IMG/VR virus record: IMGVR_UViG_3300048577_000559
DNA length: 64,000 nt
Direction: 5' to 3' (one strand)
From: a virus
The translations under genes were made by a program, and so were the position numbers. Positions 1 through 64,000 of the stretch are shown one piece after another (positions within the stretch are counted from its first letter, which is position 1; each line of letters starts with the position of its first letter). The notes beneath the pieces were generated by a model. That model worked only from the letters and a program-made list of their open reading frames with translations, was not told the DNA's origin and made no database searches.

Positions 1-612
1 ATGTTCCCGTTCAAGCGGAAACTCGTGCTGCCCGGCGAGGCCGGGGTCCAGGCCGGTGACATCATTGGATTCAGCGGGCGAAGCTGGCTAAGCGCAGGCA
101 TCAACATCGCCACTTATGGGATTCCCCTGTGGGGACTCAGCCATGTTGGACTCATGGCCAACACCCCGGACGGTCGGCTGCTGATTTTCGAGAGCACATC
201 CCTCGACGGCGACATCCCGTGTGAAATCACCGGCAAGGCGATCTGCGGCACGCAAGCCCACGCCCTGGACTTCATCCTGCAACACTATCAGGGCAAGGCG
301 TACCACTATCCGCTTTATCGGCCGCTCTATCGGAACGAAGACGAGCGGCTGACCGAGTTCCTGATGGAGACGATTCACGTCCCCTACGACGCAATGGGGG
401 CGTTCCGCTCAGCCGGCGTCGGCCTGTCATGGATTGAGTCGTGGTTTCATCCGTCGAGTCTTCACACGATCTTCTGTTCCGAGTGGGTTGCGGCGGCGTA
501 TGCGGTGACTGGACTGCACCCGACCGACAACGTGAGCCGTTGGAATCCGAACCGGCTCTGCCGTCACTTACGCTGGCATCGCATCCTCTGCAAACCCCGG
601 AGGCTCAAATGA
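1..612 (+). CDS. Permuted papain-fold (C92/NlpC-P60-like) amidase, putative peptidoglycan hydrolase. It may be 5'-truncated at the window edge.
   Basis: ORF with GDIIGFSG..SHVGLM and C-terminal CSEWVAAAY Cys motif typical of YaeF/YiiX-type permuted papain amidases. Its stop overlaps the next start (ATGA). Confidence 0.45.
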   Translation: MFPFKRKLVLPGEAGVQAGDIIGFSGRSWLSAGINIATYGIPLWGLSHVGLMANTPDGRLLIFESTSLDGDIPCEITGKAICGTQAHALDFILQHYQGKAYHYPLYRPLYRNEDERLTEFLMETIHVPYDAMGAFRSAGVGLSWIESWFHPSSLHTIFCSEWVAAAYAVTGLHPTDNVSRWNPNRLCRHLRWHRILCKPRRLK

Positions 613-1166
613 AACGAATTCTCTTCGCGCTGATCCTGCTGGTCGTGGTCGCAGGCTGCGAAGTCGTCGAGAACGCCGGAAACCGCGTAATCAAGAAGGA
701 GCGCCCGGTCGTCAACGTCCCGCTGGCGCTGCGGCAAAGCAACTGGCTGGGCAGCAACCGCGAAGGTTCGTGCGTCCATGCCTCCATGATTTCGCTCTTC
801 CGTTGGCAAGGCCGTTACAAGACGGCCGACTACTGGCGAAAGACTTTCGGCAACGGCGAGTGGCCGGAGGACATGGCCGCCAAGTTCGACCGCGAGGGCA
901 TCCGTTACGCATACGTCGAGAATGGAGACGTGCGGTTCCTGGAATGGGCTTGCCGCACGCGGCGCGGCTGCGGCATCACGGTGATGGGTGGTGCCCACAT
1001 GGTTGCCCTCGTCCATCTGGACGAGAAGTGGGCCGCGCTCTTGGACAACAACAACGTCTCCAAGTTTATCTGGGTTCCCCGCGAGACACTGATCGCGGAG
1101 TGGAAAGCCAGTTACGGGTGGGCGGTGACGCCGATCTACACCCCGGCGGCCCCGCTGCCCCAGTAA
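609..1166 (+). CDS. Lipoprotein with papain-like (C39-like) peptidase features.
   Basis: Signal peptide MKRILFALILLVVVAGC (lipobox). A Cys in GSCVHASM and a His in GGAHMVALVHLD..LLDNNN resemble a C39-like fold. Start chosen at ATG 609, which overlaps the upstream stop. Confidence 0.45.
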   Translation: MKRILFALILLVVVAGCEVVENAGNRVIKKERPVVNVPLALRQSNWLGSNREGSCVHASMISLFRWQGRYKTADYWRKTFGNGEWPEDMAAKFDREGIRYAYVENGDVRFLEWACRTRRGCGITVMGGAHMVALVHLDEKWAALLDNNNVSKFIWVPRETLIAEWKASYGWAVTPIYTPAAPLPQ

Positions 1167-1198
1167 GTCACCGAGTCGCTAACCCTGTGAGGAAACCA

Positions 1199-1900
1199 AT
1201 GAATCGAGTCCTTTTGAGCGTCTGTCTGTTGCTCGCTGTGTTGGCGGCTCCGTGCTTCGCGGACACCGCCACGGCCAATGGCGTGCTGGCCGAACAGCGC
1301 GTCGTCAACCTGCCCAACGATCAGGGCAAATGGTACATCAGCGTGGTCGGCAATGCCAACGACACCGCGTATCTCCGCGTGCTTGGCTGGTTCGACGCGA
1401 ACGCCGGCCTGAAGAGCCTGAAGAACAAGGTCCATTTCTGCCCGGTCTCGGCCGGCACCCCGATCTATCAGGAACGGTACGCCGCGAACGTGAAGGGCCT
1501 GCCGACTGTGCGGGTCCAGAAGCCGGATGGCACGGTGGTCTACGAGGCGTCCGGCAAGAATCTCCCGATGACGGCCGAGGGTCTTTACGGCGCGATCGCC
1601 GGTGCGGTCAACACGGCCCAAGGCATCCGACCGATTCTTCCGTGGCGGCGCGACATGGAGAGGCGCTGCCCCGGACCTGGGCCATGCCCGACGCCCAATC
1701 CGCAGCCGAACCCTGGTCCGCAACCTGATCCCGAGCCGCAGCCGATTGACGACGGCGGGGCACCCGATATGGACCCGCAGCCGGCGGCCGAAGATTGGCC
1801 GCTCTGGGGCTTGGCCTTGCTCGTCAATGGCGGCTTCCTGGTCGGCTTGGCGGCAGGTTACGGCCGCAAGCTGGCGGCGAAGCTGCGTGGCGTGAAGTAG
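1199..1900 (+). CDS. Secreted proline-rich protein with C-terminal transmembrane anchor (unimolecular-spanin-like topology).
   Basis: N-terminal signal peptide MNRVLLSVCLLLAVLAAPCFA, then a PGPGPCPTPNPQPNPGPQPDPEPQP linker and a C-terminal hydrophobic helix LALLVNGGFLVGLAAGYG. RBS GAGGAAACC upstream. Confidence 0.45.
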   Translation: MNRVLLSVCLLLAVLAAPCFADTATANGVLAEQRVVNLPNDQGKWYISVVGNANDTAYLRVLGWFDANAGLKSLKNKVHFCPVSAGTPIYQERYAANVKGLPTVRVQKPDGTVVYEASGKNLPMTAEGLYGAIAGAVNTAQGIRPILPWRRDMERRCPGPGPCPTPNPQPNPGPQPDPEPQPIDDGGAPDMDPQPAAEDWPLWGLALLVNGGFLVGLAAGYGRKLAAKLRGVK

Positions 1901-1981
1901 TTGCGCGTGCGTTTCGTGTCCTCTGTCCCCTGACCATCCGGCCGCCCAAGCGGCCACACTCGAACACCTGGAGAAGAAAAG

Positions 1982-2404
1982 ATGAACCCCACCGTTGTGA
2001 TCTGGATTCTGGCCGTTGCGGTTGCCGTGCTGGTTGGCCGTGAAGTCGGCAAGTGGCTCTTCGGCGAGAACGCCAAGCTGATGCAGAAGAAGCGCGCCGC
2101 CCAGAAATTGGCCGGTATCCTCCGCGACAACGGCCTGCGGCTGTTGCCTGCCGTGCTCGAAGACTTTGCCGTGGGCGACGTGCAGGACATGGTGGAGAAA
2201 ATCCACGATGTCTGCAAGATCGTCGATGCCGGCAGCGATGCCATCCTCAAGGAACTGGAGCAGACCTACGAGAATGTGCTGGCCAAGAAGCTCGCCACTC
2301 CCGAGGGTCTGGCCTACATCAAGGCGCGGATCGCCGAAGTCGAGGCTGCGCCGGCACCCGCTGCCGAGGCCCCGAAGTCCACTGCGGCCCCGGCCAAGTC
2401 GTAA
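1982..2404 (+). CDS. Membrane-anchored hypothetical protein, with a single N-terminal TM and an Ala/Pro-rich C-terminus.
   Basis: ORF with VVIWILAVAVAVLVG TM helix and plausible codon usage (GC3-rich). Confidence 0.4.
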   Translation: MNPTVVIWILAVAVAVLVGREVGKWLFGENAKLMQKKRAAQKLAGILRDNGLRLLPAVLEDFAVGDVQDMVEKIHDVCKIVDAGSDAILKELEQTYENVLAKKLATPEGLAYIKARIAEVEAAPAPAAEAPKSTAAPAKS

Positions 2405-2505
2405 CCGACTGATTCACCGCGCCCGGCTGCGGTCATACGCTCACCGGGCCGGTTTTCCGATGGCTCTCGACACCTTGTCGCGAGCCACCCGAGAACCGGA
2501 GATCA

Positions 2506-2850
2506 ATGATGAATCGTCGAAGTTTCCTGACCGCCACGGTGTTACTCGCGCTGATTGCAGGTTGCGAGGTGCCGCAGCAACAACAGCAAGGCGGTTGCCG
2601 CCGCCCCAAGGTGCTGGCCTTCACCGCTTCCTGGTGTGCCCCGTGTCAACGGGCAAAGCCCGCCCTGGTCCAGATTCAGGCCGCTGGCGTGGACGTGGAG
2701 ATCATCGACATCGACGCCCATCCCGATCTGGCGAAGAAATACGGTGTCACCAGCGTGCCGACTTTCATCGTCTACGTCTGCGGGAAAGCGCCGGTACGAA
2801 CCAACGACATCCTGGTGGTCGTCTCCTTGACTCGTTTTGGGTGCAAGTAA
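2506..2850 (+). CDS. Thioredoxin-like lipoprotein.
   Basis: Lipobox LALIAGC, followed by a WCAPC (CxxC) active-site motif and a thioredoxin-like SVPTF segment. Confidence 0.6.
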   Translation: MMNRRSFLTATVLLALIAGCEVPQQQQQGGCRRPKVLAFTASWCAPCQRAKPALVQIQAAGVDVEIIDIDAHPDLAKKYGVTSVPTFIVYVCGKAPVRTNDILVVVSLTRFGCK

Positions 2851-3056
2851 TGGCTCGCCGCCGCTGTCGCAACTGCCCGGACGAGCCGCGGCCAACACCG
2901 GAACCCAAGGTGACAAGGACGGTTGGCTCCCGTCGTCGCCGCGAACGAAACACGAGGTTGCACCGGGCCGAACGCCGAAGCAACCAGCGAGCCGCACTTG
3001 CCGCTGTCCCACGCGAACCTGAGATGCAACCTCAATTAAACCAATGATGCCGCTCC

Positions 3057-4730
3057 ATGAATTTTGTGGACGAGTTGCGACAAGCACTAGGGGAGGGATT
3101 GCGGAGCAGCAACCTGCGGTCGTGCAGCCGGTGGGCCGAACATCGACGGGTGATGGGGGCACCTTTTAACGGTCCTTATGGTTTCGCGCGACATCCCTGG
3201 TGCCGCGCAATTCACGACAGCAAGGCGGCCTGGACGGTCGCCATGAAGGCGGCCCAACTGGGCGTGACAGAGACCGGGATCAACCGGGCCTTCTTCACGC
3301 TCGACCAGTCGAAGCGCGACGTGCTTTACGTCCTGCCGACGGCGCTGAACGCGAGCGACTTTTCCAAGGCCCGTTTCGCCACCGCCTTGAAGCTCAGCCC
3401 GTACCTGAAAGACCTGTTCGTCGATACGAACACCGTGGGGTTGAAATCGACCGGCACGAACGTTCTGTACATTCGTGGCAGCCGTGGCGATAGCAACCTG
3501 AAGTCCATCCCGGTGTCCGAGTTGGTCTTGGACGAATTGGACGAGATGGACACCCATGCGGTGTGGCTGGCCTTGGAGCGGTTGTCGGGACAGATCGAGA
3601 AGCACATCCTGGCGATCTCGACGCCGACCGTTCCCAAGTACGGCATCCACAAGCTGTACTTGACCAGCACCCAGGAGCATTTTTGCTTCGAGTGTCCGCA
3701 TTGCGGCCGATGGACCGAGTTGGTTTGGCCCGATTGCGTAGAGATCATCGGCGAGTCGGTCAACGACCCCCGCTGCCAGGAATCGTTCATCAAGTGCAAG
3801 GAATGCAAGCATAAGCTGGACCACGAGGCCAAACCGGAGTTCCTGGCCGGCGGCGAGTGGCAGGCGACGGAAACGAACGTCTCGGCGGAGGAATCGCGTG
3901 GCTTTTACATCAATCAGCTTTACTCGTCTACGGTAACGCCTGGCGAGTTGGTGATCGCCTACCATCGCGGGCTGGGCGACGAAGCGGCGAACACGGAGTT
4001 CCATTGCAGCAAGCTGGGCGTGCCCTTCATCGGCGAGGGCGCTCAAGTCACGGACGAGATGATCGAAGCCTGCGTCAAGGCGCACTCGATCAACGACAAA
4101 CGCCCGCAGATCGGCGGCGACCGCCTGATAACGATGGGCGTGGACCAGGGCAAGACGGGTTACATTTCGGTCGTGGACTGGTTGTTCGATCAGCACCCCG
4201 GCAAGGACATCAATGCGGCAGCCATTGGCAAGTTGCTTTGGTTCGGCAAATTCTCCGGCGAGGAGTGGAGTTACCTGGAGGAGTTGATGCGGGAGTGGCA
4301 GGTCTTGGCCTGCGTGGTGGACGCCGACCCGTTCACCAACGACGCCCGCCGCTTCGCCAAGAAGTTTCACGGCTACGTATGGCTGACGCGATACCGGCGG
4401 GGGCAGACGGCCAAGGAAATCGCCATCAGCGAGGAAGACACGGGGGCACCCTTCGCCACGGTGGACCGCACCAACTGGCTCAGTTGCACGCTGGGGCGGT
4501 TCAAGACGACGCCGCCCCGTATCCTCTTGCCACGCGACATTTCATTCGAGTACCGGGAACACGTCAAGAACCTGGTCCGCACCTACAAGAAGGACGACAC
4601 GGGCAATCTGGCCGCCGAGTACGTGAACACGGGGGCCGACCACTTTGCGCACTCCCTGTGCTACGCCGACATCGGCCTGGCGCTGGCCCCGATTGGTGGC
4701 AATGGGGAAAACGTCGGCAAGGTCACTTAG
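3057..4730 (+). CDS. terL: Terminase large subunit (GpA-like).
   Basis: 557-aa protein with Walker-B-like LVLDELDEMD and a Cys4 cluster CFECPHCG..CKECKH as in GpA-family terminases. It sits immediately upstream of the portal gene. Confidence 0.65.
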   Translation: MNFVDELRQALGEGLRSSNLRSCSRWAEHRRVMGAPFNGPYGFARHPWCRAIHDSKAAWTVAMKAAQLGVTETGINRAFFTLDQSKRDVLYVLPTALNASDFSKARFATALKLSPYLKDLFVDTNTVGLKSTGTNVLYIRGSRGDSNLKSIPVSELVLDELDEMDTHAVWLALERLSGQIEKHILAISTPTVPKYGIHKLYLTSTQEHFCFECPHCGRWTELVWPDCVEIIGESVNDPRCQESFIKCKECKHKLDHEAKPEFLAGGEWQATETNVSAEESRGFYINQLYSSTVTPGELVIAYHRGLGDEAANTEFHCSKLGVPFIGEGAQVTDEMIEACVKAHSINDKRPQIGGDRLITMGVDQGKTGYISVVDWLFDQHPGKDINAAAIGKLLWFGKFSGEEWSYLEELMREWQVLACVVDADPFTNDARRFAKKFHGYVWLTRYRRGQTAKEIAISEEDTGAPFATVDRTNWLSCTLGRFKTTPPRILLPRDISFEYREHVKNLVRTYKKDDTGNLAAEYVNTGADHFAHSLCYADIGLALAPIGGNGENVGKVT

Positions 4731-4743
4731 CGAGAGGTTCGTC

Positions 4744-6537
4744 ATGGCCGAAAGTCAAACGCTCAGCCTGATCGACAGCCGACATCCCGGCTACCTCTCC
4801 GGCATGACGGATTGGGAAAAGTGGCGGTGGACCTACGAGGGCGGCGACAGCTTTCGTGACTCCTACTTGGAGCGGTTTTCGACCCGCGAAGATCAGGCGG
4901 ACTTTGCCACCCGTAAGGCCGTCACGCCGGTGCCGGCGTTTGCCAAGGCGGCCATCAACGACATTCGCAACGCCATCTACCAGCGCCTGCGGGACGTGAT
5001 GCGCAAGGGCGGCAGCGAGGTCTACCAGGCCGCTGTCAATGGCAACAACCTGGGCGTGGACCATCGTGGCTCGACCATGAACGCCTTTCTGGGCGTGAAG
5101 GTCTTGACCGAGTTGCTGGTCATGGGACGGGTGGGCGTGTTCGTGGATCATCCGTTGATCCCGGCCGGCGCGACCTTGGCCAACGTCAGCCGGCCCGCGC
5201 CGTACCTCTACAAATACGACATCGAAGACATCCTTTCGTGGACCTGCTCGAAGCCTGATGCCCCGTCCGAGTTTCAGGCGATTCTGCTTCGTGACACGAC
5301 GATGCAGTACGACCAGTCCACGTTGCTGCCGACGCTTACGGTGCAGCGCTATCGCTACCTGCGGATCGACCCACACACGGGCAAGGTCCAGTTGCAGTTT
5401 TACAACATCAAGAAGGAGCCGGTCGATCAGTTCGGTCTGCCCGGCGGCGAAATCCAGTTGGAACTGGATCGCATCCCCTTCGTCATGTTGGACATCGGCG
5501 GCAGCTTGATAAAGGACGTGTGCCAGCAGCAGATCGCGCTGTTGAACCTCGGTTCCAGCGACGTGAACTACGCCTTGCGGTCCAACTTCCCCTTCTACAT
5601 CGAACAAAAGGACATGCGGGCGGTCGGTGCCCACCTGAAGCACGCCGCCACAGAAGACGGTACGGCCACCAGCGGAGGCCAGGGCGCGGCGGACGCGAGC
5701 ATCAAAGTCGGTGCAACGCATGGCCGCACCTATGACAAAGGGATGAATCCGCCAGCCTTCATCAATCCTTCGGCTGAGCCGCTGCGGGCAAGTCTGGAAT
5801 TGCAGGACCGGCTCAAGCGGGACATCCGCGAGTTGGTGAACCTGGCCGTGTCGAGCCTGGCGGTGCGGGTCTCGGCTGAGTCGAAAGCGATGGACAACCA
5901 GGGCCTCGAAGCGGGGTTGTCGTACATCGGGCTGCTCTTGGAAAGCGCTGAGCGGCAGATCGCCGAGTTTTGGGCCGCCTATGAACAGCGGAACGTCTCG
6001 AAGCGTGAAGTGGCGACGATCAAGTACCCGGAACGGTACAGCCTGAAGTCGGACGCCGACCGTATCAAGGAGGCGCAGGACTTGGAGAAGCTGATGGCAA
6101 AGGTGCCTGGCCGCAAGGTCAAGCGCGAACTGGCTAAGGGCATCGTCCAGACGCTCTTGGGCGGCAAGATCAGTATGGATGATCTCAATGCGATCAACCG
6201 TGAGATCGACACCGCCAATTACACCACGAGCGACCCGGAGACGATCATCCAGGCCGTGGCTGGCGGCCTCTGTGGCGAGAAGACCGGCTCGATCGCCTTG
6301 GGGTTCGACGACGACGAATACGAGAAGGCCCGCGAGGATCATGCGGCGCGCGTCGAGCGGATCGCCGAGTCCCAGGGCGTCACGAAGGGCGGCAGCGACC
6401 CGGCGGCGCGGGGTCTGAAAGACCTGTCCGCAAACCCGAACGCCGGGAGGGACGAGAAGGCGGCCAGCCGCAGTACCGATCTGCAAGACACCACGGCCCC
6501 GCGTGTGCGCGGCAAGGGCCGCTTCGCAGGAGAATGA
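4744..6537 (+). CDS. Portal protein.
   Basis: 597-aa ORF directly downstream of terminase with RBS GAGAGG. The size and position fit a portal. No specific motif recognised. Confidence 0.5.
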   Translation: MAESQTLSLIDSRHPGYLSGMTDWEKWRWTYEGGDSFRDSYLERFSTREDQADFATRKAVTPVPAFAKAAINDIRNAIYQRLRDVMRKGGSEVYQAAVNGNNLGVDHRGSTMNAFLGVKVLTELLVMGRVGVFVDHPLIPAGATLANVSRPAPYLYKYDIEDILSWTCSKPDAPSEFQAILLRDTTMQYDQSTLLPTLTVQRYRYLRIDPHTGKVQLQFYNIKKEPVDQFGLPGGEIQLELDRIPFVMLDIGGSLIKDVCQQQIALLNLGSSDVNYALRSNFPFYIEQKDMRAVGAHLKHAATEDGTATSGGQGAADASIKVGATHGRTYDKGMNPPAFINPSAEPLRASLELQDRLKRDIRELVNLAVSSLAVRVSAESKAMDNQGLEAGLSYIGLLLESAERQIAEFWAAYEQRNVSKREVATIKYPERYSLKSDADRIKEAQDLEKLMAKVPGRKVKRELAKGIVQTLLGGKISMDDLNAINREIDTANYTTSDPETIIQAVAGGLCGEKTGSIALGFDDDEYEKAREDHAARVERIAESQGVTKGGSDPAARGLKDLSANPNAGRDEKAASRSTDLQDTTAPRVRGKGRFAGE

Positions 6538-6540
6538 CCC

Positions 6541-7137
6541 ATGCTGGTTGACATTGTGCAGGAGTCCCGGCCGGAGTTTCGCACCGGCAGCGGCACCGTG
6601 GGCACCGACGTGGTGCGCCTCGGCTCCGCCAGTGCGAGGCAGACCGTGACGCTCACCGACGTGACGGCCGGCACCTTCAAGCTGGGCGTCGGGGGCGTGG
6701 AAACGGCCGCCATCGCTTTTGATGCGGCTGCTGCCGCCGTGCAGGCGGCCTTGGCGGCGGTCGTCGGTGCGGGCAACGTCGCTGTCTCTGGCGATCCCGG
6801 TGCGTGGGTCGTGGACTTCACAGGCGCACTGCGGTGGCAACTTATCGCCGCCATGACGGCAGTTGACGTGGACCTGGAAGGGGAAGGGCACGCCATCGCA
6901 ATCACGGTCAACGAGCGCGGCCACGCGGTCGGCTGGCCTGTGAAGAAACACGTCATGCTTCGCGCCAACGGGGCCAATACCAGCGTCATCATGGTCGGCC
7001 ACACGGCCGCCGAGGCGGGCGACGGCTTCATCCTGTCCGCCAGCCAGCAAAGCCCGCCAATCTACGTGAACGACCTGAACAAGTTGTACGTCGTCGGTGG
7101 GGCGGCGGACCAGGGCTACTCGTGGATTGCCTGCTAA
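6541..7137 (+). CDS. Hypothetical head protein, Ala/Gly/Val-rich.
   Basis: ORF in the structural module between portal and scaffold. Confidence 0.35.
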   Translation: MLVDIVQESRPEFRTGSGTVGTDVVRLGSASARQTVTLTDVTAGTFKLGVGGVETAAIAFDAAAAAVQAALAAVVGAGNVAVSGDPGAWVVDFTGALRWQLIAAMTAVDVDLEGEGHAIAITVNERGHAVGWPVKKHVMLRANGANTSVIMVGHTAAEAGDGFILSASQQSPPIYVNDLNKLYVVGGAADQGYSWIAC

Positions 7138-7149
7138 GGGAGGCGTTTC

Positions 7150-7671
7150 ATGGCAATCGACGCCACCTTCTACGGCACGCTGGACGAGGCCGACGCATAC
7201 TTCGCCAACCGGCTCCACGAAACGGCGTGGACCAACGCCTCGGCGAATGACCGGCGGAAGGCGCTCGTGGCGGCGCGGGGCATCATCGACTCCTTGAGCT
7301 ACAAGGGCAACAAGGCGAGCGTTTATACGCTCTTGCTGGCGAACCCATCCGCTACGCAAGAGCAGATTAGGGCAGCAGTGGCGACCCAGGCGTTGGAGTT
7401 TCCGCGCGGGGCCGACACGAACGTGCCCGAGGCGATCCGCGTGGCTTCCTACGAGATCGCTTATGCCCTGTTGGATGGCAAAGACCCTGAGTTGGAATTG
7501 GAGAACCTGGCCGTCAACTCGATGGGGTACGGGGCGGTGAAGACCAGCTATGAGCGGTCGCAACTGCCCATCGAGCACATCATCAACCTGGTGCCGAGTT
7601 CCGTCGCCTGGCGATTGTTGAAGCCTTTTCTGCGCGACTCGGATACCTTGAAGTTATTGCGACTGAGCTAG
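7150..7671 (+). CDS. Head-tail connector (gp6-like) family protein.
   Basis: N-terminal region ATFYGTLDEADAYFANRLHETAWTNASANDRRKALVAA resembles Phage_connect_1 proteins. Confidence 0.4.
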   Translation: MAIDATFYGTLDEADAYFANRLHETAWTNASANDRRKALVAARGIIDSLSYKGNKASVYTLLLANPSATQEQIRAAVATQALEFPRGADTNVPEAIRVASYEIAYALLDGKDPELELENLAVNSMGYGAVKTSYERSQLPIEHIINLVPSSVAWRLLKPFLRDSDTLKLLRLS

Positions 7672-7779
7672 GCGTGTGTCCTGGCTCCCTTTCACCGGCC
7701 CACTGCCGGGTCAGACCCGCGAAACCGGGCTACGCGGAATCGTCTGTCACAAGTCCTGTCCGGGTGTAAGGAAGTTTTC

Positions 7780-8634
7780 ATGTCCGTCTCTCTGTACCTG
7801 GCGCGTCCGTGGTTGTCTTGTTTCGAGGGTGAGGATGACGCTACGAAGGCCGCCGCTGAGAAGGCCGCAGCCGAGGCTGCCGCCGCTGCCGCTGCCGCAG
7901 GCAAGTCGTTCACCCAGGAAGACGTGAATCGCATCGTGGCGGCCGACCGGCGCAAGCTGGAAGAGGCGCTGAGGAAGAGCGAGAAACAGTACCAAGACCT
8001 GCTGGCTGGCCAGAGTCTCACCGAGCAAGAGCGGAAGGCCCTGCAAGCGAACCTGGAAATGGTGCAAGGCCAACTGCGGTCGAAGGAAGAACAGCTTCTT
8101 CTGGAAAAGAAGCAGGTCGAAGAGGTCTACGCCGGTAAGCTGCAAGAGTTAGAAAAGAAGGCAGCGTTCTTTGAGACGCTGTTCCGTGATTCCACCATCG
8201 AGCGGGCGCTCCAAGACGCCGCTGTCAAGCACGAGGCGTGGAGTCCCTCGCAAGTCGTCACCCTGCTTCGCGGGCAGACGAAGATGTTGGAAGAGACGGA
8301 CCCCAAGACCGGCAAATTGATGGGCAAGTTTCGGCCGATGGTCGAGATGCAGGCCGTCAATACGGCGACCGGCGAAGTGGAGACCAAGGCGTACACGCCC
8401 GACGACGCCGTAAAGAAGATGAAGGACACGCCCGACACCTGGGGCAATCTCTTCCGCAGCGGCGTGGTTTCGGGCATCGGCGCGGGAACGGCTACCGGCG
8501 GCCTCACGCCGGGTCAAGGCAGCAAACTGGATGCGGCGGCAATTCGCAAGCTGACGCAAGAGCAGTTCCGCGAGATTCGGGCCAACCACCCTGAATGGCT
8601 CGGACTCGACCCTTTGCCTAAGAAGAGCCGCTAG
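7780..8634 (+). CDS. Scaffolding protein.
   Basis: Coiled-coil-rich, Ala/Glu/Lys/Leu-rich protein immediately upstream of the major capsid gene. RBS AAGGAAG. Confidence 0.55.
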   Translation: MSVSLYLARPWLSCFEGEDDATKAAAEKAAAEAAAAAAAAGKSFTQEDVNRIVAADRRKLEEALRKSEKQYQDLLAGQSLTEQERKALQANLEMVQGQLRSKEEQLLLEKKQVEEVYAGKLQELEKKAAFFETLFRDSTIERALQDAAVKHEAWSPSQVVTLLRGQTKMLEETDPKTGKLMGKFRPMVEMQAVNTATGEVETKAYTPDDAVKKMKDTPDTWGNLFRSGVVSGIGAGTATGGLTPGQGSKLDAAAIRKLTQEQFREIRANHPEWLGLDPLPKKSR

Positions 8635-8737
8635 CCGTTCGGGGGTCGGCAAACCAAAGCTCTGCTCGGAGCCGGCGCGCGTCATGGTGACGAGGCGCGG
8701 CGCGCAGAGGTCACACGAGAAACTTCGGAGAGTTGCG

Positions 8738-10132
8738 ATGAACCGTTTGTACCTCAGCCGGCCGTTCACGGCTTGCTACGAAAACCAACTGGATGCCTTC
8801 ATCCCCGAGTTGTGGGCGGACGAGGGCCTGCGCATGTTGGAAGCCAATCTGGTGATGGCCAACATGGTCCACAGGGACTTCGAGGACCAGATCGCCAAGT
8901 TCGGCGATGTGGTCAACACCCGCCGCCCCGGCGAGTTCAAGATTCGCCGCAAGAAGGACGGCACCACCCTGGTGCAGCAGGACGCCGTGGCCACCAATGT
9001 GCAAGTGCCGTTGAATCAGTGGCTCTACTCGTCCTTCGTGATCCGCGACGGCGAGGGGAGCAAGTCCTTCAAGGAGTTGAGCCAAATCTATCTCCAGCCC
9101 GCGATGCAAACCATCGCCCTTGGCGTCGATCGCGCCCTGTTGGGCCAAGTCCACGCCTACCTCGGCGCACCGGCCGACCGCGTGGGCAAGCTGGGCGGGC
9201 TTTCGCCCAGCACGGCCAAGGACTACGTGCTGGATGCCCGCGAGCGGCTGAACATCAACAAGGCCCCCGTGGACGGCCGCAAGCTGGTCATGGCCCCGAC
9301 GAGCGAGACGGCCATGCTCAAGACCGACCTGTTCGTCAAGGCCAACGAGCGCGGCGACGGTGGCTCGGCACTGGAGAACGCGATTCTTGGCCGCATCCTC
9401 GGCTTCGACACCTACATGGACCAGAACGTCAACTGCGTCCTGTCCGGGTCGGACACCGACAGCGATCCGGTCACGGAGCCGTATGCGGCGGGCGCGACGG
9501 GCGATCTGGCGAGCGTCTTGGCTCCCACGGTCGGTGAGTTTGTGGTCGTGGCCGGCAACGACCAGCCCACTTGGGCAGTGACGGGTTCGGACGCGGATGC
9601 CATCGTCCTCAACGAACCCCTCAAGTACGCCACGCTGGACAACGCCGTGGCCACGCGCTGGGTGAAGTGCGTGACCGCTGCCGCTTACGCGGCCGGCTAC
9701 AGCGAGGGCATTGCCATGACCGTCACCGAGGGGAAGGCCCCGCAGGTCGGCCAGTTGCTCGCCTTCGGCGCGACCCCCGCCACGCGGCACACCTACACAG
9801 TGATCGAGTCCGAGGGGAGCGGCACCTCCTGTACCGTCTACCTGGATCGGCCGCTGGTGGCCGCCGTGGGCAACGGTGCCGATGCGTTCCCCGGCCCCTA
9901 TGGCGCGATGAATCTGGCCTTCCACCGGGACGCCCTGGCCCTCGTCACCCGCCCCTTGGCCCTGCCGGACACCCGCGCGGGTGTCATGGCCGGACACGCC
10001 GCCTACAACGGCATCACCATGCGGGTTTTGGCCCAGTACGACATCAACGCGGGCGGCCTGATCGTCAACTGCGACATCCTCGCGGGTGTGGCGGTGCTGA
10101 ACAGCGGCCTCCTGGTTCCCGTGCTCGGCTAA
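8738..10132 (+). CDS. Major capsid protein.
   Basis: 465-aa protein following the scaffold. A GC-rich hairpin lies downstream. Position and size are typical, with a P22-coat-like length. Confidence 0.6.
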   Translation: MNRLYLSRPFTACYENQLDAFIPELWADEGLRMLEANLVMANMVHRDFEDQIAKFGDVVNTRRPGEFKIRRKKDGTTLVQQDAVATNVQVPLNQWLYSSFVIRDGEGSKSFKELSQIYLQPAMQTIALGVDRALLGQVHAYLGAPADRVGKLGGLSPSTAKDYVLDARERLNINKAPVDGRKLVMAPTSETAMLKTDLFVKANERGDGGSALENAILGRILGFDTYMDQNVNCVLSGSDTDSDPVTEPYAAGATGDLASVLAPTVGEFVVVAGNDQPTWAVTGSDADAIVLNEPLKYATLDNAVATRWVKCVTAAAYAAGYSEGIAMTVTEGKAPQVGQLLAFGATPATRHTYTVIESEGSGTSCTVYLDRPLVAAVGNGADAFPGPYGAMNLAFHRDALALVTRPLALPDTRAGVMAGHAAYNGITMRVLAQYDINAGGLIVNCDILAGVAVLNSGLLVPVLG

Positions 10133-10236
10133 GGGTGATCTCCGTCGAGCGAGTCAAAGGTCGCCCGGCCCGGTCAACACCGGGTCGGGCGGCCCCTCTA
10201 CCATCAACTGCCCTGCGGGCTTGCCGGAGATGCCTC

Positions 10237-10488
10237 ATGGAATTGCTCTTTGCCCAAGCCGACACGTTTGCCGATGCGATTGCCCTCTTGAAACAGTACG
10301 GGCCGTTGGTCCTGGTGACTGCCATTCTTCTCTGGCAAAGCTGGGTCCGGGAATGTCGCATGAACAAACGGATCGTGAAGCTCGAAGACGAGCAGCGCAG
10401 CGTGCTGATGCCGCTCGTCGAACGGTGTGCGGACGTAATCGCCCAGAACACCTTGATGATGGAGCGGCTGGAGAAGGCCCTAGAGTGA
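10237..10488 (+). CDS. Small membrane protein.
   Basis: 84 aa with a hydrophobic segment LVLVTAILLWQSW. Confidence 0.35.
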   Translation: MELLFAQADTFADAIALLKQYGPLVLVTAILLWQSWVRECRMNKRIVKLEDEQRSVLMPLVERCADVIAQNTLMMERLEKALE

Positions 10489-10494
10489 ATCGTG

Positions 10495-11007
10495 ATGCCC
10501 ATGACGTATCCTGCCAACCACGGATTGAATCAGCAGATTCGGCGCGTGCTCTATGCGCTGAAGCGTCAATACGGCGGCACGGTCACTATTTACCAGAATG
10601 GCTCGGTGACTACGGATACGAAGACCGGCGAAACGACCCGGACCAAGACGGCGACCCGGATTCAGCGGGCCGTCGTCCTGCCCGAGACCATTAGCCGCGA
10701 AGTGAAGCAGTCGATCTCGCTGATCTCCGCGAACAAGCAGATGGTCACGGGCGGCGGATACGAGGCGGGCAAACGGCTGTTCATCGTCGAGCGCCGCGAC
10801 TGCCCCAACCTGGTCTTGAAGCAAAGCGATTGGCTCGCCTACCACGGTCGCAAGTACGCCATCGAGAACTTCGAGGAGTACGAGTTCGATGCAGCCTACA
10901 TCATCCACGGCAAGGAACTGGTGGGCGAGTCGATTGGCGGCGGGGCGACGGTGATGGAAGCCGACAATTCCTTGACGCTTGCCGCTCAAGCCGAGGGGGA
11001 GGTGTAG
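10495..11007 (+). CDS. Head-tail joining or head-closure protein (hypothetical).
   Basis: ORF in the structural block between capsid and tail genes. Start at ATG 10495, or GTG 10492. Confidence 0.35.
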   Translation: MPMTYPANHGLNQQIRRVLYALKRQYGGTVTIYQNGSVTTDTKTGETTRTKTATRIQRAVVLPETISREVKQSISLISANKQMVTGGGYEAGKRLFIVERRDCPNLVLKQSDWLAYHGRKYAIENFEEYEFDAAYIIHGKELVGESIGGGATVMEADNSLTLAAQAEGEV

Positions 11008-11009
11008 TC

Positions 11010-11504
11010 ATGCCCGCCAATCCCAACTGGGCGCGCTGGGTGTTCGCCTCCGTAGCCACCTACTTGAAGCAAGTGGCCGAAGGCCAGCAGCTTCCCGTCC
11101 TGATCGAAGGCTTGGACGAGCGGACCACGGAGTTTATGAGCGCCACGGATCGGTGCGAGGTCCGCATCACGGGGCCGTTCACCAGGGAAGTGAGCCACGA
11201 CTGGTATCAGATCGAAGTCGTGGCGAACGTCCTGTTCGTGAGCCGCTACGAAGAGCAGAAGAACCAATACGCCATCATTCAGAAGACGGGCGTATTCCAG
11301 GAGGCAATGGACGCCAGCATCGCCGTCTACAAGTACGGAAGCGGGGCGGACGACGACGAGCATGTTCTTGTCGGCTGCCTCTCGCCGATCCAGGGCCGCA
11401 GTGACGCCATCCGCGTGATGCACTTCGGCCAGATCAATTCGACCGACCGCCTGAAACAGTCAATGGTAGACGCTCGCTACCGCATGGAGATTTCCACCAA
11501 CTAA
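11010..11504 (+). CDS. Neck or tail-completion protein (hypothetical).
   Basis: 164-aa ORF with a strong RBS GAGGGGGAGG upstream of ATG 11010. Confidence 0.35.
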   Translation: MPANPNWARWVFASVATYLKQVAEGQQLPVLIEGLDERTTEFMSATDRCEVRITGPFTREVSHDWYQIEVVANVLFVSRYEEQKNQYAIIQKTGVFQEAMDASIAVYKYGSGADDDEHVLVGCLSPIQGRSDAIRVMHFGQINSTDRLKQSMVDARYRMEISTN

Positions 11505-11523
11505 GTAAACGGAGAAACCGAAC

Positions 11524-12270
11524 ATGGCACGCATCGAATTGCGAGACTGCGATGTCATTTTGCAGGACGGCCTCGCGGGCACGGCGGCGGTCAACGAATC
11601 CGTCACCCCGCCCGAAGCGACCGACACCGACTTTGACATCGACACGATTGTCCTGAACACGGCCGACACCGATAAGGTGCCCGTGGGGGCGCGTTTCAAG
11701 ATTGTGGGCGAGACGACCCCCGTGTACCACACCGTCACGGCCCGCACCCCGGCCGACGCCGGCCCGACGACCAACATCGAGTTCGCGCCGGCCCTCGGCG
11801 CGGGCACGTATGCGGACGGCGCGGTGGTGACGTTCTATCCCCAGAATCTCGAAATCAAGATCGGGGAAGGAAACATCACCTACACCGAGCACAACGAGTA
11901 CGAGTACCTCAAGGACCGGGGCGACTTGGACACGGTGAAGGAAGGCGACGAAGTGCCGATGGACGTGAAGCTGGAGGCCGTCTTCGAGCACATCACCCAG
12001 GGCACGAGCGAGCCGGTCAGCCCGATGGACGCCCTGAAGGGCATCGGCGGGGCGGACGAGTGGGTGAGCGCGTCGAGCGACCTGTGCGAGCCGTACTGCG
12101 TGGACGTGGTGGTTCTGCACACGCCGCCCTGTGGCACGGCCCAGCTTGAGCGCGTGACCTTCCCCGACTTCCGCTCGGAGCAACGGGAGATCAACTACAA
12201 GGAGTCCACGATCTCGATTACGGGCAAGTGCAAGGCCACGGAACCCATCGTCGCGCGTGAGACGGCGTAG
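11524..12270 (+). CDS. Putative major tail (tube) protein.
   Basis: 248-aa ORF followed by a rho-independent terminator, directly upstream of the chaperone/tape-measure genes. Confidence 0.4.
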   Translation: MARIELRDCDVILQDGLAGTAAVNESVTPPEATDTDFDIDTIVLNTADTDKVPVGARFKIVGETTPVYHTVTARTPADAGPTTNIEFAPALGAGTYADGAVVTFYPQNLEIKIGEGNITYTEHNEYEYLKDRGDLDTVKEGDEVPMDVKLEAVFEHITQGTSEPVSPMDALKGIGGADEWVSASSDLCEPYCVDVVVLHTPPCGTAQLERVTFPDFRSEQREINYKESTISITGKCKATEPIVARETA

Positions 12271-12283
12271 TAGTGACAATTCC

Positions 12284-12308
12284 CCGGCCCTCTGAGGCCG
12301 GTTTCTCT
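12284..12308 (+). terminator. Rho-independent terminator after the putative major tail gene.
   Basis: CCGGCC-ctctga-GGCCGG stem-loop followed by TTTCTCT. Confidence 0.45.
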
Positions 12309-12335
12309 GGCCTCTTTCTCAAGAAGACCAGATAT

Positions 12336-12363
12336 GCGGTGCCGGCAGCGGTGCCGGCACCGC
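12336..12363. promoter_or_regulatory. Direct repeat plus a 16-bp perfect palindrome GCGGTGCCGGCACCGC upstream of the chaperone gene.
   Basis: gcggtgccggca repeated twice. The second copy forms the perfect palindrome 12348-12363. Confidence 0.3.
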
Positions 12364-12395
12364 AACTCTCTCATTCCTTTTAGCGAGGGAACAAC

Positions 12396-12923
12396 ATGAA
12401 GATTGCCGGTATCGACCCCAAATCGCTTTCCAACGAGGTGCTCCTCGTGCTGCCGCGCGGCGAGAGCGAGATTATCTTCCGCGCCAAGGGCTTGCCCGAC
12501 ATGGCGGAGTTCGAGGCCGTGTGCCCGAACCCCAAGCCGCCGGGCAAGTTCACCAAGGACGGATGGATTCCCAACCTCACCGATCCCACCTATCAGCAAG
12601 TGCTCAGTGAGTGGGCCAAGAAGCGGCTGGGCTACATGGTCGTCAAGTCGTTGGCCCCGTCCGAAATCGAGTGGGATACCGTCAAGGAGAGCGATCCCCG
12701 CACCTGGGCCAAGTGGGAAGAAGACTTGAAGAGCGCCGGCCTGACCCAGGTGGAGTGCAATCGCGTGCTGGCCCTGGTCCTGGAGGCGAACGCCCTGGAC
12801 GACGCCAAGCTGCAACGGGCGCGCGAGGTTTTTCTGCGTGGTCAGGGACCGATGCCCGAAGAGTTCTCTTCGCCCCTTATCGCACCGCCGAGTTCGCCGT
12901 CTGGCGAGCCTGCGAACGGCTAG
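12396..12923 (+). CDS. Tail assembly chaperone (gpG-like).
   Basis: 175-aa ORF between the major tail and tape measure genes. RBS GAGGGA. Confidence 0.45.
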   Translation: MKIAGIDPKSLSNEVLLVLPRGESEIIFRAKGLPDMAEFEAVCPNPKPPGKFTKDGWIPNLTDPTYQQVLSEWAKKRLGYMVVKSLAPSEIEWDTVKESDPRTWAKWEEDLKSAGLTQVECNRVLALVLEANALDDAKLQRAREVFLRGQGPMPEEFSSPLIAPPSSPSGEPANG

Positions 12924-13099
12924 GCATCCGGCCGCCGGGCGTCAAGCCGTCTTGGGACGAGTGCGGCGTTGAGACCCAGGCTTTGATCGTCGCCTTTGAC
13001 CAACTGCGAGGTTACGACGAAGCCGAGCGGGAGGCTCAACTGGCCGGGGCAAGGATGCCCTTCGCGGCGGCCCGGCCGGCGAAAGGGGAAGGTTCCTGA
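12396..13099 (+). CDS. Putative -1 frameshift-extended chaperone (gpGT-like fusion product).
   Basis: The overlapping -1 frame stays open to 13099 and encodes a protein-like C-terminal extension with no start codon of its own. A GGTTTTTC T-run at 12828-12834 is a candidate slip site. Confidence 0.35.
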
Positions 13100-13101
13100 C
13101 C

Positions 13102-13620
13102 ATGAAGTTCACGGCCCAGTTCTCCATTCCGCGCATCGACGTGGCGGCCTACCGTAATGCCCTCGATGGGCACATGAAGCACGCGATTGCCCAGGCGCTC
13201 ACGGAATGGCTGGAAGCGGTCTTGGGGGAGATTCCGGTGTGGAGCGGGGCATCGCGGGCGACCTTCGTGAAGCTCGCCCAGCAGATCGGCTACGGTCTGC
13301 CCGTCGCGCCGGCGGCGACCGCAACCGGCGAGCGGATCGACCGGACTTGGATGGGGACGGCACAGGGCGACGGCAAGCTGACGGCGGACAAGGACACCGG
13401 CGAGTACACGTTCAGCTACACGACGACGCTGCCGTGGTTGATCTGGAACGAGTACCACAACGCCAACGTCGAGCCGGACCCGACCCTCTTTCATCGTCTG
13501 ATTGAACCCGGTCCCTACAACTTCCAAGTCGTGGGTGCCAACGCCTTCTTACGGTTTGCGGAGAACGTGGACCTTCCCAAGGTCAAGCCTCATGTGCGTG
13601 TTGTGCGCGTGAAGTCTTAG
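13102..13620 (+). CDS. Hypothetical tail-associated protein.
   Basis: 172-aa ORF with RBS GGGGAAGG, between the chaperone and the tape measure. Confidence 0.4.
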   Translation: MKFTAQFSIPRIDVAAYRNALDGHMKHAIAQALTEWLEAVLGEIPVWSGASRATFVKLAQQIGYGLPVAPAATATGERIDRTWMGTAQGDGKLTADKDTGEYTFSYTTTLPWLIWNEYHNANVEPDPTLFHRLIEPGPYNFQVVGANAFLRFAENVDLPKVKPHVRVVRVKS

Positions 13621-13632
13621 CAAGGTGTTTCA

Positions 13633-16600
13633 ATGGCTGACGAAACCATTGTCAATAAACTCGGTTTCAGCGTCGAGGATGCTCTCAAGCAGCTTCAGCG
13701 ATTGGACTCCGCGCTGCAATCCTCGGGCACGGCCTTCCAGACGTTCGGCGAGCGGATGAACGCTTGGAACAGCCAGGCGGAGGGCGCGCTGAACCGGATG
13801 AAGGACATGGCCTCGGCCGCCTCGCGGCTGGCCAATTCGTTGGCGAAGATGGGCAACGGGCCGGCAACGCCGGCTGCCCCGACCGCTGCGCCCACCTCGA
13901 AGTTCTGGCTGCCGCCCGGCGTGGCAGAGGAGGTCCAGAAGGCCAACCAGACGATGGATCAGCTTGGCAACACGGCGGCCGAGGCTGGAAATAAGATGCG
14001 GGAGGCGGGAGCAAAGGGCAAGAATGCCGGCTCGGATGCCGGCGGCGCGGCGAAAGAAGCCGCTGAGAAGACCAAGGCGTGGACCGTCACTTGGGAGACC
14101 CTGACGCGGGTGGTAATGACCCAGGCCATCGTCCGCGTCTTGAGCCAGATTCGGAATCTGCTCCGTGAATCGGTGGACGAGGCGCTGAAGTTCTCCACGA
14201 AAATCTCGGAAATCCAGACCATTGCCCCGAGGATCGACCAGAGCTTCCAGGGGTTGAGCAAGGAAGTCGCCGACATCTCGCGGCAGTTCAACTTCCCGCT
14301 GCCCGACGTGGCCGAGGCGGTGTATCAAACGCTGTCCAACCAGTTTACCTCGGCGCAGCAACGTGCGGACATTATGACGGCCTCCGCCAAGCTGGCTAAG
14401 GTCGGCGTCATGGACTTGAATGAGGCCGTGCTCCTGATTACGGGCACACTCAACGGCTACGGCATGGCATCCAACCAGGCCGAGACGGTGGCCGCCAAGT
14501 TCTTTAAGACCATCGAGTTGGGCCGCACCCGTGGTGCCGAGTTGACGCCGGTGATTGGCCGCCTCGTGCCGATTGCCAGCGAGTTGGGCGTCAACCTGGA
14601 TGAAGTCAATTCCTCGATGGTCGCCTTGACCATCGGTTCGATGCGCGTCCCCGAGGCGGCGACCAGCTTCCGGTCGGCGATGGCAGCCCTTATCAAGCCC
14701 TCCGAAGACTTGAAGAAGGAGTTGCGCGCCCTGGGCTACGAGACGGGCCAGCAGATGATTCATGCCCTGGGCCTCCAAGGGGCGTTCCTAGCCCTGCGGG
14801 AGAGCGCGAACGAAGACGTGGCGGCCACCGCCAAGATGTTCCGCAACATCCGCGCCTTGAACGCCGAATTGCGATTGACCGGCTCGGGCGCGGAACAAGC
14901 GGCCGAGGCCATGAAGAAAATGACCGATGGCACGCTCACGGACAGCTTCAACGAGGTCTTCAAGACGTTCACCTCCACCGACGCCCAGCAGTACATGGCG
15001 GAGTTGAACAAGTTCAAGGTCTCTTTGGCCACGGAGGTGGGACCGGAACTGGTCAAGTTCCTTAGCACCCTCTTGAAGACGGCGGGCGGGGCGGAAGGAT
15101 TGGCCGCCGCGCTAAAAGGCATTGCGATGACGGCAAGCCAGTTGGCCGAGCCGCTGGCGATTGCCGGCGGGGCGCTGGCGGCGTTCTCGCTCCGCGCCAA
15201 GCTGGCGGGATTCACCGGCCTCGGAGGCGTCCTTTTCAACAACGTCGTTGCGCCGCTGAGCATGGCGGTGTGGACTACCGAATTCCTCGATCAGCGCATG
15301 GCGTCGATGCTTGACAATGCCAACGCGAACTTCCGTGCGAAGGTCGAGGAGACGGTACTGGCGCAGAGGAAGGCCGCCCAAGAGCGGCTGGACGCCGAGA
15401 TGAAGGTCTACGACGAAGCCGGCCGCCGCCTGGAACAGTACACGGCAGAGGTCCGCAAGGCGTACAACGCCCAGGTGGACCAGGCGCGGAAGACCAATGA
15501 GCAGTTGGTTGTCTCGTCGCGGACCACGATGCAGGCGATGATCTCGGCCCGCGAAAAGGTCGTGCAGCAGTTCCGCGCGGCCGCCCAGGACGCCAACAAG
15601 GCGGCCGAAGACTCCGTGAAGCGTCAGGCGGACTCGCAAGCCAAGCTGGACGACCTGCTCTTCAAGCGACGACTCGAAGAGCGGCAGAAGTACGACAGCT
15701 ACTACAAGAAGCCCGAAGTCACGTCGGATATGTACGGCCGGCGTGCGCTCGAACTAGCGCAGCAAGCTGCGGGCCTCTTGGCCAAGGCCGAGACCCCGGA
15801 CCAGGAGCGGACGGCCCAGGCGATCTTCCAGCGGGCGACGGCCTACGCCCAGGAAGCCGAGCAGATCGCCAAGGGGACGGAGAACGAGTGGCTGCGGAAA
15901 GACGCCGCGAACACCGTGGAGTCGATTATTCGCAAGGAGATCGACGCGGAAAAGGAACTTCAGCGCAACAGCGATTCCCGCGCCTCGGCGGCGGCCCAAG
16001 CGGCGGCCAAAGAGCAAGAGCGCGTGGACCGGATGAAGGTCTTGATGAAGGGTATCCTCACGGACCTGGACCTGTTCGATAAGCGTGGTCCGGTGGACCC
16101 CAAGAAGACGGCCGCCATGTCGGAAGACTTGAAGCAGAAGATGGCTTCCTTCAAGAAGGAATGGATGGACGGCACGGCTGATCTCAGCCTGGACGAGATG
16201 CTGAAGTTCGACGCCCTCAGCCAACGGGTCAAGACGGCCTTGGAGGGTGGCGTCTCGGAGGCAGAGGTCCAGAAGCTCTTGGCTGCGCCGAATGCGATTG
16301 ACGACTTGCGCAGCCAGATCGAGGCGGGCCTGAAGCCGGTGGATGTCTCCGTCCTGCTGCCCGTCGCCTCCCCCGACCTTGCCAAGAGACTGTTGGCGGA
16401 AATGCCTTTGCCCGACAAGGAGGCGTACCTCGCGCAGCAGAACGCTGCCTTCCAGAAGCAGACGGAACTGGTCAAGAAGCTCACGACCGAGCAGATCGCG
16501 CTTACGGAGGCCACGACTCGGCAGAAGGCGGCCGTGGGTGCCCTGGGCGCGAACAACGCAATCTACCAGGAAGGCATGGAGGAGACTTCGACCTTCTTGA

Positions 16601-17445
16601 TGCAAGCGGCGGCCAAGGCCAAAGGCGCGATCCTCGGCGGCGGGGACATCCAGAAGGAGACGAAGGCCCTGGCGGAGTTGGTCGGGCAGTTCCGGCAGTT
16701 GTCCGAGACTGGCGGCAAAGGTTTTGGCCTGAAAGAGTTTGAGGAATTGCAGAAGAAGGCCACCGCCGCGATGGCCATGCCCACTGTGACGGGATGGGAC
16801 CAAACCTTCATCACGAACCAGATGGCCAACTTAAAGTTCCTGGCCGAGCAGACGGAGGCGATGAAGAGGTTGCAGACGCCGCAGGGTCAGACCCGCGACG
16901 TGGAGGCGGAGTTGCTGAAAGCTCGGCAAGAGGCCGACCGCCTCAAGGAATTGATCGACAAGTTGAAGCCCCAGGCGGCGACCGAGATGGGTGAAGGCGC
17001 GAAGGCGGCACAAACGTCACTAAGCGCAATCCCGAGCATGGCGGGCCTGGTCGGCGACATCCAATCGGCAGCCACGGCTATGTGGGACTTGGCTGCCGCC
17101 TCGTGGAGCGTGCAAGCCCCGCCATCGGCCCTGACCGCTGCCAAGGGCCGGATCGCGTGGAACTTCTTGTCCCTTGGCGGCCCGGCCCAGGGCACAGACG
17201 TGATTCCGGCGATGCTCTCGCCGGGCGAGGTGGTGATTAACGCCGCCTCGGCGCGGCGGTTCGCCGCACAACTGACCGCCATCAATGCCGGCGTGCAGCC
17301 GGTCTACCGCAGCGAAGGCGGCAGCGTCACCAACATCGGTGACATCAACGTGAACGTAACCGGCGGCGGATCGAGCCGCCAAACGGCTCGGGAAATCGCC
17401 GCCGAGATTCGACGCGAATTGCGGCGCGGCACGGCGACCCTGTAA
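13633..17445 (+). CDS. Tail tape measure protein.
   Basis: 1270-aa Ala/Gln/Glu/Lys-rich, largely alpha-helical protein in the canonical position. Confidence 0.75.
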   Translation: MADETIVNKLGFSVEDALKQLQRLDSALQSSGTAFQTFGERMNAWNSQAEGALNRMKDMASAASRLANSLAKMGNGPATPAAPTAAPTSKFWLPPGVAEEVQKANQTMDQLGNTAAEAGNKMREAGAKGKNAGSDAGGAAKEAAEKTKAWTVTWETLTRVVMTQAIVRVLSQIRNLLRESVDEALKFSTKISEIQTIAPRIDQSFQGLSKEVADISRQFNFPLPDVAEAVYQTLSNQFTSAQQRADIMTASAKLAKVGVMDLNEAVLLITGTLNGYGMASNQAETVAAKFFKTIELGRTRGAELTPVIGRLVPIASELGVNLDEVNSSMVALTIGSMRVPEAATSFRSAMAALIKPSEDLKKELRALGYETGQQMIHALGLQGAFLALRESANEDVAATAKMFRNIRALNAELRLTGSGAEQAAEAMKKMTDGTLTDSFNEVFKTFTSTDAQQYMAELNKFKVSLATEVGPELVKFLSTLLKTAGGAEGLAAALKGIAMTASQLAEPLAIAGGALAAFSLRAKLAGFTGLGGVLFNNVVAPLSMAVWTTEFLDQRMASMLDNANANFRAKVEETVLAQRKAAQERLDAEMKVYDEAGRRLEQYTAEVRKAYNAQVDQARKTNEQLVVSSRTTMQAMISAREKVVQQFRAAAQDANKAAEDSVKRQADSQAKLDDLLFKRRLEERQKYDSYYKKPEVTSDMYGRRALELAQQAAGLLAKAETPDQERTAQAIFQRATAYAQEAEQIAKGTENEWLRKDAANTVESIIRKEIDAEKELQRNSDSRASAAAQAAAKEQERVDRMKVLMKGILTDLDLFDKRGPVDPKKTAAMSEDLKQKMASFKKEWMDGTADLSLDEMLKFDALSQRVKTALEGGVSEAEVQKLLAAPNAIDDLRSQIEAGLKPVDVSVLLPVASPDLAKRLLAEMPLPDKEAYLAQQNAAFQKQTELVKKLTTEQIALTEATTRQKAAVGALGANNAIYQEGMEETSTFLMQAAAKAKGAILGGGDIQKETKALAELVGQFRQLSETGGKGFGLKEFEELQKKATAAMAMPTVTGWDQTFITNQMANLKFLAEQTEAMKRLQTPQGQTRDVEAELLKARQEADRLKELIDKLKPQAATEMGEGAKAAQTSLSAIPSMAGLVGDIQSAATAMWDLAAASWSVQAPPSALTAAKGRIAWNFLSLGGPAQGTDVIPAMLSPGEVVINAASARRFAAQLTAINAGVQPVYRSEGGSVTNIGDINVNVTGGGSSRQTAREIAAEIRRELRRGTATL

Positions 17446-17474
17446 CCCCTTTTGTGAAGAAGAGAGGAAAACCC

Positions 17475-18083
17475 ATGAGCATCAGTCGAATGAGTGTTGG
17501 CCAGAACGCGGGTTGCAGCATGGTCCGCACCCGCAAGAGCGAAGATCAATTGCAGCCGCGCGGCCGGTTCGTGGTCGAGCATTTCCGCAAGGGAGAAAAG
17601 ATCGGCCACTACGAGTTCCCCAACGGGATCGCCAACGAGGGCAAGAACAAGCTCTTGGACGTGATGTTCCACGGCGTCTCGGCCATCACAACCTGGTGGC
17701 TGGGCCTGATCGACAACAGCGGCTACAGCGCGCTGGCTGCTGGGGACACCTACGCCAACATCGACCAGGCCGGCAACGGCTGGGACGAGTTCACCGACTA
17801 CACGGACCCGGCCAACGCCGGCAGCGCCAGTACCCGGCCCGAGTGGACGGAAGGCGCGGCCTCCGGCCAGGCGATCACCAACGGCGGCCCCGTGGTTTTC
17901 GACATCACCGACAGCGGGACGGTCAAGGGTCTGTTCCTAGTGGGCGGGGCTGCCAACGCCCAGAACAAGGGCGACTATCAAGCGGCCGGGGCCGTGCTCT
18001 GGGCCACCGCCCTGTTTGGCACCGGCGACGTGCCGGTCAACGCCGAGGACCAGTTGAAGGTGACGTACACCGTCAGCGCGTAA
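17475..18083 (+). CDS. Distal tail protein (hypothetical).
   Basis: 203-aa ORF with RBS AGAGGAAA, immediately after the tape measure. Confidence 0.4.
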   Translation: MSISRMSVGQNAGCSMVRTRKSEDQLQPRGRFVVEHFRKGEKIGHYEFPNGIANEGKNKLLDVMFHGVSAITTWWLGLIDNSGYSALAAGDTYANIDQAGNGWDEFTDYTDPANAGSASTRPEWTEGAASGQAITNGGPVVFDITDSGTVKGLFLVGGAANAQNKGDYQAAGAVLWATALFGTGDVPVNAEDQLKVTYTVSA

Positions 18084-18170
18084 CGGGACTCCCTCGCCAC
18101 AGGTCGGGCGGGGTCTTCGCTAAGAAGCCCCGCTCGGCCTTTCTTCGCCCTTTCTCTGTGAGGAATCACG

Positions 18171-19139
18171 ATGGCCTACGAACGATTCACAAACGGCGGC
18201 CTCTCTTCGCTGGACGCCGCCATCGACAACGATGATCTCGCCTTGACGGTGAAGTCGGCTGTCGGATTCCCCACCGGCGGCAACTTCCGCATCATCATCG
18301 ACAACGAGATCATGCTGGTCACGGACGTGCAAGGCAAGACCTTCACCGTCACGCGGGCGCAAGAGGGGACCAGCGCCGCCAGCCACGATGCCGACGCCGC
18401 TGTCTTTCATGTCCTGACCGCTGGTGCCTTGGCGCAGCGAGACATCGAGCAGTTCGCCAGCGGCGCGATCGCCAACCGCGATGCGGCTGGGCAGGCAGGA
18501 CGGCTCTATCTGCCGACCGAGGGCCTTGTCGGTCAAGACAACGGCATGGCCTGGGACATGATGCCTTACTGGCGCATGACGCCTCCAGCCAGCGGCGACT
18601 TCACCTGGATCAACCAGGGCAGTGCCACGGTAGCCGACACGAAGGGCATGATGGTCCTCTCGACCCCGAGTGTGGCGTCGGGCGAGAACATCCGGTGCCT
18701 CGTCAAGTCCGCGCCGGCGACTCCCTATGAGATTACCGTCGCCATGCTGGCCCAGAGTCCGGGCTACACCACGACGAATGTTTCGCAGTTCGGCATCTGC
18801 TGGCGCGAGAGCGGTTCGGGCAAGCTGCTCACCTACGGCTTTGGCACGCAGAACTATCCGCAGGGCTTCTTCTACACTCAATGGGCGAACCCCACGACAC
18901 CCACCAACCAGTTCGTCTACACCGCGCCGTGGAGTTGGCCGTTCTGGATTCGTTTCTCTGACGACGGCACGAACCGGATGGTGAAAATCTCGGCGGACGG
19001 GATTACGTTCCAGCCCGTCCAAGCTACGCAGGGCCGCACCGTGTATCTCACGGCCGATCAGGTCGGGGTGTTCGCCAATAGCTGGAAGAACACCCTCGCG
19101 GCGCGCGTCATTTCGTTCTTGCATTGGAGGGAAGCATAA
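18171..19139 (+). CDS. Tail fibre or receptor-binding-like protein, paralog 1.
   Basis: Shares a conserved N-terminal domain (GGNFRI.ID.EI..VT..QEGT..HD..A.V.HVLT.GAL, GRL.LPT.G) and the C-terminal motif FLHW with the next two genes. Confidence 0.5.
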   Translation: MAYERFTNGGLSSLDAAIDNDDLALTVKSAVGFPTGGNFRIIIDNEIMLVTDVQGKTFTVTRAQEGTSAASHDADAAVFHVLTAGALAQRDIEQFASGAIANRDAAGQAGRLYLPTEGLVGQDNGMAWDMMPYWRMTPPASGDFTWINQGSATVADTKGMMVLSTPSVASGENIRCLVKSAPATPYEITVAMLAQSPGYTTTNVSQFGICWRESGSGKLLTYGFGTQNYPQGFFYTQWANPTTPTNQFVYTAPWSWPFWIRFSDDGTNRMVKISADGITFQPVQATQGRTVYLTADQVGVFANSWKNTLAARVISFLHWREA

Positions 19140-20128
19140 TGGCGGAGCAATTCAAGAACCTCGCCAGCACCACGCTCAACGGAGCCATCAACGATACCGT
19201 TGAAACGATTACGGTGGTCAGTGCGATGGGCTTCACGGGCGGTAACTTCCGTATCCTGATCGACAGCGAGATTGTGAAGGTCACGGCCGTGAGCGGCCTA
19301 GACCTGACGGTCGTGCGAGGCCAGGAGGGGACCAATCCTACGGCCCACGACAACGCCGCCGCTGTTCGCCACGTCTTGACGGTCGGGGCACTGGACGCCC
19401 ACGACCAGGACGACTTGGCGGCCTACGACGCCTGCGCCAGCAAGCCGGCGGCCGGCGTGCCGGGGCGCATCTTCCTGCCGACCGATGGCATCTTCTTCGA
19501 GCGCGACAATGGCTCGATCTGGGAGAGGTTTGGCCCTTTGTGGCCCATGACTCCGCCGCAAGCCTCCGACTTCCCGACTTGGGTGAACCAGGGGACCGCG
19601 ACTATTGCGGACAACAAGGGGGCGGTCTGGCTCTACGCCCCTTATACCAGCAATACCCAAGTCCGTATGCGGGTGAAGGATTATCCCACCCCACCGTTCA
19701 CCGTAGAGGCGGCGTTCATTCCCTGTGTGTTTCCTAATACCGGCAGCGGAACGGGAGGCATCGGCATCCGGGACTCGTCCAGCGGTAAGCTCCAAGTTTA
19801 CGGGGTGACGAGTGCCTACATGGAGATTTGCGGCTACCGACTTGACAGTCCTACGGCGAGTTTCAACGGCATGACGGGCTGGCCAAATTCGGGTTCCCTT
19901 CACCTGCCCGAGTCGAACCTGATCTGGGTCAAGTACGAAGACGACAACACGAACCGCAAGATTTCGGTCTCCGTGGACGGCTATACCTGGACGCAGATGG
20001 TCAGCGTCGTCCGAACCGACCACCTGACTCCCAATCAGATCGGGATATGGACGAACGGCTATCCCGGCGGCGGTGCCAGCGGCTACGTGGACACGGGCGT
20101 CACCTTTCTTCACTGGAAGCAATACTAA
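19139..20128 (+). CDS. Tail fibre or receptor-binding-like protein, paralog 2.
   Basis: Paralogous to 18171-19139 and 20128-21117, with the same N-terminal domain and C-terminal HWKQY. Start at ATG 19139 after GGAGGGA. Confidence 0.5.
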   Translation: MAEQFKNLASTTLNGAINDTVETITVVSAMGFTGGNFRILIDSEIVKVTAVSGLDLTVVRGQEGTNPTAHDNAAAVRHVLTVGALDAHDQDDLAAYDACASKPAAGVPGRIFLPTDGIFFERDNGSIWERFGPLWPMTPPQASDFPTWVNQGTATIADNKGAVWLYAPYTSNTQVRMRVKDYPTPPFTVEAAFIPCVFPNTGSGTGGIGIRDSSSGKLQVYGVTSAYMEICGYRLDSPTASFNGMTGWPNSGSLHLPESNLIWVKYEDDNTNRKISVSVDGYTWTQMVSVVRTDHLTPNQIGIWTNGYPGGGASGYVDTGVTFLHWKQY

Positions 20129-21117
20129 TGGAAACCTTCGCCAATCAGGCCGTTACCACGCTGTCGGCCGCCATTACCAGCGTGACCGCCACGAGTTGCA
20201 CGGTCATTGATGCCACGGCGTTCCCGGACACCGGGAACTTTCGCATCAAGATCGACAGTGAAATCCTCATTGTCACTAGCGTTGCAGGCAATACCTTCAT
20301 CATCACGCGCGGGACCGAGGGCACTACGGCGGCCACGCACGCCAGCGGCGCGAGCGTCATTCACCTCTTGACCAAAGGCAGCCTGGACGCGCGGGTCGCC
20401 AACCGCTTCATCTCCGACATCTACGACAACAAGCCTGCGGCTGGCGTCAAAGGACGACTCTTCCTGCCCACGGACGGGCTGTTCCTGGAGTACGACGACG
20501 GGGCGGCTTGGCACAAGTACGGGCCGTACCGGCGGCTCAAAGCGCCACCCCAGACCGGCTGGTCGTGGGTCAACCAGGGCAACGCCACGGTGACGTACAC
20601 CGGCAGCGCGTTGGTGCTCGAAGACCCCGATCTTGATACCACCGCTCCGCAGATTCGTTTGCTCGTCCGGCCAGTAGGCGTGGTCAACGGGGTCACAGCG
20701 GCCTTTCTGTGGAATGGGCTAGCAAACGATGTCCCCTGCATGGGCGTCTGTGCCAGGCAGGTGGGCGGGGACGCATCCTATGACGGGCACTTCTGGACCT
20801 TCGGCACCCGGCCGTCAAGTGGCGCTGGCAATCAGATGGTTTTTCACGAGCGGTATTACACTTCTCCGACCGTGCTTCAATCGACCCCGACAGAGGATGG
20901 GAAAGCCTATTACTCGCAACGGCTCTTCTGGGTTCGGTACGAATGGACCGGGTACAACAAGCGTTTCTATCATTCGGCCGATGGCGTGAACTGGATCAGG
21001 GTGGACGACGAGGGAATGACTTCTTATGCCGGACCCAACCAGTTGGGCATCTTCATCGACCCGACGAACAATGTCCAGAAGATTTCCATGACCTTGGTTC
21101 ACTGGGAAGAGAGCTAA
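20128..21117 (+). CDS. Tail fibre or receptor-binding-like protein, paralog 3.
   Basis: Same N-terminal domain (GNFRIKIDSEILIVTSV..TRGTEGTT..H) and C-terminal LVHWEES. Confidence 0.5.
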   Translation: METFANQAVTTLSAAITSVTATSCTVIDATAFPDTGNFRIKIDSEILIVTSVAGNTFIITRGTEGTTAATHASGASVIHLLTKGSLDARVANRFISDIYDNKPAAGVKGRLFLPTDGLFLEYDDGAAWHKYGPYRRLKAPPQTGWSWVNQGNATVTYTGSALVLEDPDLDTTAPQIRLLVRPVGVVNGVTAAFLWNGLANDVPCMGVCARQVGGDASYDGHFWTFGTRPSSGAGNQMVFHERYYTSPTVLQSTPTEDGKAYYSQRLFWVRYEWTGYNKRFYHSADGVNWIRVDDEGMTSYAGPNQLGIFIDPTNNVQKISMTLVHWEES

Positions 21118-21120
21118 GCG

Positions 21121-23625
21121 ATGGCGCAGACCGGCAAGCTGGGCACCGTCGATTCCCAACTGGCGAATCTGCAACCGGCATTTGCTGGTGCGGACCCGTC
21201 GCCGCCCTCGGTCACGACGGAGAGCGGCCGGCTCGGCGAGCAGTTGGGAGACATGGTTCTCGCCCTCGGCGGGGTGATTGGCGCAAGCGTCATTCACCTC
21301 TCGGCCGAGAGCGTGCTTGCCGCTGCGCAGACGACGGCTTGTGAGCCGGAGTATGTGGCTCACGAGTCCCCCATCTGGGCCTTGGGCGGTCAAGACTCCC
21401 GGCTGGGCGACACCCAACTGGCTTTTTCCGGCGCAGACGTGCCGCTGCCGGCGATTACTACCCAAAGCGGCCGGCTCGGCGGGCAACTGGGCGATCTGGT
21501 CCCCGGCCTCGGCGGGCTGCTTAGTCCTGGCGTCATTCACCTGTCGGCCGAGAGCGTGCTGGCGATCGCGCAGACGGCGGACCCCGCGCCGACGTTCGCA
21601 CCTCACCTGTCTCCGGCCTGGGCGTGGGGCGGGCGAGACGCTCAGCTTGGCGTTGTGCAGCCGGCGTTTGCTGGTGCCGAGGAGGCGCGGCCGGAGACCG
21701 GCGACCGCACGGGTCAACTTGGCACGCTCAATTCGCTGCTGGGCAACATGCGGCCTGCCCTCGGCGAGCAAGAGGGTGGCGGCGGGGCCAACATCGTCTA
21801 TGCCAGTGCCCAGAGTGACTTGTCGCTGACGGCCGAGGCGGCGGTGGCCGGCGTCGTGCGGGCCTGTGCCGCCTCTAGCGCGCTTGTCCTGTCGGATGTC
21901 GCCGGGCGCAACGATCTTTTGAGCGGGGCTGCCGAATCGGCGGTCAGCCTGAACACGGTGGCGGAGTTCTCGGTCGCGCGGGCGGCGGCGGCTGAGAGCG
22001 CGTTGGCGCTGCTGGATTCCGCCGGGCGCAACAATTTGCTCAGCGGAGAGGCCGAATCCGCGATCAGCTTGGACATGGCAGCGGACTTCACCGCCGCGCG
22101 AGCGGTGGCAGCCGAGAGCACGCTGGCGCTCGTGGATGCGGCAGCTAACATCGGGGGCGAACTTATTGAGGCGGCGGCAGAGTCCACGCTTGTCTTGGAC
22201 GTGGCGGCCGACTTCACAGTTGCACGAGCGGCGACGGCCGAGAGCACGCTGGCCCTGGTGGATGCGGCGACCCGCAATAACCTGCTCAGCGGCAGCGCTG
22301 AGTCCGCGATCAGCCTGGGGACCACGGCGGACTTCACCGTCGCACGGGCGGTAGCAGCCGAGAGCGTGCTGGCGATCTCCGTCGAAGCGGCGCGCGTCTT
22401 GCCGGCTGTTATCGACGTGGCGGCCGAGTCCGCGATCAGCCTGACCGTGGCGGCCGGGCGCAACAACATCGTGACCGCTGCTGCCACGAGCGTGCTTGAC
22501 CAGACAACTGCGGCGACGTGCGTTCACGTCGTCCCCACGCCGGTCAGCGCTGAATCGACGATCAGCCCGGACACGGCGGCGGCCTGTTCGGTCGCGCGGC
22601 CGGCAGGGGCCTGGGACGAACTATGGAACCTGTGGCACGAGGCATCCGTCGTCGTCGTGCGGAAGGTGGCTGCCGAAAGCCCCCTGGCATTAGCGCAGAC
22701 GGAACTGACGGCCCGGCCGTGGTACTTGTCGGCCGAGTCCCCGCTCCAGGCCGTCACTGAGGAGTACGATCCCGAGCTTGACGCGATGGTCGAGCGGATC
22801 GAGGGCCTGCAAGATGCCGCGAGGGTTGCCCGTCCGCTGCCGCTGGCGGTCCAGCAGTCGATCTCCCTCGGGCAATCGGCCTCGGTCGTCAAGGTCAAGC
22901 CCAACGCCATCAACGTCGCGGCCGAAAGCGTCTTGGAACTGCTGGGCGAAGTCCGGCCCAACAGGACCGGGGACGTAGGCCATTGGTTGGCGTTCACGCA
23001 GACTGCCACGATTGATAAGTGCAAGCCGGCCAGGTCGGCGTTGGAGTTGGCGGCCGAAGCGGCGGCTGTTTGGACCGGCCCGCGCGACGCGGACTCGGCG
23101 CTCGATCTGCGCCAGTCGGCGACGTACTATCTGGTTTCGGCCGGCGTCCTTCAGCGGTATCACCCGTTTGTCGGAGCAGGGGCACCGAATGCGCCAACGC
23201 CCCCGCCGCCGGTCCTTGAGGGTCCGCGTCCTGGCGTCACGGTCGCGTTCCAGTTGGTCTATCCGGCGACGGGCAGCGTCACCGATTCGGTGACGCTGCG
23301 AACGCCCAATTTCGGCAACAAGGATCGGCTCGGCTTCAACCGCGTCTTGCGGGAGACTCGCGGCGGCACGCTGATCGTCTTCGCCGATCCGATCTGGCCG
23401 AAGATTCAGACCCTCGTTCTGAACTTCTCCGGCCTCACTCGCGACCAGGCCCAAGCATTGCTCACCTTCCTGGACGCCCATCTGGGCGAGGAAGTAGGCG
23501 TGTACGACTGGGAGCATCGCTATTGGACTGGCGTGATTACCACGCCAACCGACCCTATGGTCCAGGACGGCCGGGCCAGCTTCTCGGCCAGCTTCGAGTT
23601 CGAGGGTGAGTTGGTTCCGGCATAA
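21121..23625 (+). CDS. Large tail or fibre-associated protein with internal tandem repeats.
   Basis: 834 aa. It has two copies of a unit of about 80 aa (SGRLG.QLGD.V..LGG....SVIHLSAESVLA.AQT) and at least five copies of a unit of about 40 aa (AESxLALxDxAxRNNLLSGxAESAISLxxxADFTVARAVA), also visible as roughly 120-bp DNA repeats. Confidence 0.5.
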   Translation: MAQTGKLGTVDSQLANLQPAFAGADPSPPSVTTESGRLGEQLGDMVLALGGVIGASVIHLSAESVLAAAQTTACEPEYVAHESPIWALGGQDSRLGDTQLAFSGADVPLPAITTQSGRLGGQLGDLVPGLGGLLSPGVIHLSAESVLAIAQTADPAPTFAPHLSPAWAWGGRDAQLGVVQPAFAGAEEARPETGDRTGQLGTLNSLLGNMRPALGEQEGGGGANIVYASAQSDLSLTAEAAVAGVVRACAASSALVLSDVAGRNDLLSGAAESAVSLNTVAEFSVARAAAAESALALLDSAGRNNLLSGEAESAISLDMAADFTAARAVAAESTLALVDAAANIGGELIEAAAESTLVLDVAADFTVARAATAESTLALVDAATRNNLLSGSAESAISLGTTADFTVARAVAAESVLAISVEAARVLPAVIDVAAESAISLTVAAGRNNIVTAAATSVLDQTTAATCVHVVPTPVSAESTISPDTAAACSVARPAGAWDELWNLWHEASVVVVRKVAAESPLALAQTELTARPWYLSAESPLQAVTEEYDPELDAMVERIEGLQDAARVARPLPLAVQQSISLGQSASVVKVKPNAINVAAESVLELLGEVRPNRTGDVGHWLAFTQTATIDKCKPARSALELAAEAAAVWTGPRDADSALDLRQSATYYLVSAGVLQRYHPFVGAGAPNAPTPPPPVLEGPRPGVTVAFQLVYPATGSVTDSVTLRTPNFGNKDRLGFNRVLRETRGGTLIVFADPIWPKIQTLVLNFSGLTRDQAQALLTFLDAHLGEEVGVYDWEHRYWTGVITTPTDPMVQDGRASFSASFEFEGELVPA

Positions 23626-23647
23626 CACCTCTGGCGAGGACAAGCCC

Positions 23648-24046
23648 ATGTTCACGCTTCAAGCCCCTTATCCGCTCTTGCAGACCACGACGCTCTTGCC
23701 CAATCCGCAATTCAGCGACCAGGAGAGCTTGACGGCGACCGTGACCCGCAAGACGGCGATGGACGGCACGCGCTACACCTACGTCAAGCGCAAGGGCGAC
23801 CGGCGGAAGCTGAAGTGGTCCTTCCGCCTCATGCGGAACAAGGGCCTCGAATTGCGGGCCTTTCTCTTCGCCTACTTCGCCTCGCCGGTGCGCGTCGTTG
23901 ACCACAACGGGCGGATGTGGGTCGGCAATTTCACGAACAATCCGTTCGAGTTTGACACTGCCCAGAAGGCCGGGCCGGCGATTGCGCCCATGCCGCGCGG
24001 CGAGGCCCAGATGATCGAATTGGAATTTGAGGGAGTCGAGCAGTGA
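23648..24046 (+). CDS. Small tail protein (hypothetical).
   Basis: 133-aa ORF between the repeat protein and the large tail protein. Confidence 0.35.
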   Translation: MFTLQAPYPLLQTTTLLPNPQFSDQESLTATVTRKTAMDGTRYTYVKRKGDRRKLKWSFRLMRNKGLELRAFLFAYFASPVRVVDHNGRMWVGNFTNNPFEFDTAQKAGPAIAPMPRGEAQMIELEFEGVEQ

Positions 24047-26946
24047 GGAACATCTCCGCAGCCGGATTGGCGAAACTGGCGACCCGCTACGGCACCGAAC
24101 CCATCACCATCATCGAGGTGGATTGGGTTGACGGGAGCACCGCGCGATACGCCGACCGCACCATAGGAACGATTCCCGGCCGGATCGTGGAGGTTGGCGA
24201 CCTGGATAACGTCGTCAACGTGAGCAACAACAGCGGCTCGCAGGAATTGGCCGTCACGCTGGACGATACGGACGGCACCATCAAGGCCATCTTCGACGCC
24301 CATGACATTCACAAACGGACGGCGCGGGTGTATCAGTATTTCACCGGCCTGGCGCTGTCCGACAAGTTCCTGCTCTTCAGCGGCAAGGTCAGTTCGCCCA
24401 TTACTTGGAGCGAGCGGGACCGCACGGTCAAGTTCTCGATCCTCTCGCAACTTGAAGACAAGGAGATCGGCTTCAGCGCGGAAGAGGGCCAGTTTCCTTA
24501 TCTACCGGCGGACATGGTGGGCAAGGCGTGGCCGATGATCTTCGGCAAGGTCGTCAATTGCCCAACGCTCCAGGTCAACAAGGCGGTCACGGGCACGACG
24601 CTCACCAGCGCGGGCATCCTCAGCGGCATGGACCTTTGGGCGTCGATGTCGGACGGGGCCGACGACTCGCAGCATACCATGAGCCTGCTGCAAATGCTCA
24701 TTCAGATCAACCACCTTCAGAAAGTGAAGGAGTGCTGGGCACCGCATTGGCACCCGCCGGTGGACGCTGCCAAGGCGGCCGAGCTTCAGAAGCAGATCGA
24801 CTCGCTCAACGCGCAAATCCGTGAGGCGGTGGGGCGGCGGGACAAGCAGCGGGCCTGCGCCCTGGCCCGCCGGCAGCAGCAGATCGCCGAGGCCAATGCC
24901 CAAGGAGAGGGCGAGAATCCCATCCGCATCCTGGGCGGCGAGGATTTTCCCCAGGGGCGGACCCTGACGCTCAACATCAATGGCGGACTGTTCACCGGGC
25001 ATTTCGAGGGCGAGTTGTTCCACGTCCAGAGCCGCCAACATCCGGCGGACGACGCCACGGCCGCTGATGCGTATGCCGAGAAGACCGAGGAGCCGGCCAT
25101 CTGCCTGGAACCGACGCAGATCAGCTACTATCGCTATGAGGACGAGGTCCCTAACGGCTGTGGCGATGGGTTCCCCAAGGGAAACAAGATCATCGACCAG
25201 GGGGCGGTGATTACCAACACCAATGCCACCGTGAGTCAGATGGACACCGAGCCGGTGGCCCAGCACTTCTGGGTCGATCCCGGCGCGTCGGTGACGATTG
25301 CCAGCGACGAGCCGATTACCTACATCGCCTCCATCGTGCCCGGCACGGTCTTGGCGGTGAAAGCCTACAAGCAACTCACTGGCGAGCGGCGGCTGGTGGA
25401 TGTGCCGACCGACTTGTATACGGTCACGAGCCAGACCTACGGGTCCGTAACGGCCATTGAGATCGTCGTCAACAAACCCTTGAGCACCATCACCGATCAG
25501 GGCTGGAGCGATGATCTCTACGTGACGTTTCAGTCGAGCGTCGGCCCGGACACCGTGAACATCCTCAAGTACCTGATAACCAATTACACGGACCTGACTT
25601 GGGATGCCACGTCGTTCAACCACGTCCAGGAGAAACTCCAGCCATTTCCGGCCAACTTTCCGATCCTGGAGCGGAAAAACACGATTCAGGCGTTGGAGGA
25701 GATCGCCTTCCAGGCCCGCTGCGCCATTTGGCTTAACAATGGGGTGTTCTACTTGAAGTATCTCCCCGAGGAGCCGACACCGGCTGGCACGATTACGGCA
25801 AGCGACATCGACGCCGAAAAGGGCATCGAGGTGGAACTTACCAGCACGGAAGACATTGTGACCAAGATGAAGGTCAACTGGCGGCTGAGTTGGGCCGACG
25901 TTTCCGATCAGCCGAAGGACAAGGCCGAGAAGACGATCCTCTTGCGGCACAACGTCGCCAAGTACGGCACCCAGGAGCAGCAGTACGACTGGTACATCTA
26001 CAACCAGCCGGACACCGTGTACAAGTGCGCGACGTTCTGGCTAATCCGCAAGTCGAACACCTGGAAGCGGATCAGTTTCAAGACCTTCTTGAACAAGCTG
26101 AACCTGGAGACCTTCGACGCCGTGACGCTGGATTTCGACCAGCCTTACGTGGCCAACGGCCCAGTGTTGGCGATTGTCGAGAAGGCCAATTACAACTCGG
26201 CGGAGAATTGCGTGGACTTCGAGTGCCTGGTGCCGGTGGCGGCGGGCACGATGGAGAAATACCACTTCTTCTGGCCGGCGGCGTTGCCGCAGACGGACAC
26301 CTGGCCGCCTGCCAACGAGATTGCGGCTGGTTATGCCGGTGGCAACGGGATCGGCACGGGAGCCACCGGCAACCTGCCGGTGGGCGACACCACGACGATC
26401 CCGGACGGGAGCGTGATTTTCGTCGGCGGCCCCAATGTCGTCTTTCGGGCGCACAGCGATTGGGGCGACTCCACGCCTACGGACGTGGGCTTCTCGGCCC
26501 AGCCCGTCGTGGATACGGCGACCTACATCAACCTCTCGCCCGGTTCTCGCCCGCGCTTGAATTTGCGGACGTATCCTCGGCGGAGCCTGCCGGCCATCAC
26601 GCCGGCAGCCACCTCGTCGAGCCAGATTACGGTCGATCTGCACAAGACCAAGATTCTCGACACTTCAGGCGATGAAACCAAGTTTGCCTACCTGTCGTCC
26701 ATTCTCCACGGCATCACCGAGGATGGCGACTTGACGATTGATCGCGGGGCACTGGTGGCGGACGAGGAGCATGAGGATGGGCAACCGTTGTCCGACGTGT
26801 TGAAGAACGGCGACGAGTATCTGGCGATCCGCACGGACGTTTCCATCTGGGACCAGGATTACGGAGAGCACGAATTCGACTTCGCCTTCGACTTTATGAG
26901 CGAGAAGTTTGGAGCAGGGACCGCGTTCCTGCAAAGCGAGGATTAA
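24043..26946 (+). CDS. Large tail protein (tip or host-specificity-like).
   Basis: 967-aa ORF with a GTG start overlapping the upstream stop. Size and position resemble phage tail tip or J-like proteins. Confidence 0.45.
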   Translation: MRNISAAGLAKLATRYGTEPITIIEVDWVDGSTARYADRTIGTIPGRIVEVGDLDNVVNVSNNSGSQELAVTLDDTDGTIKAIFDAHDIHKRTARVYQYFTGLALSDKFLLFSGKVSSPITWSERDRTVKFSILSQLEDKEIGFSAEEGQFPYLPADMVGKAWPMIFGKVVNCPTLQVNKAVTGTTLTSAGILSGMDLWASMSDGADDSQHTMSLLQMLIQINHLQKVKECWAPHWHPPVDAAKAAELQKQIDSLNAQIREAVGRRDKQRACALARRQQQIAEANAQGEGENPIRILGGEDFPQGRTLTLNINGGLFTGHFEGELFHVQSRQHPADDATAADAYAEKTEEPAICLEPTQISYYRYEDEVPNGCGDGFPKGNKIIDQGAVITNTNATVSQMDTEPVAQHFWVDPGASVTIASDEPITYIASIVPGTVLAVKAYKQLTGERRLVDVPTDLYTVTSQTYGSVTAIEIVVNKPLSTITDQGWSDDLYVTFQSSVGPDTVNILKYLITNYTDLTWDATSFNHVQEKLQPFPANFPILERKNTIQALEEIAFQARCAIWLNNGVFYLKYLPEEPTPAGTITASDIDAEKGIEVELTSTEDIVTKMKVNWRLSWADVSDQPKDKAEKTILLRHNVAKYGTQEQQYDWYIYNQPDTVYKCATFWLIRKSNTWKRISFKTFLNKLNLETFDAVTLDFDQPYVANGPVLAIVEKANYNSAENCVDFECLVPVAAGTMEKYHFFWPAALPQTDTWPPANEIAAGYAGGNGIGTGATGNLPVGDTTTIPDGSVIFVGGPNVVFRAHSDWGDSTPTDVGFSAQPVVDTATYINLSPGSRPRLNLRTYPRRSLPAITPAATSSSQITVDLHKTKILDTSGDETKFAYLSSILHGITEDGDLTIDRGALVADEEHEDGQPLSDVLKNGDEYLAIRTDVSIWDQDYGEHEFDFAFDFMSEKFGAGTAFLQSED

Positions 26947-26949
26947 GTC

Positions 26950-27768
26950 ATGGCCGCACTGTATCCCCTGACGCTCGACGCCTGGAACAGTCTGCTCGGG
27001 CGGATCAACAACCTAGCCTCGTGGCCTCCCGAAGGCTGCGATCCCATCGCTCAACTACCGCTTGTCACTGCGCCGCACAAGTGGACGGTCCAGGACATCG
27101 CGGCGGCGCAGGACAAGCTCCGGGAGATTTGTTCCGACAACACCTTCACCAGCCCTTCGCCTTCGGACAAATGGCGGAAGCTCTACATCGACGAGCTTGA
27201 CGAGGCCATCGACAACGGCTGGTGCAACTGCGAACCGCCGATACCGTGCTGCATACCTTATGGAGAGGGGACGGTCTGGATCGAAGGCCCCGGCGGCGGC
27301 TACTGGGTGACGATACCCTACTGGCAAGTGATCGAGCAGTACCTTTACGGAAACATCAGCTATGGGGCGGCTGAAGCGGCTCTTCCCGAAGGGGTCATGG
27401 CGCATCTGGTGCAGTGCTACGCTAGCGGCCAGGGCTACATTGCGCACAGCTTCCATCACGGGCATTGGGTGAACTGCGTCTACCAAGACTACTGGGTGGA
27501 GGGTGGTAAACGGGGTGAGGAGCATTGGAGTACGTGCCAGATCGACCCGGACGAGATTACTTACTTGGGACGGGTGCCCGCCCTCACTTCAAGCTACGAG
27601 AGCAGCACAATCGTTGGACCGACCAACTCTATTGATCCGTTCTGCGGGGCTTATCAGTACGACTATATCGAGCATCGGTGGTATCAGTCCTGCCAGATCG
27701 GGTACTTCGAGGTAAATGCGTATTGGTATTACTTCTCTTATTGGTCGCTGTTCCAGTGTCCAGCGTGA
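26950..27768 (+). CDS. Cys/Trp/Tyr-rich hypothetical protein.
   Basis: 272 aa with many C, W and Y (WCNCEPPIPCCIPYGEG, YWYYFSYWSLFQCPA). Last gene of the structural block. Confidence 0.4.
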   Translation: MAALYPLTLDAWNSLLGRINNLASWPPEGCDPIAQLPLVTAPHKWTVQDIAAAQDKLREICSDNTFTSPSPSDKWRKLYIDELDEAIDNGWCNCEPPIPCCIPYGEGTVWIEGPGGGYWVTIPYWQVIEQYLYGNISYGAAEAALPEGVMAHLVQCYASGQGYIAHSFHHGHWVNCVYQDYWVEGGKRGEEHWSTCQIDPDEITYLGRVPALTSSYESSTIVGPTNSIDPFCGAYQYDYIEHRWYQSCQIGYFEVNAYWYYFSYWSLFQCPA

Positions 27769-27807
27769 GCTTCCATCGCGGCAAGTAGACAAAGGCAAGT
27801 GCGGTTG

Positions 27808-27845
27808 GACAAGTGCCCAGGTGGATAACCACCTGGGCACTTGTC
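27808..27845 (+). terminator. Perfect 17-bp stem-loop (GACAAGTGCCCAGGTGG-ataa-CCACCTGGGCACTTGTC), likely a terminator or regulatory hairpin.
   Basis: Exact inverted repeat read directly from the sequence, followed by TCATTTCTT. Confidence 0.5.
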
Positions 27846-27866
27846 ATTTCTTGAGAGGAGCATCTT

Positions 27867-28442
27867 ATGGAAAGCGCGTTTGCTTGGCTGAATCAGTTGT
27901 TCCAGGCCATCTATCAACTGTTCCCTCGCATCCTGATCGTGCGGGCCACGCACGGCGGCGTTGCTTGGGTACGGGGCAAGCACGTCAAGTTGCTCGTGCC
28001 GGGGCTGCATATCTACTGGCCCTTGACGACCGACGTGGAGGTCGTTGTGACCGCTCGGCAGACGCTCGCCATCCCGGACCAAGTGATGGCCACGAAGGAC
28101 GGCAAGAAGGTCGTGGTCAAGACCTTGGTGGTCTACAAGATTCCCGATCCCGTGCGGGCCATCGGCAAGCTCAATTGGGACGTGGACACCACGATCAACG
28201 ACCTGACGCAATCCGCCGTGGTCCGCGTTATTGCCACGCACACCTACGACGAGATCATGGCGGGGATCAGGGATGAGAGCCTGACGAAGACCTTGACCAC
28301 AGAGACCCGCCGCGAGTTGCGGCAGTTCGGCGTCCACGTCACGCGCTCGAAGCTGGTGGACTTCGCCGACTGCAAGGTCTTCAAGCTGCTCACGTCCCAG
28401 GCGGACAGGGCGGGGATGGCCACGCACCAGTTCTACCAGTAG
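27867..28442 (+). CDS. SPFH/band-7 (stomatin/prohibitin-like) domain protein.
   Basis: Match to the SPFH core: GGVAWVRGKHVKLLVPGLHIYWPL..DVEVVVTARQTLAIPDQVMATKDGKKVVVKTLVVYKIPDP. RBS GAGAGGAG. Confidence 0.6.
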   Translation: MESAFAWLNQLFQAIYQLFPRILIVRATHGGVAWVRGKHVKLLVPGLHIYWPLTTDVEVVVTARQTLAIPDQVMATKDGKKVVVKTLVVYKIPDPVRAIGKLNWDVDTTINDLTQSAVVRVIATHTYDEIMAGIRDESLTKTLTTETRRELRQFGVHVTRSKLVDFADCKVFKLLTSQADRAGMATHQFYQ

Positions 28443-28841
28443 TCAGGACCGGCGCACCGGGCAGTTCTGGCATTGCTCCAGCGCGGCCTCGCCACTGAAC
28501 GGCTCGGCGTCGGGATTACCGCAGAGTCCGGCAACGCCCAGCACGCCGTCAATCACCTGGACCCGGAGCATCCGCAGCAGGCAGTGCGGCCAGGCGGGAT
28601 AGAGCCGCGAGCCATCTTGCCGATAGCCGGACAAGGCTGGTGGAGGTCCGCTGAATTCCAGCGACCCGTCTGGGTGGACCGTGGGACGGCCGTGGACCAG
28701 TTCCACGTCGGGGATGGCCTGCTCGACGAGGCGATAGAAGCTCGCCAGCGGGCCGCCGGAGTAGGTCAGATAGTTGCAGCCGCCGGCCGCCACGGGGCGA
28801 GGCTGGTCTTCGGGGCAATTGCAGGGCGTGGATTCTACCAT
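28443..28841 (-). CDS. Cys-containing hypothetical protein.
   Basis: Start chosen at MVESTPCNCPEDQ (ATG at 28841) to avoid a long overlap with the upstream gene. 133 aa. Confidence 0.35.
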   Translation of the reverse strand: MVESTPCNCPEDQPRPVAAGGCNYLTYSGGPLASFYRLVEQAIPDVELVHGRPTVHPDGSLEFSGPPPALSGYRQDGSRLYPAWPHCLLRMLRVQVIDGVLGVAGLCGNPDAEPFSGEAALEQCQNCPVRRS

Positions 28842-29317
28842 AGTTCTCGCGGGCAGTGTTCCGTGGCCATCTTGATCTTGTTCAGCACGGCGTAGCCGTT
28901 CTCGGCGACGCGGCAGCCGCATCCTCGGCAGATTTGCCGCTCGCCGTCGAACCATTTGCAGGGCTTGCACTGCTGGTGGAATATCCGCTCGACTTCCTTG
29001 TCCGGGCGCACGGGCTGCCCGGCGGCTGTCCATCGGGCAAGGGCCTCGGCATAGGAGTACGCGCGGCGCACCAGCCCCGGCGGCGCGGGCGACTCCGATG
29101 ATGGTGGCGCGGGTGGCGGGGTCGGGGGTAGCGGTGGCGGCGACGATTCCGGGGCAGCTATTTCGGTCGGTTCAAGCCCAAGGCAACGGCGACAGTCAAC
29201 GGGTCGAACCGGCCGCTGAAAGTAGCCCTTTGAGGGGTCGTTGCACGTCGGGTGCCTCTCCGTGCCGGTGAGGCGCTTCGGGCATGGCGGGTTTTCGCGC
29301 TCTTCATCCGTTGACAT
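28835..29317 (-). CDS. Hypothetical protein with a proline-rich linker and a C-terminal Cys-rich (zinc-binding-like) domain.
   Basis: Start MSTDEERENPPCPK with RBS GAGGAAG. C-terminus CKPCKWFDGERQICRGCGCR. Confidence 0.4.
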   Translation of the reverse strand: MSTDEERENPPCPKRLTGTERHPTCNDPSKGYFQRPVRPVDCRRCLGLEPTEIAAPESSPPPLPPTPPPAPPSSESPAPPGLVRRAYSYAEALARWTAAGQPVRPDKEVERIFHQQCKPCKWFDGERQICRGCGCRVAENGYAVLNKIKMATEHCPRELW

Positions 29318-29327
29318 GACGACTTCC

Positions 29328-29948
29328 TCAGAACATCCGCAGCATGGCGTGGTAGACTTCGGCCTCGGCAATGCAGTCGGCCAGGGCGTCATGCGGATTG
29401 GTATTCGTGATGCCCAGCTTCTTGCACATCGCCCCCAGGCCGACGAAGGGGAACGGGACCGGCTCGCCCGCAAAAGCGGCCTTGTCGTTGAGCGAGATTG
29501 CGTAGAGCATCCCGTCGCGGGCGTGGCTGTGAAACAAGAGGTCCATCTCCTCCACGCCCAGCCACGCCTTGAGGAATGACGACTCGAAGGCCCAGTTGTG
29601 GGCCAGCGGCACGAGGCACTTCTTGAAGGGCAGCTTCAAGTTCAAGAACCAGTCATGGAGCCAATCGGCCACCTGCTCGGCCTCGGGGGCGTGGAGCAAG
29701 AGTTCCGTCATGGGAATCTTGTGCTTGTGCTTCGCGCCGAGCGACTCCCGCTCCGGGTGTTTTGGCTTGACGCGGGTGTAGAACGGCCGCACGCTGGCAA
29801 GGGGCCTGAAGTCCGAGTCCAGCGGCACCACGGCGATCTGGATGATTTCGTGATAGCCGGGCCGCGTGCCGGTGGTCTCCAGGTCTACAGCCGCCATGAG
29901 ACAGCCGTTGAGGTGGACCAGGCCGGGATAGACGATGGAATCAGCCAC
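29328..29948 (-). CDS. DnaQ-like 3'-5' exonuclease (DEDDh).
   Basis: Motifs VDLETTG (Exo I), HNWAFE (Exo II) and HDALADC (Exo III). GTG start preceded by GGGGAGGAAG. Confidence 0.7.
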   Translation of the reverse strand: MADSIVYPGLVHLNGCLMAAVDLETTGTRPGYHEIIQIAVVPLDSDFRPLASVRPFYTRVKPKHPERESLGAKHKHKIPMTELLLHAPEAEQVADWLHDWFLNLKLPFKKCLVPLAHNWAFESSFLKAWLGVEEMDLLFHSHARDGMLYAISLNDKAAFAGEPVPFPFVGLGAMCKKLGITNTNPHDALADCIAEAEVYHAMLRMF

Positions 29949-30378
29949 GGCGGGTCTTCCTCCCCTTCTTGGCAGGCTTGCGGGGTGACTGGCGGGGCGA
30001 CTTGCGGACGACGGGCTGGTAGCACGGCATGTCGTTCAATTCCGCCGGGAGCAGCCCGCGCTCGATCATCTCCTCGTAATGGATCAAGGCCATCGAGTTG
30101 AACATGATCGCGGCAAGATGATCCTCGTCTCGCTTGCCCTGCTGGTACTTCATTACGTGCCGCTTGAGCGAGGCCACGCAACGCGAGAACGGCATCCCCT
30201 TTTCCCAGTTCCGCTCGGCGTACTTGGCCGCGCCCATGCGGAGCCAGTGGCCCTGCCGCTCTTCGGCGAACGGGGAGATCAGGTCGGGCCGGGGCTTGTC
30301 GTCCGCCGTGTCGCGGATCGCCATACCTTTGCCGAAGGATTGCCGTTTGCCGCTGTCGGTCATGCCGTACTTGCTCAT
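29941..30378 (-). CDS. Phage protein with a putative dATP/dGTP-diphosphohydrolase-like domain.
   Basis: RMGAAKYAERNWEKG..SLKRHVMKY..EDHLAAIMFNSMALIHYEE. Recalled as a phage nucleotide-pyrophosphohydrolase-associated domain, with low certainty. RBS GGAGAAG. Confidence 0.35.
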   Translation of the reverse strand: MSKYGMTDSGKRQSFGKGMAIRDTADDKPRPDLISPFAEERQGHWLRMGAAKYAERNWEKGMPFSRCVASLKRHVMKYQQGKRDEDHLAAIMFNSMALIHYEEMIERGLLPAELNDMPCYQPVVRKSPRQSPRKPAKKGRKTRRG

Positions 30379-30557
30379 TGATCTTCTCCGGGGTTCTCTG
30401 AATCAGTGGGTGCAACTTCAATGATGTCGCCGCCGTGCTCGTCGGCGAAGGCCGCTTCGTCTTCCGGCCGCTGGTCTACTTCAACTTCGGCGACCAACTC
30501 AGCCCGTAGCACGGAGCGAGAGAGGAAACCGGCGGAACGGTAGATGCGAAAGGTCAT
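30375..30557 (-). CDS. Small acidic hypothetical protein.
   Basis: 60 aa with RBS AAGGAAGGGG. Its stop overlaps the upstream gene's stop and start (ATGA). Confidence 0.35.
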   Translation of the reverse strand: MTFRIYRSAGFLSRSVLRAELVAEVEVDQRPEDEAAFADEHGGDIIEVAPTDSENPGEDQ

Positions 30558-33220
30558 TTGCGGTCCCCTTCCTTGGCTGGCTTCAGAGTCAGATGGGAAA
30601 CGTATTTCTGGTTGGCGTATCCGACCGTCGTTGAGTGGCGGACGGGCAGTTCCTTGCTGACTCGCTTCTTGGACCAGGCGTGTTTTTCGTTGGGCGGGAG
30701 CCATTGCTGGAAGCGGTCGTAGAATTCCGCAAACGGCGTATGCGCGTCGGGCATCTTTTCGCAACACTCGGCAATGAACTGTTCCAATTCCGTTTGATTG
30801 GCTTCTTCGGCGGACAGTTTGCTGGCGGTCGTGACCACCGGCAGTCGGAGCCGGTCAATCATGGGCGGCAATTCCAGGTGCATCAGCGTGTGAAGGAAAT
30901 GCGGGGCCTCTTGTTCAAGGAACGCCTCCATCTTCGGCTTGGCGATGCGTTGCTCGTCCAACAGATCGGCGACGTAGATGGCCGTGATGCGGGTGTCGCC
31001 GGGGAAGATCGGACAATTCTCTTGGCTGTTGGCCGTATGCACCCAATGGGTTGCATTGGGCTGCTCGAAACTGTCCTGGCGCAGCTTGCGGATGGAGATG
31101 GTCCGGCCCGTCACCCATGCCTTGAGTCGTTCACGGGCACCAGGGCACTTCGAGATGTCCACTTCTTCCACAGCACAGATGATTGCCCCGGAGAGTTCGC
31201 CATTGAAGCCATCGCGTCCCTCAAGCGGCCGTTTGGCCTGGACCACGCCCTTGGTCACTAAGAGTTGCAGCGATTCGTGGAAGATGCTCTTGCCGCTGTT
31301 CTCGGGGCCGAAGAAGAAAAGGTATGGTGTGGGTTGAAACGGATCGCGGAAGGCACACGCCACCCAGGCACGGAGATAGTCGGCCCCGGTCCTAATTCCG
31401 GCGTCAATGGCCCAGGGCAATTCCCGCAGCCTGGGCGTTAGCTCGTGGCCGATGTGGTCGAAGATCAAGTCCCAATGCGGATGGCAGGGAATCTCGTCGT
31501 CGGCCAACTCGGCGGGCTTGTACTTGAACTGGGCGGCGTCCATGTTCCATTGCCGGCCGCCGGGGTACTCTTCGCGGAAGGGGAGGTTGACCAAGCGCCA
31601 GCCACGGGCAACGGCCCCGCCCATGATGGCCTCGGCGTCGGCCTTGGCCTGCCCCAGGTTTTGCAGGATCATTTTCACGTTGGCGGCCGGCTGCCGGACC
31701 CATTCCTTGTTCTTCTTCACGACCCAGCCGGCGTGCTCGACGGCGGCGGTCTCCAACGCGCGGATGATTCCGTCAAATTCATTGAAATCCAGGTCGTTCT
31801 CTTCCTTGGGGTCCGTCTTGATCTGGAAAATCTTGACGTACTTCCCCTTCTTCTCTTCCCAGCCTTTCAACGGCTCTTCGTCTTTCCTCTTCCGCTCGAT
31901 CTCCACTACCAATCGGCCGTCCTTGTGGGCCTTGAGCGTCACCTTGCGGTCCATGACGCTCGGGTCCAGCTTGAGGTCTTCGCCCAGGCTTTTCGCGGCC
32001 TGGATGGCGGCGTCTGCCGACGCAAAGACATAGCCGCCTTGCTCACGCTCCACGCCGCCAAGTAGCGTGCAAGCAATCTTCAGGTCCGGGTAGCGGTTGA
32101 AGTAGCAGGTGGTCCAGCCTTGACCGTCCTGAGTCCAGGTGTCGGCCTCGGCGATGCCGGGCGAGAAGCGATAGACCCGCCAAGCCCCGTTGGGCAGCGG
32201 AAAGAGGAAACAGTTGGGCGTGCCAGGGTCGCGGCCCTCCGAGATCGTCTTGAAGATGCCCACTAGCTTCAGGGCTTTTCCTTCGGGGCCATTCAAGAGT
32301 TCGCGGAGCGCTGTGGTGTGACTTTGCAGGAGATGGTGGTCAGCCACCCAGAGCGTGGTGGCCCCGGAGCGCATCAGGGCCTCGATCTGCGCCTTGTGGC
32401 TGTCGTCCAGGGGAATGATCTTCCGGCTGGAGGCGAGGGCCTCGAAAGGGTCCGTATCGTCTTCGGCTACCTCGTTGATGCGGACCTTCGTGCGGCGACC
32501 CCTGACCACTTCGATATGGTCCCGCCAGTTGGCCGGCAGATCGGCGAGTGAGAGGCGCTTCTCAGCGGGCTTGATGATCTCCAGCCCGTGGTTCTCGACC
32601 GACATCTTGCGGTGCCAAATCCACATGACGTGGCCGCAAGCGTCGATCGCGCTGGCGAAGTCGAAGCCCACCTCGGCCGACATCATCCCCAGGATGCAGC
32701 GGGCCAGGGCAGCGTGCTCGGTGTGGTTGGCGGTCGGCACGCCAGCATCGTCGAGATAGACATAGAGGTGGATGCCGCCGCCGCCCGTGCTGCGGCGAAC
32801 TTCGACGTAAGGCAGGGCGCAAGCCGCCTGTTTGACTTTCTCTAATTGGGCCTCGTCGATGCCAATGCCTTGGGCGTGTCCGGTCAGGGCATCGAAATCA
32901 TAGCCGAAGTGACGGGATAAGCGGGCCTGCCAATCCCAGCCTGTCATGCCGATCCCTTCGGCGTACAGGTCGAAGGGATAGCCGATCTTGTAATCTTCCC
33001 ACGTCGGGTCCGTGGCCGCGTTCTTCGGGATGCGGATGGAGTGCCAAGTGTCGCTGCCGTTCGTCCAAGTGGACTTCTTCCCGGCCACCGGCTCGCCGTC
33101 GCCGGCCATTACGTTGACCTGCGTTTCCATTGCTGCGGACCAGCGATCCACCAGGTCGGCGTTGGCCGGCGTCTTCCGGGCATGAAGGAAGTCGTAGAGC
33201 GATTCGCTGACTAAGGGCAT
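30554..33220 (-). CDS. DNA primase / SF3 helicase (P4/D5-like primase-helicase).
   Basis: 888 aa. N-terminal primase-like region with STGGGGIHLYVYLD, and a C-terminal Walker A FFFGPENSGKS as in D5/P4 SF3 NTPases. Start MPLVSESL at 33220. The longer ORF to 33562 is rejected. Confidence 0.65.
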   Translation of the reverse strand: MPLVSESLYDFLHARKTPANADLVDRWSAAMETQVNVMAGDGEPVAGKKSTWTNGSDTWHSIRIPKNAATDPTWEDYKIGYPFDLYAEGIGMTGWDWQARLSRHFGYDFDALTGHAQGIGIDEAQLEKVKQAACALPYVEVRRSTGGGGIHLYVYLDDAGVPTANHTEHAALARCILGMMSAEVGFDFASAIDACGHVMWIWHRKMSVENHGLEIIKPAEKRLSLADLPANWRDHIEVVRGRRTKVRINEVAEDDTDPFEALASSRKIIPLDDSHKAQIEALMRSGATTLWVADHHLLQSHTTALRELLNGPEGKALKLVGIFKTISEGRDPGTPNCFLFPLPNGAWRVYRFSPGIAEADTWTQDGQGWTTCYFNRYPDLKIACTLLGGVEREQGGYVFASADAAIQAAKSLGEDLKLDPSVMDRKVTLKAHKDGRLVVEIERKRKDEEPLKGWEEKKGKYVKIFQIKTDPKEENDLDFNEFDGIIRALETAAVEHAGWVVKKNKEWVRQPAANVKMILQNLGQAKADAEAIMGGAVARGWRLVNLPFREEYPGGRQWNMDAAQFKYKPAELADDEIPCHPHWDLIFDHIGHELTPRLRELPWAIDAGIRTGADYLRAWVACAFRDPFQPTPYLFFFGPENSGKSIFHESLQLLVTKGVVQAKRPLEGRDGFNGELSGAIICAVEEVDISKCPGARERLKAWVTGRTISIRKLRQDSFEQPNATHWVHTANSQENCPIFPGDTRITAIYVADLLDEQRIAKPKMEAFLEQEAPHFLHTLMHLELPPMIDRLRLPVVTTASKLSAEEANQTELEQFIAECCEKMPDAHTPFAEFYDRFQQWLPPNEKHAWSKKRVSKELPVRHSTTVGYANQKYVSHLTLKPAKEGDRK

Positions 33221-33304
33221 GACATCTCTCTGAAAGGCCGCGTCGGTCGATCCGTAGTGAGCGTATAAACGCGCATGGCATCGGGCCTCGAATAGCGGGC
33301 CGCG

Positions 33305-33393
33305 TAGACACCTATACAAGACTGCCAAAAGCTCGCAGTTTCCCAGAAATGTTGGGAAAAAACGGGACTTTGGCAGTCTTGTATAGGTGTCTA
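33305..33393. promoter_or_regulatory. 25-bp perfect inverted repeat (TAGACACCTATACAAGACTGCCAAA ... TTTGGCAGTCTTGTATAGGTGTCTA) in a divergent intergenic region.
   Basis: Arms at 33305-33329 and 33369-33393 separated by about 39 bp, between the divergent primase-helicase and ParB-like genes. Confidence 0.55.
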
Positions 33394-33413
33394 CGTATGA
33401 CGCGGATGCACCG

Positions 33414-34343
33414 ATGCCTGAGCAACTGCCCGACGAGTTCCGACTAATTTCCCTGGACCAGATTATCGAGCCGTGGGTCGTCCTGCGGGTCGTGAACCGG
33501 GAGTCCATTGAGTACCTGGAACTGCGTGATTCGTTGGCGGCAGTCGGCCCGCTGAATTCCATCTGTGTGCGACCGTCCGAGCGGCGGCCCGGCTGTTACG
33601 AAGTCGTGGACGGCCTCTATCGGTACACGGCTGCCGTGGAATTACGGCTGCCAGCGCTGCCCTGCATCGTGAAGCACAACCTCACCGACGACGACGTACT
33701 GGCGCTTCAGATTCAGGCCAATGCCTTGCGGCCCGAAACGACGGCCGTGGAGTACGCGCGGCAGATCAAGCGGATCATGGACGCTCTCACGACTCGGCAG
33801 GGCATGGACGCAACGCTGGCTGACGTGAGCAATCTGATCCACAAAGGGACGGCCTGGATCGGCGATCAACTGAGGCTGCTGAGTCTGCGGCCGGACATCC
33901 AAAAGGCCGTGGAGCGTGGCGAGATACCGCTGAAGTCGGCCTACATGCTCGCCAAGCTGCCGCGCATCCATCAGGCGCAGTTAGTGGAACTGGCGAAGAC
34001 GGTCCCGGCACGGGAGTTCGTTCCCGTGGCGGCTCGTCTGGTCAAGCAGATTCAAGAGGCCGCCCGTCAAGGGAAGCTGCATGATCTCTGCAAGGACTTC
34101 GAGCCGGTGCCTCACTTGCGGCCCTTGAAGGACCTATTGGCCGAGTACCGCGAGCATCAGCTTGGCGGTTTGGCACTCACGATGGCTGACTGCAAGACGC
34201 CGGTGGATGGCTGGTATCTGGCCCTAGAGTGGGCGCTGAACCTGGATCAGGAGAGCATCCGCGAACAACGAGAGAGAGTCCTGGCGCGGAGCCGCGCGAA
34301 TCTCTTGGAACGGAGGGTAGAGCCATGTGACGACAACGAGTGA
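33414..34343 (+). CDS. ParB/Srx-like N-terminal domain protein.
   Basis: ParB-N-like segments LELRDSLAAVGPLNSICVRP..YEVVDGLYRYTAA. Start at ATG 33414, or GTG 33387. Confidence 0.5.
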   Translation: MPEQLPDEFRLISLDQIIEPWVVLRVVNRESIEYLELRDSLAAVGPLNSICVRPSERRPGCYEVVDGLYRYTAAVELRLPALPCIVKHNLTDDDVLALQIQANALRPETTAVEYARQIKRIMDALTTRQGMDATLADVSNLIHKGTAWIGDQLRLLSLRPDIQKAVERGEIPLKSAYMLAKLPRIHQAQLVELAKTVPAREFVPVAARLVKQIQEAARQGKLHDLCKDFEPVPHLRPLKDLLAEYREHQLGGLALTMADCKTPVDGWYLALEWALNLDQESIREQRERVLARSRANLLERRVEPCDDNE

Positions 34344-34360
34344 CCCACCTTCTCGACGCT

Positions 34361-34406
34361 TGAACCCTGAATCCTGAACCTTGAATCCTGAACCTGAACC
34401 CTGAAA
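34361..34406. repeat. Six tandem 7-bp repeats TGAA(C/T)CC, iteron-like.
   Basis: tgaaccc tgaatcc tgaacct tgaatcc tgaacc tgaaccc, immediately upstream of the 34415 start. Confidence 0.6.
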
Positions 34407-34414
34407 GAACAGCC

Positions 34415-35152
34415 ATGTCCGACACCGCTTTGGTTCCCATCAATCTCGACCAGCTTCCCTCCACCCAGATCGGCACCGACGATCAGTTCGCCGAACTGGC
34501 GAAGGGCGGCGACTACATCGGCCGGATGCAACTCTACACGAAGTCGAAGGCCAACATGAAGGGCCTCATTCCGCAAGGCCACTACGGCATCCCCGAGTCC
34601 GATGAAGAGATCATCGACTTGGGGACTGCCGTGGACCTGCTCCCGCTGGCCCGCCGGCCCAAAGCCATTGACATGACCGACATGGAGGCCCTGGTCATCT
34701 CCTACGACATGGAATCAGAGGAGTTCAAGCGGATCGCCGCTAAGTCTACCGAGTCCGATTCGCACTGCCAGTACGGCCCCAGCTTCTTGGTCTACGAGCG
34801 GAGCACCGGCCGGTTCCTGGAATTCTTCTGCGGCAACAAGTCGAGCCGCATTGAGGCCAAGAAGCTCTTTCCTTTCCTGCCGCTCACCCAGGCGGACATC
34901 AATGCCAAGGCGGCAGCCGGCAATGCGGTCGGCGATCTCAAGCCACACGGCCCGATCCCCGTCACCTTGAAGGTCAAGGTGGCCGAGAACCGCAAGGGCA
35001 CTTGGCACGTTCCCGTCGTGGTGATGTGCTCTACGCCATTCACCCGGTTGCCTTCCGATGACGTAATCGTGCGGGAGATCAACAAGTTCCTCACGATCAA
35101 GGACAACGGCGTCGAGAAGGTCCAGGACAGCAAGCCGGCCCGTGCCCGGTAG
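34415..35152 (+). CDS. Hypothetical protein, a candidate replication or recombination factor.
   Basis: 245-aa ORF preceded by the heptamer repeats and followed by a terminator. Confidence 0.4.
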   Translation: MSDTALVPINLDQLPSTQIGTDDQFAELAKGGDYIGRMQLYTKSKANMKGLIPQGHYGIPESDEEIIDLGTAVDLLPLARRPKAIDMTDMEALVISYDMESEEFKRIAAKSTESDSHCQYGPSFLVYERSTGRFLEFFCGNKSSRIEAKKLFPFLPLTQADINAKAAAGNAVGDLKPHGPIPVTLKVKVAENRKGTWHVPVVVMCSTPFTRLPSDDVIVREINKFLTIKDNGVEKVQDSKPARAR

Positions 35153-35163
35153 TCTCCTCTTCC

Positions 35164-35209
35164 GCCGAGGGCGGCGATGGCGACCGCCCTCGGCCTCTCT
35201 TTCTCTTCC
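35164..35209 (+). terminator. Rho-independent terminator.
   Basis: 11-bp stem GCCGAGGGCGG/CCGCCCTCGGC with a 9-nt loop, followed by CTCTCTTTCTCTTCC. Confidence 0.55.
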
Positions 35210-35322
35210 GCTTGGCCTCGGCCTAAGCGCGGCCTGACCGTGGGAAGCTGGAACAGGTGTGCCACGGCCTCAACCGGATTGTCGGTGAAGGGGATTCCAG
35301 CAAGCGGAGCCACTGTAAGACC

Positions 35323-35850
35323 ATGATGCCTGACGCCGTATTGATCCAAGTCCCCAGCATTGACTTCCGCACCTTCATTGGCCTCAGCCATAAGGTGTTG
35401 GGCCGCTCGCCGGCTGCGCCTTCAGATGCTTGCCGGCGGCAGTTATCGGATGCCGAGCGATTCCTAAGCTGCCTAGCGGCGATGCGCGACGAGCGGGCAC
35501 CTGTGGGGCTGTCGCCCCATCTACTGAAGCATGTCTCGTTCAGCGCCTTCATTGGGGCTGATGAACGGGACATGCTCGACATCCTCCAGCTTTGCGCGGG
35601 AATGTCGTTTGTAGTGGTGGAGACTCTGGTGCGGGGCGTCCAGGCGGCCGTCGTCACCGGCACCCTCTCCCAGTGGCGGGATGCCGTTGTCTCGGGATGC
35701 AGCAAAGGCATCCCAACGCCCGTCCGGCACTGCTTCAACAAGTTGCACGGCCTCTTCATGGCCGCCGGCCTGTACGTCTGGGGCGACTACTCGCCCCGCA
35801 GTGCCCCGGACCAAACTTTTCTGCTCCTGGAAGACAAAAGGGGCCGGTAG
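35323..35850 (+). CDS. Hypothetical protein.
   Basis: ORF running 35257-35850. Start taken at MMPDAVLIQ. Confidence 0.3.
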   Translation: MMPDAVLIQVPSIDFRTFIGLSHKVLGRSPAAPSDACRRQLSDAERFLSCLAAMRDERAPVGLSPHLLKHVSFSAFIGADERDMLDILQLCAGMSFVVVETLVRGVQAAVVTGTLSQWRDAVVSGCSKGIPTPVRHCFNKLHGLFMAAGLYVWGDYSPRSAPDQTFLLLEDKRGR

Positions 35851-35852
35851 CA

Positions 35853-35890
35853 CTCCAGATTCACGGCCGGTTTACGATCTCCCAGCGGAG
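35853..35890 (+). promoter_or_regulatory. Bipartite motif copy A: CTCCAGA-N16-GATCTCCCAGCGGAG.
   Basis: Exact match of both half-sites with a 16-nt spacer, 33 nt upstream of the ATG of the 35923 gene. Confidence 0.5.
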
Positions 35891-35922
35891 TGACTGTCAT
35901 TGCTTTCGTGTAAGAACCTATC

Positions 35923-37617
35923 ATGCAGCCCTTCTTCGAGCAGAACAACCTGAGCCTGTATTGCGGCAACTGCCTCGACGTGCTCGCCACGCTCCCCGAG
36001 GCGTCCGTGGATTACGTCGTGACAGACCCACCCTACCTTCTCAACTTTATGGAGAAGGATTGGGACGCTGCTGGCGGCGACATCCCAACAAGCGAGTTGG
36101 TATTTCGGTCCTGGTTCGCCGGTTTGGTTGCCGGGGAGGCGTGCTTCCGAATCCACCGTGAAAAGGACGGAACCTACTACGCTTGTGAGTTCAACATCAA
36201 GATGCGTGCCGATGAAGGCCCGCTGCTGCGGGCGTTAGCTCGGCGCATCGAAGCAGGGAATGTGCAGGACATTCCGGCTGAGTCGCGCGCTGTGAATAGT
36301 GGACCAGCCGTGAAGTGGGTTGTCCACTCCCGCGAGGATTGCTGGAAGATCGCCCGCTTGTTGGACGGCACGCCACTCTATGCGAAGAAGCAACGTGAAT
36401 ACGATCTGTGGCGCAGAGCCCTGAACGTCTGGACGACAACGCCGCGTGGCAACCGTTGGTGTGGTCCGCGCGACAATTCGGCAATGGAATCCTTGTGGGA
36501 GGAGATGAAGACGCTGCGGCCGTTCGATCAGGACTTGGCTGATGGCGACTTCGATCCGCTGCGGCAACCGGATTACCTCTTCCACAATCGTTGGGCGAAA
36601 GCCTGCCTGCGCGTTGTGAAACCCGGCGGCCTCCTGCTGGCGTTTGGCGGTACACGCACCTATCACCGGCTGACTTGCGCAATCGAGGACGCCGGGTGGG
36701 AGATTCGGGACGCGCTGATGTGGCTCTATGGGCAGGGGATGCCCAAGTGCGGCGACATCGGCAAACTGATCGACAAGTCGAAAGGCGCGAAGCGCGAAAT
36801 CATCGGCGACAAGTTGGATCGTCCCGGCTACCACTTGCACGAAGGCAAGGGAAACGGGTGCTACGGCGGCGGCAACGGACTTCATGCCCCTGGCACGGAT
36901 GCTCGGCTTCGCGCCGCGCAGATAACGGCACCGGCGACTCCCGAGGGCGCGAAGTGGACCGGCTGGGCGATGGCGTTGAAGCCGGCCTGGGAGCCAATCG
37001 TCCTGGCGATGAAGCCGCTGGACGGCACGATTGCCCACAACGCCCTGACCTGGGGCGTGGCCGGCATGAACATTCAGGCTTCCCGCATCGGCAACGAGAG
37101 CACGATACGCACTCGCGGGGACAGCTTGACGGACGCCGGCTGGGCCAGCACGAACCGCTCGCCTCTGGGCGGGTCGGAATGCGGGCGATGGCCGGCGAAC
37201 TTACTGCTGGACGAGGAAGCGGCTGTTCAACTGGACACTCAAGCGGGCACGCTTACGAGCGGCACCAACTGCGTCCGCACGAAATCCGGCGACGGCTACC
37301 ACGGCCGTCTCGGTAAGGCGGGCGATGTGCAGATCAGCTACGGCGACTCCGGCGGAGCGAGCCGGTTTTTCTACTGTGCTAAAGCGACACGCACGGAGCG
37401 CGGGCCGGGCAACGACCATCCGACCGTTAAGCCCCTGGCCCTCATGGAGTACCTGTTGACGCTGCTCTCGACCCCGGATGGCGGCGTGATTCTGGACCCC
37501 TTCGCCGGCAGCGGCACCACGCTCTTGGCCGCCAAAAGCCTTGGCCGCCGTTGCATCGGCGTCGAGTTGACCGCACACAACTGCGAGATCGCCCGAGGGA
37601 GATTGCATGTCGCTTGA
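35923..37617 (+). CDS. DNA methyltransferase (N6A/N4C, beta class) with an embedded LAGLIDADG-like domain.
   Basis: Motif IV DPPY near the N-terminus, RVVKPGG downstream, and motif I DPFAGSGTT at the C-terminus. An insertion of about 180 aa contains WFAGLVAGEACF...GPLLRALARRIEAGNV...WKIARLLDGTPLYAKKQREYDLWRRAL, matching the LAGLIDADG homing-endonuclease pattern. Confidence 0.65.
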   Translation: MQPFFEQNNLSLYCGNCLDVLATLPEASVDYVVTDPPYLLNFMEKDWDAAGGDIPTSELVFRSWFAGLVAGEACFRIHREKDGTYYACEFNIKMRADEGPLLRALARRIEAGNVQDIPAESRAVNSGPAVKWVVHSREDCWKIARLLDGTPLYAKKQREYDLWRRALNVWTTTPRGNRWCGPRDNSAMESLWEEMKTLRPFDQDLADGDFDPLRQPDYLFHNRWAKACLRVVKPGGLLLAFGGTRTYHRLTCAIEDAGWEIRDALMWLYGQGMPKCGDIGKLIDKSKGAKREIIGDKLDRPGYHLHEGKGNGCYGGGNGLHAPGTDARLRAAQITAPATPEGAKWTGWAMALKPAWEPIVLAMKPLDGTIAHNALTWGVAGMNIQASRIGNESTIRTRGDSLTDAGWASTNRSPLGGSECGRWPANLLLDEEAAVQLDTQAGTLTSGTNCVRTKSGDGYHGRLGKAGDVQISYGDSGGASRFFYCAKATRTERGPGNDHPTVKPLALMEYLLTLLSTPDGGVILDPFAGSGTTLLAAKSLGRRCIGVELTAHNCEIARGRLHVA

Positions 37618-39643
37618 GTCCGTGAAAATCGAAGCCCAGACATCCAGCGGCACGCGGATTCGTGTGCCTGTGCTGTTGGAGAAGAAGGATGGCCGCATCT
37701 ACTTCTGGGACGGCAAGGTCGGCACGAAGACCCGCTACGGATTGATGTCGGAAGTCAAGGCCATGCGCGGCGCGCATTTCCACGGCTACGACGATGAGGG
37801 CGAGTACGCCAAGATCAAAGTGTGGTCCGTGGACGACTGCCAGCGCAACCGTTTCCAGATCGGCTATCTCTGCGGCGAGGATGTCTACGCCTGGTTTGAC
37901 CGCCCGCTTCTGCGTCACGAGTACCGGTCGCTGACGCGCGGCGGCGTACCGCAGACCTTCATGCCGCATCAGGCAGACCTGGCCGACGCCGGCCTGACGT
38001 ACCACTACCAGATATTCGGTGCCGAAATGGGCACCGGCAAGACCCTGGCCGCCCAGATGGTGATTGAGAAGTCGGGCGTCGATCTGGTGTGGTGGGCAGG
38101 CCCAAAGACCAGCATCCCAAACATCAAGCGCGAGTTCAAGCTGTGGGGCTTCCCCTTCGACCGCATCCAGGTCGAGTTCTTCACCTACGAGGGGCTAGTC
38201 CGCGTGATGGACGAGTGGGACGGTTCGCAGACCTTGCCTCGGTGCTTCGTGGCCGATGAATCGAGCCGGTGCAAGAACGACACCTCGCAACGCTCCAAAG
38301 CCTGCCAGAAGCTCGCGGACCTGATCCGCGCAGAGTATGGCCACGAGGGCTACGTGATCGAGATGTCTGGCACGCCGTCGCCGAAGACGCCATGCGACTG
38401 GTGGAGCCAGTGCGAGATTGCCTGGCCGGGCTTCTTGAAAGAGGGCAGCCGCAGGGCGATGGAAGAACGGCTGGCCTTCATGGTCGAGCAGCAGTTCGAT
38501 GCCGGCAAGTTCAAGAAGCGGATCGGCTGGAAGGACGACGAACGGAAATGCGCCCAGTGCGGAGAGGCATTCGAGGAGGGACCGCACGAGTTGGATGGCC
38601 TAACGGAACCTGATGACTACCACAAGTTCGTCCCGAGCACGAACGAAGTTGCCTATCTCTACGACCGGCTCAAAGGGCTGGTCGTCATCAAACACAAGAA
38701 GGACTGCCTGCAACTGCCCGAGAAGCGATACCGCAAGATCGTCTGCAAACCGACCGCCAGCACCTTGCGCGTAGCCGAGGCCCTTGTCAGCGCCGCCCCC
38801 AATGCCGTCACCGGCATGACTCTGCTGCGGGAATTGAGCGACGGATTCCAGTACCGCGAACAGCAGGATGGTGTAACGAAATGCACGCATTGCACGGACG
38901 GCACGGCAGCGGAATGGGTGGACCCGGACGATCCCGAGGCCGCCTACCAGGCCATCGACCTGCTAGACCCAGAGTTGAAGGCCCGGTTAGTCAAGCAGAC
39001 CGTTCCTTGCCCGGCGTGCGGCGGCAAGCGGGAAGTACCGAGGATGGTCCGCGTGACACGGGAAGTCCCGTGCCCGAAGGACGCCGCCCTGAAGATGCTT
39101 CTGGACGAGAACGAGGAAGTCGGGCGGCTGGTGATTTTCGCCGGCTTCACGGGTTCCGTGGATCGCATCATCAGGCTGTGCCTCAAGGAAAAGTGGGACG
39201 TGGTGCGGTGCGACCAGGGGAACTTCCAAGTGTTCCGTGCCAAGAGCGACAGCCCGGATGGCACGCTGGCGACCGAGGAAGAGCCGCTGGATTACTGGGC
39301 AAATGTGGAGGGCCACGGAAAGGTTGCCTTCGTGGCCAACCCCGAGTCGGGCGGAATGAGCTTGACGTTGGTGGAGGCCCGTATGGCGGTGTACTGGTCC
39401 AACAGTTGGAAGCCCGAATACCGCGTGCAAAGCGAGGACCGCATCCATCGCAAGGGCATGGACGAGAACCTGGGATGCACCATTGTGGACCTTATCCATC
39501 TGCCGAGCGACAGCCGCGTGCTCGACGTGATTCGCGCCAACCGGAAGTTGGAGCTAATGACGATGGGCGAAATCCTTGAGGGCGTCGATTGGAAGGACGC
39601 TGGCGACGACGGCGAAATGTCGGTGGAGGAAGTGACGCCGTGA
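37607..39643 (+). CDS. SNF2-family helicase.
   Basis: Walker A GAEMGTGKT, DExx box FVADESSRCKN, and C-terminal helicase motifs (SGGMSLTL, QSEDRIHRKG). A Cys-rich insertion is also present. Confidence 0.7.
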   Translation: MSLESVKIEAQTSSGTRIRVPVLLEKKDGRIYFWDGKVGTKTRYGLMSEVKAMRGAHFHGYDDEGEYAKIKVWSVDDCQRNRFQIGYLCGEDVYAWFDRPLLRHEYRSLTRGGVPQTFMPHQADLADAGLTYHYQIFGAEMGTGKTLAAQMVIEKSGVDLVWWAGPKTSIPNIKREFKLWGFPFDRIQVEFFTYEGLVRVMDEWDGSQTLPRCFVADESSRCKNDTSQRSKACQKLADLIRAEYGHEGYVIEMSGTPSPKTPCDWWSQCEIAWPGFLKEGSRRAMEERLAFMVEQQFDAGKFKKRIGWKDDERKCAQCGEAFEEGPHELDGLTEPDDYHKFVPSTNEVAYLYDRLKGLVVIKHKKDCLQLPEKRYRKIVCKPTASTLRVAEALVSAAPNAVTGMTLLRELSDGFQYREQQDGVTKCTHCTDGTAAEWVDPDDPEAAYQAIDLLDPELKARLVKQTVPCPACGGKREVPRMVRVTREVPCPKDAALKMLLDENEEVGRLVIFAGFTGSVDRIIRLCLKEKWDVVRCDQGNFQVFRAKSDSPDGTLATEEEPLDYWANVEGHGKVAFVANPESGGMSLTLVEARMAVYWSNSWKPEYRVQSEDRIHRKGMDENLGCTIVDLIHLPSDSRVLDVIRANRKLELMTMGEILEGVDWKDAGDDGEMSVEEVTP

Positions 39644-40005
39644 GTTTTGTTGCGTGCGAGATTGTGTTGTCCAAAGGGCGATGGAACTATCCTCCGTCTT
39701 CCCAGCGGGTACGGCGAAAGTTATGGCGACTCTTCGAGGACTCGTTGCTTGCCGTGACCTTCCGTGATCCCGGCGACGACAACGTAATTGAAGCGGAAGT
39801 CAGTGTGGACGGCTGGGAGACGTGTGAACGGGCCTGCGACATCATCTCCCGAGCCTTCCTGGAATGGAAGCCTGAGTACGAGAGCATGATCGAAGTCGAA
39901 ATCCTCCGCGTGCCGGAAGGGCCTTTCGACGATCCGTTCGAGTACGTCCCGGACGAGTTCGATGACTGGGACGACCTCGGCGGAGTGCAACGAGTCTGGC
40001 ATTGA
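39642..40005 (+). CDS. Small acidic hypothetical protein.
   Basis: GTG start overlapping the upstream stop. Acidic C-terminus DDPFEYVPDEFDDWDDLGG. Confidence 0.3.
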
Positions 40006-40041
40006 TCTGCAAGACCTTTTCTAACCCCTGGAGTTGCAACG

Positions 40042-41004
40042 ATGAAGTACGTGCTGTTGGCCCTGACTCTGATCGCCTTGGCGGTCGCTCCGGCGGTCGC
40101 CGGTGTGCCCGATGATTTGCAGCGTGTGAGCGTCACCATCAAGGCCGGCCGCGCCCAAGGCTCCGGCACCCTCGTAACTCGGCAGGTGGGCGACGATACC
40201 GTGACCTTCATCTGGACGGCCGCGCATGTCGTCGATGGCCTTCGCACCACGCGCACCGTGGTCACACCGCAAGGAACCCCGAAAATTCTCGTCGAGTACA
40301 AGGACGCCGAGATCGTCCAGGAGCGGCAGCAAGACGGCCGCCGCGTGGGCGAAGTCAAATACGACTGCAAGATCATCAAGGTCAGCGATGCCGACTACGG
40401 TGAAGACTTGGCGGTGCTCATGGTCCGCTGCAAAGGGGCGTACCCCCTGAACGTCTGCGCCAAGTTCCGCAAAGACCCGAACTACATCCCGCCCATCGGC
40501 GTCGATCTGAGTCATTGCGGCAGTCTCCTGGGCCAGTTCGGGGCCAACAGCTACACAACCGGCGTGCTCTCCCAAGTAGGACGCACATTGCCCATGAGGG
40601 GTGCCAACGTCAAGGTCTTCGATCAGGTCACGACCGTCTCGTTTCCCGGCTCGTCCGGCGGCGGCATGTACTTGAAGGACGACGGCCTGTACATCGGCAT
40701 GTTGACCCAGGGCGTCATGCAGTTGCAGGGCTTCAACTTCATTGTCCCGGTGCGGCGCATCCATGCCTGGGCGAAGCAGTCGAAGATCGAGTGGGCTATC
40801 GACCCCACGGTGCCAATGCCCAGCTTGAAGGAGATCGACGCGATCCCCGTGGAAGACGCCGGCCAGTCGCCGGGCGGCTATCCCGACCGCAACCCGGTCG
40901 CCGGCCCCGACGAGCCGCCCGCTTTCAAGCCGCCATTCAACTTCGACAACGCTATCAACTGGGTCGAGCGACTGTTCAACCGCGCGGGCCGTCGGTCCTC
41001 TTGA
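40042..41004 (+). CDS. Secreted trypsin-like (S1) serine protease.
   Basis: Signal peptide MKYVLLALTLIALAVAPAVAG. His motif TAAHVV, Ser motif GSSGGGM, and a plausible Asp. Confidence 0.65.
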   Translation: MKYVLLALTLIALAVAPAVAGVPDDLQRVSVTIKAGRAQGSGTLVTRQVGDDTVTFIWTAAHVVDGLRTTRTVVTPQGTPKILVEYKDAEIVQERQQDGRRVGEVKYDCKIIKVSDADYGEDLAVLMVRCKGAYPLNVCAKFRKDPNYIPPIGVDLSHCGSLLGQFGANSYTTGVLSQVGRTLPMRGANVKVFDQVTTVSFPGSSGGGMYLKDDGLYIGMLTQGVMQLQGFNFIVPVRRIHAWAKQSKIEWAIDPTVPMPSLKEIDAIPVEDAGQSPGGYPDRNPVAGPDEPPAFKPPFNFDNAINWVERLFNRAGRRSS

Positions 41005-41131
41005 GGCCGTCCCTCTTGTTCTGCCCCTTGCTTTGCCTCTTGTGACCGACAGCACTTGAGCCGGGTGGCGGCGGGCAGCGCCACCCGGCCTCTCTTACAC
41101 CACCAACCGGCGAGGGCGATACGGAGAGACC

Positions 41132-42448
41132 ATGAAGCTGACAAAGAAGAAGGTTGAGAAGATCAAGACCGCCATCGTCGAAGGCGTCACGCAACCCGAG
41201 ATCGCCAAACGGTTCAAGATCAGCCGTTCCGTGGTTTCAGACATTGCAACGGGCCGGGTCCACAAAGACGTGGACTGGCCGGGCGGCCAGCCGCCGACGC
41301 CCAGGCGGGCCGGCGGCCAGCATAAGAACCTCCCAGACTACGACCCGACCGACAAGCGGGTCTTGGAGTTGGAGGCCGAGATCGTCCACCTGACCGAGGA
41401 GCGGAACCGTGAACGGCAAAAGGTCAAGGCCGGGGCGAAGATCGCGGGCCTGTTCAAGGCCGTCGTTGCGGAAATGGAACAACGCATCAAGCCGGTTGAG
41501 CCGTTGCCGCCGGCCTTTGAGTACCGCCGCAAGGCGCAGATCGTCGAGCACTGTGTCATGCACCTTTCGGACGGCCACCACGATCAGGTCGTGGTTCCCG
41601 ATCAGGTCGGCGGGCTGGAAGACTACGACTTTCCTGTCTCGTGTTGTCGTGCCGAGCGGTACGTCAACACGGTCGTGGAATGGACCCAGGACACCCTGGC
41701 CCCGACGTTCTATTTCCCCGTTCTGTGGGTGCTGGCCTACGGCGACTTCACCAGCGGCGAAATCCACAAGGCGTGCGAGCGGTCGTACTACCGCAACCAG
41801 TTCAAGAATTGCCTCGCCATCGGCCAGTTGCACGCCTTGATGTACCGCGACCTGGCCGCGCACTTCGAGGAGGTCCACGTCTTGTATTTGGCCGGCAACC
41901 ACGGCCGACGGACTCCCAAGAAGGATTATCTCGGCGCGCACGACAACTGGGATTACCTGGTCGGTGAGGTCGCTCGTCTGCATTGCCGTGGCGTGGAGAA
42001 CGTCCACTTTACGATTCCCGATGCGTGGAGCGCCAACGTCAACATCAACGGCGTCGGTTTCAACATCGCGCACGGCGACGACGTTCGCTCCAACCTGGGC
42101 ATCCCGTGGTACGGCATGGTCCGGCGGCAAAAGGGCCTGATCGCCCTGGGCGCGGCGGCCGGTGCCCAGCGTTGCCGCTATTTCTGTGTCGGCCATCATC
42201 ATGCCGCCAGCGTCTTGTCCGACGTGGATGGCGAACTGCTGGTCAACGGGTCATGGGTGGGCACCGACGCCTTCGCCTACAACTCCTTGTCCGGCTACCG
42301 CGAGCCGTCTCAGTGGCTTCATGGCGTCAATCCGAAGCACGGCATCACTTGGCGGATGAACTGCAAGCTGCGCCACGAGAACGAGAAGAACGGCCCCACG
42401 CGCTATTTGATCGACGGTGGCCGCGATGTGGGGCCACTGAAGATCTGA
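41132..42448 (+). CDS. HTH-domain protein fused to a calcineurin-like metallophosphatase.
   Basis: N-terminal HTH (TQPEIAKRFKISRSVVSDIATGRV). Phosphoesterase motifs VMHLSDGHHD, GNHG, GHHH. Confidence 0.55.
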   Translation: MKLTKKKVEKIKTAIVEGVTQPEIAKRFKISRSVVSDIATGRVHKDVDWPGGQPPTPRRAGGQHKNLPDYDPTDKRVLELEAEIVHLTEERNRERQKVKAGAKIAGLFKAVVAEMEQRIKPVEPLPPAFEYRRKAQIVEHCVMHLSDGHHDQVVVPDQVGGLEDYDFPVSCCRAERYVNTVVEWTQDTLAPTFYFPVLWVLAYGDFTSGEIHKACERSYYRNQFKNCLAIGQLHALMYRDLAAHFEEVHVLYLAGNHGRRTPKKDYLGAHDNWDYLVGEVARLHCRGVENVHFTIPDAWSANVNINGVGFNIAHGDDVRSNLGIPWYGMVRRQKGLIALGAAAGAQRCRYFCVGHHHAASVLSDVDGELLVNGSWVGTDAFAYNSLSGYREPSQWLHGVNPKHGITWRMNCKLRHENEKNGPTRYLIDGGRDVGPLKI

Positions 42449-42460
42449 CCCGGAGTAGAT

Positions 42461-42636
42461 CATGCCGATCCATCGCACAACGAAGAACGGGACGCCTGCG
42501 TTTCAATACGGCACAACGGGTGCCAAGTACACCTACACGCCCGGCAATGCCGCGAGCAGTGAGGCCGCCAAGAAGAAAGCCATCAAGCAGTCCCTCGCCA
42601 TTGCACGCCGCTCTGGGAAGCCTGCTCACCTGTAGA
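42461..42636 (+). CDS. Small hypothetical protein (58 aa).
   Basis: Short ORF MPIHRTTKNGTPAFQYGTTGAKYTYTPGN, not in the supplied track. Good coding look, lysine-rich C-terminus. Confidence 0.3.
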
Positions 42637-42650
42637 CCTGCGAGACGCTT

Positions 42651-42851
42651 ATGACCACATGCACCATCGAGCATCACCGGGACGGCGAGTGCGTCGAGAA
42701 GTGGAACGTCACGGAGGAAATGATCCAACGTGACGGTGACATGGCACGAGTCGTCTTCCCAGTAGGGCAGATCGTCATGGCCAGCTTTGACGAACTGCAC
42801 TTTTGCCTGAGTGACGGGCTGGACGTTTTGAGCGAGGTCCAGCAACGGTGA
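42651..42851 (+). CDS. Small hypothetical protein.
   Basis: 66-aa ORF in a run of small genes. Confidence 0.3.
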   Translation: MTTCTIEHHRDGECVEKWNVTEEMIQRDGDMARVVFPVGQIVMASFDELHFCLSDGLDVLSEVQQR

Positions 42852-43066
42852 GATACCGAGCACTGTTCATCGGCGGTCCTGTGGACGGGCAAGAGCGAGT
42901 CCTGGCGCATCGCAATCGCTACATCGGGATGCGCGACCAGCCGCAATGCGTCTACCGTCTGCTGTTTGCCTTCGGCGAGCCGCACACGCTGGTCTACTCG
43001 CTCTATGGCGTCGAGGAGACCTTGAACCGATTGTGGCACCGCTATGCGGGAGAAGACCATGCGTAA
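42848..43066 (+). CDS. Small hypothetical protein.
   Basis: 72-aa ORF with start overlapping the upstream stop. Confidence 0.3.
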   Translation: MRYRALFIGGPVDGQERVLAHRNRYIGMRDQPQCVYRLLFAFGEPHTLVYSLYGVEETLNRLWHRYAGEDHA

Positions 43067-43397
43067 GCTGGACCAGTTTTACGACCTGCTGCGGCTTGTC
43101 GCGCACAAAGACCCGTGGAGCGAGCAGGTGGAGTTCATGCTGCTTCACCACGTCAGCGGCAAGCCGCGAGCAGTCTGCGGCCCGCTGCAATTCGTCGAGA
43201 TTCCTGAAGGTGCGCAGGTCAACCCGACTTTCTGCCTCCACGGCCCCGAGGCCCAGGAACTAATGGACATGCTCTGGAACTGCGGGCTGCGCCCCACCCA
43301 GGGCGAGAGCAGCGCCGGGCAACTGGATGCCGTGGAACGTCACTTGGCCGATATGCGGGCCATCGCCTTCAACAAGCTGGAGATCCAACCGTGCTGA
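43059..43397 (+). CDS. Hypothetical protein.
   Basis: 112-aa ORF MRKLDQFYDLLRLVAHKDPW. Confidence 0.35.
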   Translation: MRKLDQFYDLLRLVAHKDPWSEQVEFMLLHHVSGKPRAVCGPLQFVEIPEGAQVNPTFCLHGPEAQELMDMLWNCGLRPTQGESSAGQLDAVERHLADMRAIAFNKLEIQPC

Positions 43398-43636
43398 GCA
43401 AATTGTGCTGGTGTTTCTGGCAACTTTTCCCTTGCACCTACCGGACCTTCTACGGCGACGAGTACGGCCGAATCCACTTTGCCGTGTGGAAGATGTGGTT
43501 CGGCCGGTGCTACCGGGTCAACGACGTGATCGTGGACACCTTCACCGCTGCATTGGACAGCACCCTGCGTCTCTTGGACGCGCTGTGTGCGGCCAACCGA
43601 ACCCGCGAGTGCTGCGGAGAGTGCCGCAGCAAATAG
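43391..43636 (+). CDS. Small Cys-rich protein.
   Basis: 81 aa with a GTG start. CWCFWQLFPC and C-terminal CCGECRSK. Confidence 0.3.
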   Translation: MLSKLCWCFWQLFPCTYRTFYGDEYGRIHFAVWKMWFGRCYRVNDVIVDTFTAALDSTLRLLDALCAANRTRECCGECRSK

Positions 43637-43660
43637 CCCCTTCATCAACAGGAAACACCC

Positions 43661-43888
43661 ATGCCCGCCGACAACCTGCGCTACCCTGAGTTGCCCGAGG
43701 ATCGGGATGACGACTTCGAGGGTGAAGACGATGAGTGGGACGACGACTTCGCGGACGAAGACGACCTCGACGAAGACGATCCGTACTTTGACGACGACGA
43801 TGATCTCGATGACGACGAGTGGGAGGACGAAGACGACGACTGGGACGACGAAGACGAGGAGGACGAGGAGGACGAGTACGGAGCATAG
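43661..43888 (+). CDS. Hyperacidic small protein (DNA-mimic-like, candidate anti-restriction).
   Basis: 75 aa, almost entirely D/E with interspersed W/F/Y (DDEWDDDFADEDDLDEDDPYFDDDDDLDDDEWEDEDDDWDDEDEEDEEDEY). Confidence 0.5.
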   Translation: MPADNLRYPELPEDRDDDFEGEDDEWDDDFADEDDLDEDDPYFDDDDDLDDDEWEDEDDDWDDEDEEDEEDEYGA

Positions 43889-43916
43889 TCGAGCCACCAT
43901 GCGTGGCAACGATACC

Positions 43917-43944
43917 CTCACCGTGGCCTCGCGGCCACGGTGAG
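43917..43944 (+). other. 12-bp perfect hairpin CTCACCGTGGCC-tcgc-GGCCACGGTGAG.
   Basis: Read directly from the sequence. No T-run follows. It lies between the acidic-protein gene and the tRNA. Confidence 0.4.
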
Positions 43945-43950
43945 AGCCGT

Positions 43951-44023
43951 TGTGGCGTAGTTCAGTTGGCAGAGCGGGTGCCTGTTGAGCACCGGGTCGC
44001 TGGTTCGAGTCCAGCCGCTACAG
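43951..44023 (+). tRNA. tRNA-Asn (anticodon GTT).
   Basis: Manual cloverleaf: acceptor TGTGGCG/CGCTACA, D-stem GTTC/GAGC, anticodon stem GGTGC/GCACC with loop CTGTTGA, T-arm GCTGG-TTCGAGT-CCAGC, discriminator G. Confidence 0.75.
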
Positions 44024-44044
44024 CCTCAATCTTGGAGACAGCCA

Positions 44045-44845
44045 ATGCCTATCTTCTGTGTGAGTGACCTGCATCTGTGCGACCGAGGCTACCGCGACAA
44101 CTTCGCCGTGGAAGGCCGCGAGGCCCGCTTCCACAGGTTCCTGGACTACGTGGAGGCCGAAGGCGGCCTACTGTATGTCCTGGGCGACCTGTTCGATTGG
44201 TGGCAAGTGAACCTGAGTCGGTCGATTCGTGCCTATCAAGACCTGCTGGCACGCTTGGCTCACCTCGGATCGCTGGGGGCCTTGTGGGTGGTCGGCAACC
44301 ACGATAACGCTTTGACCGATTTCGTCGGCAGCAACATCAAATTGCAGGGCCTCACTTTGCCCGCAATGTCCAGGGCCTTCGAGGCGACCATCGGCGGCCG
44401 GCAGTTCGCCTTTCTCCACGGCCACGAGTCCGACCCGTATTGCCGCGACGCCAACCCTGGCACCGGCGAGATTACGGCAATCATTTCCGGGCTGCTGGAA
44501 GACCGCAACCGTGGGCCGTTTTCGACGAATCATCATGCCGTGGAAGACCAGTTCGTCGGCACGTTGGAAGGGGCCTTGATCCTCTGGCGGAAGTTGACCC
44601 TCCAGCACGGCCGCATGGATGAAATGCTCGACGGCGTGGAAGCGTATCGCAAGGAGGCCGGGGCCGACGTGGTGGTCTACGGTCACACGCACGAGCCGGG
44701 CTGCATCGGCGACTACCACTTCAACACCGGCACCTGGGCAAGGACGAACGATACCTTCGTGCGGATCAACGACGACGGCGATGCAGCCGTCTGGGAGTGG
44801 CGGCACGATAACCGGCCTGTGTTGTTCTCCCGTGTATTGCGATGA
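44045..44845 (+). CDS. Calcineurin-like metallophosphoesterase.
   Basis: Motifs VSDLHL, GDLFD, GNHD, GHTH. Confidence 0.7.
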   Translation: MPIFCVSDLHLCDRGYRDNFAVEGREARFHRFLDYVEAEGGLLYVLGDLFDWWQVNLSRSIRAYQDLLARLAHLGSLGALWVVGNHDNALTDFVGSNIKLQGLTLPAMSRAFEATIGGRQFAFLHGHESDPYCRDANPGTGEITAIISGLLEDRNRGPFSTNHHAVEDQFVGTLEGALILWRKLTLQHGRMDEMLDGVEAYRKEAGADVVVYGHTHEPGCIGDYHFNTGTWARTNDTFVRINDDGDAAVWEWRHDNRPVLFSRVLR

Positions 44846-45666
44846 AGCCGCTGGAACAGTACCAGGCGTATCCCGTCCCGGCGGCGACCATCTACTGTGA
44901 TGCCACCTTCAACTGTCGTGGCGAGTTCACGCTGCAATCCGTCAAAGAACTGGCTGAGAGCATCGCCCAGGCAGGGCGGCTGATCTGCCCGGTCGCCGTG
45001 CAACCCTGGGCGCAAGAATCTGGCTGCCAATACCGCCTGATCGTTGGGCACCGCCGCTTCCGGGCCGTGACCGAGTTCCTGCGATGGATGGAGATACCGG
45101 CCTACGTCTGCGAGGGTTTGAGCGACCATGAAGCCCGGATGCTGAACCTGGTCGAGAACCTGCACCGCAAGAGCCTGAACATCCTGGAAGAGGCCCGTGC
45201 GATTCAGAACCTTTATCCCAACGGTGCGAGCGTGCGGGAGGCGGCCCGCGAGCTAAAGCGGGACACGCGATGGGTCTGGGTCCGCGTGCGGCTGTTGCGG
45301 ATGCCCGAGGCCATTCAGCAGAAGGCCGCCGCTGGCCTGCTCTCGCAGTGGAACCTGGACACGCTGGCTGGCATCGAGTCACTCGACGAGCAGATCGCGG
45401 CTGCCGACAAGATCGCGGAAGCACGGCAGCGCGGCAAGGGAAAGTTCCTGCCGGGTCTTGCCAGGACGTATAAACGCCGCCGAAGTGTCCGTCCGCGCGA
45501 AGAGATCAACCGCATGATCGAACGGATGTTGGCCGTTGGTATCAACGGCTTGCCGCCCCGCGTGGCCGCGTGGTGCGCGGGTCAGGTCTCCGACGAGGTA
45601 TTGCTGAAAGAAATCGAGGCGGCGACTCCAGAAAGCACGACAAATCCCGATCTCCCAGCGGAGTGA
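44842..45666 (+). CDS. ParB-like nuclease domain protein.
   Basis: LIVGHRRFRA (ParB box II GxRR) and a helix-rich C-terminus. Confidence 0.6.
   Translation: MKPLEQYQAYPVPAATIYCDATFNCRGEFTLQSVKELAESIAQAGRLICPVAVQPWAQESGCQYRLIVGHRRFRAVTEFLRWMEIPAYVCEGLSDHEARMLNLVENLHRKSLNILEEARAIQNLYPNGASVREAARELKRDTRWVWVRVRLLRMPEAIQQKAAAGLLSQWNLDTLAGIESLDEQIAAADKIAEARQRGKGKFLPGLARTYKRRRSVRPREEINRMIERMLAVGINGLPPRVAAWCAGQVSDEVLLKEIEAATPESTTNPDLPAE
45626..45663 (+). promoter_or_regulatory. Bipartite motif copy B: CTCCAGA-N16-GATCTCCCAGCGGAG.
   Basis: Exact half-sites with a 16-nt spacer. Located within the 3' end of the ParB-like gene, 9 nt before the 45673 ATG. Confidence 0.45.
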
Positions 45667-45672
45667 CATCTG

Positions 45673-46032
45673 ATGAACACGCCGATCAAGCCGCCGGCTG
45701 AGCCAGGGATCGACATACGAAAACTGAAAGCGGATACCACCATCCTCTTGGAGGCTGACCCTTATCTCTATGAAATGCGGGTCATGTACCCGGTCCACGG
45801 CATTGTGGAGATCAGTTCGAGCGATCCCGCGCTGCGGGTTGCCACCGTGGGGCAAGTGCTCCACAGCTTCCATTGGTCGAGTCCGGCAGCGCCGATCCCT
45901 TCCTGGATCGGCAAGGGCCTCACCCTGGAAATCCGGTTCCGCAACGGCCTCTACCGCACGAAGCCGGTCACGGCCGCCAGCATCCAGGGAAAGCGCGAAG
46001 ACGGCAGCCGTTGGTCCTACGAGGTTTTGTAA
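45673..46032 (+). CDS. Hypothetical protein.
   Basis: 119-aa ORF upstream of the DNA polymerase. Confidence 0.35.
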   Translation: MNTPIKPPAEPGIDIRKLKADTTILLEADPYLYEMRVMYPVHGIVEISSSDPALRVATVGQVLHSFHWSSPAAPIPSWIGKGLTLEIRFRNGLYRTKPVTAASIQGKREDGSRWSYEVL

Positions 46033-48528
46033 ATGAGCAAGCATCCGCCGAAACTCTACCTCGATACGGAGACATGCGGGCTGCACAGCATGATGGTGCT
46101 GTTGCAGTACGCCGTGGAAGACGGCCTCATTGTCCTGTACGAGGTTTGGCGGCGGCCCGTCCGCGAGACGCTGGCGCTGATCGAGTGGATATGCCAGCAT
46201 ACGGTTGTGGGCTTCAATCTGTCCTTCGACTGGTTCCACGTCTGCAAAATCTACACCGTCTTCCGCCTATGCGACCCGGACTGGATACCCGAAGAGCACA
46301 TCCACGAGATCGCCATGTTGGAGCCGCAGGGGCAGGACGGCCCGTGCATCAAGCCGGCGGCGGTCCTGGACCTGATGCTCCACAGCCGCAAAGGCCCTTA
46401 CCAGTCGCTAATGGCCCGCGAGGATGTCAGGATCAAGCGGGTTCCCACGGCCCTCGCCTACGCCCTGGCCCGCGAGCTAGAGGCCCGTGTCCAGTTCGAC
46501 AACATCTACTTCGCCAAGTCGGCCGACCCGGAAGCGCCCAAGTGGCAGGTCTTCGACCGGCACGATTCTTTCGGCGATCTGGATACCGAGTTCAAGGATG
46601 TCGTCTTGAAGTTCAACCCGGCTGGCGGCCTCAAGTTCCTCGCCGAGCACGCCCTGAAGCTCAAGCCCAAGTATCACTACAAGGACGTGGAGCCGCCCCC
46701 GGCGTGGCGGCCTTACGAGTTGGGCTATGCGCCCACGGCCCTGGCCGTGTCGAGTCCCGAAAAGGACTGGGCAATCGAGGCTGACGAAGACGGCGGCAAG
46801 AAAGTCACGAAGTACGCTTGGCCAGCCGTGATTCGCCAATTCATCCACCACTGGGCCACCCGTGAAGATGCCCGCGACTATGCCAACGACGACATCGTTT
46901 ATACGCGCGAGTTGGACAAACACTTCGGCTGCCCGGAGCCGGGTGACAACGACTCCACCTTGACCTGCATGGTGGCGGCCGTCCGCTGGCACGGTTTTAC
47001 AATCAACCGCGAAGGGATCGAAGCCCTGAAGGCGAAGGCCGAGGCGGCAGTGGCGGCCAGCCCGGTGAACATTAACAAGCCGAGCGAGGTCCGCGCCTAC
47101 GTCATGGCCGCGATGGACGGCACCGAGCACCTGATTCTCGACACCTCCACGAAGAAGGCCAACCTCGAAGCGATCAGCAGGTGGGGCATCGGCCAAATGT
47201 GCCCGGCGTGCAAGGGCAAGGGCCACCTGGACAAGGAAACGGACATTTGCCCGCAGTGTAACGGTGTCTGCTACGTCGGCGAGCCGGAGCCGTGCGGCAA
47301 GTGCCAGGGCGACGACCCGCACTGCGCACGCTGCGGCGGTACGGGCTTCCTGAAGGTCGGCCGGCACCCGGCCGGTGCCCGTGCCAAGGAGATCCTCGGC
47401 GTCAAGTTCGCCGCCAAGGAAATCGAGCTATACGACAAGTTGCTCTTGGCCGGCAAGTTCCATGCCTCGTTTGTCGTGATTGGTGCCCTCTCGTCCCGCA
47501 TGGCCGGGGCGGATGGCCTCAATGCCCAGGGGATCAAGCACACCAAGGAAGTCCGGCAGACGTTCCCCTTGGCCTGGAATGGGTATCTGCTCTGCGGCGG
47601 CGACTTCAGTTCCTTCGAGGTGACAATCGCTGACGCTGTGTGCGACGACGAGGCGCTGCGCGCCGAGTTGATTGCTGGCCGGAAGATTCACGCCCTGTTC
47701 GGCATGGCGATCTTCCCCGGCACGACCTACGAAGAGGTCAAGTCGAGCGACGGCAGCACGACCAACGATATGTACACGAAGGGCAAGCAAGGCTTCTTCG
47801 GTACGATGCTTTATGGCGGCGACCATAGCACGCTGGTCAACCGTCTGGGCATCAGCGAAGAAGTCGCCAAGCACGCCATCGAGAGCTTCGGCAGCCGCTT
47901 CGTGGGCGTCAAGAAGTGGCGGAAGCGGGTCGCCGATTCGTTCTGCTCCATGACCCAGCCGGGCGGCATCGGCACCAAGGTCGTTTGGAAAGACCCGGCC
48001 GATTACGCCGAGACGATGCTGGGGTTCCGTCGCTACTTCACGCTCGAAAACCGCATTTCACGCGCGATCTTCGATCTGGCCCGCAACACGCCCAAGCACT
48101 GGAAGGACTGCAAGGTCAAGGTGGTCCGCCGTGACCGCGTGCAGACTGCCGGCGGCGCGGTCTCGTCGGCCCTCTACGGGGCGGCGTTCTCGATGCAGGC
48201 GGCCAACATGCGGGCGGCGGCGAACCATGAAATCCAGTCGCCTGGTGCCGAAATCACCAAGCACGTCCAGCGGCAGATTTGGGACTTGCAGCCGGTCGGT
48301 GTGAACGATTGGCACGTCGCCCCCATGAACATTCACGACGAGATCATGTGCGTCACCCGCCCGGACATGGTTCCAAGCGTCACCGAGGTTGTCCGCGAGT
48401 CCGTCGAGCACTTCCGTCCCTACGTGCCGTTGATCGGTATGGATTGGTGCGAGGGCATGAACAACTGGGCGGAAAAGAAATCGGGAGCCACGCAGGTCAA
48501 GATCAGAGCGCCGGAGATGATGAAGTAG
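46033..48528 (+). CDS. Family A DNA polymerase with 3'-5' exonuclease domain and a DnaJ-type zinc-finger insertion.
   Basis: Exo I YLDTETCGL. Pol motif A GGDFSSFE, motif B K..GFFGTMLYGG, motif C NIHDEIM. Inserted (CxxCxGxG)x4 module CPACKGKG, CPQCNGVC, CGKCQGDD, CARCGGTG at 47199-47345. Confidence 0.8.
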   Translation: MSKHPPKLYLDTETCGLHSMMVLLQYAVEDGLIVLYEVWRRPVRETLALIEWICQHTVVGFNLSFDWFHVCKIYTVFRLCDPDWIPEEHIHEIAMLEPQGQDGPCIKPAAVLDLMLHSRKGPYQSLMAREDVRIKRVPTALAYALARELEARVQFDNIYFAKSADPEAPKWQVFDRHDSFGDLDTEFKDVVLKFNPAGGLKFLAEHALKLKPKYHYKDVEPPPAWRPYELGYAPTALAVSSPEKDWAIEADEDGGKKVTKYAWPAVIRQFIHHWATREDARDYANDDIVYTRELDKHFGCPEPGDNDSTLTCMVAAVRWHGFTINREGIEALKAKAEAAVAASPVNINKPSEVRAYVMAAMDGTEHLILDTSTKKANLEAISRWGIGQMCPACKGKGHLDKETDICPQCNGVCYVGEPEPCGKCQGDDPHCARCGGTGFLKVGRHPAGARAKEILGVKFAAKEIELYDKLLLAGKFHASFVVIGALSSRMAGADGLNAQGIKHTKEVRQTFPLAWNGYLLCGGDFSSFEVTIADAVCDDEALRAELIAGRKIHALFGMAIFPGTTYEEVKSSDGSTTNDMYTKGKQGFFGTMLYGGDHSTLVNRLGISEEVAKHAIESFGSRFVGVKKWRKRVADSFCSMTQPGGIGTKVVWKDPADYAETMLGFRRYFTLENRISRAIFDLARNTPKHWKDCKVKVVRRDRVQTAGGAVSSALYGAAFSMQAANMRAAANHEIQSPGAEITKHVQRQIWDLQPVGVNDWHVAPMNIHDEIMCVTRPDMVPSVTEVVRESVEHFRPYVPLIGMDWCEGMNNWAEKKSGATQVKIRAPEMMK

Positions 48529-48926
48529 TGGGCGACATCCGGCGGCCAAAACACAGCCAAGAGTGGCACATCCAGCAAGCGCTGATTGCCTTCCTCAAGA
48601 TTCGAGGCTGGCACGTCGAGCGGATGATCGGCAATGCCTTTCAAATGGGCGTGCCCGATCTGTTCATCGCACACCCGAAATGGGGACAGCGTTGGATCGA
48701 CGTGAAGCGACCAGGCAAGAACTACAGCTTCACCAAGGCCCAAAAGCTGAAATGGCCCGTGTGGGAAGCCTTCGGCATCGGCATCTGGATACTCACTGCC
48801 GCCACACAAGAAGAATATGACAAGCTGTTCGCGCCACCCAACTGGCGCGCCTACTGGAAAGCGTCGTGGGGTCAGGTTCCTGACATCGACGCCCTGCTGG
48901 ACGAGCTAGACCGCGAAGGCTGGTAG
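48528..48926 (+). CDS. VRR-NUC (PD-(D/E)xK) nuclease domain protein.
   Basis: GVPDLFIAH..WIDVKRPG..FTKAQ matches the VRR-NUC signature. GTG start overlapping the polymerase stop. Confidence 0.55.
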   Translation: MGDIRRPKHSQEWHIQQALIAFLKIRGWHVERMIGNAFQMGVPDLFIAHPKWGQRWIDVKRPGKNYSFTKAQKLKWPVWEAFGIGIWILTAATQEEYDKLFAPPNWRAYWKASWGQVPDIDALLDELDREGW

Positions 48927-48979
48927 CTCGCCTCTTTCAACCCGCTAAGAACCGCCAACTGCGGAGAGACCCTGCGCCT

Positions 48980-49477
48980 ATGGAACTGCAACAACGCCCC
49001 GAACCGTGGATGTGTATGCCTCTGGCCTTCGCAATGGCCTTGGACACGCCCGTCGCCGACCTGCTCGCGGCCATCGGCCATGACGGCAGCGAGATCGTCT
49101 TCCCCAATCTGCCCGAGCCGCTGTGCCGACGCTGTTTCCACATCCAAGAGCTAATCCAAGTCGCCCTGGCTCGCGCCTTTGCCGTCACGCCGGTGGAACT
49201 GTTCCCCGTCCTACAACCCACGGAAGGCGGGCCACATAAGGCGGTGCTCTATGCGGACAACAACTGGCGACGGTTCGAGGAGACGATCCGGGCGAGTCGC
49301 GGCGTGATTGACGGCACCGGCGCACGCTTCGGCCACACAGTCGCCTACGACCACGGCCACATCTACGACCCCAAGGGGTCGGCCTACGACTACTCCCGCC
49401 TCGCCTGCGAGGCCCACCAGTTCTACACCCGCTGTGCCTGGCGGATTGATCCCGTTGGAGAACGCACCTGTGAGTAA
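48980..49477 (+). CDS. Putative papain-like cysteine peptidase (C39-like).
   Basis: Cys in EPWMCMPLAFAMAL and His in GHTVAYDHGHIYDP. Confidence 0.3.
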   Translation: MELQQRPEPWMCMPLAFAMALDTPVADLLAAIGHDGSEIVFPNLPEPLCRRCFHIQELIQVALARAFAVTPVELFPVLQPTEGGPHKAVLYADNNWRRFEETIRASRGVIDGTGARFGHTVAYDHGHIYDPKGSAYDYSRLACEAHQFYTRCAWRIDPVGERTCE

Positions 49478-50153
49478 CCAGTACAACGAGAAGCTAGTTG
49501 CCGGTCTGCACCATGCGACCAACGACGAGACATGGACTGCTGAGAAGAACGCCGACTTGCATCCGCTCGTTGCGGCGGGCGACAAGGAAGCTCGTGAGAC
49601 CATGATTAACGGCAACATGCCGTTAGTGCTCTCGAAGGTGGAAGCCTTCATCCGTTCGTTCCCAAGTATCGCACATCTCCGCGATGATTTGGTCAGTGCT
49701 GGATGCGTCGGCCTGGTCAAAGCTGTCAACAAAATGGCTCGCGGCGAGGGGCCGCGCAACACCGATCCCGTTGCGCCAACTGATTTCATTGGCATGTGGA
49801 TCAATCGTGAACTTGGGGAATTGGTTGAGGCAGAACATACCATTCGATTGCCTCCTCGTTCCAAGTATCGCGCCCGTGCGAATGGACAAGAGCTAGAAGC
49901 GCCCGAGGTCTGCAACGTCATTCCCGAACGGTTCGCGGTTCCCTCCTGCGAAGAGGAACTGGAAATCCGCGATCTGATCGACTCGTGTTGCGTCTGTGAA
50001 GACGAGCGGACGTTTGTTGCCATGCGGGAAGCGGGCTACACCCTCGTCGAGATTGGGGCCGCCATTGGCAAATCGCGCATGGCCACACAACGCATGGCCA
50101 AGCAGATTGACGCCCGCGTGCAGCGCAAACTGGAGGCCCTGCGCAACGCATGA
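49470..50153 (+). CDS. Sigma-70-family sigma factor (phage-encoded, ECF-like size).
   Basis: A region-2-like segment, and a region-4 HTH YTLVEIGAAIGKSRMATQRMAKQI near the C-terminus. GTG start, 227 aa. Confidence 0.5.
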   Translation: MSNQYNEKLVAGLHHATNDETWTAEKNADLHPLVAAGDKEARETMINGNMPLVLSKVEAFIRSFPSIAHLRDDLVSAGCVGLVKAVNKMARGEGPRNTDPVAPTDFIGMWINRELGELVEAEHTIRLPPRSKYRARANGQELEAPEVCNVIPERFAVPSCEEELEIRDLIDSCCVCEDERTFVAMREAGYTLVEIGAAIGKSRMATQRMAKQIDARVQRKLEALRNA

Positions 50154-50758
50154 TCCGACGCATCTTCTTAGACCTGGACGACGTGTGCAATACGCTGGCA
50201 CCTTTCGTGCTGCACTCGGTCGGTTGCGGCATCGGTCCAAGCGACTACGCTCGCTACCCGCGTGAACACGGCTTCAACATCTCGGCCGCCGCCAACGCCA
50301 TGTTGGGTGAGCCGCGCTACACCCCGGCCACGCTCTGGGCGTCAATCCCGCGTTCCCTGTGGGTCAAGGTGCCCGAATCGGACTTCTTCGCTTGGCTGTT
50401 GGACACCTGCGCTCAAGCCGTTGGCCGCGAGAACGTGTGCATCGCCACCTCGCCCACGAAAGACCCCGATTGCCTGGCGGGAAAGCTGGAGTGGATTCAC
50501 GACCACTTTCCCGAGTGGATGCACCGGCAGTACGCCATCACGCCCCGGAAGCATCTTCTCGCTCGTCCTGACTCCCTGCTGATCGACGACTACAGCGAAA
50601 ACATCGAGCGGTTCGAGGCCCACGGCGGCTACGCCATCACCGTCCCAAGGCCCTGGAATGAACATTGGGCTTCAGACCCTCGCGGGTACTTGGAAGAAAA
50701 ACTCGCGGTGGCACTCCAGAAGTCACCCGGATTTACGATCTCCCAGCGGAGAGACTGA
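50150..50758 (+). CDS. 5'(3')-deoxyribonucleotidase-like HAD hydrolase (NT5C family).
   Basis: N-terminal DxD motif IFLDLDDV, as in NT5C and phage dNMP nucleotidases. Confidence 0.5.
   Translation: MIRRIFLDLDDVCNTLAPFVLHSVGCGIGPSDYARYPREHGFNISAAANAMLGEPRYTPATLWASIPRSLWVKVPESDFFAWLLDTCAQAVGRENVCIATSPTKDPDCLAGKLEWIHDHFPEWMHRQYAITPRKHLLARPDSLLIDDYSENIERFEAHGGYAITVPRPWNEHWASDPRGYLEEKLAVALQKSPGFTISQRRD
50714..50751 (+). promoter_or_regulatory. Bipartite motif copy C: CTCCAGA-N16-GATCTCCCAGCGGAG.
   Basis: Exact half-sites with a 16-nt spacer, within the 3' end of the NT5C-like gene and 31 nt before ATG 50783. Confidence 0.45.
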
Positions 50759-50782
50759 CAAATCTTTTGAGGTGACACGTAC

Positions 50783-50949
50783 ATGCACGTCGTCGAGTTC
50801 ATTCCGGCCGATTGGTTGGAGCGGGCCGCTTGCTGGCCCGGCCTGACGGTCTACAGCCGGCCGGTGGCAGTCGAGCGACGGGTCCGCACGCGGCGGACAG
50901 CCGACGTGGAATTGCTGCTCCGATCCCTGCTTTCGGTACAGGTGCAATG
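50783..50949 (+). CDS. Small ORF (55 aa) downstream of motif copy C, possibly a leader peptide.
   Basis: ATG 50783, MHVVEFIPADWLERAACWPGL. Not in the supplied track. Confidence 0.2.
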
Positions 50950-52092
50950 ATGGCGCGACGCGAGTTTCTGCAATTGGCCGATCACTACGACCCGCGCAAG
51001 CATAGCGTGGCGGGTTGGTTTGTATCGGAAAAGCTAGATGGCACTCGCTGCTTTTGGGACGGCGGACTGACCCGTGGCCTGCCCACTGAGGAGGTGCCCT
51101 GGGCCTCGATCATCGACCCCAAGACCGGCCAGAGGAAGGCCAAGATCAAGCCCGTAGCGACCGGCCTGTGGAGCCGCTACGGCAATCCAATCATGGCCCC
51201 CGACTGGTGGCTCAATCGGCTGCCGGCTTGCCCACTGGACGGCGAGTTGTGGGCTGGACGGGGCAAGTTCCAACTTTGCCGGAGCATCTGCGGCGGCGAC
51301 ACCCCGGACGAGCGATTCAGCCAGATCGTCTTCGCGGTGTACTCCACACCGCCGCTCGCCGCGATCTTTAGCACCGGCGAGATCAAGAACGCCAACATGG
51401 TCTGCAACGTCGATTACCTCACGATTGAAGCGTGGATCAGACAGCGCCTCAATTCCCGAGGCGAGCGATTCGAGGGCGTCCCTGTTCCCAAGCGCTGCCT
51501 GGGCGACCATTTCAAGTTCCTGACCGCCGGCCAGACATTCGGCAAGGAAGTGGCCGTGCTCAGCGAGGCCCTGGAGAACACGGATGCCTCGATTTGCTAC
51601 CTCCACCGGCAAACAAAGTTGATCGACATTCCGGCCGAGGCCAACGACCAGGTGGAATCCTACTTGCAACGGGTGCTCGACCAGGGCGGCGAGGGCGTTG
51701 TGATTCGCAGCCCCGACGCCATTTGGATGCCGAAGCGCCACCGCAGCATCCTCAAGTACAAACCGTTCCAGGACGCCGAGGCCCGTGTGGTTGGCTTCAC
51801 CAGCGGCCGTGAGACGAACAAGGGCAGCCGGCTCTTGGGCAAGATCGGTGCCCTGATCGTGGACTACTGCGGCAAGCGATTGGAGCTAGCGGGCCTGACC
51901 GACACCGAGCGGGAATTCGCTGATCCGATGGCCCGCGATTGGGCCACCAACAACCCTGGCATCGACACTCCCTACTGGGTTGAAGGCAAGCAATTCAAGA
52001 AGGGCCAGATGGTCACGTTCAAGTACCGCGAACTGACCGACGACGGCGTTCCCAAAGAGGCGCGCTACTGGCGGCGGAGGGATTCCGAGTGA
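50947..52092 (+). CDS. ATP-dependent DNA ligase.
   Basis: Adenylation motif I SEKLDGTRC (KxDG). The length of about 381 aa fits a minimal phage ligase with OB domain. Confidence 0.75.
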   Translation: MMARREFLQLADHYDPRKHSVAGWFVSEKLDGTRCFWDGGLTRGLPTEEVPWASIIDPKTGQRKAKIKPVATGLWSRYGNPIMAPDWWLNRLPACPLDGELWAGRGKFQLCRSICGGDTPDERFSQIVFAVYSTPPLAAIFSTGEIKNANMVCNVDYLTIEAWIRQRLNSRGERFEGVPVPKRCLGDHFKFLTAGQTFGKEVAVLSEALENTDASICYLHRQTKLIDIPAEANDQVESYLQRVLDQGGEGVVIRSPDAIWMPKRHRSILKYKPFQDAEARVVGFTSGRETNKGSRLLGKIGALIVDYCGKRLELAGLTDTEREFADPMARDWATNNPGIDTPYWVEGKQFKKGQMVTFKYRELTDDGVPKEARYWRRRDSE

Positions 52093-52189
52093 CTGCAATG
52101 CCCAAGATCGCCTATCGCCAGTACGGCGGCACACCGAAGTCCGATTCACCAATTTTTGAGCGATTGATCCGACCAATGAGGTTCGCACC

Positions 52190-53212
52190 GTGAGTCAAGC
52201 CGCAGAACTATCGCGTGTTCAAGCCAACATCGGCAGTCTCGTGGAAACGTTCGTGCGGGACCGCTGGCAAACTGCGCAGCCGCGTTTCTACATCCAGGAC
52301 TTGCACGACTACATCGCCGCCCGGACACAGATTGCCCCGGCCTCCCCGGATCGCATCCTCCGGCAGCTTCGGCTGGAAGGCAAGTTCGACTACAAGATCG
52401 TCAACCGCTCGGACTCCTGCTACGAGATCACGGCAGTCAATTCCGGCCCGAAAGGCAAGCCAGCGAAAGCCTCGGCACTCAAACGCAACCCGAAACAGGA
52501 AGGCACGCCGTTCTTCGACTGCATCCCGCAGATCGGGCCTTGCCCCATCGGCTGCAACCAGTGCTTCTACAACCGGCCGGGGGCCTACTACGTGCCCATC
52601 GACCGCCCACACGTCCCGACGCCCGAAGAAGTGGGCGACGGCATCGTGCGGATGAACTGCGGAAACGACAGCAACAACCAGCGCGACCTGGTGATCGAGA
52701 CCGCCAAGCGGTATCGGCGCTATTTCTTCAACACGTCGATCCTCCGCTTCGATTTTCCCGGCCCGGTCGTGCTGACGGCCAATCCCAAGGAGGAGCAAGA
52801 GGGCAGCTACGCCATGCCGAACCGGCACGGCGACGACTGGCACTCGCCGGACGCCAACCTGATGTTCGTGCGCCTTCGCACGTCGGCAACCAATCTGCGG
52901 CTGGTGGATCAGGCCGTGGCTGCCTGGACCGCCGCCCAGGTGCCGGTGGTGATTACCTTCATGGCCTACTACGACCATGAGCCGCAGGTGCCCGCCGACC
53001 TGCTCTTCAAGGGCGAGTGCTACCAGTGGCGTGTGCGGCACATCAATTCCTACTGGTGTCCGACCAAGGAGTTCATGCGCTGGGTCATGTACCGTTACGC
53101 CGGCAATCGGCTGGTGAGCATGTGCAGCAGCATCAACTCGGCCTACTGCCGGGACTGCCGCAACTGCGAGAGCCACTATCTGCAAACCATCAAACGCTTG
53201 AAGGGTGAATAA
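52190..53212 (+). CDS. Hypothetical protein with CxxxCxxC motif (possible radical-SAM-like or Fe-S protein).
   Basis: GPCPIGCNQCFYN C-x3-C-x2-C motif. GTG start, 340 aa. Confidence 0.3.
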   Translation: MSQAAELSRVQANIGSLVETFVRDRWQTAQPRFYIQDLHDYIAARTQIAPASPDRILRQLRLEGKFDYKIVNRSDSCYEITAVNSGPKGKPAKASALKRNPKQEGTPFFDCIPQIGPCPIGCNQCFYNRPGAYYVPIDRPHVPTPEEVGDGIVRMNCGNDSNNQRDLVIETAKRYRRYFFNTSILRFDFPGPVVLTANPKEEQEGSYAMPNRHGDDWHSPDANLMFVRLRTSATNLRLVDQAVAAWTAAQVPVVITFMAYYDHEPQVPADLLFKGECYQWRVRHINSYWCPTKEFMRWVMYRYAGNRLVSMCSSINSAYCRDCRNCESHYLQTIKRLKGE

Positions 53213-53213
53213 C

Positions 53214-53360
53214 ATGGCCGGACTCGTGACCCTCGTGATTTCTCTCTTGGCCGGTGCTGTGGTCGTGACCATGACGTGCCCGCCGGTCGTGGCCGTTATC
53301 ACGGTCTGTTGCATTTGCTTCATCGGGGCGATCGTCGCCAAAGCAATGGGGAAAATCTGA
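53214..53360 (+). CDS. Small hydrophobic membrane protein (48 aa).
   Basis: MAGLVTLVISLLAGAVVVTMTCPPVVAVITVCCICFIGAIVA. Not in the supplied track. Confidence 0.25.
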   Translation: MAGLVTLVISLLAGAVVVTMTCPPVVAVITVCCICFIGAIVAKAMGKI

Positions 53361-53638
53361 TGGCAACCGCGCAGCAGAATCGGGACTTCGCCGACGAAAT
53401 GCTCGTCCAGTATCCGCTGGACCAGGCCATCGAATGGATCAAGGCCAATCTCTCCCCAGGCGACGTGTTCGACGAGGACCGGCTTACCGAGCACACACGC
53501 AACAACATCGAAATCGACGACGTGTACTCGGAACGGAACATTCTCGATTTCGTCCGGGGAACCTACAACCCGGCTGAGGTCTTCGGCACCGGCGAGCTAG
53601 AAGGCTGGGCCGAAGGCGAAGGCTACGTGAAGGAGTAG
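53360..53638 (+). CDS. Hypothetical acidic protein.
   Basis: 92-aa ORF. Confidence 0.3.
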   Translation: MATAQQNRDFADEMLVQYPLDQAIEWIKANLSPGDVFDEDRLTEHTRNNIEIDDVYSERNILDFVRGTYNPAEVFGTGELEGWAEGEGYVKE

Positions 53639-53684
53639 CCAGTCACTTTGCTATCAACCATCAACTGTTTCGCACTGCGCGCCG

Positions 53685-54188
53685 ATGAAACTGCGACTTC
53701 GCCACTGGGTAAGGCTGACGCTGAGGGTGGCTCTCTACTCGCTCATCGTGCAACTCAGCATCCCGATCATTGGCGGCATGTACTACAGCATGACCGGCGA
53801 CCACCGCGGCGAGCAGAGGTATCTCGACCGCTCCGTCGCCCACCTGAAACGGATGCGGGCCTTCTGCGACGACCCCGATCTGCAAAGCGTCTTGGATTAC
53901 ACGATTCGGCGCTACCACAAGGTCGGCGCGTGGGACGTGATGTTCATGCCGCTGACCGGGCCAGTGATTAACCCCGGTGGCGAGGCGGGCAAGTCCATTG
54001 GCTGCAACTGCCCCTGGTGTCCGGGCGTGACGCTCGACACCTGCCTCTTGATCGACTTCGCGCCCGAGGAAACCGCCATCGTGCTGGCGCACGAGGCCCT
54101 GCACGACTACTGGCCCTTCTTCGGCCACGACCATATCAACGCCCGCGAAAAGAGACTCCAAGAGCTAAGTGATGCCGTCCGCCGGTAA
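53685..54188 (+). CDS. Putative zinc metallopeptidase-like protein (HExxH).
   Basis: HEALHD motif and N-terminal hydrophobic segment. Confidence 0.35.
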   Translation: MKLRLRHWVRLTLRVALYSLIVQLSIPIIGGMYYSMTGDHRGEQRYLDRSVAHLKRMRAFCDDPDLQSVLDYTIRRYHKVGAWDVMFMPLTGPVINPGGEAGKSIGCNCPWCPGVTLDTCLLIDFAPEETAIVLAHEALHDYWPFFGHDHINAREKRLQELSDAVRR

Positions 54189-54696
54189 GTACCGCACGAT
54201 CATCGCCGATCCGCCGTGGACCCCGACGCTCAACGCGGGGCACCCGTCCTTCAAGGCGGGGCCGCAGCGGCAGTACCGGACCATGAGCGTGCGGGACATT
54301 TGCAGCCTGAAGGTGCCGGCCGCCAAGCAAGCCCACTTGTGGCTGTGGGTGGTGAACCAGCACGTCGATTGGGGCTACGAGGTGGCGCGGGCCTGGGGCT
54401 TCGAGCCGTGGAACGTGCTCACTTGGGCCAAGCCTGGCCTGGGCGTGGGCCGCTTCCAGTGCAATAGCGAGCACGTCCTGGTCTGCCGCAAGGGGCCACG
54501 CCACGGCAACCCCTTCGGCCCGACCGGCGGAACGTGGTTCGCATGGCCGCGAGGCCGTCACAGCGAGAAGCCCGAGGAGTTCTACCGGCTCGTGGAGTCG
54601 GCGTCTCCCGGCCCTTACCTGGAAATGTTCGCCCGCACCCGCCGATCTGGCTGGGACGCCTTCGGCAACGAAGTGGAAGGTTCGATCTGCTTATGA
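54169..54696 (+). CDS. MT-A70-family N6-adenine DNA methyltransferase.
   Basis: DPPW catalytic motif (IIADPPWTP) and MT-A70-like length. Confidence 0.7.
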   Translation: MMPSAGKYRTIIADPPWTPTLNAGHPSFKAGPQRQYRTMSVRDICSLKVPAAKQAHLWLWVVNQHVDWGYEVARAWGFEPWNVLTWAKPGLGVGRFQCNSEHVLVCRKGPRHGNPFGPTGGTWFAWPRGRHSEKPEEFYRLVESASPGPYLEMFARTRRSGWDAFGNEVEGSICL

Positions 54697-55340
54697 GCTA
54701 CACCCGCGAACAGATTGCCGCTGCCCTGGACTTGGCCGTCTTGAAGCCGACCGCCACGGCCGCCGACGTGCGCGCCGCTTGTGCCCTGGCCGTCGCCCGG
54801 CAGATCAAGTCGGTCTGCGTTGCCCCAGTCTGGGTGCCGATGGCGAGCGACTTGTACGGCAACGTGTGCGCCATCATTGCCTTTCCCCACGGAAACACGC
54901 TGCCCGAGGCCAAGTACGCCGAGGCCCTAGCGGCAATGGACTGTGGGGCGAAGGAACTTGACGTGGCGGTCAACTACGGCCGGTTTCTCGACAGCGGCCA
55001 CCACGACGCCTTCTGGGACATCGCCGCAATCGTCAAGGCGGCCCACCCACGCGGCGTGCTCGTCAAGGCGATTCTGGAAACCTGCTATTACACGCCGGAC
55101 CAAATCCGCGAAGCCTGCCGCCTGTGTGTCAAGAGTGGTGTGGACTTCGTGAAGACATCGACCGGCTTCGGACCCGGCGGGGCCACGCCCGAAGCCGTCA
55201 AGACCATGTTGGAAGCCGTCAATGGCGAGGCCCAAGTGAAGGCCAGCGGCGGCATCAAGACCTACTCCGACGCCGCCCGCTACCTGGACCTGGGCTGCAC
55301 TCGCCTCGGCTCGTCCCGCTACTTGGAGCTGCTGCCGTGA
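54693..55340 (+). CDS. deoC: Deoxyribose-phosphate aldolase.
   Basis: DLAVLKPTAT, SVCVAP, Schiff-base Lys context DFVKTSTGF and VKASGGI, typical of DeoC. Confidence 0.75.
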   Translation: MSYTREQIAAALDLAVLKPTATAADVRAACALAVARQIKSVCVAPVWVPMASDLYGNVCAIIAFPHGNTLPEAKYAEALAAMDCGAKELDVAVNYGRFLDSGHHDAFWDIAAIVKAAHPRGVLVKAILETCYYTPDQIREACRLCVKSGVDFVKTSTGFGPGGATPEAVKTMLEAVNGEAQVKASGGIKTYSDAARYLDLGCTRLGSSRYLELLP

Positions 55341-55351
55341 AGAAGTCCAAG

Positions 55352-55951
55352 ATGAACCGACTGGCCTGGAACCGGGGCTACCTCTGCGGCGCAATGGACC
55401 GCGTGACCGATGGCGGCGTCGGCTGGCGTCAAGACCTGATCGAGAGCCTGAAGGACTTGAACATTCTCTGGCTCGACCCGACGCGCAAGCCAATCGACAT
55501 AGGCGTGGAAGACCTGGAGAACCGCGCCCTGCGCCACAAGGCAAAGCGGGCCGGCGACTTCGAGTTCGTCCGCAACCAGATGAAGCAGATTCGTCCCGTC
55601 GATCTGCGGATGGTGGACATCTGCGACTTCCTCGTGGTGAACCTCGATCTGCAAGTCCACGCCACGGGGACATACGAAGAACTGTTCTGGGCGAACCGGA
55701 TGAAGAAGCCGGTCCTGGTGCGCGTGGAGCAGGGAATCGAACACACCCCGGACTGGCTCTTCGGCACGTTGCCCTTCGAGATGATCTTCTCGACGTGGGA
55801 CGAAGTGAAGACCTATCTGCGGCACGTCGCCCACGATCCGGTGATCGACCGGCTCAACCGCTGGTACTTCTTCAACTGGATGGGCGAGAACTGCATCGAG
55901 TCAGCCAATCATGGCGTCGGCCGCAAGATCGTCAGGAGGGTGAAGAAGTGA
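55352..55951 (+). CDS. Nucleoside 2-deoxyribosyltransferase / dNMP N-glycosidase-like protein (NDT/DNPH1 family).
   Basis: N-terminal GYLCGAMD resembles the NDT-family YLAGP motif. About 200 aa. Confidence 0.45.
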   Translation: MNRLAWNRGYLCGAMDRVTDGGVGWRQDLIESLKDLNILWLDPTRKPIDIGVEDLENRALRHKAKRAGDFEFVRNQMKQIRPVDLRMVDICDFLVVNLDLQVHATGTYEELFWANRMKKPVLVRVEQGIEHTPDWLFGTLPFEMIFSTWDEVKTYLRHVAHDPVIDRLNRWYFFNWMGENCIESANHGVGRKIVRRVKK

Positions 55952-56163
55952 AGCCCGACCCGAGCACGCCCAGGCGGTCCTTCGTCAAGGCCGTCTCGTG
56001 GGAAACCTTCTCGAATCTTGTTTGCTTTGCCCTGGCCTACGCCACGTTCGGCAACTTGGGCGGGTGTGCGGTGTTCACGCTGATCTGCTTCATCGTGAAG
56101 TTGATCCTTTTCTACTACCACGAACGAATCTGGCACCAGATTCCGTTCGGCAAGCAAGTCTAA
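55948..56163 (+). CDS. Small membrane protein.
   Basis: 71 aa, hydrophobic, GTG start. Confidence 0.3.
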   Translation: MKPDPSTPRRSFVKAVSWETFSNLVCFALAYATFGNLGGCAVFTLICFIVKLILFYYHERIWHQIPFGKQV

Positions 56164-56297
56164 GCCGGGGAGGGAAGCCAGCGAGATTTCGGTAGTAGCT
56201 GGCCGTGGGTGGCGATCAAGGGCGCGTGGAGTACGGGCGATTATACCGACGACACGGAAACGCGCAGTACCCGGCTTTGGAAATCTTGGAGAACGAC

Positions 56298-56483
56298 ATG
56301 GAACCCTATCGGAAAGAAAAGCTGCCTTGCCGCAACGACAAGTGCCCTTGCGGCAGCGGCAAGAAGGCCAAGAAGTGCTGCCTGCACAAGATCAAGGCCC
56401 TGGCCGCTCTGCCACCGCGCTTGCGCGAAGAGGTCGTGGTCGCCAAGATTCTCGGCCGCCCCGTCACCACCACCGGAGTCTGA
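56298..56483 (+). CDS. SEC-C motif metal-binding protein.
   Basis: CPCGSGKKAKKCC SEC-C signature. Confidence 0.5.
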   Translation: MEPYRKEKLPCRNDKCPCGSGKKAKKCCLHKIKALAALPPRLREEVVVAKILGRPVTTTGV

Positions 56484-56484
56484 C

Positions 56485-57489
56485 ATGCGCATTCCCAAGT
56501 TTCTCAGCTACTCGTCCATGTCTCTCTGGTACAAGGACCAGGACGAATTCTACATCCGCTATCTGGCCGACCACCCCGCGCCTCGCCTGCCGCAAGAGCA
56601 GCCGGCCGCCGTGGGCAGCGCCTTCGACGCCTATGTCAAGTCGATGCTGGCCTACGCTCTGTTCGGCCGCGACATGCCGGCCCAATTCGAGTTCGGCGCG
56701 ATCTTCGAGAGTCAGGTTGAGCCTCACAACCGCGACTTCGCCTTGACGGCCGGCAAGCGGGTCTTCAAGGCATACAAGCTGGCTGGGGCCTACGACGACC
56801 TGCTCGACTTGCTTCGCAGGTCGATAGAGCCGCCGCGCTTCGAGTTCAAGGTGGACGGCCTGATCGAAGGGGTGCCTTTCACCGGCAAACCCGATTGTCG
56901 CTTCGTTTTGGACCTGGGCCAAGGCCGCGTGTCGTGCGTCTTCGACTGGAAGGTTCGGGGCTATTGCTCCAAGTACGGGTCCAGCCCGTCGAAGGGCTAC
57001 GCCGTCTGTCTGGACGGTTTTCGGTCGGAAAAGCCCAGCCGGAGCCAAGGCAAAGAGCACACCATGTACAAGGCGATGGACTTCCGGGGCCTCACGATCA
57101 ATTCCGGCTATATGGAGTTCTGCAACGACGAGTATGCCGATCAACTCTGCCTCTACGGCTGGCTTTTGGGCGAGAAGATCGGCGACGAGAACGTCGTGCT
57201 GGGGATCGAAGAGTTGTGCGCTAAGTTCATGGGCGAGGGGAACCCGCCCACGCTCCGCTACGCCCGCCATCGCGGCCGGGTCAAGGCCGACTATCAGCAG
57301 AAGCTCGCCGCAAAGGTGGCGACCTGCTGGCAGGCCATTACCAGTGGCCACGTCTTCTCCAGCCTTAGCCGCGAAGACAGCGATGCCCGCTGCCGAGTCC
57401 TGGAAGAAATGTCTGTGGGCCTAGTTTCCAGTGGCTCGGCCCTGGACGACTGGTTCAACGATGTCACCCGTCCCAAGTTCTTCCACTAA
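56485..57489 (+). CDS. PD-(D/E)xK nuclease-superfamily protein (Cas4/RecB-like fold).
   Basis: N-terminal YSSMSLWYKDQDEFY and core FVLDLGQGRVSCVFDWKV (D...D/ExK). Confidence 0.4.
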   Translation: MRIPKFLSYSSMSLWYKDQDEFYIRYLADHPAPRLPQEQPAAVGSAFDAYVKSMLAYALFGRDMPAQFEFGAIFESQVEPHNRDFALTAGKRVFKAYKLAGAYDDLLDLLRRSIEPPRFEFKVDGLIEGVPFTGKPDCRFVLDLGQGRVSCVFDWKVRGYCSKYGSSPSKGYAVCLDGFRSEKPSRSQGKEHTMYKAMDFRGLTINSGYMEFCNDEYADQLCLYGWLLGEKIGDENVVLGIEELCAKFMGEGNPPTLRYARHRGRVKADYQQKLAAKVATCWQAITSGHVFSSLSREDSDARCRVLEEMSVGLVSSGSALDDWFNDVTRPKFFH

Positions 57490-57492
57490 GCC

Positions 57493-57753
57493 ATGCCCAT
57501 TCCGCTGTTTCTACTCGACCGCATCAAGGCATCGGCTATGAGCGGCGAGCAGGTGGCCGATGCCCTCGTCAAGCTGGCGCAGGTGGCCGACAAATCCGGG
57601 ATCGACGCCTGCGCCGTCAACCTCGAATACGTTACGGACGACGACAAGCTGGTCGCCGGCGACCTGATCCCGACCATCACATTCTCCCTGAAGCGACAGG
57701 AGAGCGCCGTGGAGCCGGTGCCGGCGGAGTCAATCGACGTGGAGCCGCAATGA
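57493..57753 (+). CDS. Hypothetical protein.
   Basis: 86-aa ORF. Confidence 0.3.
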   Translation: MPIPLFLLDRIKASAMSGEQVADALVKLAQVADKSGIDACAVNLEYVTDDDKLVAGDLIPTITFSLKRQESAVEPVPAESIDVEPQ

Positions 57754-58037
57754 ACCTCTTGCTTTTCACTCTCGGCGTCGTGGGCATGACCCACATCATC
57801 GTGGACGGTGAGATCAGTGAGCCGGTCTACGAATGGATCGAGCCGCGCCTGCCCGTGGTGGCTCGCGTCATGGATTGCTACCAGTGCGCCGGCTTCTGGT
57901 GCGGCCTTGCCTTGGGACTGGCTCTGCTGAGCTACCGGCCCTGTATCGTGTTTGCGGCCGGCTGTGCCGGCAGCTTCCTCGCGCAACTCGGCTGGCTCGT
58001 GCTCGACTCACTGGAACGCTACGCGAAGGGCAAGTGA
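57750..58037 (+). CDS. Membrane protein.
   Basis: 95 aa with two hydrophobic helices and a CYQC motif. Confidence 0.35.
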   Translation: MNLLLFTLGVVGMTHIIVDGEISEPVYEWIEPRLPVVARVMDCYQCAGFWCGLALGLALLSYRPCIVFAAGCAGSFLAQLGWLVLDSLERYAKGK

Positions 58038-58039
58038 TG

Positions 58040-58183
58040 GATGACCAAGAAGGCTGGATTACCGGATTCGCTTCATGCCGAGTATGCAGCCACACCTGGG
58101 TCGCCGTGGTGCCCGCGGACGGAGAGCTATCGAACCTTGAGTGCCCGGAATGCCATAGCATGTCGGGCGAACTGACGGAGTGA
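58040..58183 (+). CDS. Zinc-ribbon protein (48 aa).
   Basis: CRVC...CPEC pairs. Confidence 0.3.
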   Translation, partial: DDQEGWITGFASCRVCSHTWVAVVPADGELSNLECPECHSMSGELTE

Positions 58184-58186
58184 TGT

Positions 58187-58435
58187 ATGCCGTGGTTGAT
58201 CGTCGTCATCTTTGCGTTTCTCTGCGGGTTCCTCATGGACATCGTATGGACGCTGTGTGTCGATGCCGTGACCTGTAGAAAGCCGCTGACGGCGGCCAAC
58301 TTCAGCGCCTTGCTCTACCTTTGCACCATCGTCTCAACGGTCTTGATTGTGGAGAAGTGCATTGCCGCCGTGGTGGCCTACATCATCGGCGGCTGGATCG
58401 GCACCTATGTGGTCGTCAAGCGAAGGCGGCCATGA
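58187..58435 (+). CDS. Small membrane protein (2-3 TM).
   Basis: Hydrophobic 82-aa ORF. Confidence 0.35.
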   Translation: MPWLIVVIFAFLCGFLMDIVWTLCVDAVTCRKPLTAANFSALLYLCTIVSTVLIVEKCIAAVVAYIIGGWIGTYVVVKRRRP

Positions 58436-58686
58436 AGATTCTCGTCTACCACGGCAGACATGGCGACGACTATTTCCTCGTCGATACGCCCGAACGACTG
58501 CAAGCAGCCATGCGTCAGTTGTTCAAGCAACTGGACGACTGGCACTGCTACGACCGCGATGAAGAAGGCGTGATCGAGGCGCGAGCCGGCGACGCGCGTG
58601 CAATCCGTTGGCTGCTCGACCGCCATAACGGCTACGAGTACGAAGGCTGGAACATCATCGAGGCCATTGATCCATGCACACCCTGA
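58432..58686 (+). CDS. Hypothetical protein.
   Basis: 84-aa ORF starting MKILVYHGRHGDD. Confidence 0.3.
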   Translation: MKILVYHGRHGDDYFLVDTPERLQAAMRQLFKQLDDWHCYDRDEEGVIEARAGDARAIRWLLDRHNGYEYEGWNIIEAIDPCTP

Positions 58687-59426
58687 TTAACGCCGACTGT
58701 CTCGATTACCTCAACGGCAACCGCCAGACTTGGACCACGATCTTGGCGGACCCGCCGGACAACATCGGCCTGAGCTACCAGAGCTACAAGGACAGACTGC
58801 CCGACCACCAATACGTGGACCTGCTGGAGACCTGGTTGCACCTGTTTGTTCACAGGGCCAAGACCGTTTGGTTCAGCTTCAACGCGAAGTGGACCTTCGA
58901 GGTTGGCCGCATCGTCGCCGAGATCGTCCGGCGGACCAGCGGCTTGGAAGCCAAGCCCTGCGTCCAGACTTTCACCTTCGGGCAACATTGCCACCACGAC
59001 CTGGGCAACAACCACCGGCCGCTCTGGCGGCTGCGGTGGTGTGACGCCCCGCTGCGTCCCGATGCGATCCGCGTGCCGAGTTGGCGGCAGGAGAACGGCG
59101 ACAAGCGGGCTGACCCGCGCGGGCGGGTGCCCGGCGACGTGTTCGACTTCACTCGCGTCGTGGGCAACAGCAAGCAGCGCCGTCCGTGGCACCCGACGCA
59201 ACTCAACGAGGGGCTGGTCGAGCGGTGCGTGAAGTTCACCACGCCAGAAGGCGAGTCAGTCCTAGACCCCTTCGGCGGCACGGGCACGACGCTCCGCGTT
59301 TGCCGGCCGCTGGGCTACCCCTGCACCCTAATCGAGATCGACCGGGGCTACTGCGACAAGATCGTCGAAGAGCACGGCATGAAGCGGTCGGAGTACATCC
59401 ATCGCGCCTTGTGGGAGGTCGAATGA
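58674..59426 (+). CDS. DNA methyltransferase (beta class, variant motif IV DPPD).
   Basis: ILADPPDN near the N-terminus, and motif I DPFGGTGTT near the C-terminus. Confidence 0.6.
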   Translation: MHTLINADCLDYLNGNRQTWTTILADPPDNIGLSYQSYKDRLPDHQYVDLLETWLHLFVHRAKTVWFSFNAKWTFEVGRIVAEIVRRTSGLEAKPCVQTFTFGQHCHHDLGNNHRPLWRLRWCDAPLRPDAIRVPSWRQENGDKRADPRGRVPGDVFDFTRVVGNSKQRRPWHPTQLNEGLVERCVKFTTPEGESVLDPFGGTGTTLRVCRPLGYPCTLIEIDRGYCDKIVEEHGMKRSEYIHRALWEVE

Positions 59427-59662
59427 GCGTCCATTGCACCCGTTGCGACGGCACCGGCTTCCTCAACCTCCATCAGGTGGACGAGAGGGCGCTAGACCGT
59501 TTCGACGAAACCGGCGACCACCAGGTCATCCTCGATTGGATCGCGGCCAACTCCTGCCACGACGTTTCTGTGTGCGACTGCTGCGGCGACGGAGAGGCGT
59601 GGCACGGCACGCCTGGAGAACACCACCCCGAAGACGCTGAACCGTGGCCGGAGTGCTACTGA
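59423..59662 (+). CDS. Small Cys-rich protein.
   Basis: CTRCDGTG..CHDVSVCDCCGDGEAWHG. Confidence 0.35.
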   Translation: MSVHCTRCDGTGFLNLHQVDERALDRFDETGDHQVILDWIAANSCHDVSVCDCCGDGEAWHGTPGEHHPEDAEPWPECY

Positions 59663-60294
59663 TGCTCCGCATCACCATCGAGCTAGCACCCTGGGGCGAC
59701 GAGTCCTGCGCCAAGGTTATCGCCACCGGCAAGATCGTCAACACCGGCACCGGCAGTCCCACCCAGGGCAGCTACCGCATCGAACTGTGCGATGCCGCCG
59801 GCCGCAAGTGGAGAAGCGGAACCATCGCCGGTTTCCCCGAAAGCGGCTGCTCGCGTGGGACTTGCTCAATCGGGCCTTGGGAAAACTTGTCGGCAGCCAA
59901 AATCCCACTCCAGATTCACGGGCGTTTTGCGATCTCCCAGCGGAGAGGCAACACCAACCGACATAGGGAGCCACCCATGAGAACGCTAGTGCCCAATCTG
60001 AACGCCATCCTCAAGCGCCATGAGATTCACCCGAAGTTCTGGCCGGAGTTTCACAGCATGGTGGAAGACCGGCAACTGCCCAGTAAAGAACTGTGGACCC
60101 GCATGAACTACGTGGCCAACTACCGGGCCGCCCGCAGCGAGATAGCGGCCGAGTTGTCCAAAGGGTGGGAAAAGCAATTTCCGCCCGACGACTACGAGGT
60201 GCCCGAAGGCTACGACTTCGACATGCCGGCCGAGTACGAATCGTTGACTCCCGAAGACATCGCACTGGCGACATCGGGCGGGTGCGCCGTCTGA
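59662..60294 (+). CDS. Hypothetical protein. The ORF carries bipartite motif copy D in-frame, so it may be two genes (second start at 59977).
   Basis: Continuous ORF of 210 aa. An internal ATG at 59977 follows GGGAG, 31 nt after the motif. Confidence 0.3.
   Translation: MLRITIELAPWGDESCAKVIATGKIVNTGTGSPTQGSYRIELCDAAGRKWRSGTIAGFPESGCSRGTCSIGPWENLSAAKIPLQIHGRFAISQRRGNTNRHREPPMRTLVPNLNAILKRHEIHPKFWPEFHSMVEDRQLPSKELWTRMNYVANYRAARSEIAAELSKGWEKQFPPDDYEVPEGYDFDMPAEYESLTPEDIALATSGGCAV
59908..59945 (+). promoter_or_regulatory. Bipartite motif copy D: CTCCAGA-N16-GATCTCCCAGCGGAG.
   Basis: Exact half-sites with a 16-nt spacer. The extended similarity to copy A covers ATTCACGG.CG.TTT.CGATCTCCCAGCGGAG. 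Confidence 0.45.
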
Positions 60295-60412
60295 AGCCCG
60301 TCAAACAACCAGACCCTTCGCCTCCTGAAACGGGTTGGAATCGGCCTACGGTGCGGGGCGCGTTGATCGACGGTCGCACCACCTTTTCTTCCTCTTCCTC
60401 GAAAGGACAACG

Positions 60413-60631
60413 ATGAACCCGAGCGATTTCCTGGGCCGCGAAATACACCCCGGCGACCTGATCGTCTACCCGTGGCGGCGCGGCTCCGCGATGGGGCTCA
60501 ACAAAATGAACGTCATTCGCGTAACGCCGGATTCCGTTGGCGGCTACAGCAACACCGGCCGCCCGGTGAAGATCACCAACCTCAAGAACGTGGTGGTCGT
60601 CGAGCGTCCGAAGACCGAACCGGAAAACTGA
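60413..60631 (+). CDS. Hypothetical protein.
   Basis: 72 aa with RBS GAAAGGACAA. Confidence 0.35.
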   Translation: MNPSDFLGREIHPGDLIVYPWRRGSAMGLNKMNVIRVTPDSVGGYSNTGRPVKITNLKNVVVVERPKTEPEN

Positions 60632-60632
60632 C

Positions 60633-60824
60633 ATGCCGCTGTATGACCTTCAGTGCAGCGCGTGCGGCCATACGTTCGAGGCATTCCAGGCAATGGACGC
60701 CAAGCAGCCCACGCGCTGCGAGAAATGCGGCCGGAAGAAGGTTCGCCGTGTGCTCGTGACGCCGCCCAGGGGGCACAACAAGTACGAAGATGGGCACCCG
60801 CGTAAGAGCCGAGGAAGAGGCTGA
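60633..60824 (+). CDS. FmdB-family zinc-ribbon protein.
   Basis: MPLYDLQCSACGHTFE...CEKCG matches the FmdB/CxxC-x17-CxxC ribbon family. Confidence 0.6.
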   Translation: MPLYDLQCSACGHTFEAFQAMDAKQPTRCEKCGRKKVRRVLVTPPRGHNKYEDGHPRKSRGRG

Positions 60825-61633
60825 TGGAATTCCACCGCAAGAAGAAGCGTGGTCAGAACCAAAAGGTCCGGCGAACGTGGTTCTCGGAAGAGGGCTACCG
60901 GATCGTTTGGCGCAAGGAGGTCTATGGTGTCCGCGTGCCCGCTCGCTTCCAGGCGTGCGTGCGAACGTTGATCCCCTACAGCGATGGAACGCTGCATCCG
61001 ATGTGGGACTTCGTGAATGTTCACCGCCGCCTGATGAAGACGTTGAAGGCGGCCGAGGAGGAGTGCGAGAAGCACAATCGCCTCTGGGCAAAGGCGTGCG
61101 AGGCCACGGGCATCCGGGCCTTGAAGGAACTGTTCGGCGGCAAGCTGCCGAGCGGCTTGCCCTTGTGGGCGAGAAAGAAACTGGACCGCCGGCTGTATGC
61201 CATCCTGACCGACAACCGGCCGGGCAAGTACGACACCGACGAAGAAGAAGACGAGTCATGCACCGAGAGTTCACAACCGGCTTCCGACGCGCCCGGCCCC
61301 GGCGGTCCTACAAAAACTTCGGACTCTTCTGCCTTGCCCACGGAAGCGACTTCGGAAACCGTTACCCCTGCCTCGCCTGCCGAGGGCAAGGACGGATCGA
61401 CGACCCGGCGGACCCGCCATGCCCGGTCGAAGGATACGGAAACGTCCGACGCATCGACTGCCCCGAGTGTCGAGGGAGCGGCAAAGGCACCAAAGAAGCC
61501 TGCCGCCAAGCGTACCAGGCGAGCCTCGAAGCGTACCGCCAAGAGAAAGATGAGTACGACCGACTCCACCGGCTCCGGCGCGAAACGCTCCAGAGGCCCA
61601 CGAAAGACGAAATCCACGCCTTCCGCGAGCTAG
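60824..61633 (+). CDS. Hypothetical protein. The N-terminal 145 aa are well-formed. The long S/T/P/K/R-rich tail is uncertain because it overlaps another ORF.
   Basis: ORF open to 61633. The region 61258-61633 is also open in the -1 frame, which carries a more convincing protein. Confidence 0.35.
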   Translation: MEFHRKKKRGQNQKVRRTWFSEEGYRIVWRKEVYGVRVPARFQACVRTLIPYSDGTLHPMWDFVNVHRRLMKTLKAAEEECEKHNRLWAKACEATGIRALKELFGGKLPSGLPLWARKKLDRRLYAILTDNRPGKYDTDEEEDESCTESSQPASDAPGPGGPTKTSDSSALPTEATSETVTPASPAEGKDGSTTRRTRHARSKDTETSDASTAPSVEGAAKAPKKPAAKRTRRASKRTAKRKMSTTDSTGSGAKRSRGPRKTKSTPSAS

Positions 61634-61641
61634 GACTGTGA
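61258..61641 (+). CDS. Cys-rich protein with DnaJ-type CxxCxGxG zinc-finger motifs.
   Basis: CLACRGQG and CPECRGSG, plus a helical C-terminus. ATG 61258. Confidence 0.4.
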   Translation: MHREFTTGFRRARPRRSYKNFGLFCLAHGSDFGNRYPCLACRGQGRIDDPADPPCPVEGYGNVRRIDCPECRGSGKGTKEACRQAYQASLEAYRQEKDEYDRLHRLRRETLQRPTKDEIHAFRELGL

Positions 61642-61838
61642 GCGAGACCTTACGCGAAGTACGGCAGCGGATCAAGCGAGAAGCCCCTTACGTGGGCAAG
61701 CGGCCATATTCGCACAACATCATCCGATTCGCGCTGGCCGAGATCGACCGGAGGTTCGGACGGCCGGCAGCCAACAAAGTGGTTGTGGACTTCAAGCTGG
61801 AAAGTAAGGGCTTCAACGAGGAACCGGAAAATGGCTGA
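61638..61838 (+). CDS. Small hypothetical protein.
   Basis: 66 aa with a GTG start overlapping the upstream stop. Confidence 0.3.
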   Translation: MSETLREVRQRIKREAPYVGKRPYSHNIIRFALAEIDRRFGRPAANKVVVDFKLESKGFNEEPENG

Positions 61839-62349
61839 GTTCTGTCCTCGTTGCACGGCACCCCTGGAAAGCAGTCGAGACGCCGACCGCTTGTGCAAGG
61901 TCTGCGGCTGGTGGGGAGATCAGCAGGAAGTCCTGCTGGTGCCGCCGGAGAGCGACATATTCAACCCCGTGCTAGCCGCCGCGCAGACCCTCGAACTGTA
62001 CCGCGACGTGTGCCGCAAGGAATTGCTCGCCGAGCAGATTTATGACGCCGGCAACGCCACCGAGGCCGACCTGCAACGGGTCCGCCTTGCCCGGCGGCAC
62101 GCCGTCCACTCGATCATCGAAATGCTGGTCTCGCTACGGAGCCGCGCCATGCGACAGCATCTACGCCGTATAAACGGCGCGGTTCCGTGGCCGGCAAACT
62201 GGACCGACCGCCACTACAACGGCGGCCAGCCGTGCGACACGCTGATCGGCCCTTGCTCGTGTGGGGCTTGGCACATGGAGAGCGAAGACTGGGTTCAAGC
62301 CATGCTCTTCAAGCACAACGCCGAGATCATTGACGGAGATCAGCCGTGA
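61831..62349 (+). CDS. Zinc-ribbon-containing hypothetical protein.
   Basis: N-terminal CPRC...CKVCG. 172 aa. Confidence 0.35.
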   Translation: MAEFCPRCTAPLESSRDADRLCKVCGWWGDQQEVLLVPPESDIFNPVLAAAQTLELYRDVCRKELLAEQIYDAGNATEADLQRVRLARRHAVHSIIEMLVSLRSRAMRQHLRRINGAVPWPANWTDRHYNGGQPCDTLIGPCSCGAWHMESEDWVQAMLFKHNAEIIDGDQP

Positions 62350-63050
62350 AGAAACTCTGCCCGAACTGCGAAGAGCTTTTGAGGCCGACCGGCAATCCAG
62401 AGGTTGGCCAGTGCTCGGGCTGTGGTTGGAGCGGTTACTACTGGCGGGCCGTCAAGGAGCCGGCGCTGCCAGCCACGCCGCCCAAAATGCCCTACGTCAG
62501 CATCGACATCGAAACCACAGGGCTCGATCCGGCCGCCTGCCAGGCGCTCGAAGTTGGAGCCGTGATAGACGATTGGAAGACGCCTATCGACCAGCTTCAG
62601 CGATTCCGGCGGGTACTGACCTACGAGACAGTCACGGGCAGCCCGTATGCGATGGCGCTGAACGCCGGTCTGCTGAAGCAGATCGCCAATCCGCCGCAGA
62701 CGTGTGAGTTCTGCAAGCCGGAGGAATTGGGCGTGCAACTGGCCCAGTGGGTCAAGGCCAACGGCCTGGACCCAATGCACTTGCAGGCGGCCGGCAAGAA
62801 CTTCGCCAGCTTCGACATGCCGTTTCTTTACCGGCTGCCGGGATTCACGCGCGTCGTGAAGTTTCGGCACCGCGTCCTGGACCCCGCCATCCTCTACTGG
62901 CGGCCTCTCGACGACAAAAAGCTGCCGGACAGCAAGACCTGCTACGAGCGGGCTGGGTTGGACGGCAAGGTAGCCCACACCGCCGTGGAAGATGCCCTGG
63001 CGGTTGTGCGGCTGGTTCGACTGGGCATCAAACGACTGAAAGGAACGTGA
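62346..63050 (+). CDS. Zn-ribbon plus DEDD 3'-5' exonuclease (DnaQ/oligoribonuclease-like).
   Basis: N-terminal CPNC..CSGCG. Exo I SIDIETTGL, Exo II FDMPFL, Exo III HTAVEDA. Confidence 0.65.
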   Translation: MKKLCPNCEELLRPTGNPEVGQCSGCGWSGYYWRAVKEPALPATPPKMPYVSIDIETTGLDPAACQALEVGAVIDDWKTPIDQLQRFRRVLTYETVTGSPYAMALNAGLLKQIANPPQTCEFCKPEELGVQLAQWVKANGLDPMHLQAAGKNFASFDMPFLYRLPGFTRVVKFRHRVLDPAILYWRPLDDKKLPDSKTCYERAGLDGKVAHTAVEDALAVVRLVRLGIKRLKGT

Positions 63051-63350
63051 ATGAACAGCGACATCCGTGAGAGCCTCGGCCGTCTCAAACAACTCCGCAT
63101 CGCCGACCTGGCCGCGACCGACAACGAGTTGGCCGTTCTGGTAACGGCCCTTCGCAAGGAGGTCGAGACGCAGACCGGCGTAGTCAACTCTGCCGATCCG
63201 ACCGACCCGGCCTACAGTACCGCCGCCAGCGATCTCGTCGGCCTGCTGCAACTGACCCAGGCCGCCGTGGATGCCAAGACCGAACTGGGCAAGCTGACGG
63301 CAGCCGCCAGCAAGGCCGTTGGGCGAGTGCTGAAGAAAGAACCAAAGTGA
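63051..63350 (+). CDS. Hypothetical protein.
   Basis: 99-aa ORF. Confidence 0.3.
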   Translation: MNSDIRESLGRLKQLRIADLAATDNELAVLVTALRKEVETQTGVVNSADPTDPAYSTAASDLVGLLQLTQAAVDAKTELGKLTAAASKAVGRVLKKEPK

Positions 63351-63356
63351 ACCGCA

Positions 63357-63430
63357 GGCCCCGACATTTCTAACTGGACAAGATAAGGCCCTTCAAGCCT
63401 GGGATGCGGGTTCGAGTCCCGCCGGGGCTA
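63357..63430 (+). other. tRNA-like element (good acceptor and T-arm, poor D and anticodon arms). Possibly a partial tRNA or attP core.
   Basis: T-arm GCGGG-TTCGAGT-CCCGC and acceptor 3' CGGGGCT pairing with upstream GGCCCCG. The D-arm does not fold canonically. Confidence 0.3.
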
Positions 63431-63441
63431 CTGGAGAACGA

Positions 63442-63615
63442 ATGATGCCCAGCACCGACATCGACGGCAGCGCGATTGTGATTCTCTCGACGGCCGAGGC
63501 ACGCCGAGTCTACGAGCACCTACGCGAAATCGCTGGTGGACCCGGCCTCGATGCCCTCGAACACAAGCTGGCCGCAAAGATCGCCCGTGACCTGAGACTG
63601 CCGCCGCTGGAGTGA
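63442..63615 (+). CDS. Small hypothetical protein (57 aa).
   Basis: MMPSTDIDGSAIVILSTAEARRVYEHLREI. Not in the supplied track. Confidence 0.25.
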   Translation: MMPSTDIDGSAIVILSTAEARRVYEHLREIAGGPGLDALEHKLAAKIARDLRLPPLE

Positions 63616-63620
63616 CACCG

Positions 63621-63821
63621 ATGCCACTGCCACTACTAACCAAGACTTGTCCCGATTGCGGAGCAACGTTCCGCACGATCCGCACGGCCCAGGGCAGCCA
63701 TCGCTACTGTTGGCAGTGTCGCAAGAAGCAATGGAAGCTGATCCACAGCAACGGCTACCTGACGCCGCGCCCGTGCTTTCGCCCGCCTGCGCGGCCGGAT
63801 GAACGAGGAACGATCCAGTGA
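63621..63821 (+). CDS. Zinc-ribbon protein.
   Basis: CPDCG...CWQC. Confidence 0.3.
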   Translation: MPLPLLTKTCPDCGATFRTIRTAQGSHRYCWQCRKKQWKLIHSNGYLTPRPCFRPPARPDERGTIQ

Positions 63822-63985
63822 GCCGCACAAAGAAGGGTGCCAAGGGGCCGGGCTACGAATACTGGTCCCGCCGGCCGACGAAGGGCTGCGTCGATCCGGG
63901 CAAGAAGAACAAGAACGTCACTCACCGGCTGGAGCGGGCTGCCACCAAACGCGAACTCGCCAAGGAGCATGAACCCCGTGACTGA
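63818..63985 (+). CDS. Small basic protein (55 aa).
   Basis: GTG start. Lys/Arg-rich KKGAKGPGYEYWSRRPTKG. Confidence 0.2.
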   Translation: MSRTKKGAKGPGYEYWSRRPTKGCVDPGKKNKNVTHRLERAATKRELAKEHEPRD

Positions 63986-64000
63986 GTGGGAAGAAAAGTG

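Follow-up and report, generated by a model that had tools for sequence, protein, structure and literature searches.

A bipartite repeat with a fixed spacer at the gene-block heads of a phage replication module: candidate lineage-specific promoters

Genomic setting and sequence of the repeat

The DNA under study, referred to as the window, is the whole 64,000-nucleotide stretch of the virus record IMGVR_UViG_3300048577_000559, from an uncultivated phage of an uncultivated host, whose large open reading frames are those for terminase, portal, capsid, tape measure, primase, helicase and PolA. The rightward gene block opens with a ParB-like gene (ParB1, 33387..34343, + strand) carrying the ParB_N and HTH_ParB domains, followed further on by a second ParB-like gene of the same composition (ParB2, 44842..45666, +) and by a gene for a sigma-70-family protein of 227 aa (49470..50153, +). 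The replication and nucleotide-metabolism module contains all the copies of a two-part motif, CTCCAGA-N16-GATCTCCCAGCGGAG, situated at 35853-35890 (A), 45626-45663 (B), 50714-50751 (C) and 59908-59945 (D), which is the sole dispersed non-coding repeat in the window.

The preliminary description had reported four exact copies on the + strand, with identical half-sites, none of them in the structural half and all unlike the sigma-70 consensus, and the scan of the window bears this out: there are exactly four exact copies, on the + strand only, the half-sites are separated by exactly 16 nt in 4/4, and the stretch of 1-28 kb contains none. With the chance level set by 100 dinucleotide-preserving shuffles of the sequence, the motif was absent from every one of them, that is, none is expected by chance. 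The housekeeping consensus TTGACA-N17-TATAAT has no match at the copies, and its matches between 28 and 64 kb do not exceed the chance level. The 15-mer 3' block, taken alone, has no additional site in the window at two mismatches or fewer, the three matches at three mismatches corresponding to the chance level. The conserved core is somewhat longer than first noted, (C/G)A-CTCCAGA-N15-C-GATCTCCCAGCGGAG-(T/A)G, and the longer match seen earlier between A and D amounts to 93% over 40 nt. The CAC placed at spacer positions 3-5 is present there in A and D and is shifted by one base in B and C. Neither dyad symmetry nor direct-repeat structure is found in the motif, the two blocks being unrelated in sequence and not inverted repeats.

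Copy A, in its extended form CA-CTCCAGA-ttcacggccggtttac-GATCTCCCAGCGGAG (35851..35890, +), has orthologous copies in 19 lineages. It begins 2 nt past the TAG stop of the ORF 35257-35850, and 32 nt separate its end from ATG 35923, where a MTase with a LAGLIDADG insert starts; a helicase comes next. The leader on its 3' side (35891..35922, +; tGACTGTCATTGCTTTCGTG...) resembles that of copy C, and other lineages keep CTATCrCAyCTTTyG. Copy B (45624..45663, +; GA-CTCCAGA-aagcacgacaaatccc-GATCTCCCAGCGGAG), whose arrangement is shared by the relatives, lies within the last codons of ParB2 (..DLPAE-stop) and ends 9 nt before ATG 45673 of a 119-aa ORF followed by PolA; judging from its position, the terminal GGAG of this copy likely doubles as the ribosome-binding site of that ORF. 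Copy C (50712..50751, +; CA-CTCCAGA-agtcacccggatttac-GATCTCCCAGCGGAG), with orthologous copies in relatives, is contained in the final codons (..ISQRRD-stop) of the NT5C-like gene 50150-50758 and ends 31 nt before ATG 50783; its 3' leader (50752..50782, +; aGACTGACAAATCTTTTGAGG...) holds the box CTTTTGAG, kept in the C-type copies of all the lineages examined. ATG 50783 is a gene start, as had been stated, and opens a 55-codon ORF (50783-50950), the DNA ligase starting at 50947 via an ATGA overlap. Copy D (59906..59945, +; CA-CTCCAGA-ttcacgggcgttttgc-GATCTCCCAGCGGAG) ends 31 nt before ATG 59977, which begins a 105-aa ORF with the ribosome-binding site AGGGAG.

Each of the four copies has the same orientation as the gene that follows and stands 9-32 nt upstream of its start, in agreement with the distances given earlier, as is the embedding of B and C in the ends of their upstream genes. 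The Shine-Dalgarno sequences ascribed to the genes after A, C and D were likewise recovered, as ribosome-binding sites of their own 20-25 nt past the motif. The overlaps of B and C with the stop codons of the upstream genes are in different reading frames, and the motif is independent of the protein-coding frame.

Conservation among related phages

In the viral and metagenome collections the exact motif was found elsewhere only in related phage contigs, all close relatives, where it occupies the same four places in orthologous position. When 4-7 distinct versions of each copy were aligned, variation was seen in 0/88 half-site columns, in 10/64 spacer columns and in 29/160 upstream columns, and, as read from these alignments, purifying selection is shown to act on every base of both blocks. 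The more distant relatives, linked to Planctomycetota MAGs, have the same geometry (heptamer, 16 nt, 15-16-nt block) in the same places with a lineage-specific sequence. Thus, in the relatives whose sigma is 34-65% identical, the pattern is a heptamer [CG]TC[CT]A[AG]N, N16 and a 15-16-nt block, usually with a GAT or GTC start, with a T that hardly varies in position 5 and with a TAGAG, GGAG or GAGG end; each genome has 2-4 matching copies at the same places, and the spacer of 16 nt recurs in nearly all the relatives' copies. Sequence comparison shows in this way that both the geometry and the synteny of the element are conserved across the phage family.

The C-terminal tail of ParB2 tracks the motif, with no conservation at the protein level; being dictated by copy B, it points to a constraint at the DNA level. 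Given its exact conservation and its syntenic geometry in relatives, the element is a selected DNA-level signal at operon heads. A foreign B copy occurs in the lineage L019, and the sites can thus move by recombination.

The sigma-70-family protein as a candidate reader

The sigma-70-family assignment of the ORF 49470-50153, which lies downstream of copy B, has held: by its profile matches it is a real but divergent member of the family. It matches the PHROG sigma family (E = 9e-9) and, in its region-2 part, NCBIfam SigF/G (E = 1e-10), and the family profile matches the solved structures of SigF, SigK, RpoS and RpoD (E = 2e-10 to 1e-6); TIGR02937 gives 33.3 bits, below the cut-off of 42.9, and no Pfam match was obtained for the ORF. 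Region 2, responsible for core binding and -10 recognition, is detectable by sequence, while the C-terminal HTH-like segment aligns weakly with region 4 of SigF (2.6 bits). Among the conserved genes of the module this one alone is hypervariable, and it evolves fastest, with 54-65% identity vs 80-95% for its neighbours.

It may be proposed, tentatively, that this protein reads CTCCAGA via region 4 and the GATCTC... block via region 2, in which case the four sites would form its regulon; the sigma gene, lying downstream of copy B, would itself belong to that regulon, as the sigma gene of phage 7-11 does to its own. The proposal agrees with the 7-N16 geometry, which is of sigma type, with the presence of region 2 and of a C-terminal HTH-like segment in the protein, with the fact that a genome with a sigma gene has this as its sole repeated motif, and with the hypervariability of sigma, parallel to the lineage-specific motif. 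Moreover, many lineages have in common a part of the 3' block, namely T at position 5 and the ...AG.TAGRG tail, as well as the region-2.3/2.4 helix WINRELG, so that a swap of sigma-2 could be tolerated.

However, promoter blocks should vary together with those parts of their sigma that recognise DNA, and this expectation failed for the sigma-2 swaps, for L020 and for region 4.2. The exact motif accompanies two sigma alleles just 61-63% identical (W-type genomes), the replacement being restricted to 49500-49950 and present in independent JGI and ENA assemblies, and L028/L103 make a second lineage pair with sigma-2 replaced and the motif unchanged. The N-terminal/sigma-2 part was thus exchanged twice, in independent natural recombinants, with 0 motif bases changed. 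Conversely, the sigma-2 DNA-contact segments of the recombinant are identical to those of L020, and the 3' blocks of the two are GATCTCCC and GGCGyrTT, respectively. Across the lineages compared, the region-4.2 helices and the heptamers follow no simple code: L047 combines a window-like helix with GTCTAAA, and L026 a different helix with CTCCAGA. By these comparisons, the sigma-2 domain does not set the lineage-specific motif bases, and the earlier claim that the phage sigma reads both halves as -35 and -10 is not supported, in view of the two swaps and of the differing 3' block of L020. The protein also falls below the curated family cut-offs. Among single proteins it is the leading candidate reader, with a chance put at clearly under one half.

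Comparison with known promoter systems

In Salmonella phage 7-11, gp47 reads GTAAtg-N16-aCTA promoters, with the gp47 gene inside its own regulon, and in the related phages the promoter positions are kept and the sequences differ (PMC8948821). The copies described here resemble the late promoters of 7-11 gp47 and the promoters of phiEco32 gp36 (PMC8948821) in their two-part structure with a 16-bp spacer, in their small number per genome and their placement upstream of co-oriented gene blocks, in the phage-encoded sigma-70-family protein with region 2 and a putative region 4, in the location of its gene within the block served, and in the variation of sequence at kept positions among related phages. 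In contrast to those systems, the motif here is a candidate promoter with a putative link to the sigma, 7 + 15 invariant bases make its blocks far longer, its copies head replication-type rather than late genes, and natural sigma-2 replacements leave it unchanged.

The middle and late promoters of the Bacillus phage SPO1 depend on gp28 and gp33/34, by which the host core is redirected to non-consensus -35/-10 elements with 17-18-bp spacers, and the sigma for each class is made in the preceding class. The window shares with SPO1 the phage sigma and the idea of a non-consensus -35/-10, but its sigma gene is downstream of copy B. Promoters of the T7 type consist of one continuous block of ~23 bp of very high information content. 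The very high information, the identical copies at gene boundaries overlapping the upstream gene ends and the lineage specificity are all T7-like, whereas the two blocks with a free spacer are not. The large ORFs of the window include no gene for a single-subunit RNA polymerase, which speaks against a promoter of the T7-like kind.

Operator, RNA and DNA-transaction readings

The sites may instead be asymmetric operators, at which lineage-specific phage regulators would repress or activate the four operons; this has an appreciable but minor probability. The alternative candidate readers are then the two ParB-like HTH proteins, acting in the manner of KorB/VirB, or an immunity repressor at stoperator-like sites in a temperate cycle. 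The number of genes with ParB_N and HTH_ParB, two, matches that of the different half-sites, and both ParB1 and ParB2 vary mostly in the recognition helix of the HTH. In a set of 16 lineage types, ParB1 helices that are identical never go with differing heptamers, so that the helix does not conflict outright with the heptamer, the match being not one-to-one. Repressor-operator specificity pairs likewise combine high information content with strict conservation inside each lineage and with divergence from one lineage to the next. In Cluster A mycobacteriophages the stoperators are asymmetric and intergenic and run in the direction of transcription; the copies resemble them as dispersed, asymmetric, co-oriented and group-specific sites near operon heads (the specificity of stoperators being that of immunity groups), and resemble the operators of the ParB-family proteins KorB and VirB in their dispersal near operon heads in a genome with ParB-family HTH proteins. 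Some relatives reside inside Planctomycetota MAG contigs of 0.48 Mb and 1.07 Mb, which suggests prophages.

However, the known ParB, KorB and Noc sites are palindromic, and the motif, with its two unrelated blocks, lacks the form of a palindromic 13-16-bp site of the parS/KorB type, as recognised by a ParB-family HTH dimer. The co-variation with ParB1 and ParB2 is not clean: the four-residue ParB1 cores WIGA, WVRQ and WIRR recur with different heptamers, the ParB2 helix is identical in L015 and L023 with different 3' blocks, and L019 has an L029-like ParB2 helix, yet A and C copies of another type. Stoperators are single blocks of 13-14 bp in 20-30 copies, against four sites here, and neither a repressor nor an integrase was recognised in the window. 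Four two-block copies and no recognised repressor do not fit mycobacteriophage-type stoperators (a single asymmetric ~13-bp block in tens of copies, bound by the immunity repressor).

It is improbable that the element acts as RNA, through a 5'-leader or inter-cistronic signal in the 3' block, such as a site for ribosome binding or standby, a sequence bound by a phage translational repressor or cut by an endoribonuclease, or an antitermination signal of the nut type, in which the heptamer would be boxA-like and the block boxB-like. The layout recalls the nut sites of lambda, with their semi-conserved first box and lineage-specific second box; the 3' block of every lineage ends in a Shine-Dalgarno-like purine run, placed 5-9 nt before the ATG in B-type copies, and a small hairpin is possible in copies C and D from TCTCC-CAGC-GGAGA. 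However, the folding energies are no better than those of shuffled controls (z = 0.9, 1.6, -0.3 and -1.8), the predicted folds differ from copy to copy, and an equivalent hairpin is impossible in the 3' blocks of other lineages. The genes after A, C and D have ribosome-binding sites of their own, the heptamer 23 nt upstream is conserved equally strictly, and the window has no complementary copy of the 3' block able to encode an antisense partner. No terminator-like site was found at any of the four copies, and the Rfam search gave no family match for the element; these z-scores and the missing Rfam match speak against a structured RNA element (terminator, nut-like or Rfam).

A bipartite nick consensus has been reported for phiKMV-like phages, and T5 has localized interruptions. 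That the sites serve such a DNA transaction, as T5/phiKMV-like nick sites, LAGLIDADG/HNH endonuclease targets or recombination sites, is very improbable: four long, asymmetric, single-strand-oriented sites per genome, similar to that nick consensus, the LAGLIDADG insert of the MTase immediately after copy A and the foreign B copy of L019 speak for it, but the position relative to gene starts is kept across deeply diverged lineages, which a nick or homing site would not need, the LAGLIDADG insert varies between lineages (MTase coverage 49-67%), the sites are not at mobile-DNA borders, and no assembly breaks or ends coincide with them.

Promoter interpretation

The operon-head placement, the fixed 16-nt spacer, the synteny and the lineage-specific sequence fit phage-specific promoters, which the motif probably represents. 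The view that the four copies are cis-acting transcription-start signals, namely lineage-specific 'middle' promoters, is favoured by a modest degree over its negation, the fixed spacing being a sigma-type geometry. It is opposed by an information content (at least 22 invariant bases, 7 + 15) far above the needs of a typical sigma-dependent promoter, by a sigma allele that does not track the motif, and by the motif's lack of the canonical A(-11)/T(-7) pattern. Moreover, if SPO1 and T4 are taken as a guide, a sigma gene inside a middle-type module would rather be expected to drive late genes. The original promoter reading is thus retained as a selected, co-oriented DNA-level signal with sigma-type spacing, and not in its part concerning a phage sigma that reads both halves. 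Both the start of transcription at the motif and the choice of any one protein as its reader are inferences; the possible position of the start site is constrained by the GGAG that ends copy B and is likely a ribosome-binding site.

In the proposed mechanism, a phage-encoded specificity factor would direct the host core RNA polymerase to the motif, with the CTCCAGA heptamer as a -35-like contact and the block 16 nt later (GATCTC...) as a -10-like and start-site region. Such middle promoters would split the ~28-kb rightward module of replication, nucleotide metabolism and DNA modification into four transcription units, beginning near 35.9, 45.7, 50.8 and 60.0 kb.

Occurrence and conservation of the bipartite motif

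The motif CTCCAGA-N16-GATCTCCCAGCGGAG, composed of a heptamer, a 16-nt spacer and a 15-nt 3' block, was confirmed in exactly four copies (A to D) in the 64-kb window, at 35853, 45626, 50714 and 59908, all on the + strand. Its origin by chance or low complexity is ruled out by the shuffled controls, with 0 occurrences in 100 dinucleotide-preserving shuffles, and by the mismatch search, in which the 15-mer alone had no additional site in the window at up to 2 mismatches. The motif is also the sole dispersed non-coding repeat family found by a repeat search of the window, the other repeats all lying within coding repeats. The pattern given in the preliminary description holds, although the true core is slightly longer and takes in (C/G)A 5' of the heptamer, the C preceding GAT and the (T/A)G that follows GGAG. 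The A-rich tract 5' of the heptamer, which is partly coding and stands at a variable distance (16-22 nt), was not counted as an UP element. The distances claimed between the motif copies and the start codons were checked and are correct; the ATG at 50783, taken as the start downstream of copy C, opens a 55-codon ORF (50783-50950) having an ATGA overlap with the ligase start at 50947. This ORF between copy C and the ligase is conserved (MHVVEFIP...) and called as a 54-aa gene in the relatives, and the ligase start is placed at 50947 rather than at the TTG at 50812.

Copies B and C are embedded, as described, in the last codons of the upstream genes, in different reading frames, and the C-terminal tail of the ParB-like protein ParB2 (44842-45666), whose gene is overlapped by copy B, differs between lineages in both length and sequence, tracking the local motif with no protein constraint; the frame difference and the unconserved tail rule out a protein-coding origin of the conservation. 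The search of viral and metagenome collections beyond the window returned the exact pattern only in contigs of closely related phages, with the exact copies at the four orthologous places. In alignments of 4-7 distinct versions per copy, the variable columns within the lineage amounted to 0 of 88 in the half-sites, 10 of 64 in the spacer and 29 of 160 upstream. Gene conversion was rejected as the cause of the half-site invariance, since the four copies have different spacers. The motif is clearly functional and, by its pattern of conservation, is constrained at the DNA level.

Architecture of the motif across the phage family

The family loci were gathered with three proteins: the sigma-70-family protein of the phage (ORF 49470-50153), the 197-aa protein encoded ahead of copy A and the 119-aa one encoded after copy B. 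At the same places, the relatives carry a heptamer [CG]TC[CT]A[AG]N, 16 nt and then a 15-16-nt block of lineage-specific sequence, with 2-4 mutually matching copies per genome, such variants being CTCCAGA-N16-GTCATAGCwGGTAGAG, CTCCAAA-N16-AGTCTATCCAGTGAGG, GTCTAAn-N16-GGCGyrTT.., CTCTAAC-N16-GATGTGGCAGAkGGAG and CTCyAAw-N16-GATTTCATTGTrG. Family-wide, the 3' block often starts with GAT or GTC, has at position 5 a T that hardly ever varies and ends in a purine-rich stretch (TAGAG, GGAG or GAGG). In the relatives' copies orthologous to copy B this end lies 5-9 nt before the ATG, which gives it a double role as ribosome-binding site, while those orthologous to A and C share a common leader (CTATCrCAyCTTTyG or CTTTTGAG) ahead of the next start codon. 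Between lineages, the mean column entropy was 0.92 and 1.29-1.55 bits for the two blocks and 1.11 bits for the spacer, so that a faster evolution of the half-sites is unsupported; the blocks being about as variable as the spacer, positive selection is not claimed. One genome is a motif mosaic (L019/L083, IMGVR_UViG_3300024349_000326), whose A and C copies are GTTCCGA-N16-GATCTAT.. and whose B copy, CTCCAGA-N16-GTCATAGCTGGTAGAG, is of the type of another related locus, L029, and arrived along with an L029-like ParB2 recognition helix.

The copies as candidate promoters

On balance, we lean towards reading the four copies as phage-specific promoters, because of their position, orientation and fixed 16-nt spacing, the strict conservation within and divergence between lineages, and the lack of a hairpin, an intrinsic terminator or an Rfam match at the copies, an RNA structure or Rfam family being rejected on the same hairpin and Rfam results. 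In agreement with the claim that the motif does not match the sigma-70 consensus, promoters of that consensus were sought at the copies and none was found. As candidate promoters, the copies fit the heads of middle-type operons. The closest characterised analogue is found in Salmonella phage 7-11, whose sigma factor gp47 reads eight GTAAtg-N16-aCTA promoters and is encoded within the block that its own promoters serve, and whose relative phiEco32 carries promoters of another sequence at comparable places in its genome (PMC8948821). A search for a hidden RNA polymerase gene in the window found none.

The phage sigma factor as a possible reader of the motif

The protein of 227 aa encoded at 49470-50153, designated earlier as a sigma factor, is a genuine sigma-70-family protein, though divergent. 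That it reads the motif is possible, though we are inclined to doubt it. Among the conserved genes of the module, its gene alone is hypervariable, being 54-65% identical between lineages where the neighbours are 80-95% identical, which would suit a specificity factor. However, natural swaps of its sigma-2 domain leave the motif unchanged. Thus, a recombinant sub-lineage with about 90% DNA identity to the window keeps exact copies B, C and D with a sigma factor only 61-63% identical, the drop in identity (L060/L062 versus the window) being restricted to the N-terminal and sigma-2 part (49500-49950); the same arrangement is present in independent JGI and ENA assemblies and is therefore not a chimera. 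Likewise, two genomes 88% identical (L103 and L028) share the motif CTCCAAA-N16-AGTCTATC and a near-identical sigma-4 domain, but their sigma-2 alleles are unrelated. In the reverse case, the sigma-2 DNA-contact segment is identical in the recombinant and the relative L020, whereas the 3' block is GATCTCCC in the former and GGCGyrTT in the latter. The region-4.2 helices bear no consistent relation to the heptamer, and co-variation was rejected when the region-2.4 and region-4.2 helices were tabulated against motif type and gave no consistent code. Reading by the sigma factor would be tenable only if the few family-wide positions are read by sigma-2 and the constraint on the others has another cause.

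The N-terminal/sigma-2 part, where alone the identity falls to about 55-60% in two independent pairs of genomes ~88-90% identical, behaves in these comparisons as an exchangeable cassette, while sigma-4 remains linked to the backbone. A sigma-specific late promoter was sought upstream of the terminase region; nothing there tracked the sigma allele, and only a family-wide conserved hairpin was found. The intergenic stretch ~1900-1981, before the ORF 1982-2404, holds the family-wide box TGACCATYCGG and the hairpin GGCCGC-ccaa-GCGGCC, with compensatory stem changes in other lineages (CGGCTG..CAGCC, CCGCTG..CAGC), and could act as a signal for late regulation or for packaging.

ParB-like proteins and other candidate readers

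When the genes were compared one by one across 26.9-60.3 kb, only the sigma gene stood out; none of the others was both hypervariable and compatible with the motif types. The 245-, 197-, 165- and 119-aa proteins and the HTH-exonuclease were rejected as readers for having no specificity patch, and the ORFs 28443-29033 (-), 48563-48820, 52190-53212 and 58674-59426 for differing between genomes of the same motif. An operator role, for example with the ParB-like proteins bound at the motif, is a serious rival reading, though a rather unlikely one. ParB1 (33387-34343) and ParB2 are moderately variable, with the variation concentrated in the HTH recognition helices, and among 16 lineage types ParB1 gave 0 cases of an identical helix with a different heptamer; yet this relation is not one-to-one and is confounded by phylogeny, the ParB2 helix conflicts outright with the 3' block in some lineages, and the motif is not a palindrome, unlike known ParB-family sites. 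The comparison of the helices with the half-sites is, overall, suggestive but not clean. It is improbable, though conceivable, that a factor other than the sigma protein reads the two blocks as a lineage-specific "address code", with the ParB-like pair as the best guess and the sigma-2 cassette shuffled for an unrelated reason; the ParB-like HTH proteins would then act as KorB- or VirB-like regulators at operon heads, and diversification of the code among co-occurring phages would restrict each of them to the control of its own replication operons. An RNA-level role and a DNA-transaction role of the motif are less likely.

Genome context and probable host

The window represents a siphovirus-type genome with a G+C content of about 62%, which contains the terminase, portal, major head protein and tape measure genes at 3-17 kb; a leftward block with the P4-type primase, RNase T-like exonuclease and MazZ-like dNTP diphosphohydrolase; and, from near 33.4 kb, a rightward block with a ParB-like gene, two conserved unknown genes, a methyltransferase with a LAGLIDADG insert, helicase, exonuclease with N-terminal HTH, metallophosphatase, the second ParB-like gene, PolA, the sigma-like gene, NT5C-like nucleotidase, DNA ligase and a second methyltransferase. 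The four copies split the rightward block into units beginning at 35.9, 45.7, 50.8 and 60.0 kb.

A dATP/dGTP diphosphohydrolase domain (MazZ-like) is located at 29941-30378 (-) and the NT5C-like nucleotidase at 50150-50758; the ORFs 55124-55951, 35923-37617 and 58674-59426 are listed with a nucleoside deoxyribosyltransferase-like protein and two N6/N4 methyltransferases, and the relatives have additionally MT-A70, D12-class methyltransferase and DeoC genes. This predicted gene set for nucleotide metabolism and methylation suggests a modified-base or heavily methylated genome. In the product of 35923-37617, residues 66-166 are a LAGLIDADG endonuclease domain that interrupts the N6/N4 DNA methylase; since the matches in relatives cover only 49-67% of this protein, the insert is probably variable between lineages. 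The coding, degenerate Asp/Glu-rich repeats at 43327-43888 (GAYGAYGAC... units), just upstream of a tRNA gene, specify a highly acidic protein that could be a DNA mimic. The gene for tRNA-Asn (GTT) at 43951-44025 is located midway in the replication module; because of its overlap with the start annotated for the metallophosphatase ORF, a later start is probable for that ORF. The 834-aa ORF at 21121-23625 consists of degenerate 120/126-nt repeats, which makes a repetitive tail fibre or decoration protein its probable product.

No cultured close relative was found among 50,697 phage records by megablast and tblastn, so that no annotated homologue was usable. Where homologues of the sigma protein occur in genome bins, the bins are Planctomycetota MAGs, and two of the homologues are on contigs of 0.48 and 1.07 Mb; a planctomycete is thus the probable host, and a prophage state is possible for some relatives. 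The terminase gene lies 3056 nt from the start of the window, and an independent contig of 86.7 kb (L114, IMGVR_UViG_3300050333_000152) ends 3061 nt upstream of this gene, which hints at a fixed physical genome end there. In two contigs with the exact motif of the window, similarity ceases entirely about 1.2 kb after the end of the window, and the region beyond is therefore taken as accessory or flanking DNA; a regulator was looked for at the right genome end and none was recognised. One contig with the exact motif (L109) has a reverse-transcriptase gene (RVT_1) at 18866-19903 (-), about 5.7 kb past the window end, and the recombinant phage L062 has an inserted recombinase trio of three adjacent tyrosine-recombinase genes (188-3331) where the window has the helicase-to-exonuclease region.

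Significance

Literature searches found no described phage promoter for Planctomycetota. A phage sigma factor and a repeated bipartite motif in one genome are insufficient to link them, the natural recombinants arguing here against a simple pairing of the two. The interest of this uncultivated, probably planctomycete-infecting family lies in the variants of one architecture and the exchange of the sigma-2 cassette: dozens of naturally occurring forms of a single promoter architecture, together with natural sigma-domain swaps, make a ready data set on how promoter specificity is encoded, and the family could yield orthogonal promoter-factor pairs. If the sites are promoters, the transcription programme of a widespread group of uncultivated siphoviruses, of about 65 kb or larger and linked to Planctomycetota by MAG bins, would become accessible through them for the first time.

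Follow-up and report, generated by a model that had tools for sequence, protein, structure and literature searches.

Methyltransferase gene and its insertion

The window analysed here is a 64,000-nucleotide stretch of viral DNA (IMG/VR record IMGVR_UViG_3300048577_000559). On its plus strand, within a phage replication module, an ORF at 35923..37617 codes for a protein of 564 amino acids (plus stop codon), in which a LAGLIDADG domain is embedded in a predicted beta-class N6/N4 DNA methyltransferase. The ORF is open throughout, without interruption, and represents a single gene rather than two genes created by a frameshift in the source sequence, an eventuality raised in the preliminary description of this DNA. 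The protein matches the Pfam N6_N4_Mtase domain (E 9.7e-30), the DNA methyltransferase family phrog_67 (E 3.3e-64) and the structure of CcrM (6pbd, E 2.9e-19), as well as M.RsrI and M.MboII. The order of its motifs, with DPPY (aa 35-38) N-terminal to motif I FAGSGTT (aa 527-533), fits the beta class (PF01555), to which the ORF is assigned by homology and in which the preliminary description had already placed it from its motifs. An exact-protein look-up returned no record of an identical 564-aa protein, and the closest relatives of the gene are located in Planctomycetota MAGs.

The N-terminal methyltransferase segment (aa 1-48, 35923..36066, + strand) comprises motif IV and the FMEKDWD loop and is collinear with its counterpart in the insert-less homolog P0005 (L002), with which the first 141 nt share 115 of 141 positions in a protein-guided codon alignment. 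A motif search places motif IV DPPY at nt 36025-36036 on the + strand; it had previously been recognised but positioned one residue too far downstream, at aa 36-39. AlphaFold2 (AF2) models aa 1-38 with pLDDT values >90. After W47-D48 the methyltransferase is interrupted by an in-frame insertion of approximately 169 aa (aa 49-217, 36067..36573, + strand), which separates motif IV (DPPY...WD) from the next conserved methyltransferase helix. The boundaries, after W47-D48 and before about Y218, were set by alignment with the insert-less homologs P0003 and P0005 (83-87% identical) and are precise to a few codons only. The insertion was thus correctly sited after motif IV at the outset, but its extent, given then as about 180 aa (nt 36043-36588), is revised. 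Directly 3' of the insert lies the methyltransferase helix YLFHNRWAKACLRVVKPGG (aa 218-236, 36574..36630, + strand), followed by the C-terminal methyltransferase body (aa 237-564, 36631..37614, + strand), which is covered by the Pfam and PDB matches and contains HPTVKP (aa 499-504, + strand) and motif I (nt 37501-37521, + strand). This body shares about 91% amino acid identity with the insert-less proteins P0003 and P0004.

Domain identity of the insert

The insert codes for what appears to be a complete single-domain, I-CreI-like LAGLIDADG homing endonuclease. The Pfam model LAGLIDADG_1 (PF00961) matches aa 66-166 with 28.5 bits in the whole protein and 31.7 bits in the insert alone, both above its gathering score of 23.1. 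A profile built from 11 inserts matches solved LAGLIDADG endonucleases (E 7e-20), with I-OnuI and I-AniI among the matches (E about 1e-20), and the same combination of methyltransferase and insert occurs in ten independent database sequences. Because of this profile match and the recurrence of the architecture in ten independent sequences, sequence comparison confirms the LAGLIDADG identity far above chance. The LAGLIDADG motif helix, WFAGLVAGEACF (aa 64-75, 36112..36147, + strand), carries a putative metal-binding acidic residue, E72 (nt 36136-36138), which is invariant in all 11 aligned inserts and aligns with the GEG/AEG of the I-OnuI-family domains; by analogy with the LAGLIDADG family it may be catalytic. 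An invariant lysine pair, K155 and K156, occurs within YAKKQREYDLW (36385..36390, + strand). The second lysine of the pair aligns with the conserved lysine in the active-site region of LAGLIDADG enzymes ('...ITQKHGDY...' and '...LGVKSQDF...' of an I-OnuI-family enzyme) and may be the equivalent of K98 of I-CreI. These three residues are shared by inserts that are only 38-81% identical to one another. In the window copy an alanine replaces the usual glycine after the acidic residue (GEA instead of GEG), as it does in the free-standing homolog P0123, and this might weaken the packing of the LAGLIDADG helix.

In the AF2 model, aa 56-206 form an alpha-beta-beta-alpha-beta-beta-alpha-alpha domain of high confidence, which includes the core LAGLIDADG fold (alpha-beta-beta-alpha-beta-beta-alpha), alongside a likewise confident methyltransferase core, with two linkers (aa 39-51 and 209-217) of pLDDT <50 between them. 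Foldseek comparisons yielded target-normalised TM-scores of 0.66-0.71 against the whole of the single-domain enzymes I-TnaI, I-CvuI and I-CreI, and the insert is free of stops and frameshifts. Sequence and model together suggest that the insert is a whole single-domain endonuclease of the I-CreI-like type, which would dimerise to become active as a nuclease. The profile searches and structure prediction that had been proposed for this protein thus both recover a genuine LAGLIDADG domain, as had been surmised from the motif.

Absence of splicing elements and translation of the insert

Neither Hint nor intein models of Pfam and NCBIfam match the methyltransferase ORF, even at E<=10. The LAGLIDADG fold takes up nearly all of the 169-aa insert, with approximately seven residues before it and 11 after it, so there is no space for a splicing domain of ~130 aa. 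The first residue of the insert is A49 and the residue following 'FHN' is R223, neither of them Cys, Ser or Thr, and among the homologs inspected neither junction carries a conserved nucleophile. The FHN-R reading reported for the C-junction (aa 220-223) is present in the window; the homologs instead read FHYQW, FHYRW or FHYEW, and the segment aligns to a methylase helix of CcrM. Judging from the homologs, the 'HN' is an accident of the window sequence and not a conserved feature. An intein, lacking here a Hint domain, terminal nucleophiles and a conserved HN, was rejected. The preliminary description had likewise set aside a standard intein, partly on account of the missing Cys/Ser at the N-junction; its suggestion of a degenerate or non-splicing intein remnant finds no support, given that the LAGLIDADG fold fills the insert, that stand-alone homologs exist and that the HN is not conserved.

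A permissive Rfam scan of positions 34000-39000 detected no intron RNA family at E<=1. The sole Rfam trace in this region is a sub-threshold riboswitch-like hit 3' of the insert. With no ribozyme core and an insert that is protein-coding throughout, a group I or group II intron was also rejected.

Comparison of the window insert with that of L003 revealed 46, 34 and 106 differences at codon positions 1, 2 and 3, respectively; 71 of the differing codons are synonymous only and 51 are non-synonymous. The same pattern extends to the C-terminal tail of the insert (9/5/25). Since the substitutions cluster at third codon positions, the insert is translated in the methylase frame, and the codon pattern shows what appears to be ongoing purifying selection over its entire length. 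The reading frame is retained over both junctions in all ten insert-bearing sequences. The remaining two coding-strand frames contain five and seven stops across the insert; these stops, together with substitutions that fit the methylase frame, led to the rejection of a hidden out-of-frame ORF of the ShiLan type.

Distribution and mobility

In backbone comparisons, every insert-bearing gene has an insert-less gene as its closest relative. This applies to the window gene and P0003/P0004 (91% identity), P0001 and P0038 (95%), P0002 and P0063 (89%) and P0024 and P0067 (93%). In the neighbour-joining tree of the methylase backbone the insert is scattered, such that Fitch parsimony requires at least five to six gains or losses in 100 of 100 bootstraps. 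Because it has been gained or lost repeatedly, for which the comparison of sequences provides clear evidence, the insert behaves as a mobile element, with a presence/absence polymorphism at a fixed site. The insert profile gave 5078 hits; of the best 150 clusters (50% identity) that it matches, approximately 32 represent methyltransferases carrying the insert in this position. The inserts are often more similar to one another than are their host genes (e.g. 71% versus 52%). Stronger constraint on the insert, rather than transfer, could account for part of this greater conservation.

Flanking DNA was compared in protein-guided codon alignments, as a plain MAFFT DNA alignment misplaced the short N-terminal segment. 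In the sister pair P0001/P0038, the only one with a clean local drop in identity next to the insert, identity is 44/45, then 35/48 beside the insert, 23/30 just after it, and 84/90 thereafter. The window gene and L002 share 25 of 45 nt in the helix 3' of the insert and 82-97% further on. Insert-bearing alleles encode this downstream helix as [DQS]Y.FH..WA...[LF]RV.KPG and insert-less alleles as PEYWRA.ARV.KPGA, with one residue fewer between the W and KPG. The version of the helix (36574..36630) hence tracks the presence of the insert and is probably part of a co-converted unit; more generally, the aligned flanks look co-converted. No clear signal of DNA flanks grouping by insert status was observed among the window gene, L029 and L003.

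Stand-alone homologs corresponding to exactly the insert are also found. The gene for one (P0123) immediately precedes a methyltransferase gene that lacks the insert, and that for another (P0154) lies upstream of a ligase-like gene; these free-standing relatives suggest the origin of the insert. The empty site in the insert-less alleles L002 and L008 reads ...TTCATGGAGAAGGACTGGGACCAYGAGGTTCCNGGACCCGAGTATTGG... and is only weakly pseudo-palindromic (7-8 of 11 pairs), a level that is not significant and that chance could produce over the ~62 positions tested.

Relation to known endonuclease insertions

A lone or 'second' LAGLIDADG domain has been described in the DNA methylases of actinobacteriophages, including Taj gp79, Wee and Akhila gp67 (Gosselin et al. 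2023, PMC9957025; Arsenault et al. 2025, PMC11855218), a precedent that is absent from the preliminary description; the domain is not mentioned by Kelley et al. 2016 (PMC5050341). A tblastn search with the insert recovered Taj, Wee and a further 12 phage records (E 8e-21 to 7e-20); the homologous actinophage insert matches 83% of the window insert at 41% identity (E 8e-21). In Taj gp79 the sequence runs ...DPPYNLSFMAKTWD[insert]...WAAECLRVLKPGG, and Pfam identifies both the methyltransferase and the LAGLIDADG domain in this protein and in gp52 of the Rhodobacter phage RcMrWorf. The actinophage methylases share with the window gene the PF01555 host family, the point of insertion, after ...WD and before the W..E.LRVLKPGG helix, and a homologous in-frame insert that is predicted to form its own domain and has no detectable intein or intron. 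As the same insert occupies the same site in Taj gp79 and in Rhodobacter phages, the arrangement is already known, if poorly studied. The window lineage differs in that its nearest relatives occur in Planctomycetota MAGs and not in mycobacteriophages. Further, the nine actinophage copies form one clan with no transfer detected (PMC9957025), whereas the insert studied here occurs patchily, with closely related genes lacking it, has co-conversion-like flanks and has free-standing homologs.

The ShiLan domain and other hidden HNH insertions of phage methylases (PMC11855218) are similarly endonuclease genes that reside in a phage methylase without an intron or intein, leave the host frame open and show a disjunct distribution. 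Elements of this kind, other endonuclease genes without intron or intein, are carried by the sister methyltransferases L013, L027, L028 and L001. The HNH endonuclease of the ShiLan type is, however, encoded out of frame with the methylase, so that the in-frame peptide is filler, whereas in the window gene the LAGLIDADG endonuclease is itself the in-frame peptide and the insertion site is different. In fungal mitochondria, in-frame rps3-LAGLIDADG fusions such as I-OnuI and I-LtrI have been described (Gibb and Hausner 2005; Sethuraman et al. 2009; both cited in PMC7902536), which are likewise continuous with the host coding sequence without a splicing element of their own; PMC3073962 adds nothing on them. 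Such enzymes rank high among the sequence matches of the insert profile, one PDB entry being named 'Ribosomal protein 3/homing endonuclease-like fusion protein'. They are two-domain monomers fused to rps3 at its end or close to it, inside an organellar group I intron of a eukaryote, whereas the window insert is single-domain and internal to a bacterial-virus enzyme, with host sequence on both sides.

The homodimeric enzymes I-CreI, I-MsoI, I-CvuI, I-TnaI and I-Vdi141I resemble the insert in length (about 150-170 aa), in their single LAGLIDADG motif and in the conserved acidic residue and lysine. They are separate proteins encoded in group I or archaeal introns, whereas the insert, only 11-21% identical to them, lacks start and stop codons of its own and is joined at either end to another enzyme. 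LAGLIDADG inteins (PI-SceI, PI-PfuI and those of actinophage methylases) are also co-translated, in-frame insertions in conserved regions of nucleic-acid enzymes. Aside from its lack of splicing features, the insert differs from these in having one LAGLIDADG domain rather than two and in belonging to PF00961 and not the intein-type PF14528. Finally, the seg and mob genes of phage T4 encode free-standing homing endonucleases that spread through intronless homing (PMC3943268, PMC10055350), with which the insert shares the phage setting, the location beside or within conserved DNA-metabolism genes and, apparently, the co-conversion of flanking markers. P0123 and P0154 have the same free-standing arrangement. 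The T4 enzymes are mostly of the GIY-YIG or HNH type and are intergenic with their own translation signals, unlike the window copy, which lies inside the reading frame of its target gene.

Interpretation

The insert is likely to be a selfish LAGLIDADG homing-endonuclease gene of the I-CreI type (single-motif and homodimeric) that resides in frame, and unspliced, in a surface loop of the methyltransferase after motif IV. It would be transcribed and translated with the methyltransferase and be retained in the mature protein, where two flexible linkers would hold it as a domain apart, so that the methyltransferase fold could still form and methylase activity may be retained. Two fusion proteins would pair via their LAGLIDADG helices to form one endonuclease, which would cut insert-less alleles of a co-infecting phage or prophage around ...TGG GAC | CAY GAG GTT CCN GGA.... 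Repair from the insert-bearing allele would then copy the insert and some flank, that is, homing with co-conversion. Long residence without movement is also possible, since the actinophage inserts are monophyletic and seemingly vertically inherited (PMC9957025).

That the LAGLIDADG domain has instead been domesticated, yielding a bifunctional enzyme retained for the benefit of the phage, appears unlikely. The domain would serve the methyltransferase as a module for binding, or targeting to, long DNA sites, or act as a nuclease against competing phages that combines methylation and cleavage in one polypeptide. Its position beside the DNA-facing loop after motif IV, as deduced by analogy with CcrM 6pbd, would suit such a role, as would the invariant catalytic-type residues, the intact frame over both junctions in the ten insert-bearing sequences and the apparent vertical inheritance of the actinophage copies (PMC9957025). 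Purifying selection on in-frame translation points the same way, but is equally expected of a selfish element that spares its host gene. Moreover, methyltransferases with 89-95% backbone identity manage without the insert, at least five to six gains or losses are required, stand-alone homologs are known, the diverged flanks are consistent with homing, and LAGLIDADG enzymes are not known as components of restriction-modification systems, as is also stated in PMC9957025. The domesticated recognition or nuclease module put forward in the preliminary description is consequently not favoured, and a selfish element in a tolerant loop after motif IV is the better reading of the comparative data.

By the established cyclical model, homing-endonuclease genes are gained, decay and are lost, and the window copy could stand late in that cycle, as an inert passenger that arrived by homing, has lost endonuclease activity and persists in a tolerant loop because precise deletion is rare. 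The GEA in place of GEG and the lack of a recorded exact copy of the protein elsewhere agree with such decay, but the uninterrupted frame, the confident fold prediction, the intact E72 and K155/K156 and the third-position bias that reaches into the C-terminal tail (9/5/25) make it quite unlikely, and the window copy may still be active. Removal of the insert by unrecognised protein splicing, or by an unusual intron that reads through in frame, is highly improbable. Long open frames may arise by chance at high G+C, true inteins occur at another site in phage methylases (e.g. P0132 and P0198, ...YG|CL..DT) and phage genes host group I introns (PMC3706429). Against this stand the absence of Rfam intron and Hint/intein matches, the alanine at the start of the insert, the arginine after a non-conserved 'HN', an insert occupied throughout by a folded LAGLIDADG domain, which leaves no room for either a splicing domain of ~130 aa or a ribozyme core, and a codon-position pattern that reflects translation in the methylase frame. 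A bolder extension of the selfish-element reading, to which we attach little probability, is that surface loops of dimeric enzymes, where they tolerate an insertion, provide homing endonucleases with a third general mode of residence in conserved genes, alongside introns and inteins, with dimerisation of the host protein assembling the two half-endonucleases. If so, the fusion would be a coupled methylase-meganuclease that needs its methylase scaffold in order to cut the genomes of rival phages, and thus a self-marking weapon between phages rather than a pure parasite.

Significance

The element is spread over very different phage groups, namely Planctomycetota-associated, Rhodobacter and Mycobacterium phages. 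This wide distribution, the repeated gain or loss and the free-standing relatives add to the 2023 description from actinophages. In practical terms, genes of this type should not be annotated as intein-containing or frameshifted, and they may be a source of compact single-domain meganucleases whose natural target, the empty methylase allele, would be predictable. The insert shows which protein loops can be tolerant of a 170-aa domain and represents a natural case in which a homing endonuclease persists in a coding sequence without a splicing device, with a bearing on the origin of inteins and of intron-encoded endonucleases.

The interrupted methylase and its genomic setting

The methylase gene of the window (35923-37617, + strand) is a single, unbroken open reading frame of 564 aa in a phage-type replication module, where it follows ParB (33387-34343) and precedes a SNF2-type helicase (37607-39643), alongside a primase (30554-33562, minus strand), an exonuclease (41132-42448) and a DNA polymerase (46033-48528). 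Its product matches Pfam N6_N4_Mtase (E 9.7e-30), and PHROGs and PDB sequence searches concur that it is a beta-class adenine/cytosine-N methyltransferase, kin of CcrM, M.RsrI and M.MboII. All motifs quoted in the preliminary description occur in it, with DPPY located one residue earlier than stated, at aa 35-38, followed by the LAGLIDADG motif WFAGLVAGEACF (aa 64-75), YLFHNRWAKACLRVVKPGG (aa 218-236) right after the insert and FAGSGTT (aa 527-533). A long, poorly conserved, low-confidence stretch (37087-37380, aa 389-486; pLDDT 31-49), situated between conserved GRWPAN and SRFFY blocks where several homologs show large indels, is probably a variable target-recognition region. The insert-less methylase P0038 (contig L030, 1001-2437) contains an internal tandem duplication of ~80 aa, with GR.PAN.LLDE...GDSGGASRFF present twice.

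The related contig L002 has the gene order of the window minus the insert, and the nearest genomic relatives, in Planctomycetota MAGs, are insert-less without exception. A second small N6_N4 methylase gene lies downstream in the related phage contigs L003 (11228-11975) and L004 (11231-11979); it is called as two ORFs in each, adjacent and slightly overlapping in L003, separated and of unequal sizes in L004, and may be another interrupted methylase.

Boundaries and identity of the insert

A database search returned more than 100 close homologs of ~400 aa without the middle segment and nine with it. The insert-less homologs, up to 87% identical to the window protein (BLASTP local alignment), read ...DPPYGLSFMEKDWDHEVPGPEYWRAIARVSKPGA... 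at the junction and the window protein reads ...DPPYLLNFMEKDWD[about 169 aa]YLFHNRWAKACLRVVKPGG..., an alignment which places the insertion at aa 49-217 (nt 36067-36573), to within a few codons. Compared as DNA, the window and the syntenic L002 are 82% identical over the first 141 nt and 75-97% per 60-nt block (mostly at least 80%) past aa 241, with low conservation in the 20 codons directly 3' of the insert (25/45).

The methylase was rightly described as interrupted by a LAGLIDADG domain: Pfam LAGLIDADG_1 matches aa 66-166 with 28.5 bits in the whole protein and 31.7 bits in the insert alone, both exceeding the curated threshold of 23.1. A profile built from eleven inserts recognises LAGLIDADG homing endonucleases of known structure (I-OnuI family, I-AniI, I-HjeMI), with E about 1e-20. 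In the AlphaFold2 model of the whole protein, aa 56-206 form a confident alpha-beta-beta-alpha-beta-beta-alpha-alpha domain, and two linkers of low confidence (aa 39-51 and 209-217) tie it to a methylase core that is itself confidently modelled; modelled separately, the insert has a pLDDT of 85.9 and pTM of 0.80. Foldseek matches the methylase part to CcrM and the insert domain to entire single-domain enzymes (target-normalised TM-scores of 0.71 for I-TnaI, 0.66 for I-CvuI and 0.66 for an I-CreI variant). Both E72, the acid closing the LAGLIDADG helix, and the Lys-Lys pair K155 and K156 are invariant across inserts sharing 38-81% identity, and line up with their counterparts, an acid and a Lys, in the active-site region of the solved enzymes. 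Profile match, predicted fold and invariant residues together indicate that the insert is a complete I-CreI-type one-motif endonuclease. This family requires homodimerisation, and by analogy the window insert would work as a homodimer.

Predicted retention of the insert in the protein

That the insert is not a standard intein, as initially proposed, is upheld: Pfam and NCBIfam searches of the window protein down to E<=10 return neither a Hint nor an intein model, the insert opens with Ala and Arg follows 'FHN'. The 'FHN' segment aligns to a CcrM methylase helix and is thus host sequence rather than an intein end, most homologs have Tyr in place of its Asn (FHYQW, FHYRW, FHYEW), and a splicing domain has no space because the LAGLIDADG fold fills the insert. 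An intein is excluded on these grounds, and the suggested intein remnant is not the best reading either. An intron is excluded by a permissive Rfam scan, which found none within 34000-39000, and a frameshift by the uninterrupted ORF and by the one reading frame kept across both junctions in 10/10 insert-bearing sequences. The remaining two coding-strand frames across the insert contain 5 and 7 stops. The window and L003 inserts differ at 46, 34 and 106 first, second and third codon positions, with 71 synonymous-only versus 51 non-synonymous codons, a pattern showing purifying selection in the methylase frame. Absent splicing elements, codon pattern and continuous frame therefore argue, as far as sequence can tell, that the insert is translated with the methylase and stays in the protein; cryptic splicing would be highly improbable.

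Three far longer methylases, P0132 (934 aa), P0198 (836 aa) and P0086 (865 aa), carry the LAGLIDADG insert. In the first two, CL..DT comes after ...YG and resembles the N-terminus of a true intein at a second site. This fits the separate methylase intein of PMC9957025 and shows that genuine inteins can be recognised in this family. A sub-threshold Rfam match to the c-di-GMP-I-GGC riboswitch in the methylase coding sequence (36751-36836, +; 19.2 bits, E 0.49, gathering score 59) is almost certainly due to chance.

Distribution, flanks and probable mode of spread

The insert is patchily distributed and its flanks are locally diverged. When 121 methylases are aligned and their backbones compared minus the insert, the closest relative of every well-sampled insert-bearing gene is insert-less: P0003 and P0004 for the window (91% backbone identity), P0038 for P0001 (95%), P0063 for P0002 (89%) and P0067 for P0024 (93%). 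Backbone identity to the best insert-bearing partner is only 55-75%. Inserts are often closer than their host genes (window versus P0024: insert 71%, backbone 52%). Neighbour-joining trees with Fitch parsimony require 5-6 gains or losses in 100/100 bootstrap replicates, and five of the ten insert-bearing genes have an insert-less nearest neighbour in 100/100. The closest pair, P0001 (contig L029) and P0038, is identical in DNA over 22 nt upstream and matches at 44/45 positions in codons -31 to -17 relative to DPPY, 35/48 in the 16 codons preceding DPPY, 23/30 in the ten codons starting at KPG and 84/90 in the following 30 codons, a profile that a co-conversion tract would produce if it had come along with the insert from a donor of diverged sequence. 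The insert-less P0039 (contig L013, 6103-6200) has a flank, DPPYSLNFMEKEWDKA..., otherwise typical of insert-bearing alleles (compare DPPYLLNFMEKEWDKA... in P0001), which may be a relic left when an insert was lost or when the gene recombined with an insert-bearing one.

The window insert is a homing-endonuclease gene, in frame and unspliced, of the type reported in mycobacteriophage methylases, and probably spreads by cutting the empty allele. Two fusion proteins would pair via their LAGLIDADG helices, the resulting dimer would cleave the empty allele near TGG GAC | CAY GAG GTT CCN GGA, and recombinational repair would copy the insert; methylase activity would be retained, with the insert on flexible linkers in a loop past motif IV. 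As the empty site is only weakly palindromic, this target assignment is a guess. The domesticated module of the preliminary description, or a bifunctional role, is an unlikely reading beside homing. Slightly less likely still is an inactive passenger, which would be in keeping with the window copy reading GEA where most other inserts read GEG.

Free-standing relatives and known systems

P0123, a protein of 167 aa with 49-53% identity and the same start and end points as the insert, is encoded in contig L001 (2670-3173) as a separate gene, flanked on one side by a ParB-like gene, whose stop overlaps its start, and on the other by an insert-less methylase gene, whose start overlaps its stop. A second stand-alone relative, P0154, has a ligase-like gene downstream of it. 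Searching the whole library with the insert profile yielded 5078 matches; with flanking motifs checked in 44 candidates from the best 150 clusters, ~32 of these 150 are methylases with the domain at the same site, between DPPY...WD and ...RVLKPGG, and the others look, by length and number of matched stretches, like stand-alone LAGLIDADG proteins of one or two domains. The methylase beside P0123 (L001 3166-3300; ENA ERZ25038328 NODE_4973) is broken just past DPPYG by an 8-nt insertion carrying a stop (TAC GGA TAATTGGA CTC...), which splits a DPPY-bearing 34-aa N-terminal piece from the remaining gene; in this single contig it could be a cleavage-resistant target, a repair-scarred target or an assembly error. 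At residues ~20-70 of the methylase P0191 (646 aa), an HNH-like motif (CQKCGEKRKLEAHHIKSF...CEECH) takes the place of the N-terminal half of the LAGLIDADG insert, a hint that one endonuclease gene sits inside another or is displacing it.

Nine cluster-F mycobacteriophage methylases (Taj gp79 etc.) carry a 'second homing endonuclease' LAGLIDADG domain, outside the intein that the same genes can also carry, without a splicing element, predicted as its own domain and monophyletic, with strong evidence of transfer absent (Gosselin et al. 2023, PMC9957025); Arsenault et al. 2025 (PMC11855218) repeat this as a 'seemingly lone LAGLIDADG... vertically inherited'. The window insert is homologous to it (41% identity, E 8e-21) and occupies the same site, Taj reading ...DPPYNLSFMAKTWD[insert]...WAAECLRVLKPGG. 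Matches also occur in the Rhodobacter phages RcMrWorf, RcAqua and RcAquaphina; translation of the RcMrWorf gene shows the insert at that site too, and both domains are recognised there by Pfam. I-OnuI and I-LtrI, LAGLIDADG enzymes fused in frame to rps3 in fungal mitochondria (PMC7902536), are among the top sequence matches of the insert profile.

Phage methylases are also known to hold hidden out-of-frame HNH elements (PMC11855218). Sister methylases contain three more types of insert, which the methylase frame crosses as filler and each of which hides an out-of-frame HNH-type ORF (L013 6981-7406; L028 within 1410-3179; L027 within 1261-2898; L001 4025-4426). That of L013 is Pfam HNH_3 (E 7e-17), and those of L028, L027 and L001 have HNH or zinc-finger motifs identified by eye. 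These inserts of the Planctomycetota-associated phage group parallel the actinophage 'ShiLan domain'.

Given the homologous insert at the same site in Taj and RcMrWorf, the LAGLIDADG insert of the window is a further case, in a distant phage lineage, of a kind already known; new here are the evidence that the insert was gained or lost repeatedly, the pattern of its flanks, the existence of free-standing relatives and how widely the insert is distributed.

Follow-up and report, generated by a model that had tools for sequence, protein, structure and literature searches.

A predicted disordered hyperacidic protein family in an accessory cassette of Planctomycetota phages

Results

We analyzed a hyperacidic ORF in the genome of an uncultured phage and found, from its positional orthologues and coding signals, that it is in all probability a real, translated phage gene. 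Its product is predicted to be an intrinsically disordered polyanion with few conserved short linear motifs, and the most likely mechanism, which we favor tentatively, is competitive nucleic-acid mimicry of a flexible polyelectrolyte kind. The window referred to below is the whole 64,000-nucleotide stretch of DNA that was analyzed (IMG/VR record IMGVR_UViG_3300048577_000559), and its relevant features are collected in Table 1.

Table 1. Features of the window in and around the hyperacidic ORF.
Feature	Position	Strand	Basis and remarks
Exonuclease, SbcD/Mre11-like, N-terminal HTH	41132-42448		phrog_284; conserved flank of cassette
Hypervariable accessory cassette	42462-44025	+	Five small ORFs, acidic gene and tRNA; presence/absence matrix, 114 loci
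Shine-Dalgarno-like AGGAAA	43650-43655	+	5 nt 5' of ATG; read from sequence
CDS of hyperacidic protein, stop codon included	43661-43888	+	75 aa; ORF list and translation
N-terminal segment MPADNLRYPELPEDRDDDF, semi-conserved	43661-43717	+	(D/N)(D/N)L motif and P-E-D-R-DDDF; alignment
Polyacidic tail, residues 13-72	43697-43876	+	~73% D/E; W/F/Y/L every 4-7 residues
Central D-P-Y-F-D motif, residues 40-44	43778-43792	+	Family alignment
Near-C-terminal E-D-D-D-W-D-D motif (Trp61 anchor)	43829-43849	+	Trp position across family
Perfect 12-bp GC-rich hairpin, loop 4, no U tract	43917-43944	+	Between ORF stop and tRNA
tRNA-Asn(GTT)	43951-44025	+	ARAGORN; Rfam RF00005, 58.9 bits vs gathering score 29; anticodon GTT
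Calcineurin-like metallophosphoesterase	44045-44845		Pfam Metallophos; conserved flank, ParB-like gene next

The ORF is an extreme compositional outlier

The original prediction described a 75-residue hyperacidic protein with a net charge of about -45. The translation quoted there was exact, and the composition of 33 Asp and 16 Glu (49 D/E, ~65%) with 2 Arg, no Lys and no His gives a net charge of -47. Arg15 is the sole basic residue of residues 13-75, which are 73% D/E. The protein has nine aromatic residues (3 W, 3 F and 3 Y), and with 4 Leu this makes 13 of 75 residues aromatic or Leu. We ranked every six-frame ORF in the window with a length of 50 aa or more by its best 50-residue D+E fraction; the acidic ORF scored 0.80 and the runner-up 0.34, and mean D+E in the large genes of the phage was 0.128. 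The acidic ORF is a single extreme outlier in the window, and compositional drift is not the cause. Nucleic-acid mimicry, cation or polyamine binding and other polyanion roles cannot be told apart on composition alone.

A periodic aromatic/acidic pattern had also been claimed. Hydrophobic residues, separated by gaps of 4-7 residues, are indeed spaced more evenly than in shuffled sequences (gap CV 0.48 vs 0.82, p = 0.02), but the periodicity is only approximate. The 3' half of the ORF contains degenerate 3-, 9-, 18- and 21-nt repeats with 66-85% matches and no clean microsatellite, and the even spacing arises partly because of the degenerate 18- and 21-nt tandem units.

The acidic gene lies in a hypervariable cassette

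The window is a tailed-phage genome of 60-65% G+C, with structural genes at 3-17 kb (terminase, portal, major head protein and a 1270-aa tape measure). Its DNA-metabolism genes comprise a primase, two ParB-like genes, a helicase, a DNA polymerase and a ligase, and deoxyribonucleotidase-like and nucleoside 2-deoxyribosyltransferase-like genes were also present. No SSB gene was recognized in the window. The phage carries three DNA methyltransferases of its own, so that an extra anti-restriction factor is not obviously needed. MAGs assigned to Thermoguttaceae, Planctomycetaceae and other Planctomycetota contain relatives of the exonuclease, some of them within contigs of 0.4-4.2 Mb, which points to Planctomycetota as the host phylum and to a phage group that is at least partly temperate. 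Peat and soil were the sample types from which the relatives came (SPRUCE and Microflora Danica MAGs). The phage is very probably a temperate siphovirus-type phage of Planctomycetota.

Six small plus-strand ORFs follow one another within the replication/recombination module (42462-43888), and the acidic gene closes this run. The earlier description of a run of small early-type genes beside a tRNA was borne out as regards the run, the common strand and the tRNA; the early-type label was a presumption. A promoter/terminator scan gave no signal above chance, and the acidic gene therefore appears to lie inside a long operon. Across relatives the interval between the exonuclease and the phosphoesterase ranges from 438 to 5618 bp, with small genes gained and lost, and the acidic gene is present in 19 of the 47 relatives with a complete interval. 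By this distribution it is a dispensable accessory gene. Hypervariable small-gene cassettes are where counter-defense and host-takeover genes accumulate.

Positional orthologues carry the signals of a translated gene

Because composition correction and low-complexity filters blind homology searches to sequence of this kind, we used synteny to find orthologues, with the two flanking enzymes as anchors, and obtained 114 IMG/VR loci and 14 genomic loci. An ORF was scored as hyperacidic if it lay on the plus strand and reached at least 60% D/E within a 30-residue stretch. Such an ORF occupied the same slot in ~23 distinct contigs, which derive from uncultured Planctomycetota phages and from prophages in Planctomycetota MAGs, and orthologues persisted in relatives whose adjoining exonuclease was down to ~70% identical. 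Conservation in related phages, proposed as a check when the ORF was first described, was thus found: GGAG or GGAGA is positioned 6-9 nt 5' of an ATG in nearly all of these orthologues. Asp and Glu codon choice in the acidic ORF agrees with that of the large genes of the phage. The indels that separate close orthologues (18, 9, 15 and 3 nt) are all multiples of 3, and the antisense frames contain stops in 5-7 of 23 orthologues.

The position of the acidic runs is also informative. Nascent chains that are rich in D, E and P at the N-terminus abort translation through intrinsic ribosome destabilization, which is offset either by a chain of ~30 residues filling the exit tunnel or by bulky residues close to the peptidyl-transferase center (bioRxiv 10.1101/2021.02.02.429294). 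In the family, the longest pure D/E run averaged 5.0 in the first ~32 residues vs 12.5 later, and the N-terminal mean of 5.0 compares with a shuffle null of 6.6 (p = 0.0007, with family sequences treated as unrelated). All D/E runs of at least 14 residues, the longest being 39, begin at residue 29 or beyond. This dependence of run length on position makes sense only for a translated product and so indicates that the ORF is translated. Avoidance of acidic runs near the N-terminus would be a natural example of ribosome destabilization constraining protein sequence, and the even spacing of bulky residues, which had earlier been read as backbone mimicry, may in part be a translatability constraint.

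A low-complexity, non-coding origin had been left open by the original prediction. The region would then be a purine-rich GAC/GAA triplet-repeat tract, open by chance in the D/E frame, and the degenerate repeats noted above do exist. The multiple-of-3 indels could also be explained by triplet slippage, the antisense frames are open too in most copies, and the exact protein has no record in a very large gene-call collection. This origin is contradicted by the Shine-Dalgarno sequence and ATG kept in nearly all orthologues, by conservation of a non-repetitive N-terminal motif and of the aromatic codons, by codon usage that is the phage's own, by the variation of acidic run length with position, as in a translated product, and by the tight packing of the ORF between genes on the coding strand. 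We consider it very improbable that the ORF is not a gene. A readthrough fusion with the upstream gene, which is in the same frame in the window, was rejected because a 5-nt indel upstream abolishes the frame relation in locus L035.

Short motifs are retained in a rapidly evolving protein

The family shares the N-terminal consensus M-P-x-(D/N)(D/N)-L, and [DNE][DNE]L occurs within the first 12 residues of 17 of 22 members. The central D-P-Y-F-D motif is kept in the window and in its nearer relatives L035, L045, L058, L040 and L078; L082 and L052 carry the variants DPYL and DPDF. When IMG/VR was scanned with a DNA pattern for DD-P-Y-F-DDD, an acidic context was found only in this phage family, the remainder being two chance matches in non-acidic proteins. 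In 19 of the 22 members the final Trp is located 4-16 residues before the C-terminus, a result that none of 2000 shuffles reached; this and the other conservation statistics count related sequences as independent.

Beyond these motifs the family varies widely. Protein length runs from 41 to about 130 residues, with poly-Asp expansions in some lineages, and the tails average 52% Asp, 21% Glu and 15% F/L/W/Y with less than 1% K+R. Between the window and its closest relative, neighboring genes are 92-100% identical and the acidic protein shows several substitutions and a 6-residue indel; the acidic protein evolves faster than its neighbor genes. C-termini differ among members (…EYGA, …EDE, …EYEE and …DPIA), and this variability ruled out an SSB-tail mimic with an aromatic end.

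Structure prediction and searches for known families

AlphaFold2 run on the single sequence, a mode that often yields poor models, gave a mean pLDDT of 56.7 and a pTM of 0.15 and predicted no secondary structure. Even apart from the model, a folded core is implausible because ~65% of the residues are D/E and just 13 of 75 are aromatic or Leu.

No Pfam match was found for the window protein at E ≤ 0.01, nor for six family members at E ≤ 10, and PHROGs, NCBIfam and PADLOC contained no match to the 75-aa protein. No PDB chain matched at E ≤ 10. With phmmer, nothing was found in 5.8 billion clustered proteins or in an exhaustive search of 1.84 billion representatives, and tblastn of the protein against cultured phages likewise returned nothing. 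A search for related loci with the acidic protein as query matched 46 pattern stretches, none of which was confirmed by tblastn, and an exact-sequence look-up in public gene calls gave no record. Composition-bias correction and low-complexity filters make homology searches uninformative for such a sequence, so that absent matches are weak evidence of uniqueness. Taken with that caveat, the family appears to be uncatalogued and to belong to no known family.

The only cultured-phage DNA match (74.8%) was gp64 of Gordonia phage LittleFella, which we rejected as a homologue since the match is low-complexity GAC/GAA similarity. LittleFella gp64, which has no annotated function, does resemble the window protein in having a hyperacidic tract of 50-plus residues and in lying in a replication/recombination module, beside a PD-(D/E)XK nuclease and an AAA_24 ATPase. 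It differs in its length of 250 aa, the acidic tract being a C-terminal tail.

A tRNA-Asn is co-inherited with the acidic gene

The hairpin between the ORF and the tRNA lies in a 67-nt region with a folding energy of -36.7 kcal/mol (z = -4.75) and is kept only partly in L035; it is possibly a transcript processing or stabilizing element. Among 47 contigs, the acidic gene and a tRNA were both present in the interval in 14 and both missing in 26, with the gene alone in 5 and the tRNA alone in 2 (Fisher p = 3e-6; p = 1.6e-5 with near-duplicate contigs collapsed; p = 1.4e-5 for tRNA-Asn alone). With few exceptions the linked tRNA is Asn(GTT), located 20-70 bp 3' of the acidic gene (~60 bp in the window), and distant relatives and one prophage add tRNAs for Thr(TGT), Met, Ser, Ile, Leu or Pro. 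The sequence of the linked tRNA-Asn has diverged strongly between lineages, which suggests that the pairing is old. Locus L036 has neither gene nor tRNA, and the terminal ~12 nt of the 3' arm of the tRNA survive in front of its phosphoesterase gene, an indication that the cassette was lost there by deletion. Physical linkage suffices to explain the association, since gene and tRNA can be lost together in a single deletion and either is also found without the other; a functional link is a possibility.

In the window, L035 and L045, the tRNA-Asn anticodon loop is CUGUUGA, with G37 in place of the usual A37. The window tRNA-Asn also lacks the UAAU element, which lies near the AriB cleavage site and is conserved among AriB target tRNAs (PMC12409363). 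Codon supply was rejected as an explanation for the pairing of the Asp-rich ORF with the tRNA, as only one codon of the ORF is for Asn and GAC/GAT are not read by a GTT anticodon.

Discussion

We tentatively infer that the protein acts as a decoy in a host-directed role. In this model, a target protein would have its basic DNA- or RNA-binding surface covered by the acidic chain, with the conserved aromatic residues providing specificity by slotting into base-stacking positions or nearby hydrophobic pockets, and the outcome would be a sequestered or blocked target. This target could be a host defense nuclease, a nucleoid protein, RNA polymerase or an ssDNA-binding protein. A role in counter-defense or host takeover is favored because the gene is accessory, fast-evolving and cassette-borne. 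Extreme negative charge without basic residues is common to the known phage nucleic-acid mimics.

The nearest studied parallels are DSS1, taken up below, and, among phage proteins, part of SPO1 Gp44. Residues 56-122 of Gp44 are 57% D/E, lack basic residues and are disordered, and this acidic region binds RNA polymerase beta/beta' and is a proposed ssDNA mimic (PMC8208478; PMC13401047). The window protein shares with it a long, phage-encoded disordered D/E segment nearly devoid of basic residues (73% D/E, with only Arg15), at ~65-73% D/E for the window protein vs 57% in Gp44. However, Gp44 is a 237-aa protein with a C-terminal region of its own and a folded N-terminal DNA-binding domain on which its activity depends. 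In the window protein only ~12 residues come before the acidic tail, and neither that DNA-binding domain nor any other folded domain was detected in it. No sequence similarity between the two was detected, and their hosts, Bacillus and Planctomycetota, are unrelated.

The original prediction named Ocr and ArdA as the models for this protein. Both are rigid folded dimers, ~25-30% acidic, whose carboxylates are fixed in a B-DNA-like phosphate pattern, and ArdA has ~165 aa in a three-domain elongated fold. A protein of this type would pose as double-stranded DNA and thereby block type I R-M or BREX, and the window protein resembles them as a small, extremely acidic protein of a mobile element, here in a phage accessory cassette, that would compete with DNA for a binding site. 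The 11 DNA-mimic anti-defense proteins in EVADES are moreover described as broad-spectrum (bioRxiv 10.1101/2025.06.06.658234). Yet the claim of an Ocr/ArdA-type mimic was not upheld by searches of Pfam, PHROG, NCBIfam and PDB, in which no Pfam family, Ocr and ArdA included, matched at E ≤ 10 and no PDB chain was found. The window protein, at ~65% acidic and 75 aa, is predicted to be unstructured (pLDDT 56.7), with neither the folded helical dimer of Ocr nor the three domains of ArdA. The gene is at neither the genome end nor a first-injected position, and three DNA methyltransferases are already present in the phage. An Ocr/ArdA-like protein is thus distinctly unlikely in our estimate; by analogy, an anti-restriction role as such is possible. 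Without a predicted fold, a rigid-surface copy of the B-DNA phosphate backbone would be impossible, and if the protein is a mimic at all, it would be one that works as a flexible polyelectrolyte.

Flexible mimicry could also serve the phage's own replication and recombination in place of counter-defense. DSS1 and prothymosin-alpha are disordered acidic proteins in which W/F among D/E bind OB-fold or ssDNA-binding surfaces or which form polyelectrolyte complexes, and an acidic-aromatic ssDNA mimic resembling DSS1 or an SSB tail would bind OB-fold proteins or other ssDNA-binding proteins, whether the host's or the phage's, and either displace them from ssDNA or recruit them. The setting suits such a role, as the gene lies between an SbcD/Mre11-like exonuclease and a metallophosphoesterase, near ParB, DNA polymerase, helicase, primase and ligase genes, in a window in which no SSB gene was recognized. 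At 75 aa with interleaved D/E and W/F, the protein resembles the ~70-residue disordered acidic segments of DSS1/Sem1 and the p53 TAD, and acidic-aromatic activation domains act as ssDNA mimics (PMC2755895). With DSS1/Sem1, the p53 TAD and prothymosin-alpha this is analogy only, since they are eukaryotic and far less charged. A core replication accessory, however, should not be missing from 28 of 47 close relatives, and the C-terminus is unconserved, without the terminal aromatic residue typical of SSB and T7 gp2.5 tails. BLASTP against human DSS1 gave a non-significant 10-residue low-complexity match (E = 0.45), and Pfam DSS1/SEM1 was unmatched at E ≤ 10. We regard this reading as unlikely, if worth keeping in mind.

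Asp-dominated polyanions chelate divalent cations, and both flanking enzymes are metal-dependent phosphoesterases. The protein might then be a cation or polyamine sink (Mg2+, Ca2+ or spermidine), or the ORF might itself destabilize ribosomes and tune the downstream tRNA and phosphoesterase by Mg2+ in the manner of mgtL. A stable hairpin separates the ORF from the tRNA, and N-terminal DE/P-rich sequences abort translation in an Mg2+-sensitive way, as in mgtL (bioRxiv 10.1101/2021.02.02.429294). Chelation needs no conserved aromatic/Pro motifs at fixed relative positions, though, and the family avoids the most destabilizing arrangement and does not exploit it. At 75-190 codons the ORF far exceeds known leader peptides, and in relatives without the acidic ORF the phosphoesterase is present and would be expressed from the same operon. 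Both versions strike us as improbable.

Given the predicted lack of structure, the family is best classed, among acidic phage mimic or decoy proteins, as a fully disordered variant. Acidic mimic proteins are among the broadest-acting counter-defense tools of phages, and their sequence diversity makes them hard to find; to our knowledge, almost all that have been studied are folded. The present family suggests that a two-thirds-acidic, apparently disordered protein can persist throughout a large group of Planctomycetota phages with its short motifs still recognizable, while being invisible to homology searches and missing from catalogues of gene calls. Should it prove to be a polyelectrolyte decoy, phage DNA/RNA mimicry would widen from rigid surface copies to fuzzy binding of the histone-chaperone or prothymosin type. 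The protein would then also offer a minimal scaffold, defined by its motifs, for learning which DNA-binding immune proteins of bacteria yield to charge and a handful of aromatic anchors.

The neighboring tRNA brings the PARIS system into consideration. PARIS is triggered by small negative phage proteins of unrelated sequence, namely Ocr and T5 Ptr1 and Ptr2 (PMC11464382). Its nuclease cuts Lys(UUU), Thr(UGU) and Asn(GUU) tRNAs and is suppressed by the T5 tRNA-Lys/Thr/Asn (PMC11464382; PMC12409363). The window protein is small and strongly negative (75 aa, -47) as these triggers are, a class defined by property and not by sequence, and its gene is inherited together with tRNA-Asn(GTT), which is joined in distant relatives by tRNA-Thr(TGT). 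The difference from T5 is that in the window family mere proximity may account for the tRNA linkage.

The acidic gene and the downstream tRNA-Asn(GTT) could by analogy form a two-part counter-defense module, a decoy plus an insurance tRNA. The disordered polyanion would jam DNA-targeting immune proteins, PARIS-like sensors would detect it and respond by cutting tRNA-Lys/Thr/Asn, and the linked nuclease-resistant tRNA-Asn, with tRNA-Thr(TGT) in distant relatives, would be kept as insurance. DNA mimics are enriched among the defense-triggering members of a compendium of 268 anti-defense proteins, and phage tRNAs can escape anticodon nucleases by changes in the anticodon loop (PMC10264068). We give this module little credence because tRNA-Asn is common in phages and positional linkage explains the data. 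Were it to exist, it would be a hard-wired 'anti-defense plus anti-anti-anti-defense' cassette in an unstudied host phylum. The G37 and the missing UAAU element of the window tRNA-Asn touch on this proposal.

The accessory cassette and its loss

The interval between the conserved exonuclease gene and the metallophosphoesterase gene (42462-44025 in the window) is an accessory cassette. Among the related phages (L035-L114), this interval was hypervariable, with lengths that ranged from 438 to 5618 bp. None of the five other small cassette ORFs had a match in Pfam, PHROGs, NCBIfam or PADLOC; the C-terminus of the 81-aa ORF contains a Cys-rich segment, C-x8-CC-x2-C. One relative, L036, harbors neither the acidic gene nor the tRNA. 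The tRNA's 3' acceptor arm is still represented there by its last ∼12 nt (GCCGCTACAG), a deletion scar which shows that this relative has lost the cassette.

Features in the window and in related or comparison loci.
Feature	Location	Remarks
Other small cassette ORFs (5)	within 42462-44025	57, 66, 72, 117 and 81 aa
Hairpin	43917-43944	perfect, GC-rich; 12 bp, 4-nt loop, no U tract; between acidic-ORF stop and tRNA
tRNA-Asn(GTT)	43951-44025	Rfam score 58.9 bits, good overall
tRNA 3' acceptor-arm remnant	L036 ∼7940-7990	aligned to window 44010-44045; directly upstream of phosphoesterase start
Acidic ORF, prophage copy	L129 11232-11453	midway switch from D/E frame to Thr/Arg-rich +2 frame
Hyperacidic W/F-punctuated ORFs	L127 6778-7071; L128 1-210	immediately upstream of exonuclease, not downstream
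Second ORF with acidic C-terminal region	L087 10488-10913	141 aa; overlaps end of hyperacidic ORF, right before tRNA-Asn
DNA methyltransferase genes (3)	window 35923-37617, 54169-54696, 58674-59426	one of MT-A70 type
Nucleoside 2-deoxyribosyltransferase-like gene	window 55124-55951	weak
Protein with N-terminal signal-peptide-like segment	window 40042-41004	320 aa
LittleFella gp64 (Gordonia phage)	L115 2393-3145	250-aa hypothetical protein; hyperacidic C-terminal tail of ∼70 residues

The tRNA-Asn and the adjacent hairpin

The anticodon loop of the window tRNA-Asn(GTT) reads CUGUUGA, which places a G at position 37. This position is the site of the t6A modification, and an A there is near-universal. 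The G37 was common to the window and two relatives, L035 and L045; other relatives had A37 with UAAU or UAAG. The G37 tRNA could be a variant that evades a nuclease or modification, or else it could be a tRNA in decay. Folding of the 67-nt hairpin region resulted in a value of -36.7 kcal/mol (z=-4.75), and the hairpin was kept only in part in L035. Another related locus, L059, has a tRNA-Asn(GTT) (at 8904) of 84 nt whose extra arm is long, an unusual feature in a tRNA-Asn; the acidic protein of the same contig has a 39-residue unbroken D/E run, mostly Asp.

Acidic ORFs in altered form or position

There are two explanations for the frame switch within the prophage copy on contig L129: the copy is a pseudogene created by a frameshift, or the long-read assembly contains an error at a homopolymer or repeat. 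The relatives that carry a hyperacidic ORF upstream of the exonuclease (L127 and L128) are Aureliella-associated, with exonuclease identity of ∼51%, and no tRNA was found near these ORFs. LittleFella gp64, which follows a PD-(D/E)XK nuclease and an AAA_24 ATPase, provides an unrelated example of a polyacidic tract in the recombination module of a cultured phage.

Host, lifestyle and other genes

Exonuclease relatives on genomic contigs (L116-L129) occurred in MAGs assigned to Thermoguttaceae, Planctomycetaceae and Aureliella and in one Anaerolinea bin, and some of these contigs were 0.4-4.2 Mb in length. The host phylum is likely Planctomycetota, and the lifestyle of the phage is likely in part that of a prophage.

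The three methyltransferases, together with the deoxyribosyltransferase-like gene, suggest that the phage invests heavily in DNA modification or anti-restriction. The 320-aa protein weakly resembled a PHROG of phage proteases and, over residues 24-122, the LmuA model of PADLOC (E=2e-7).
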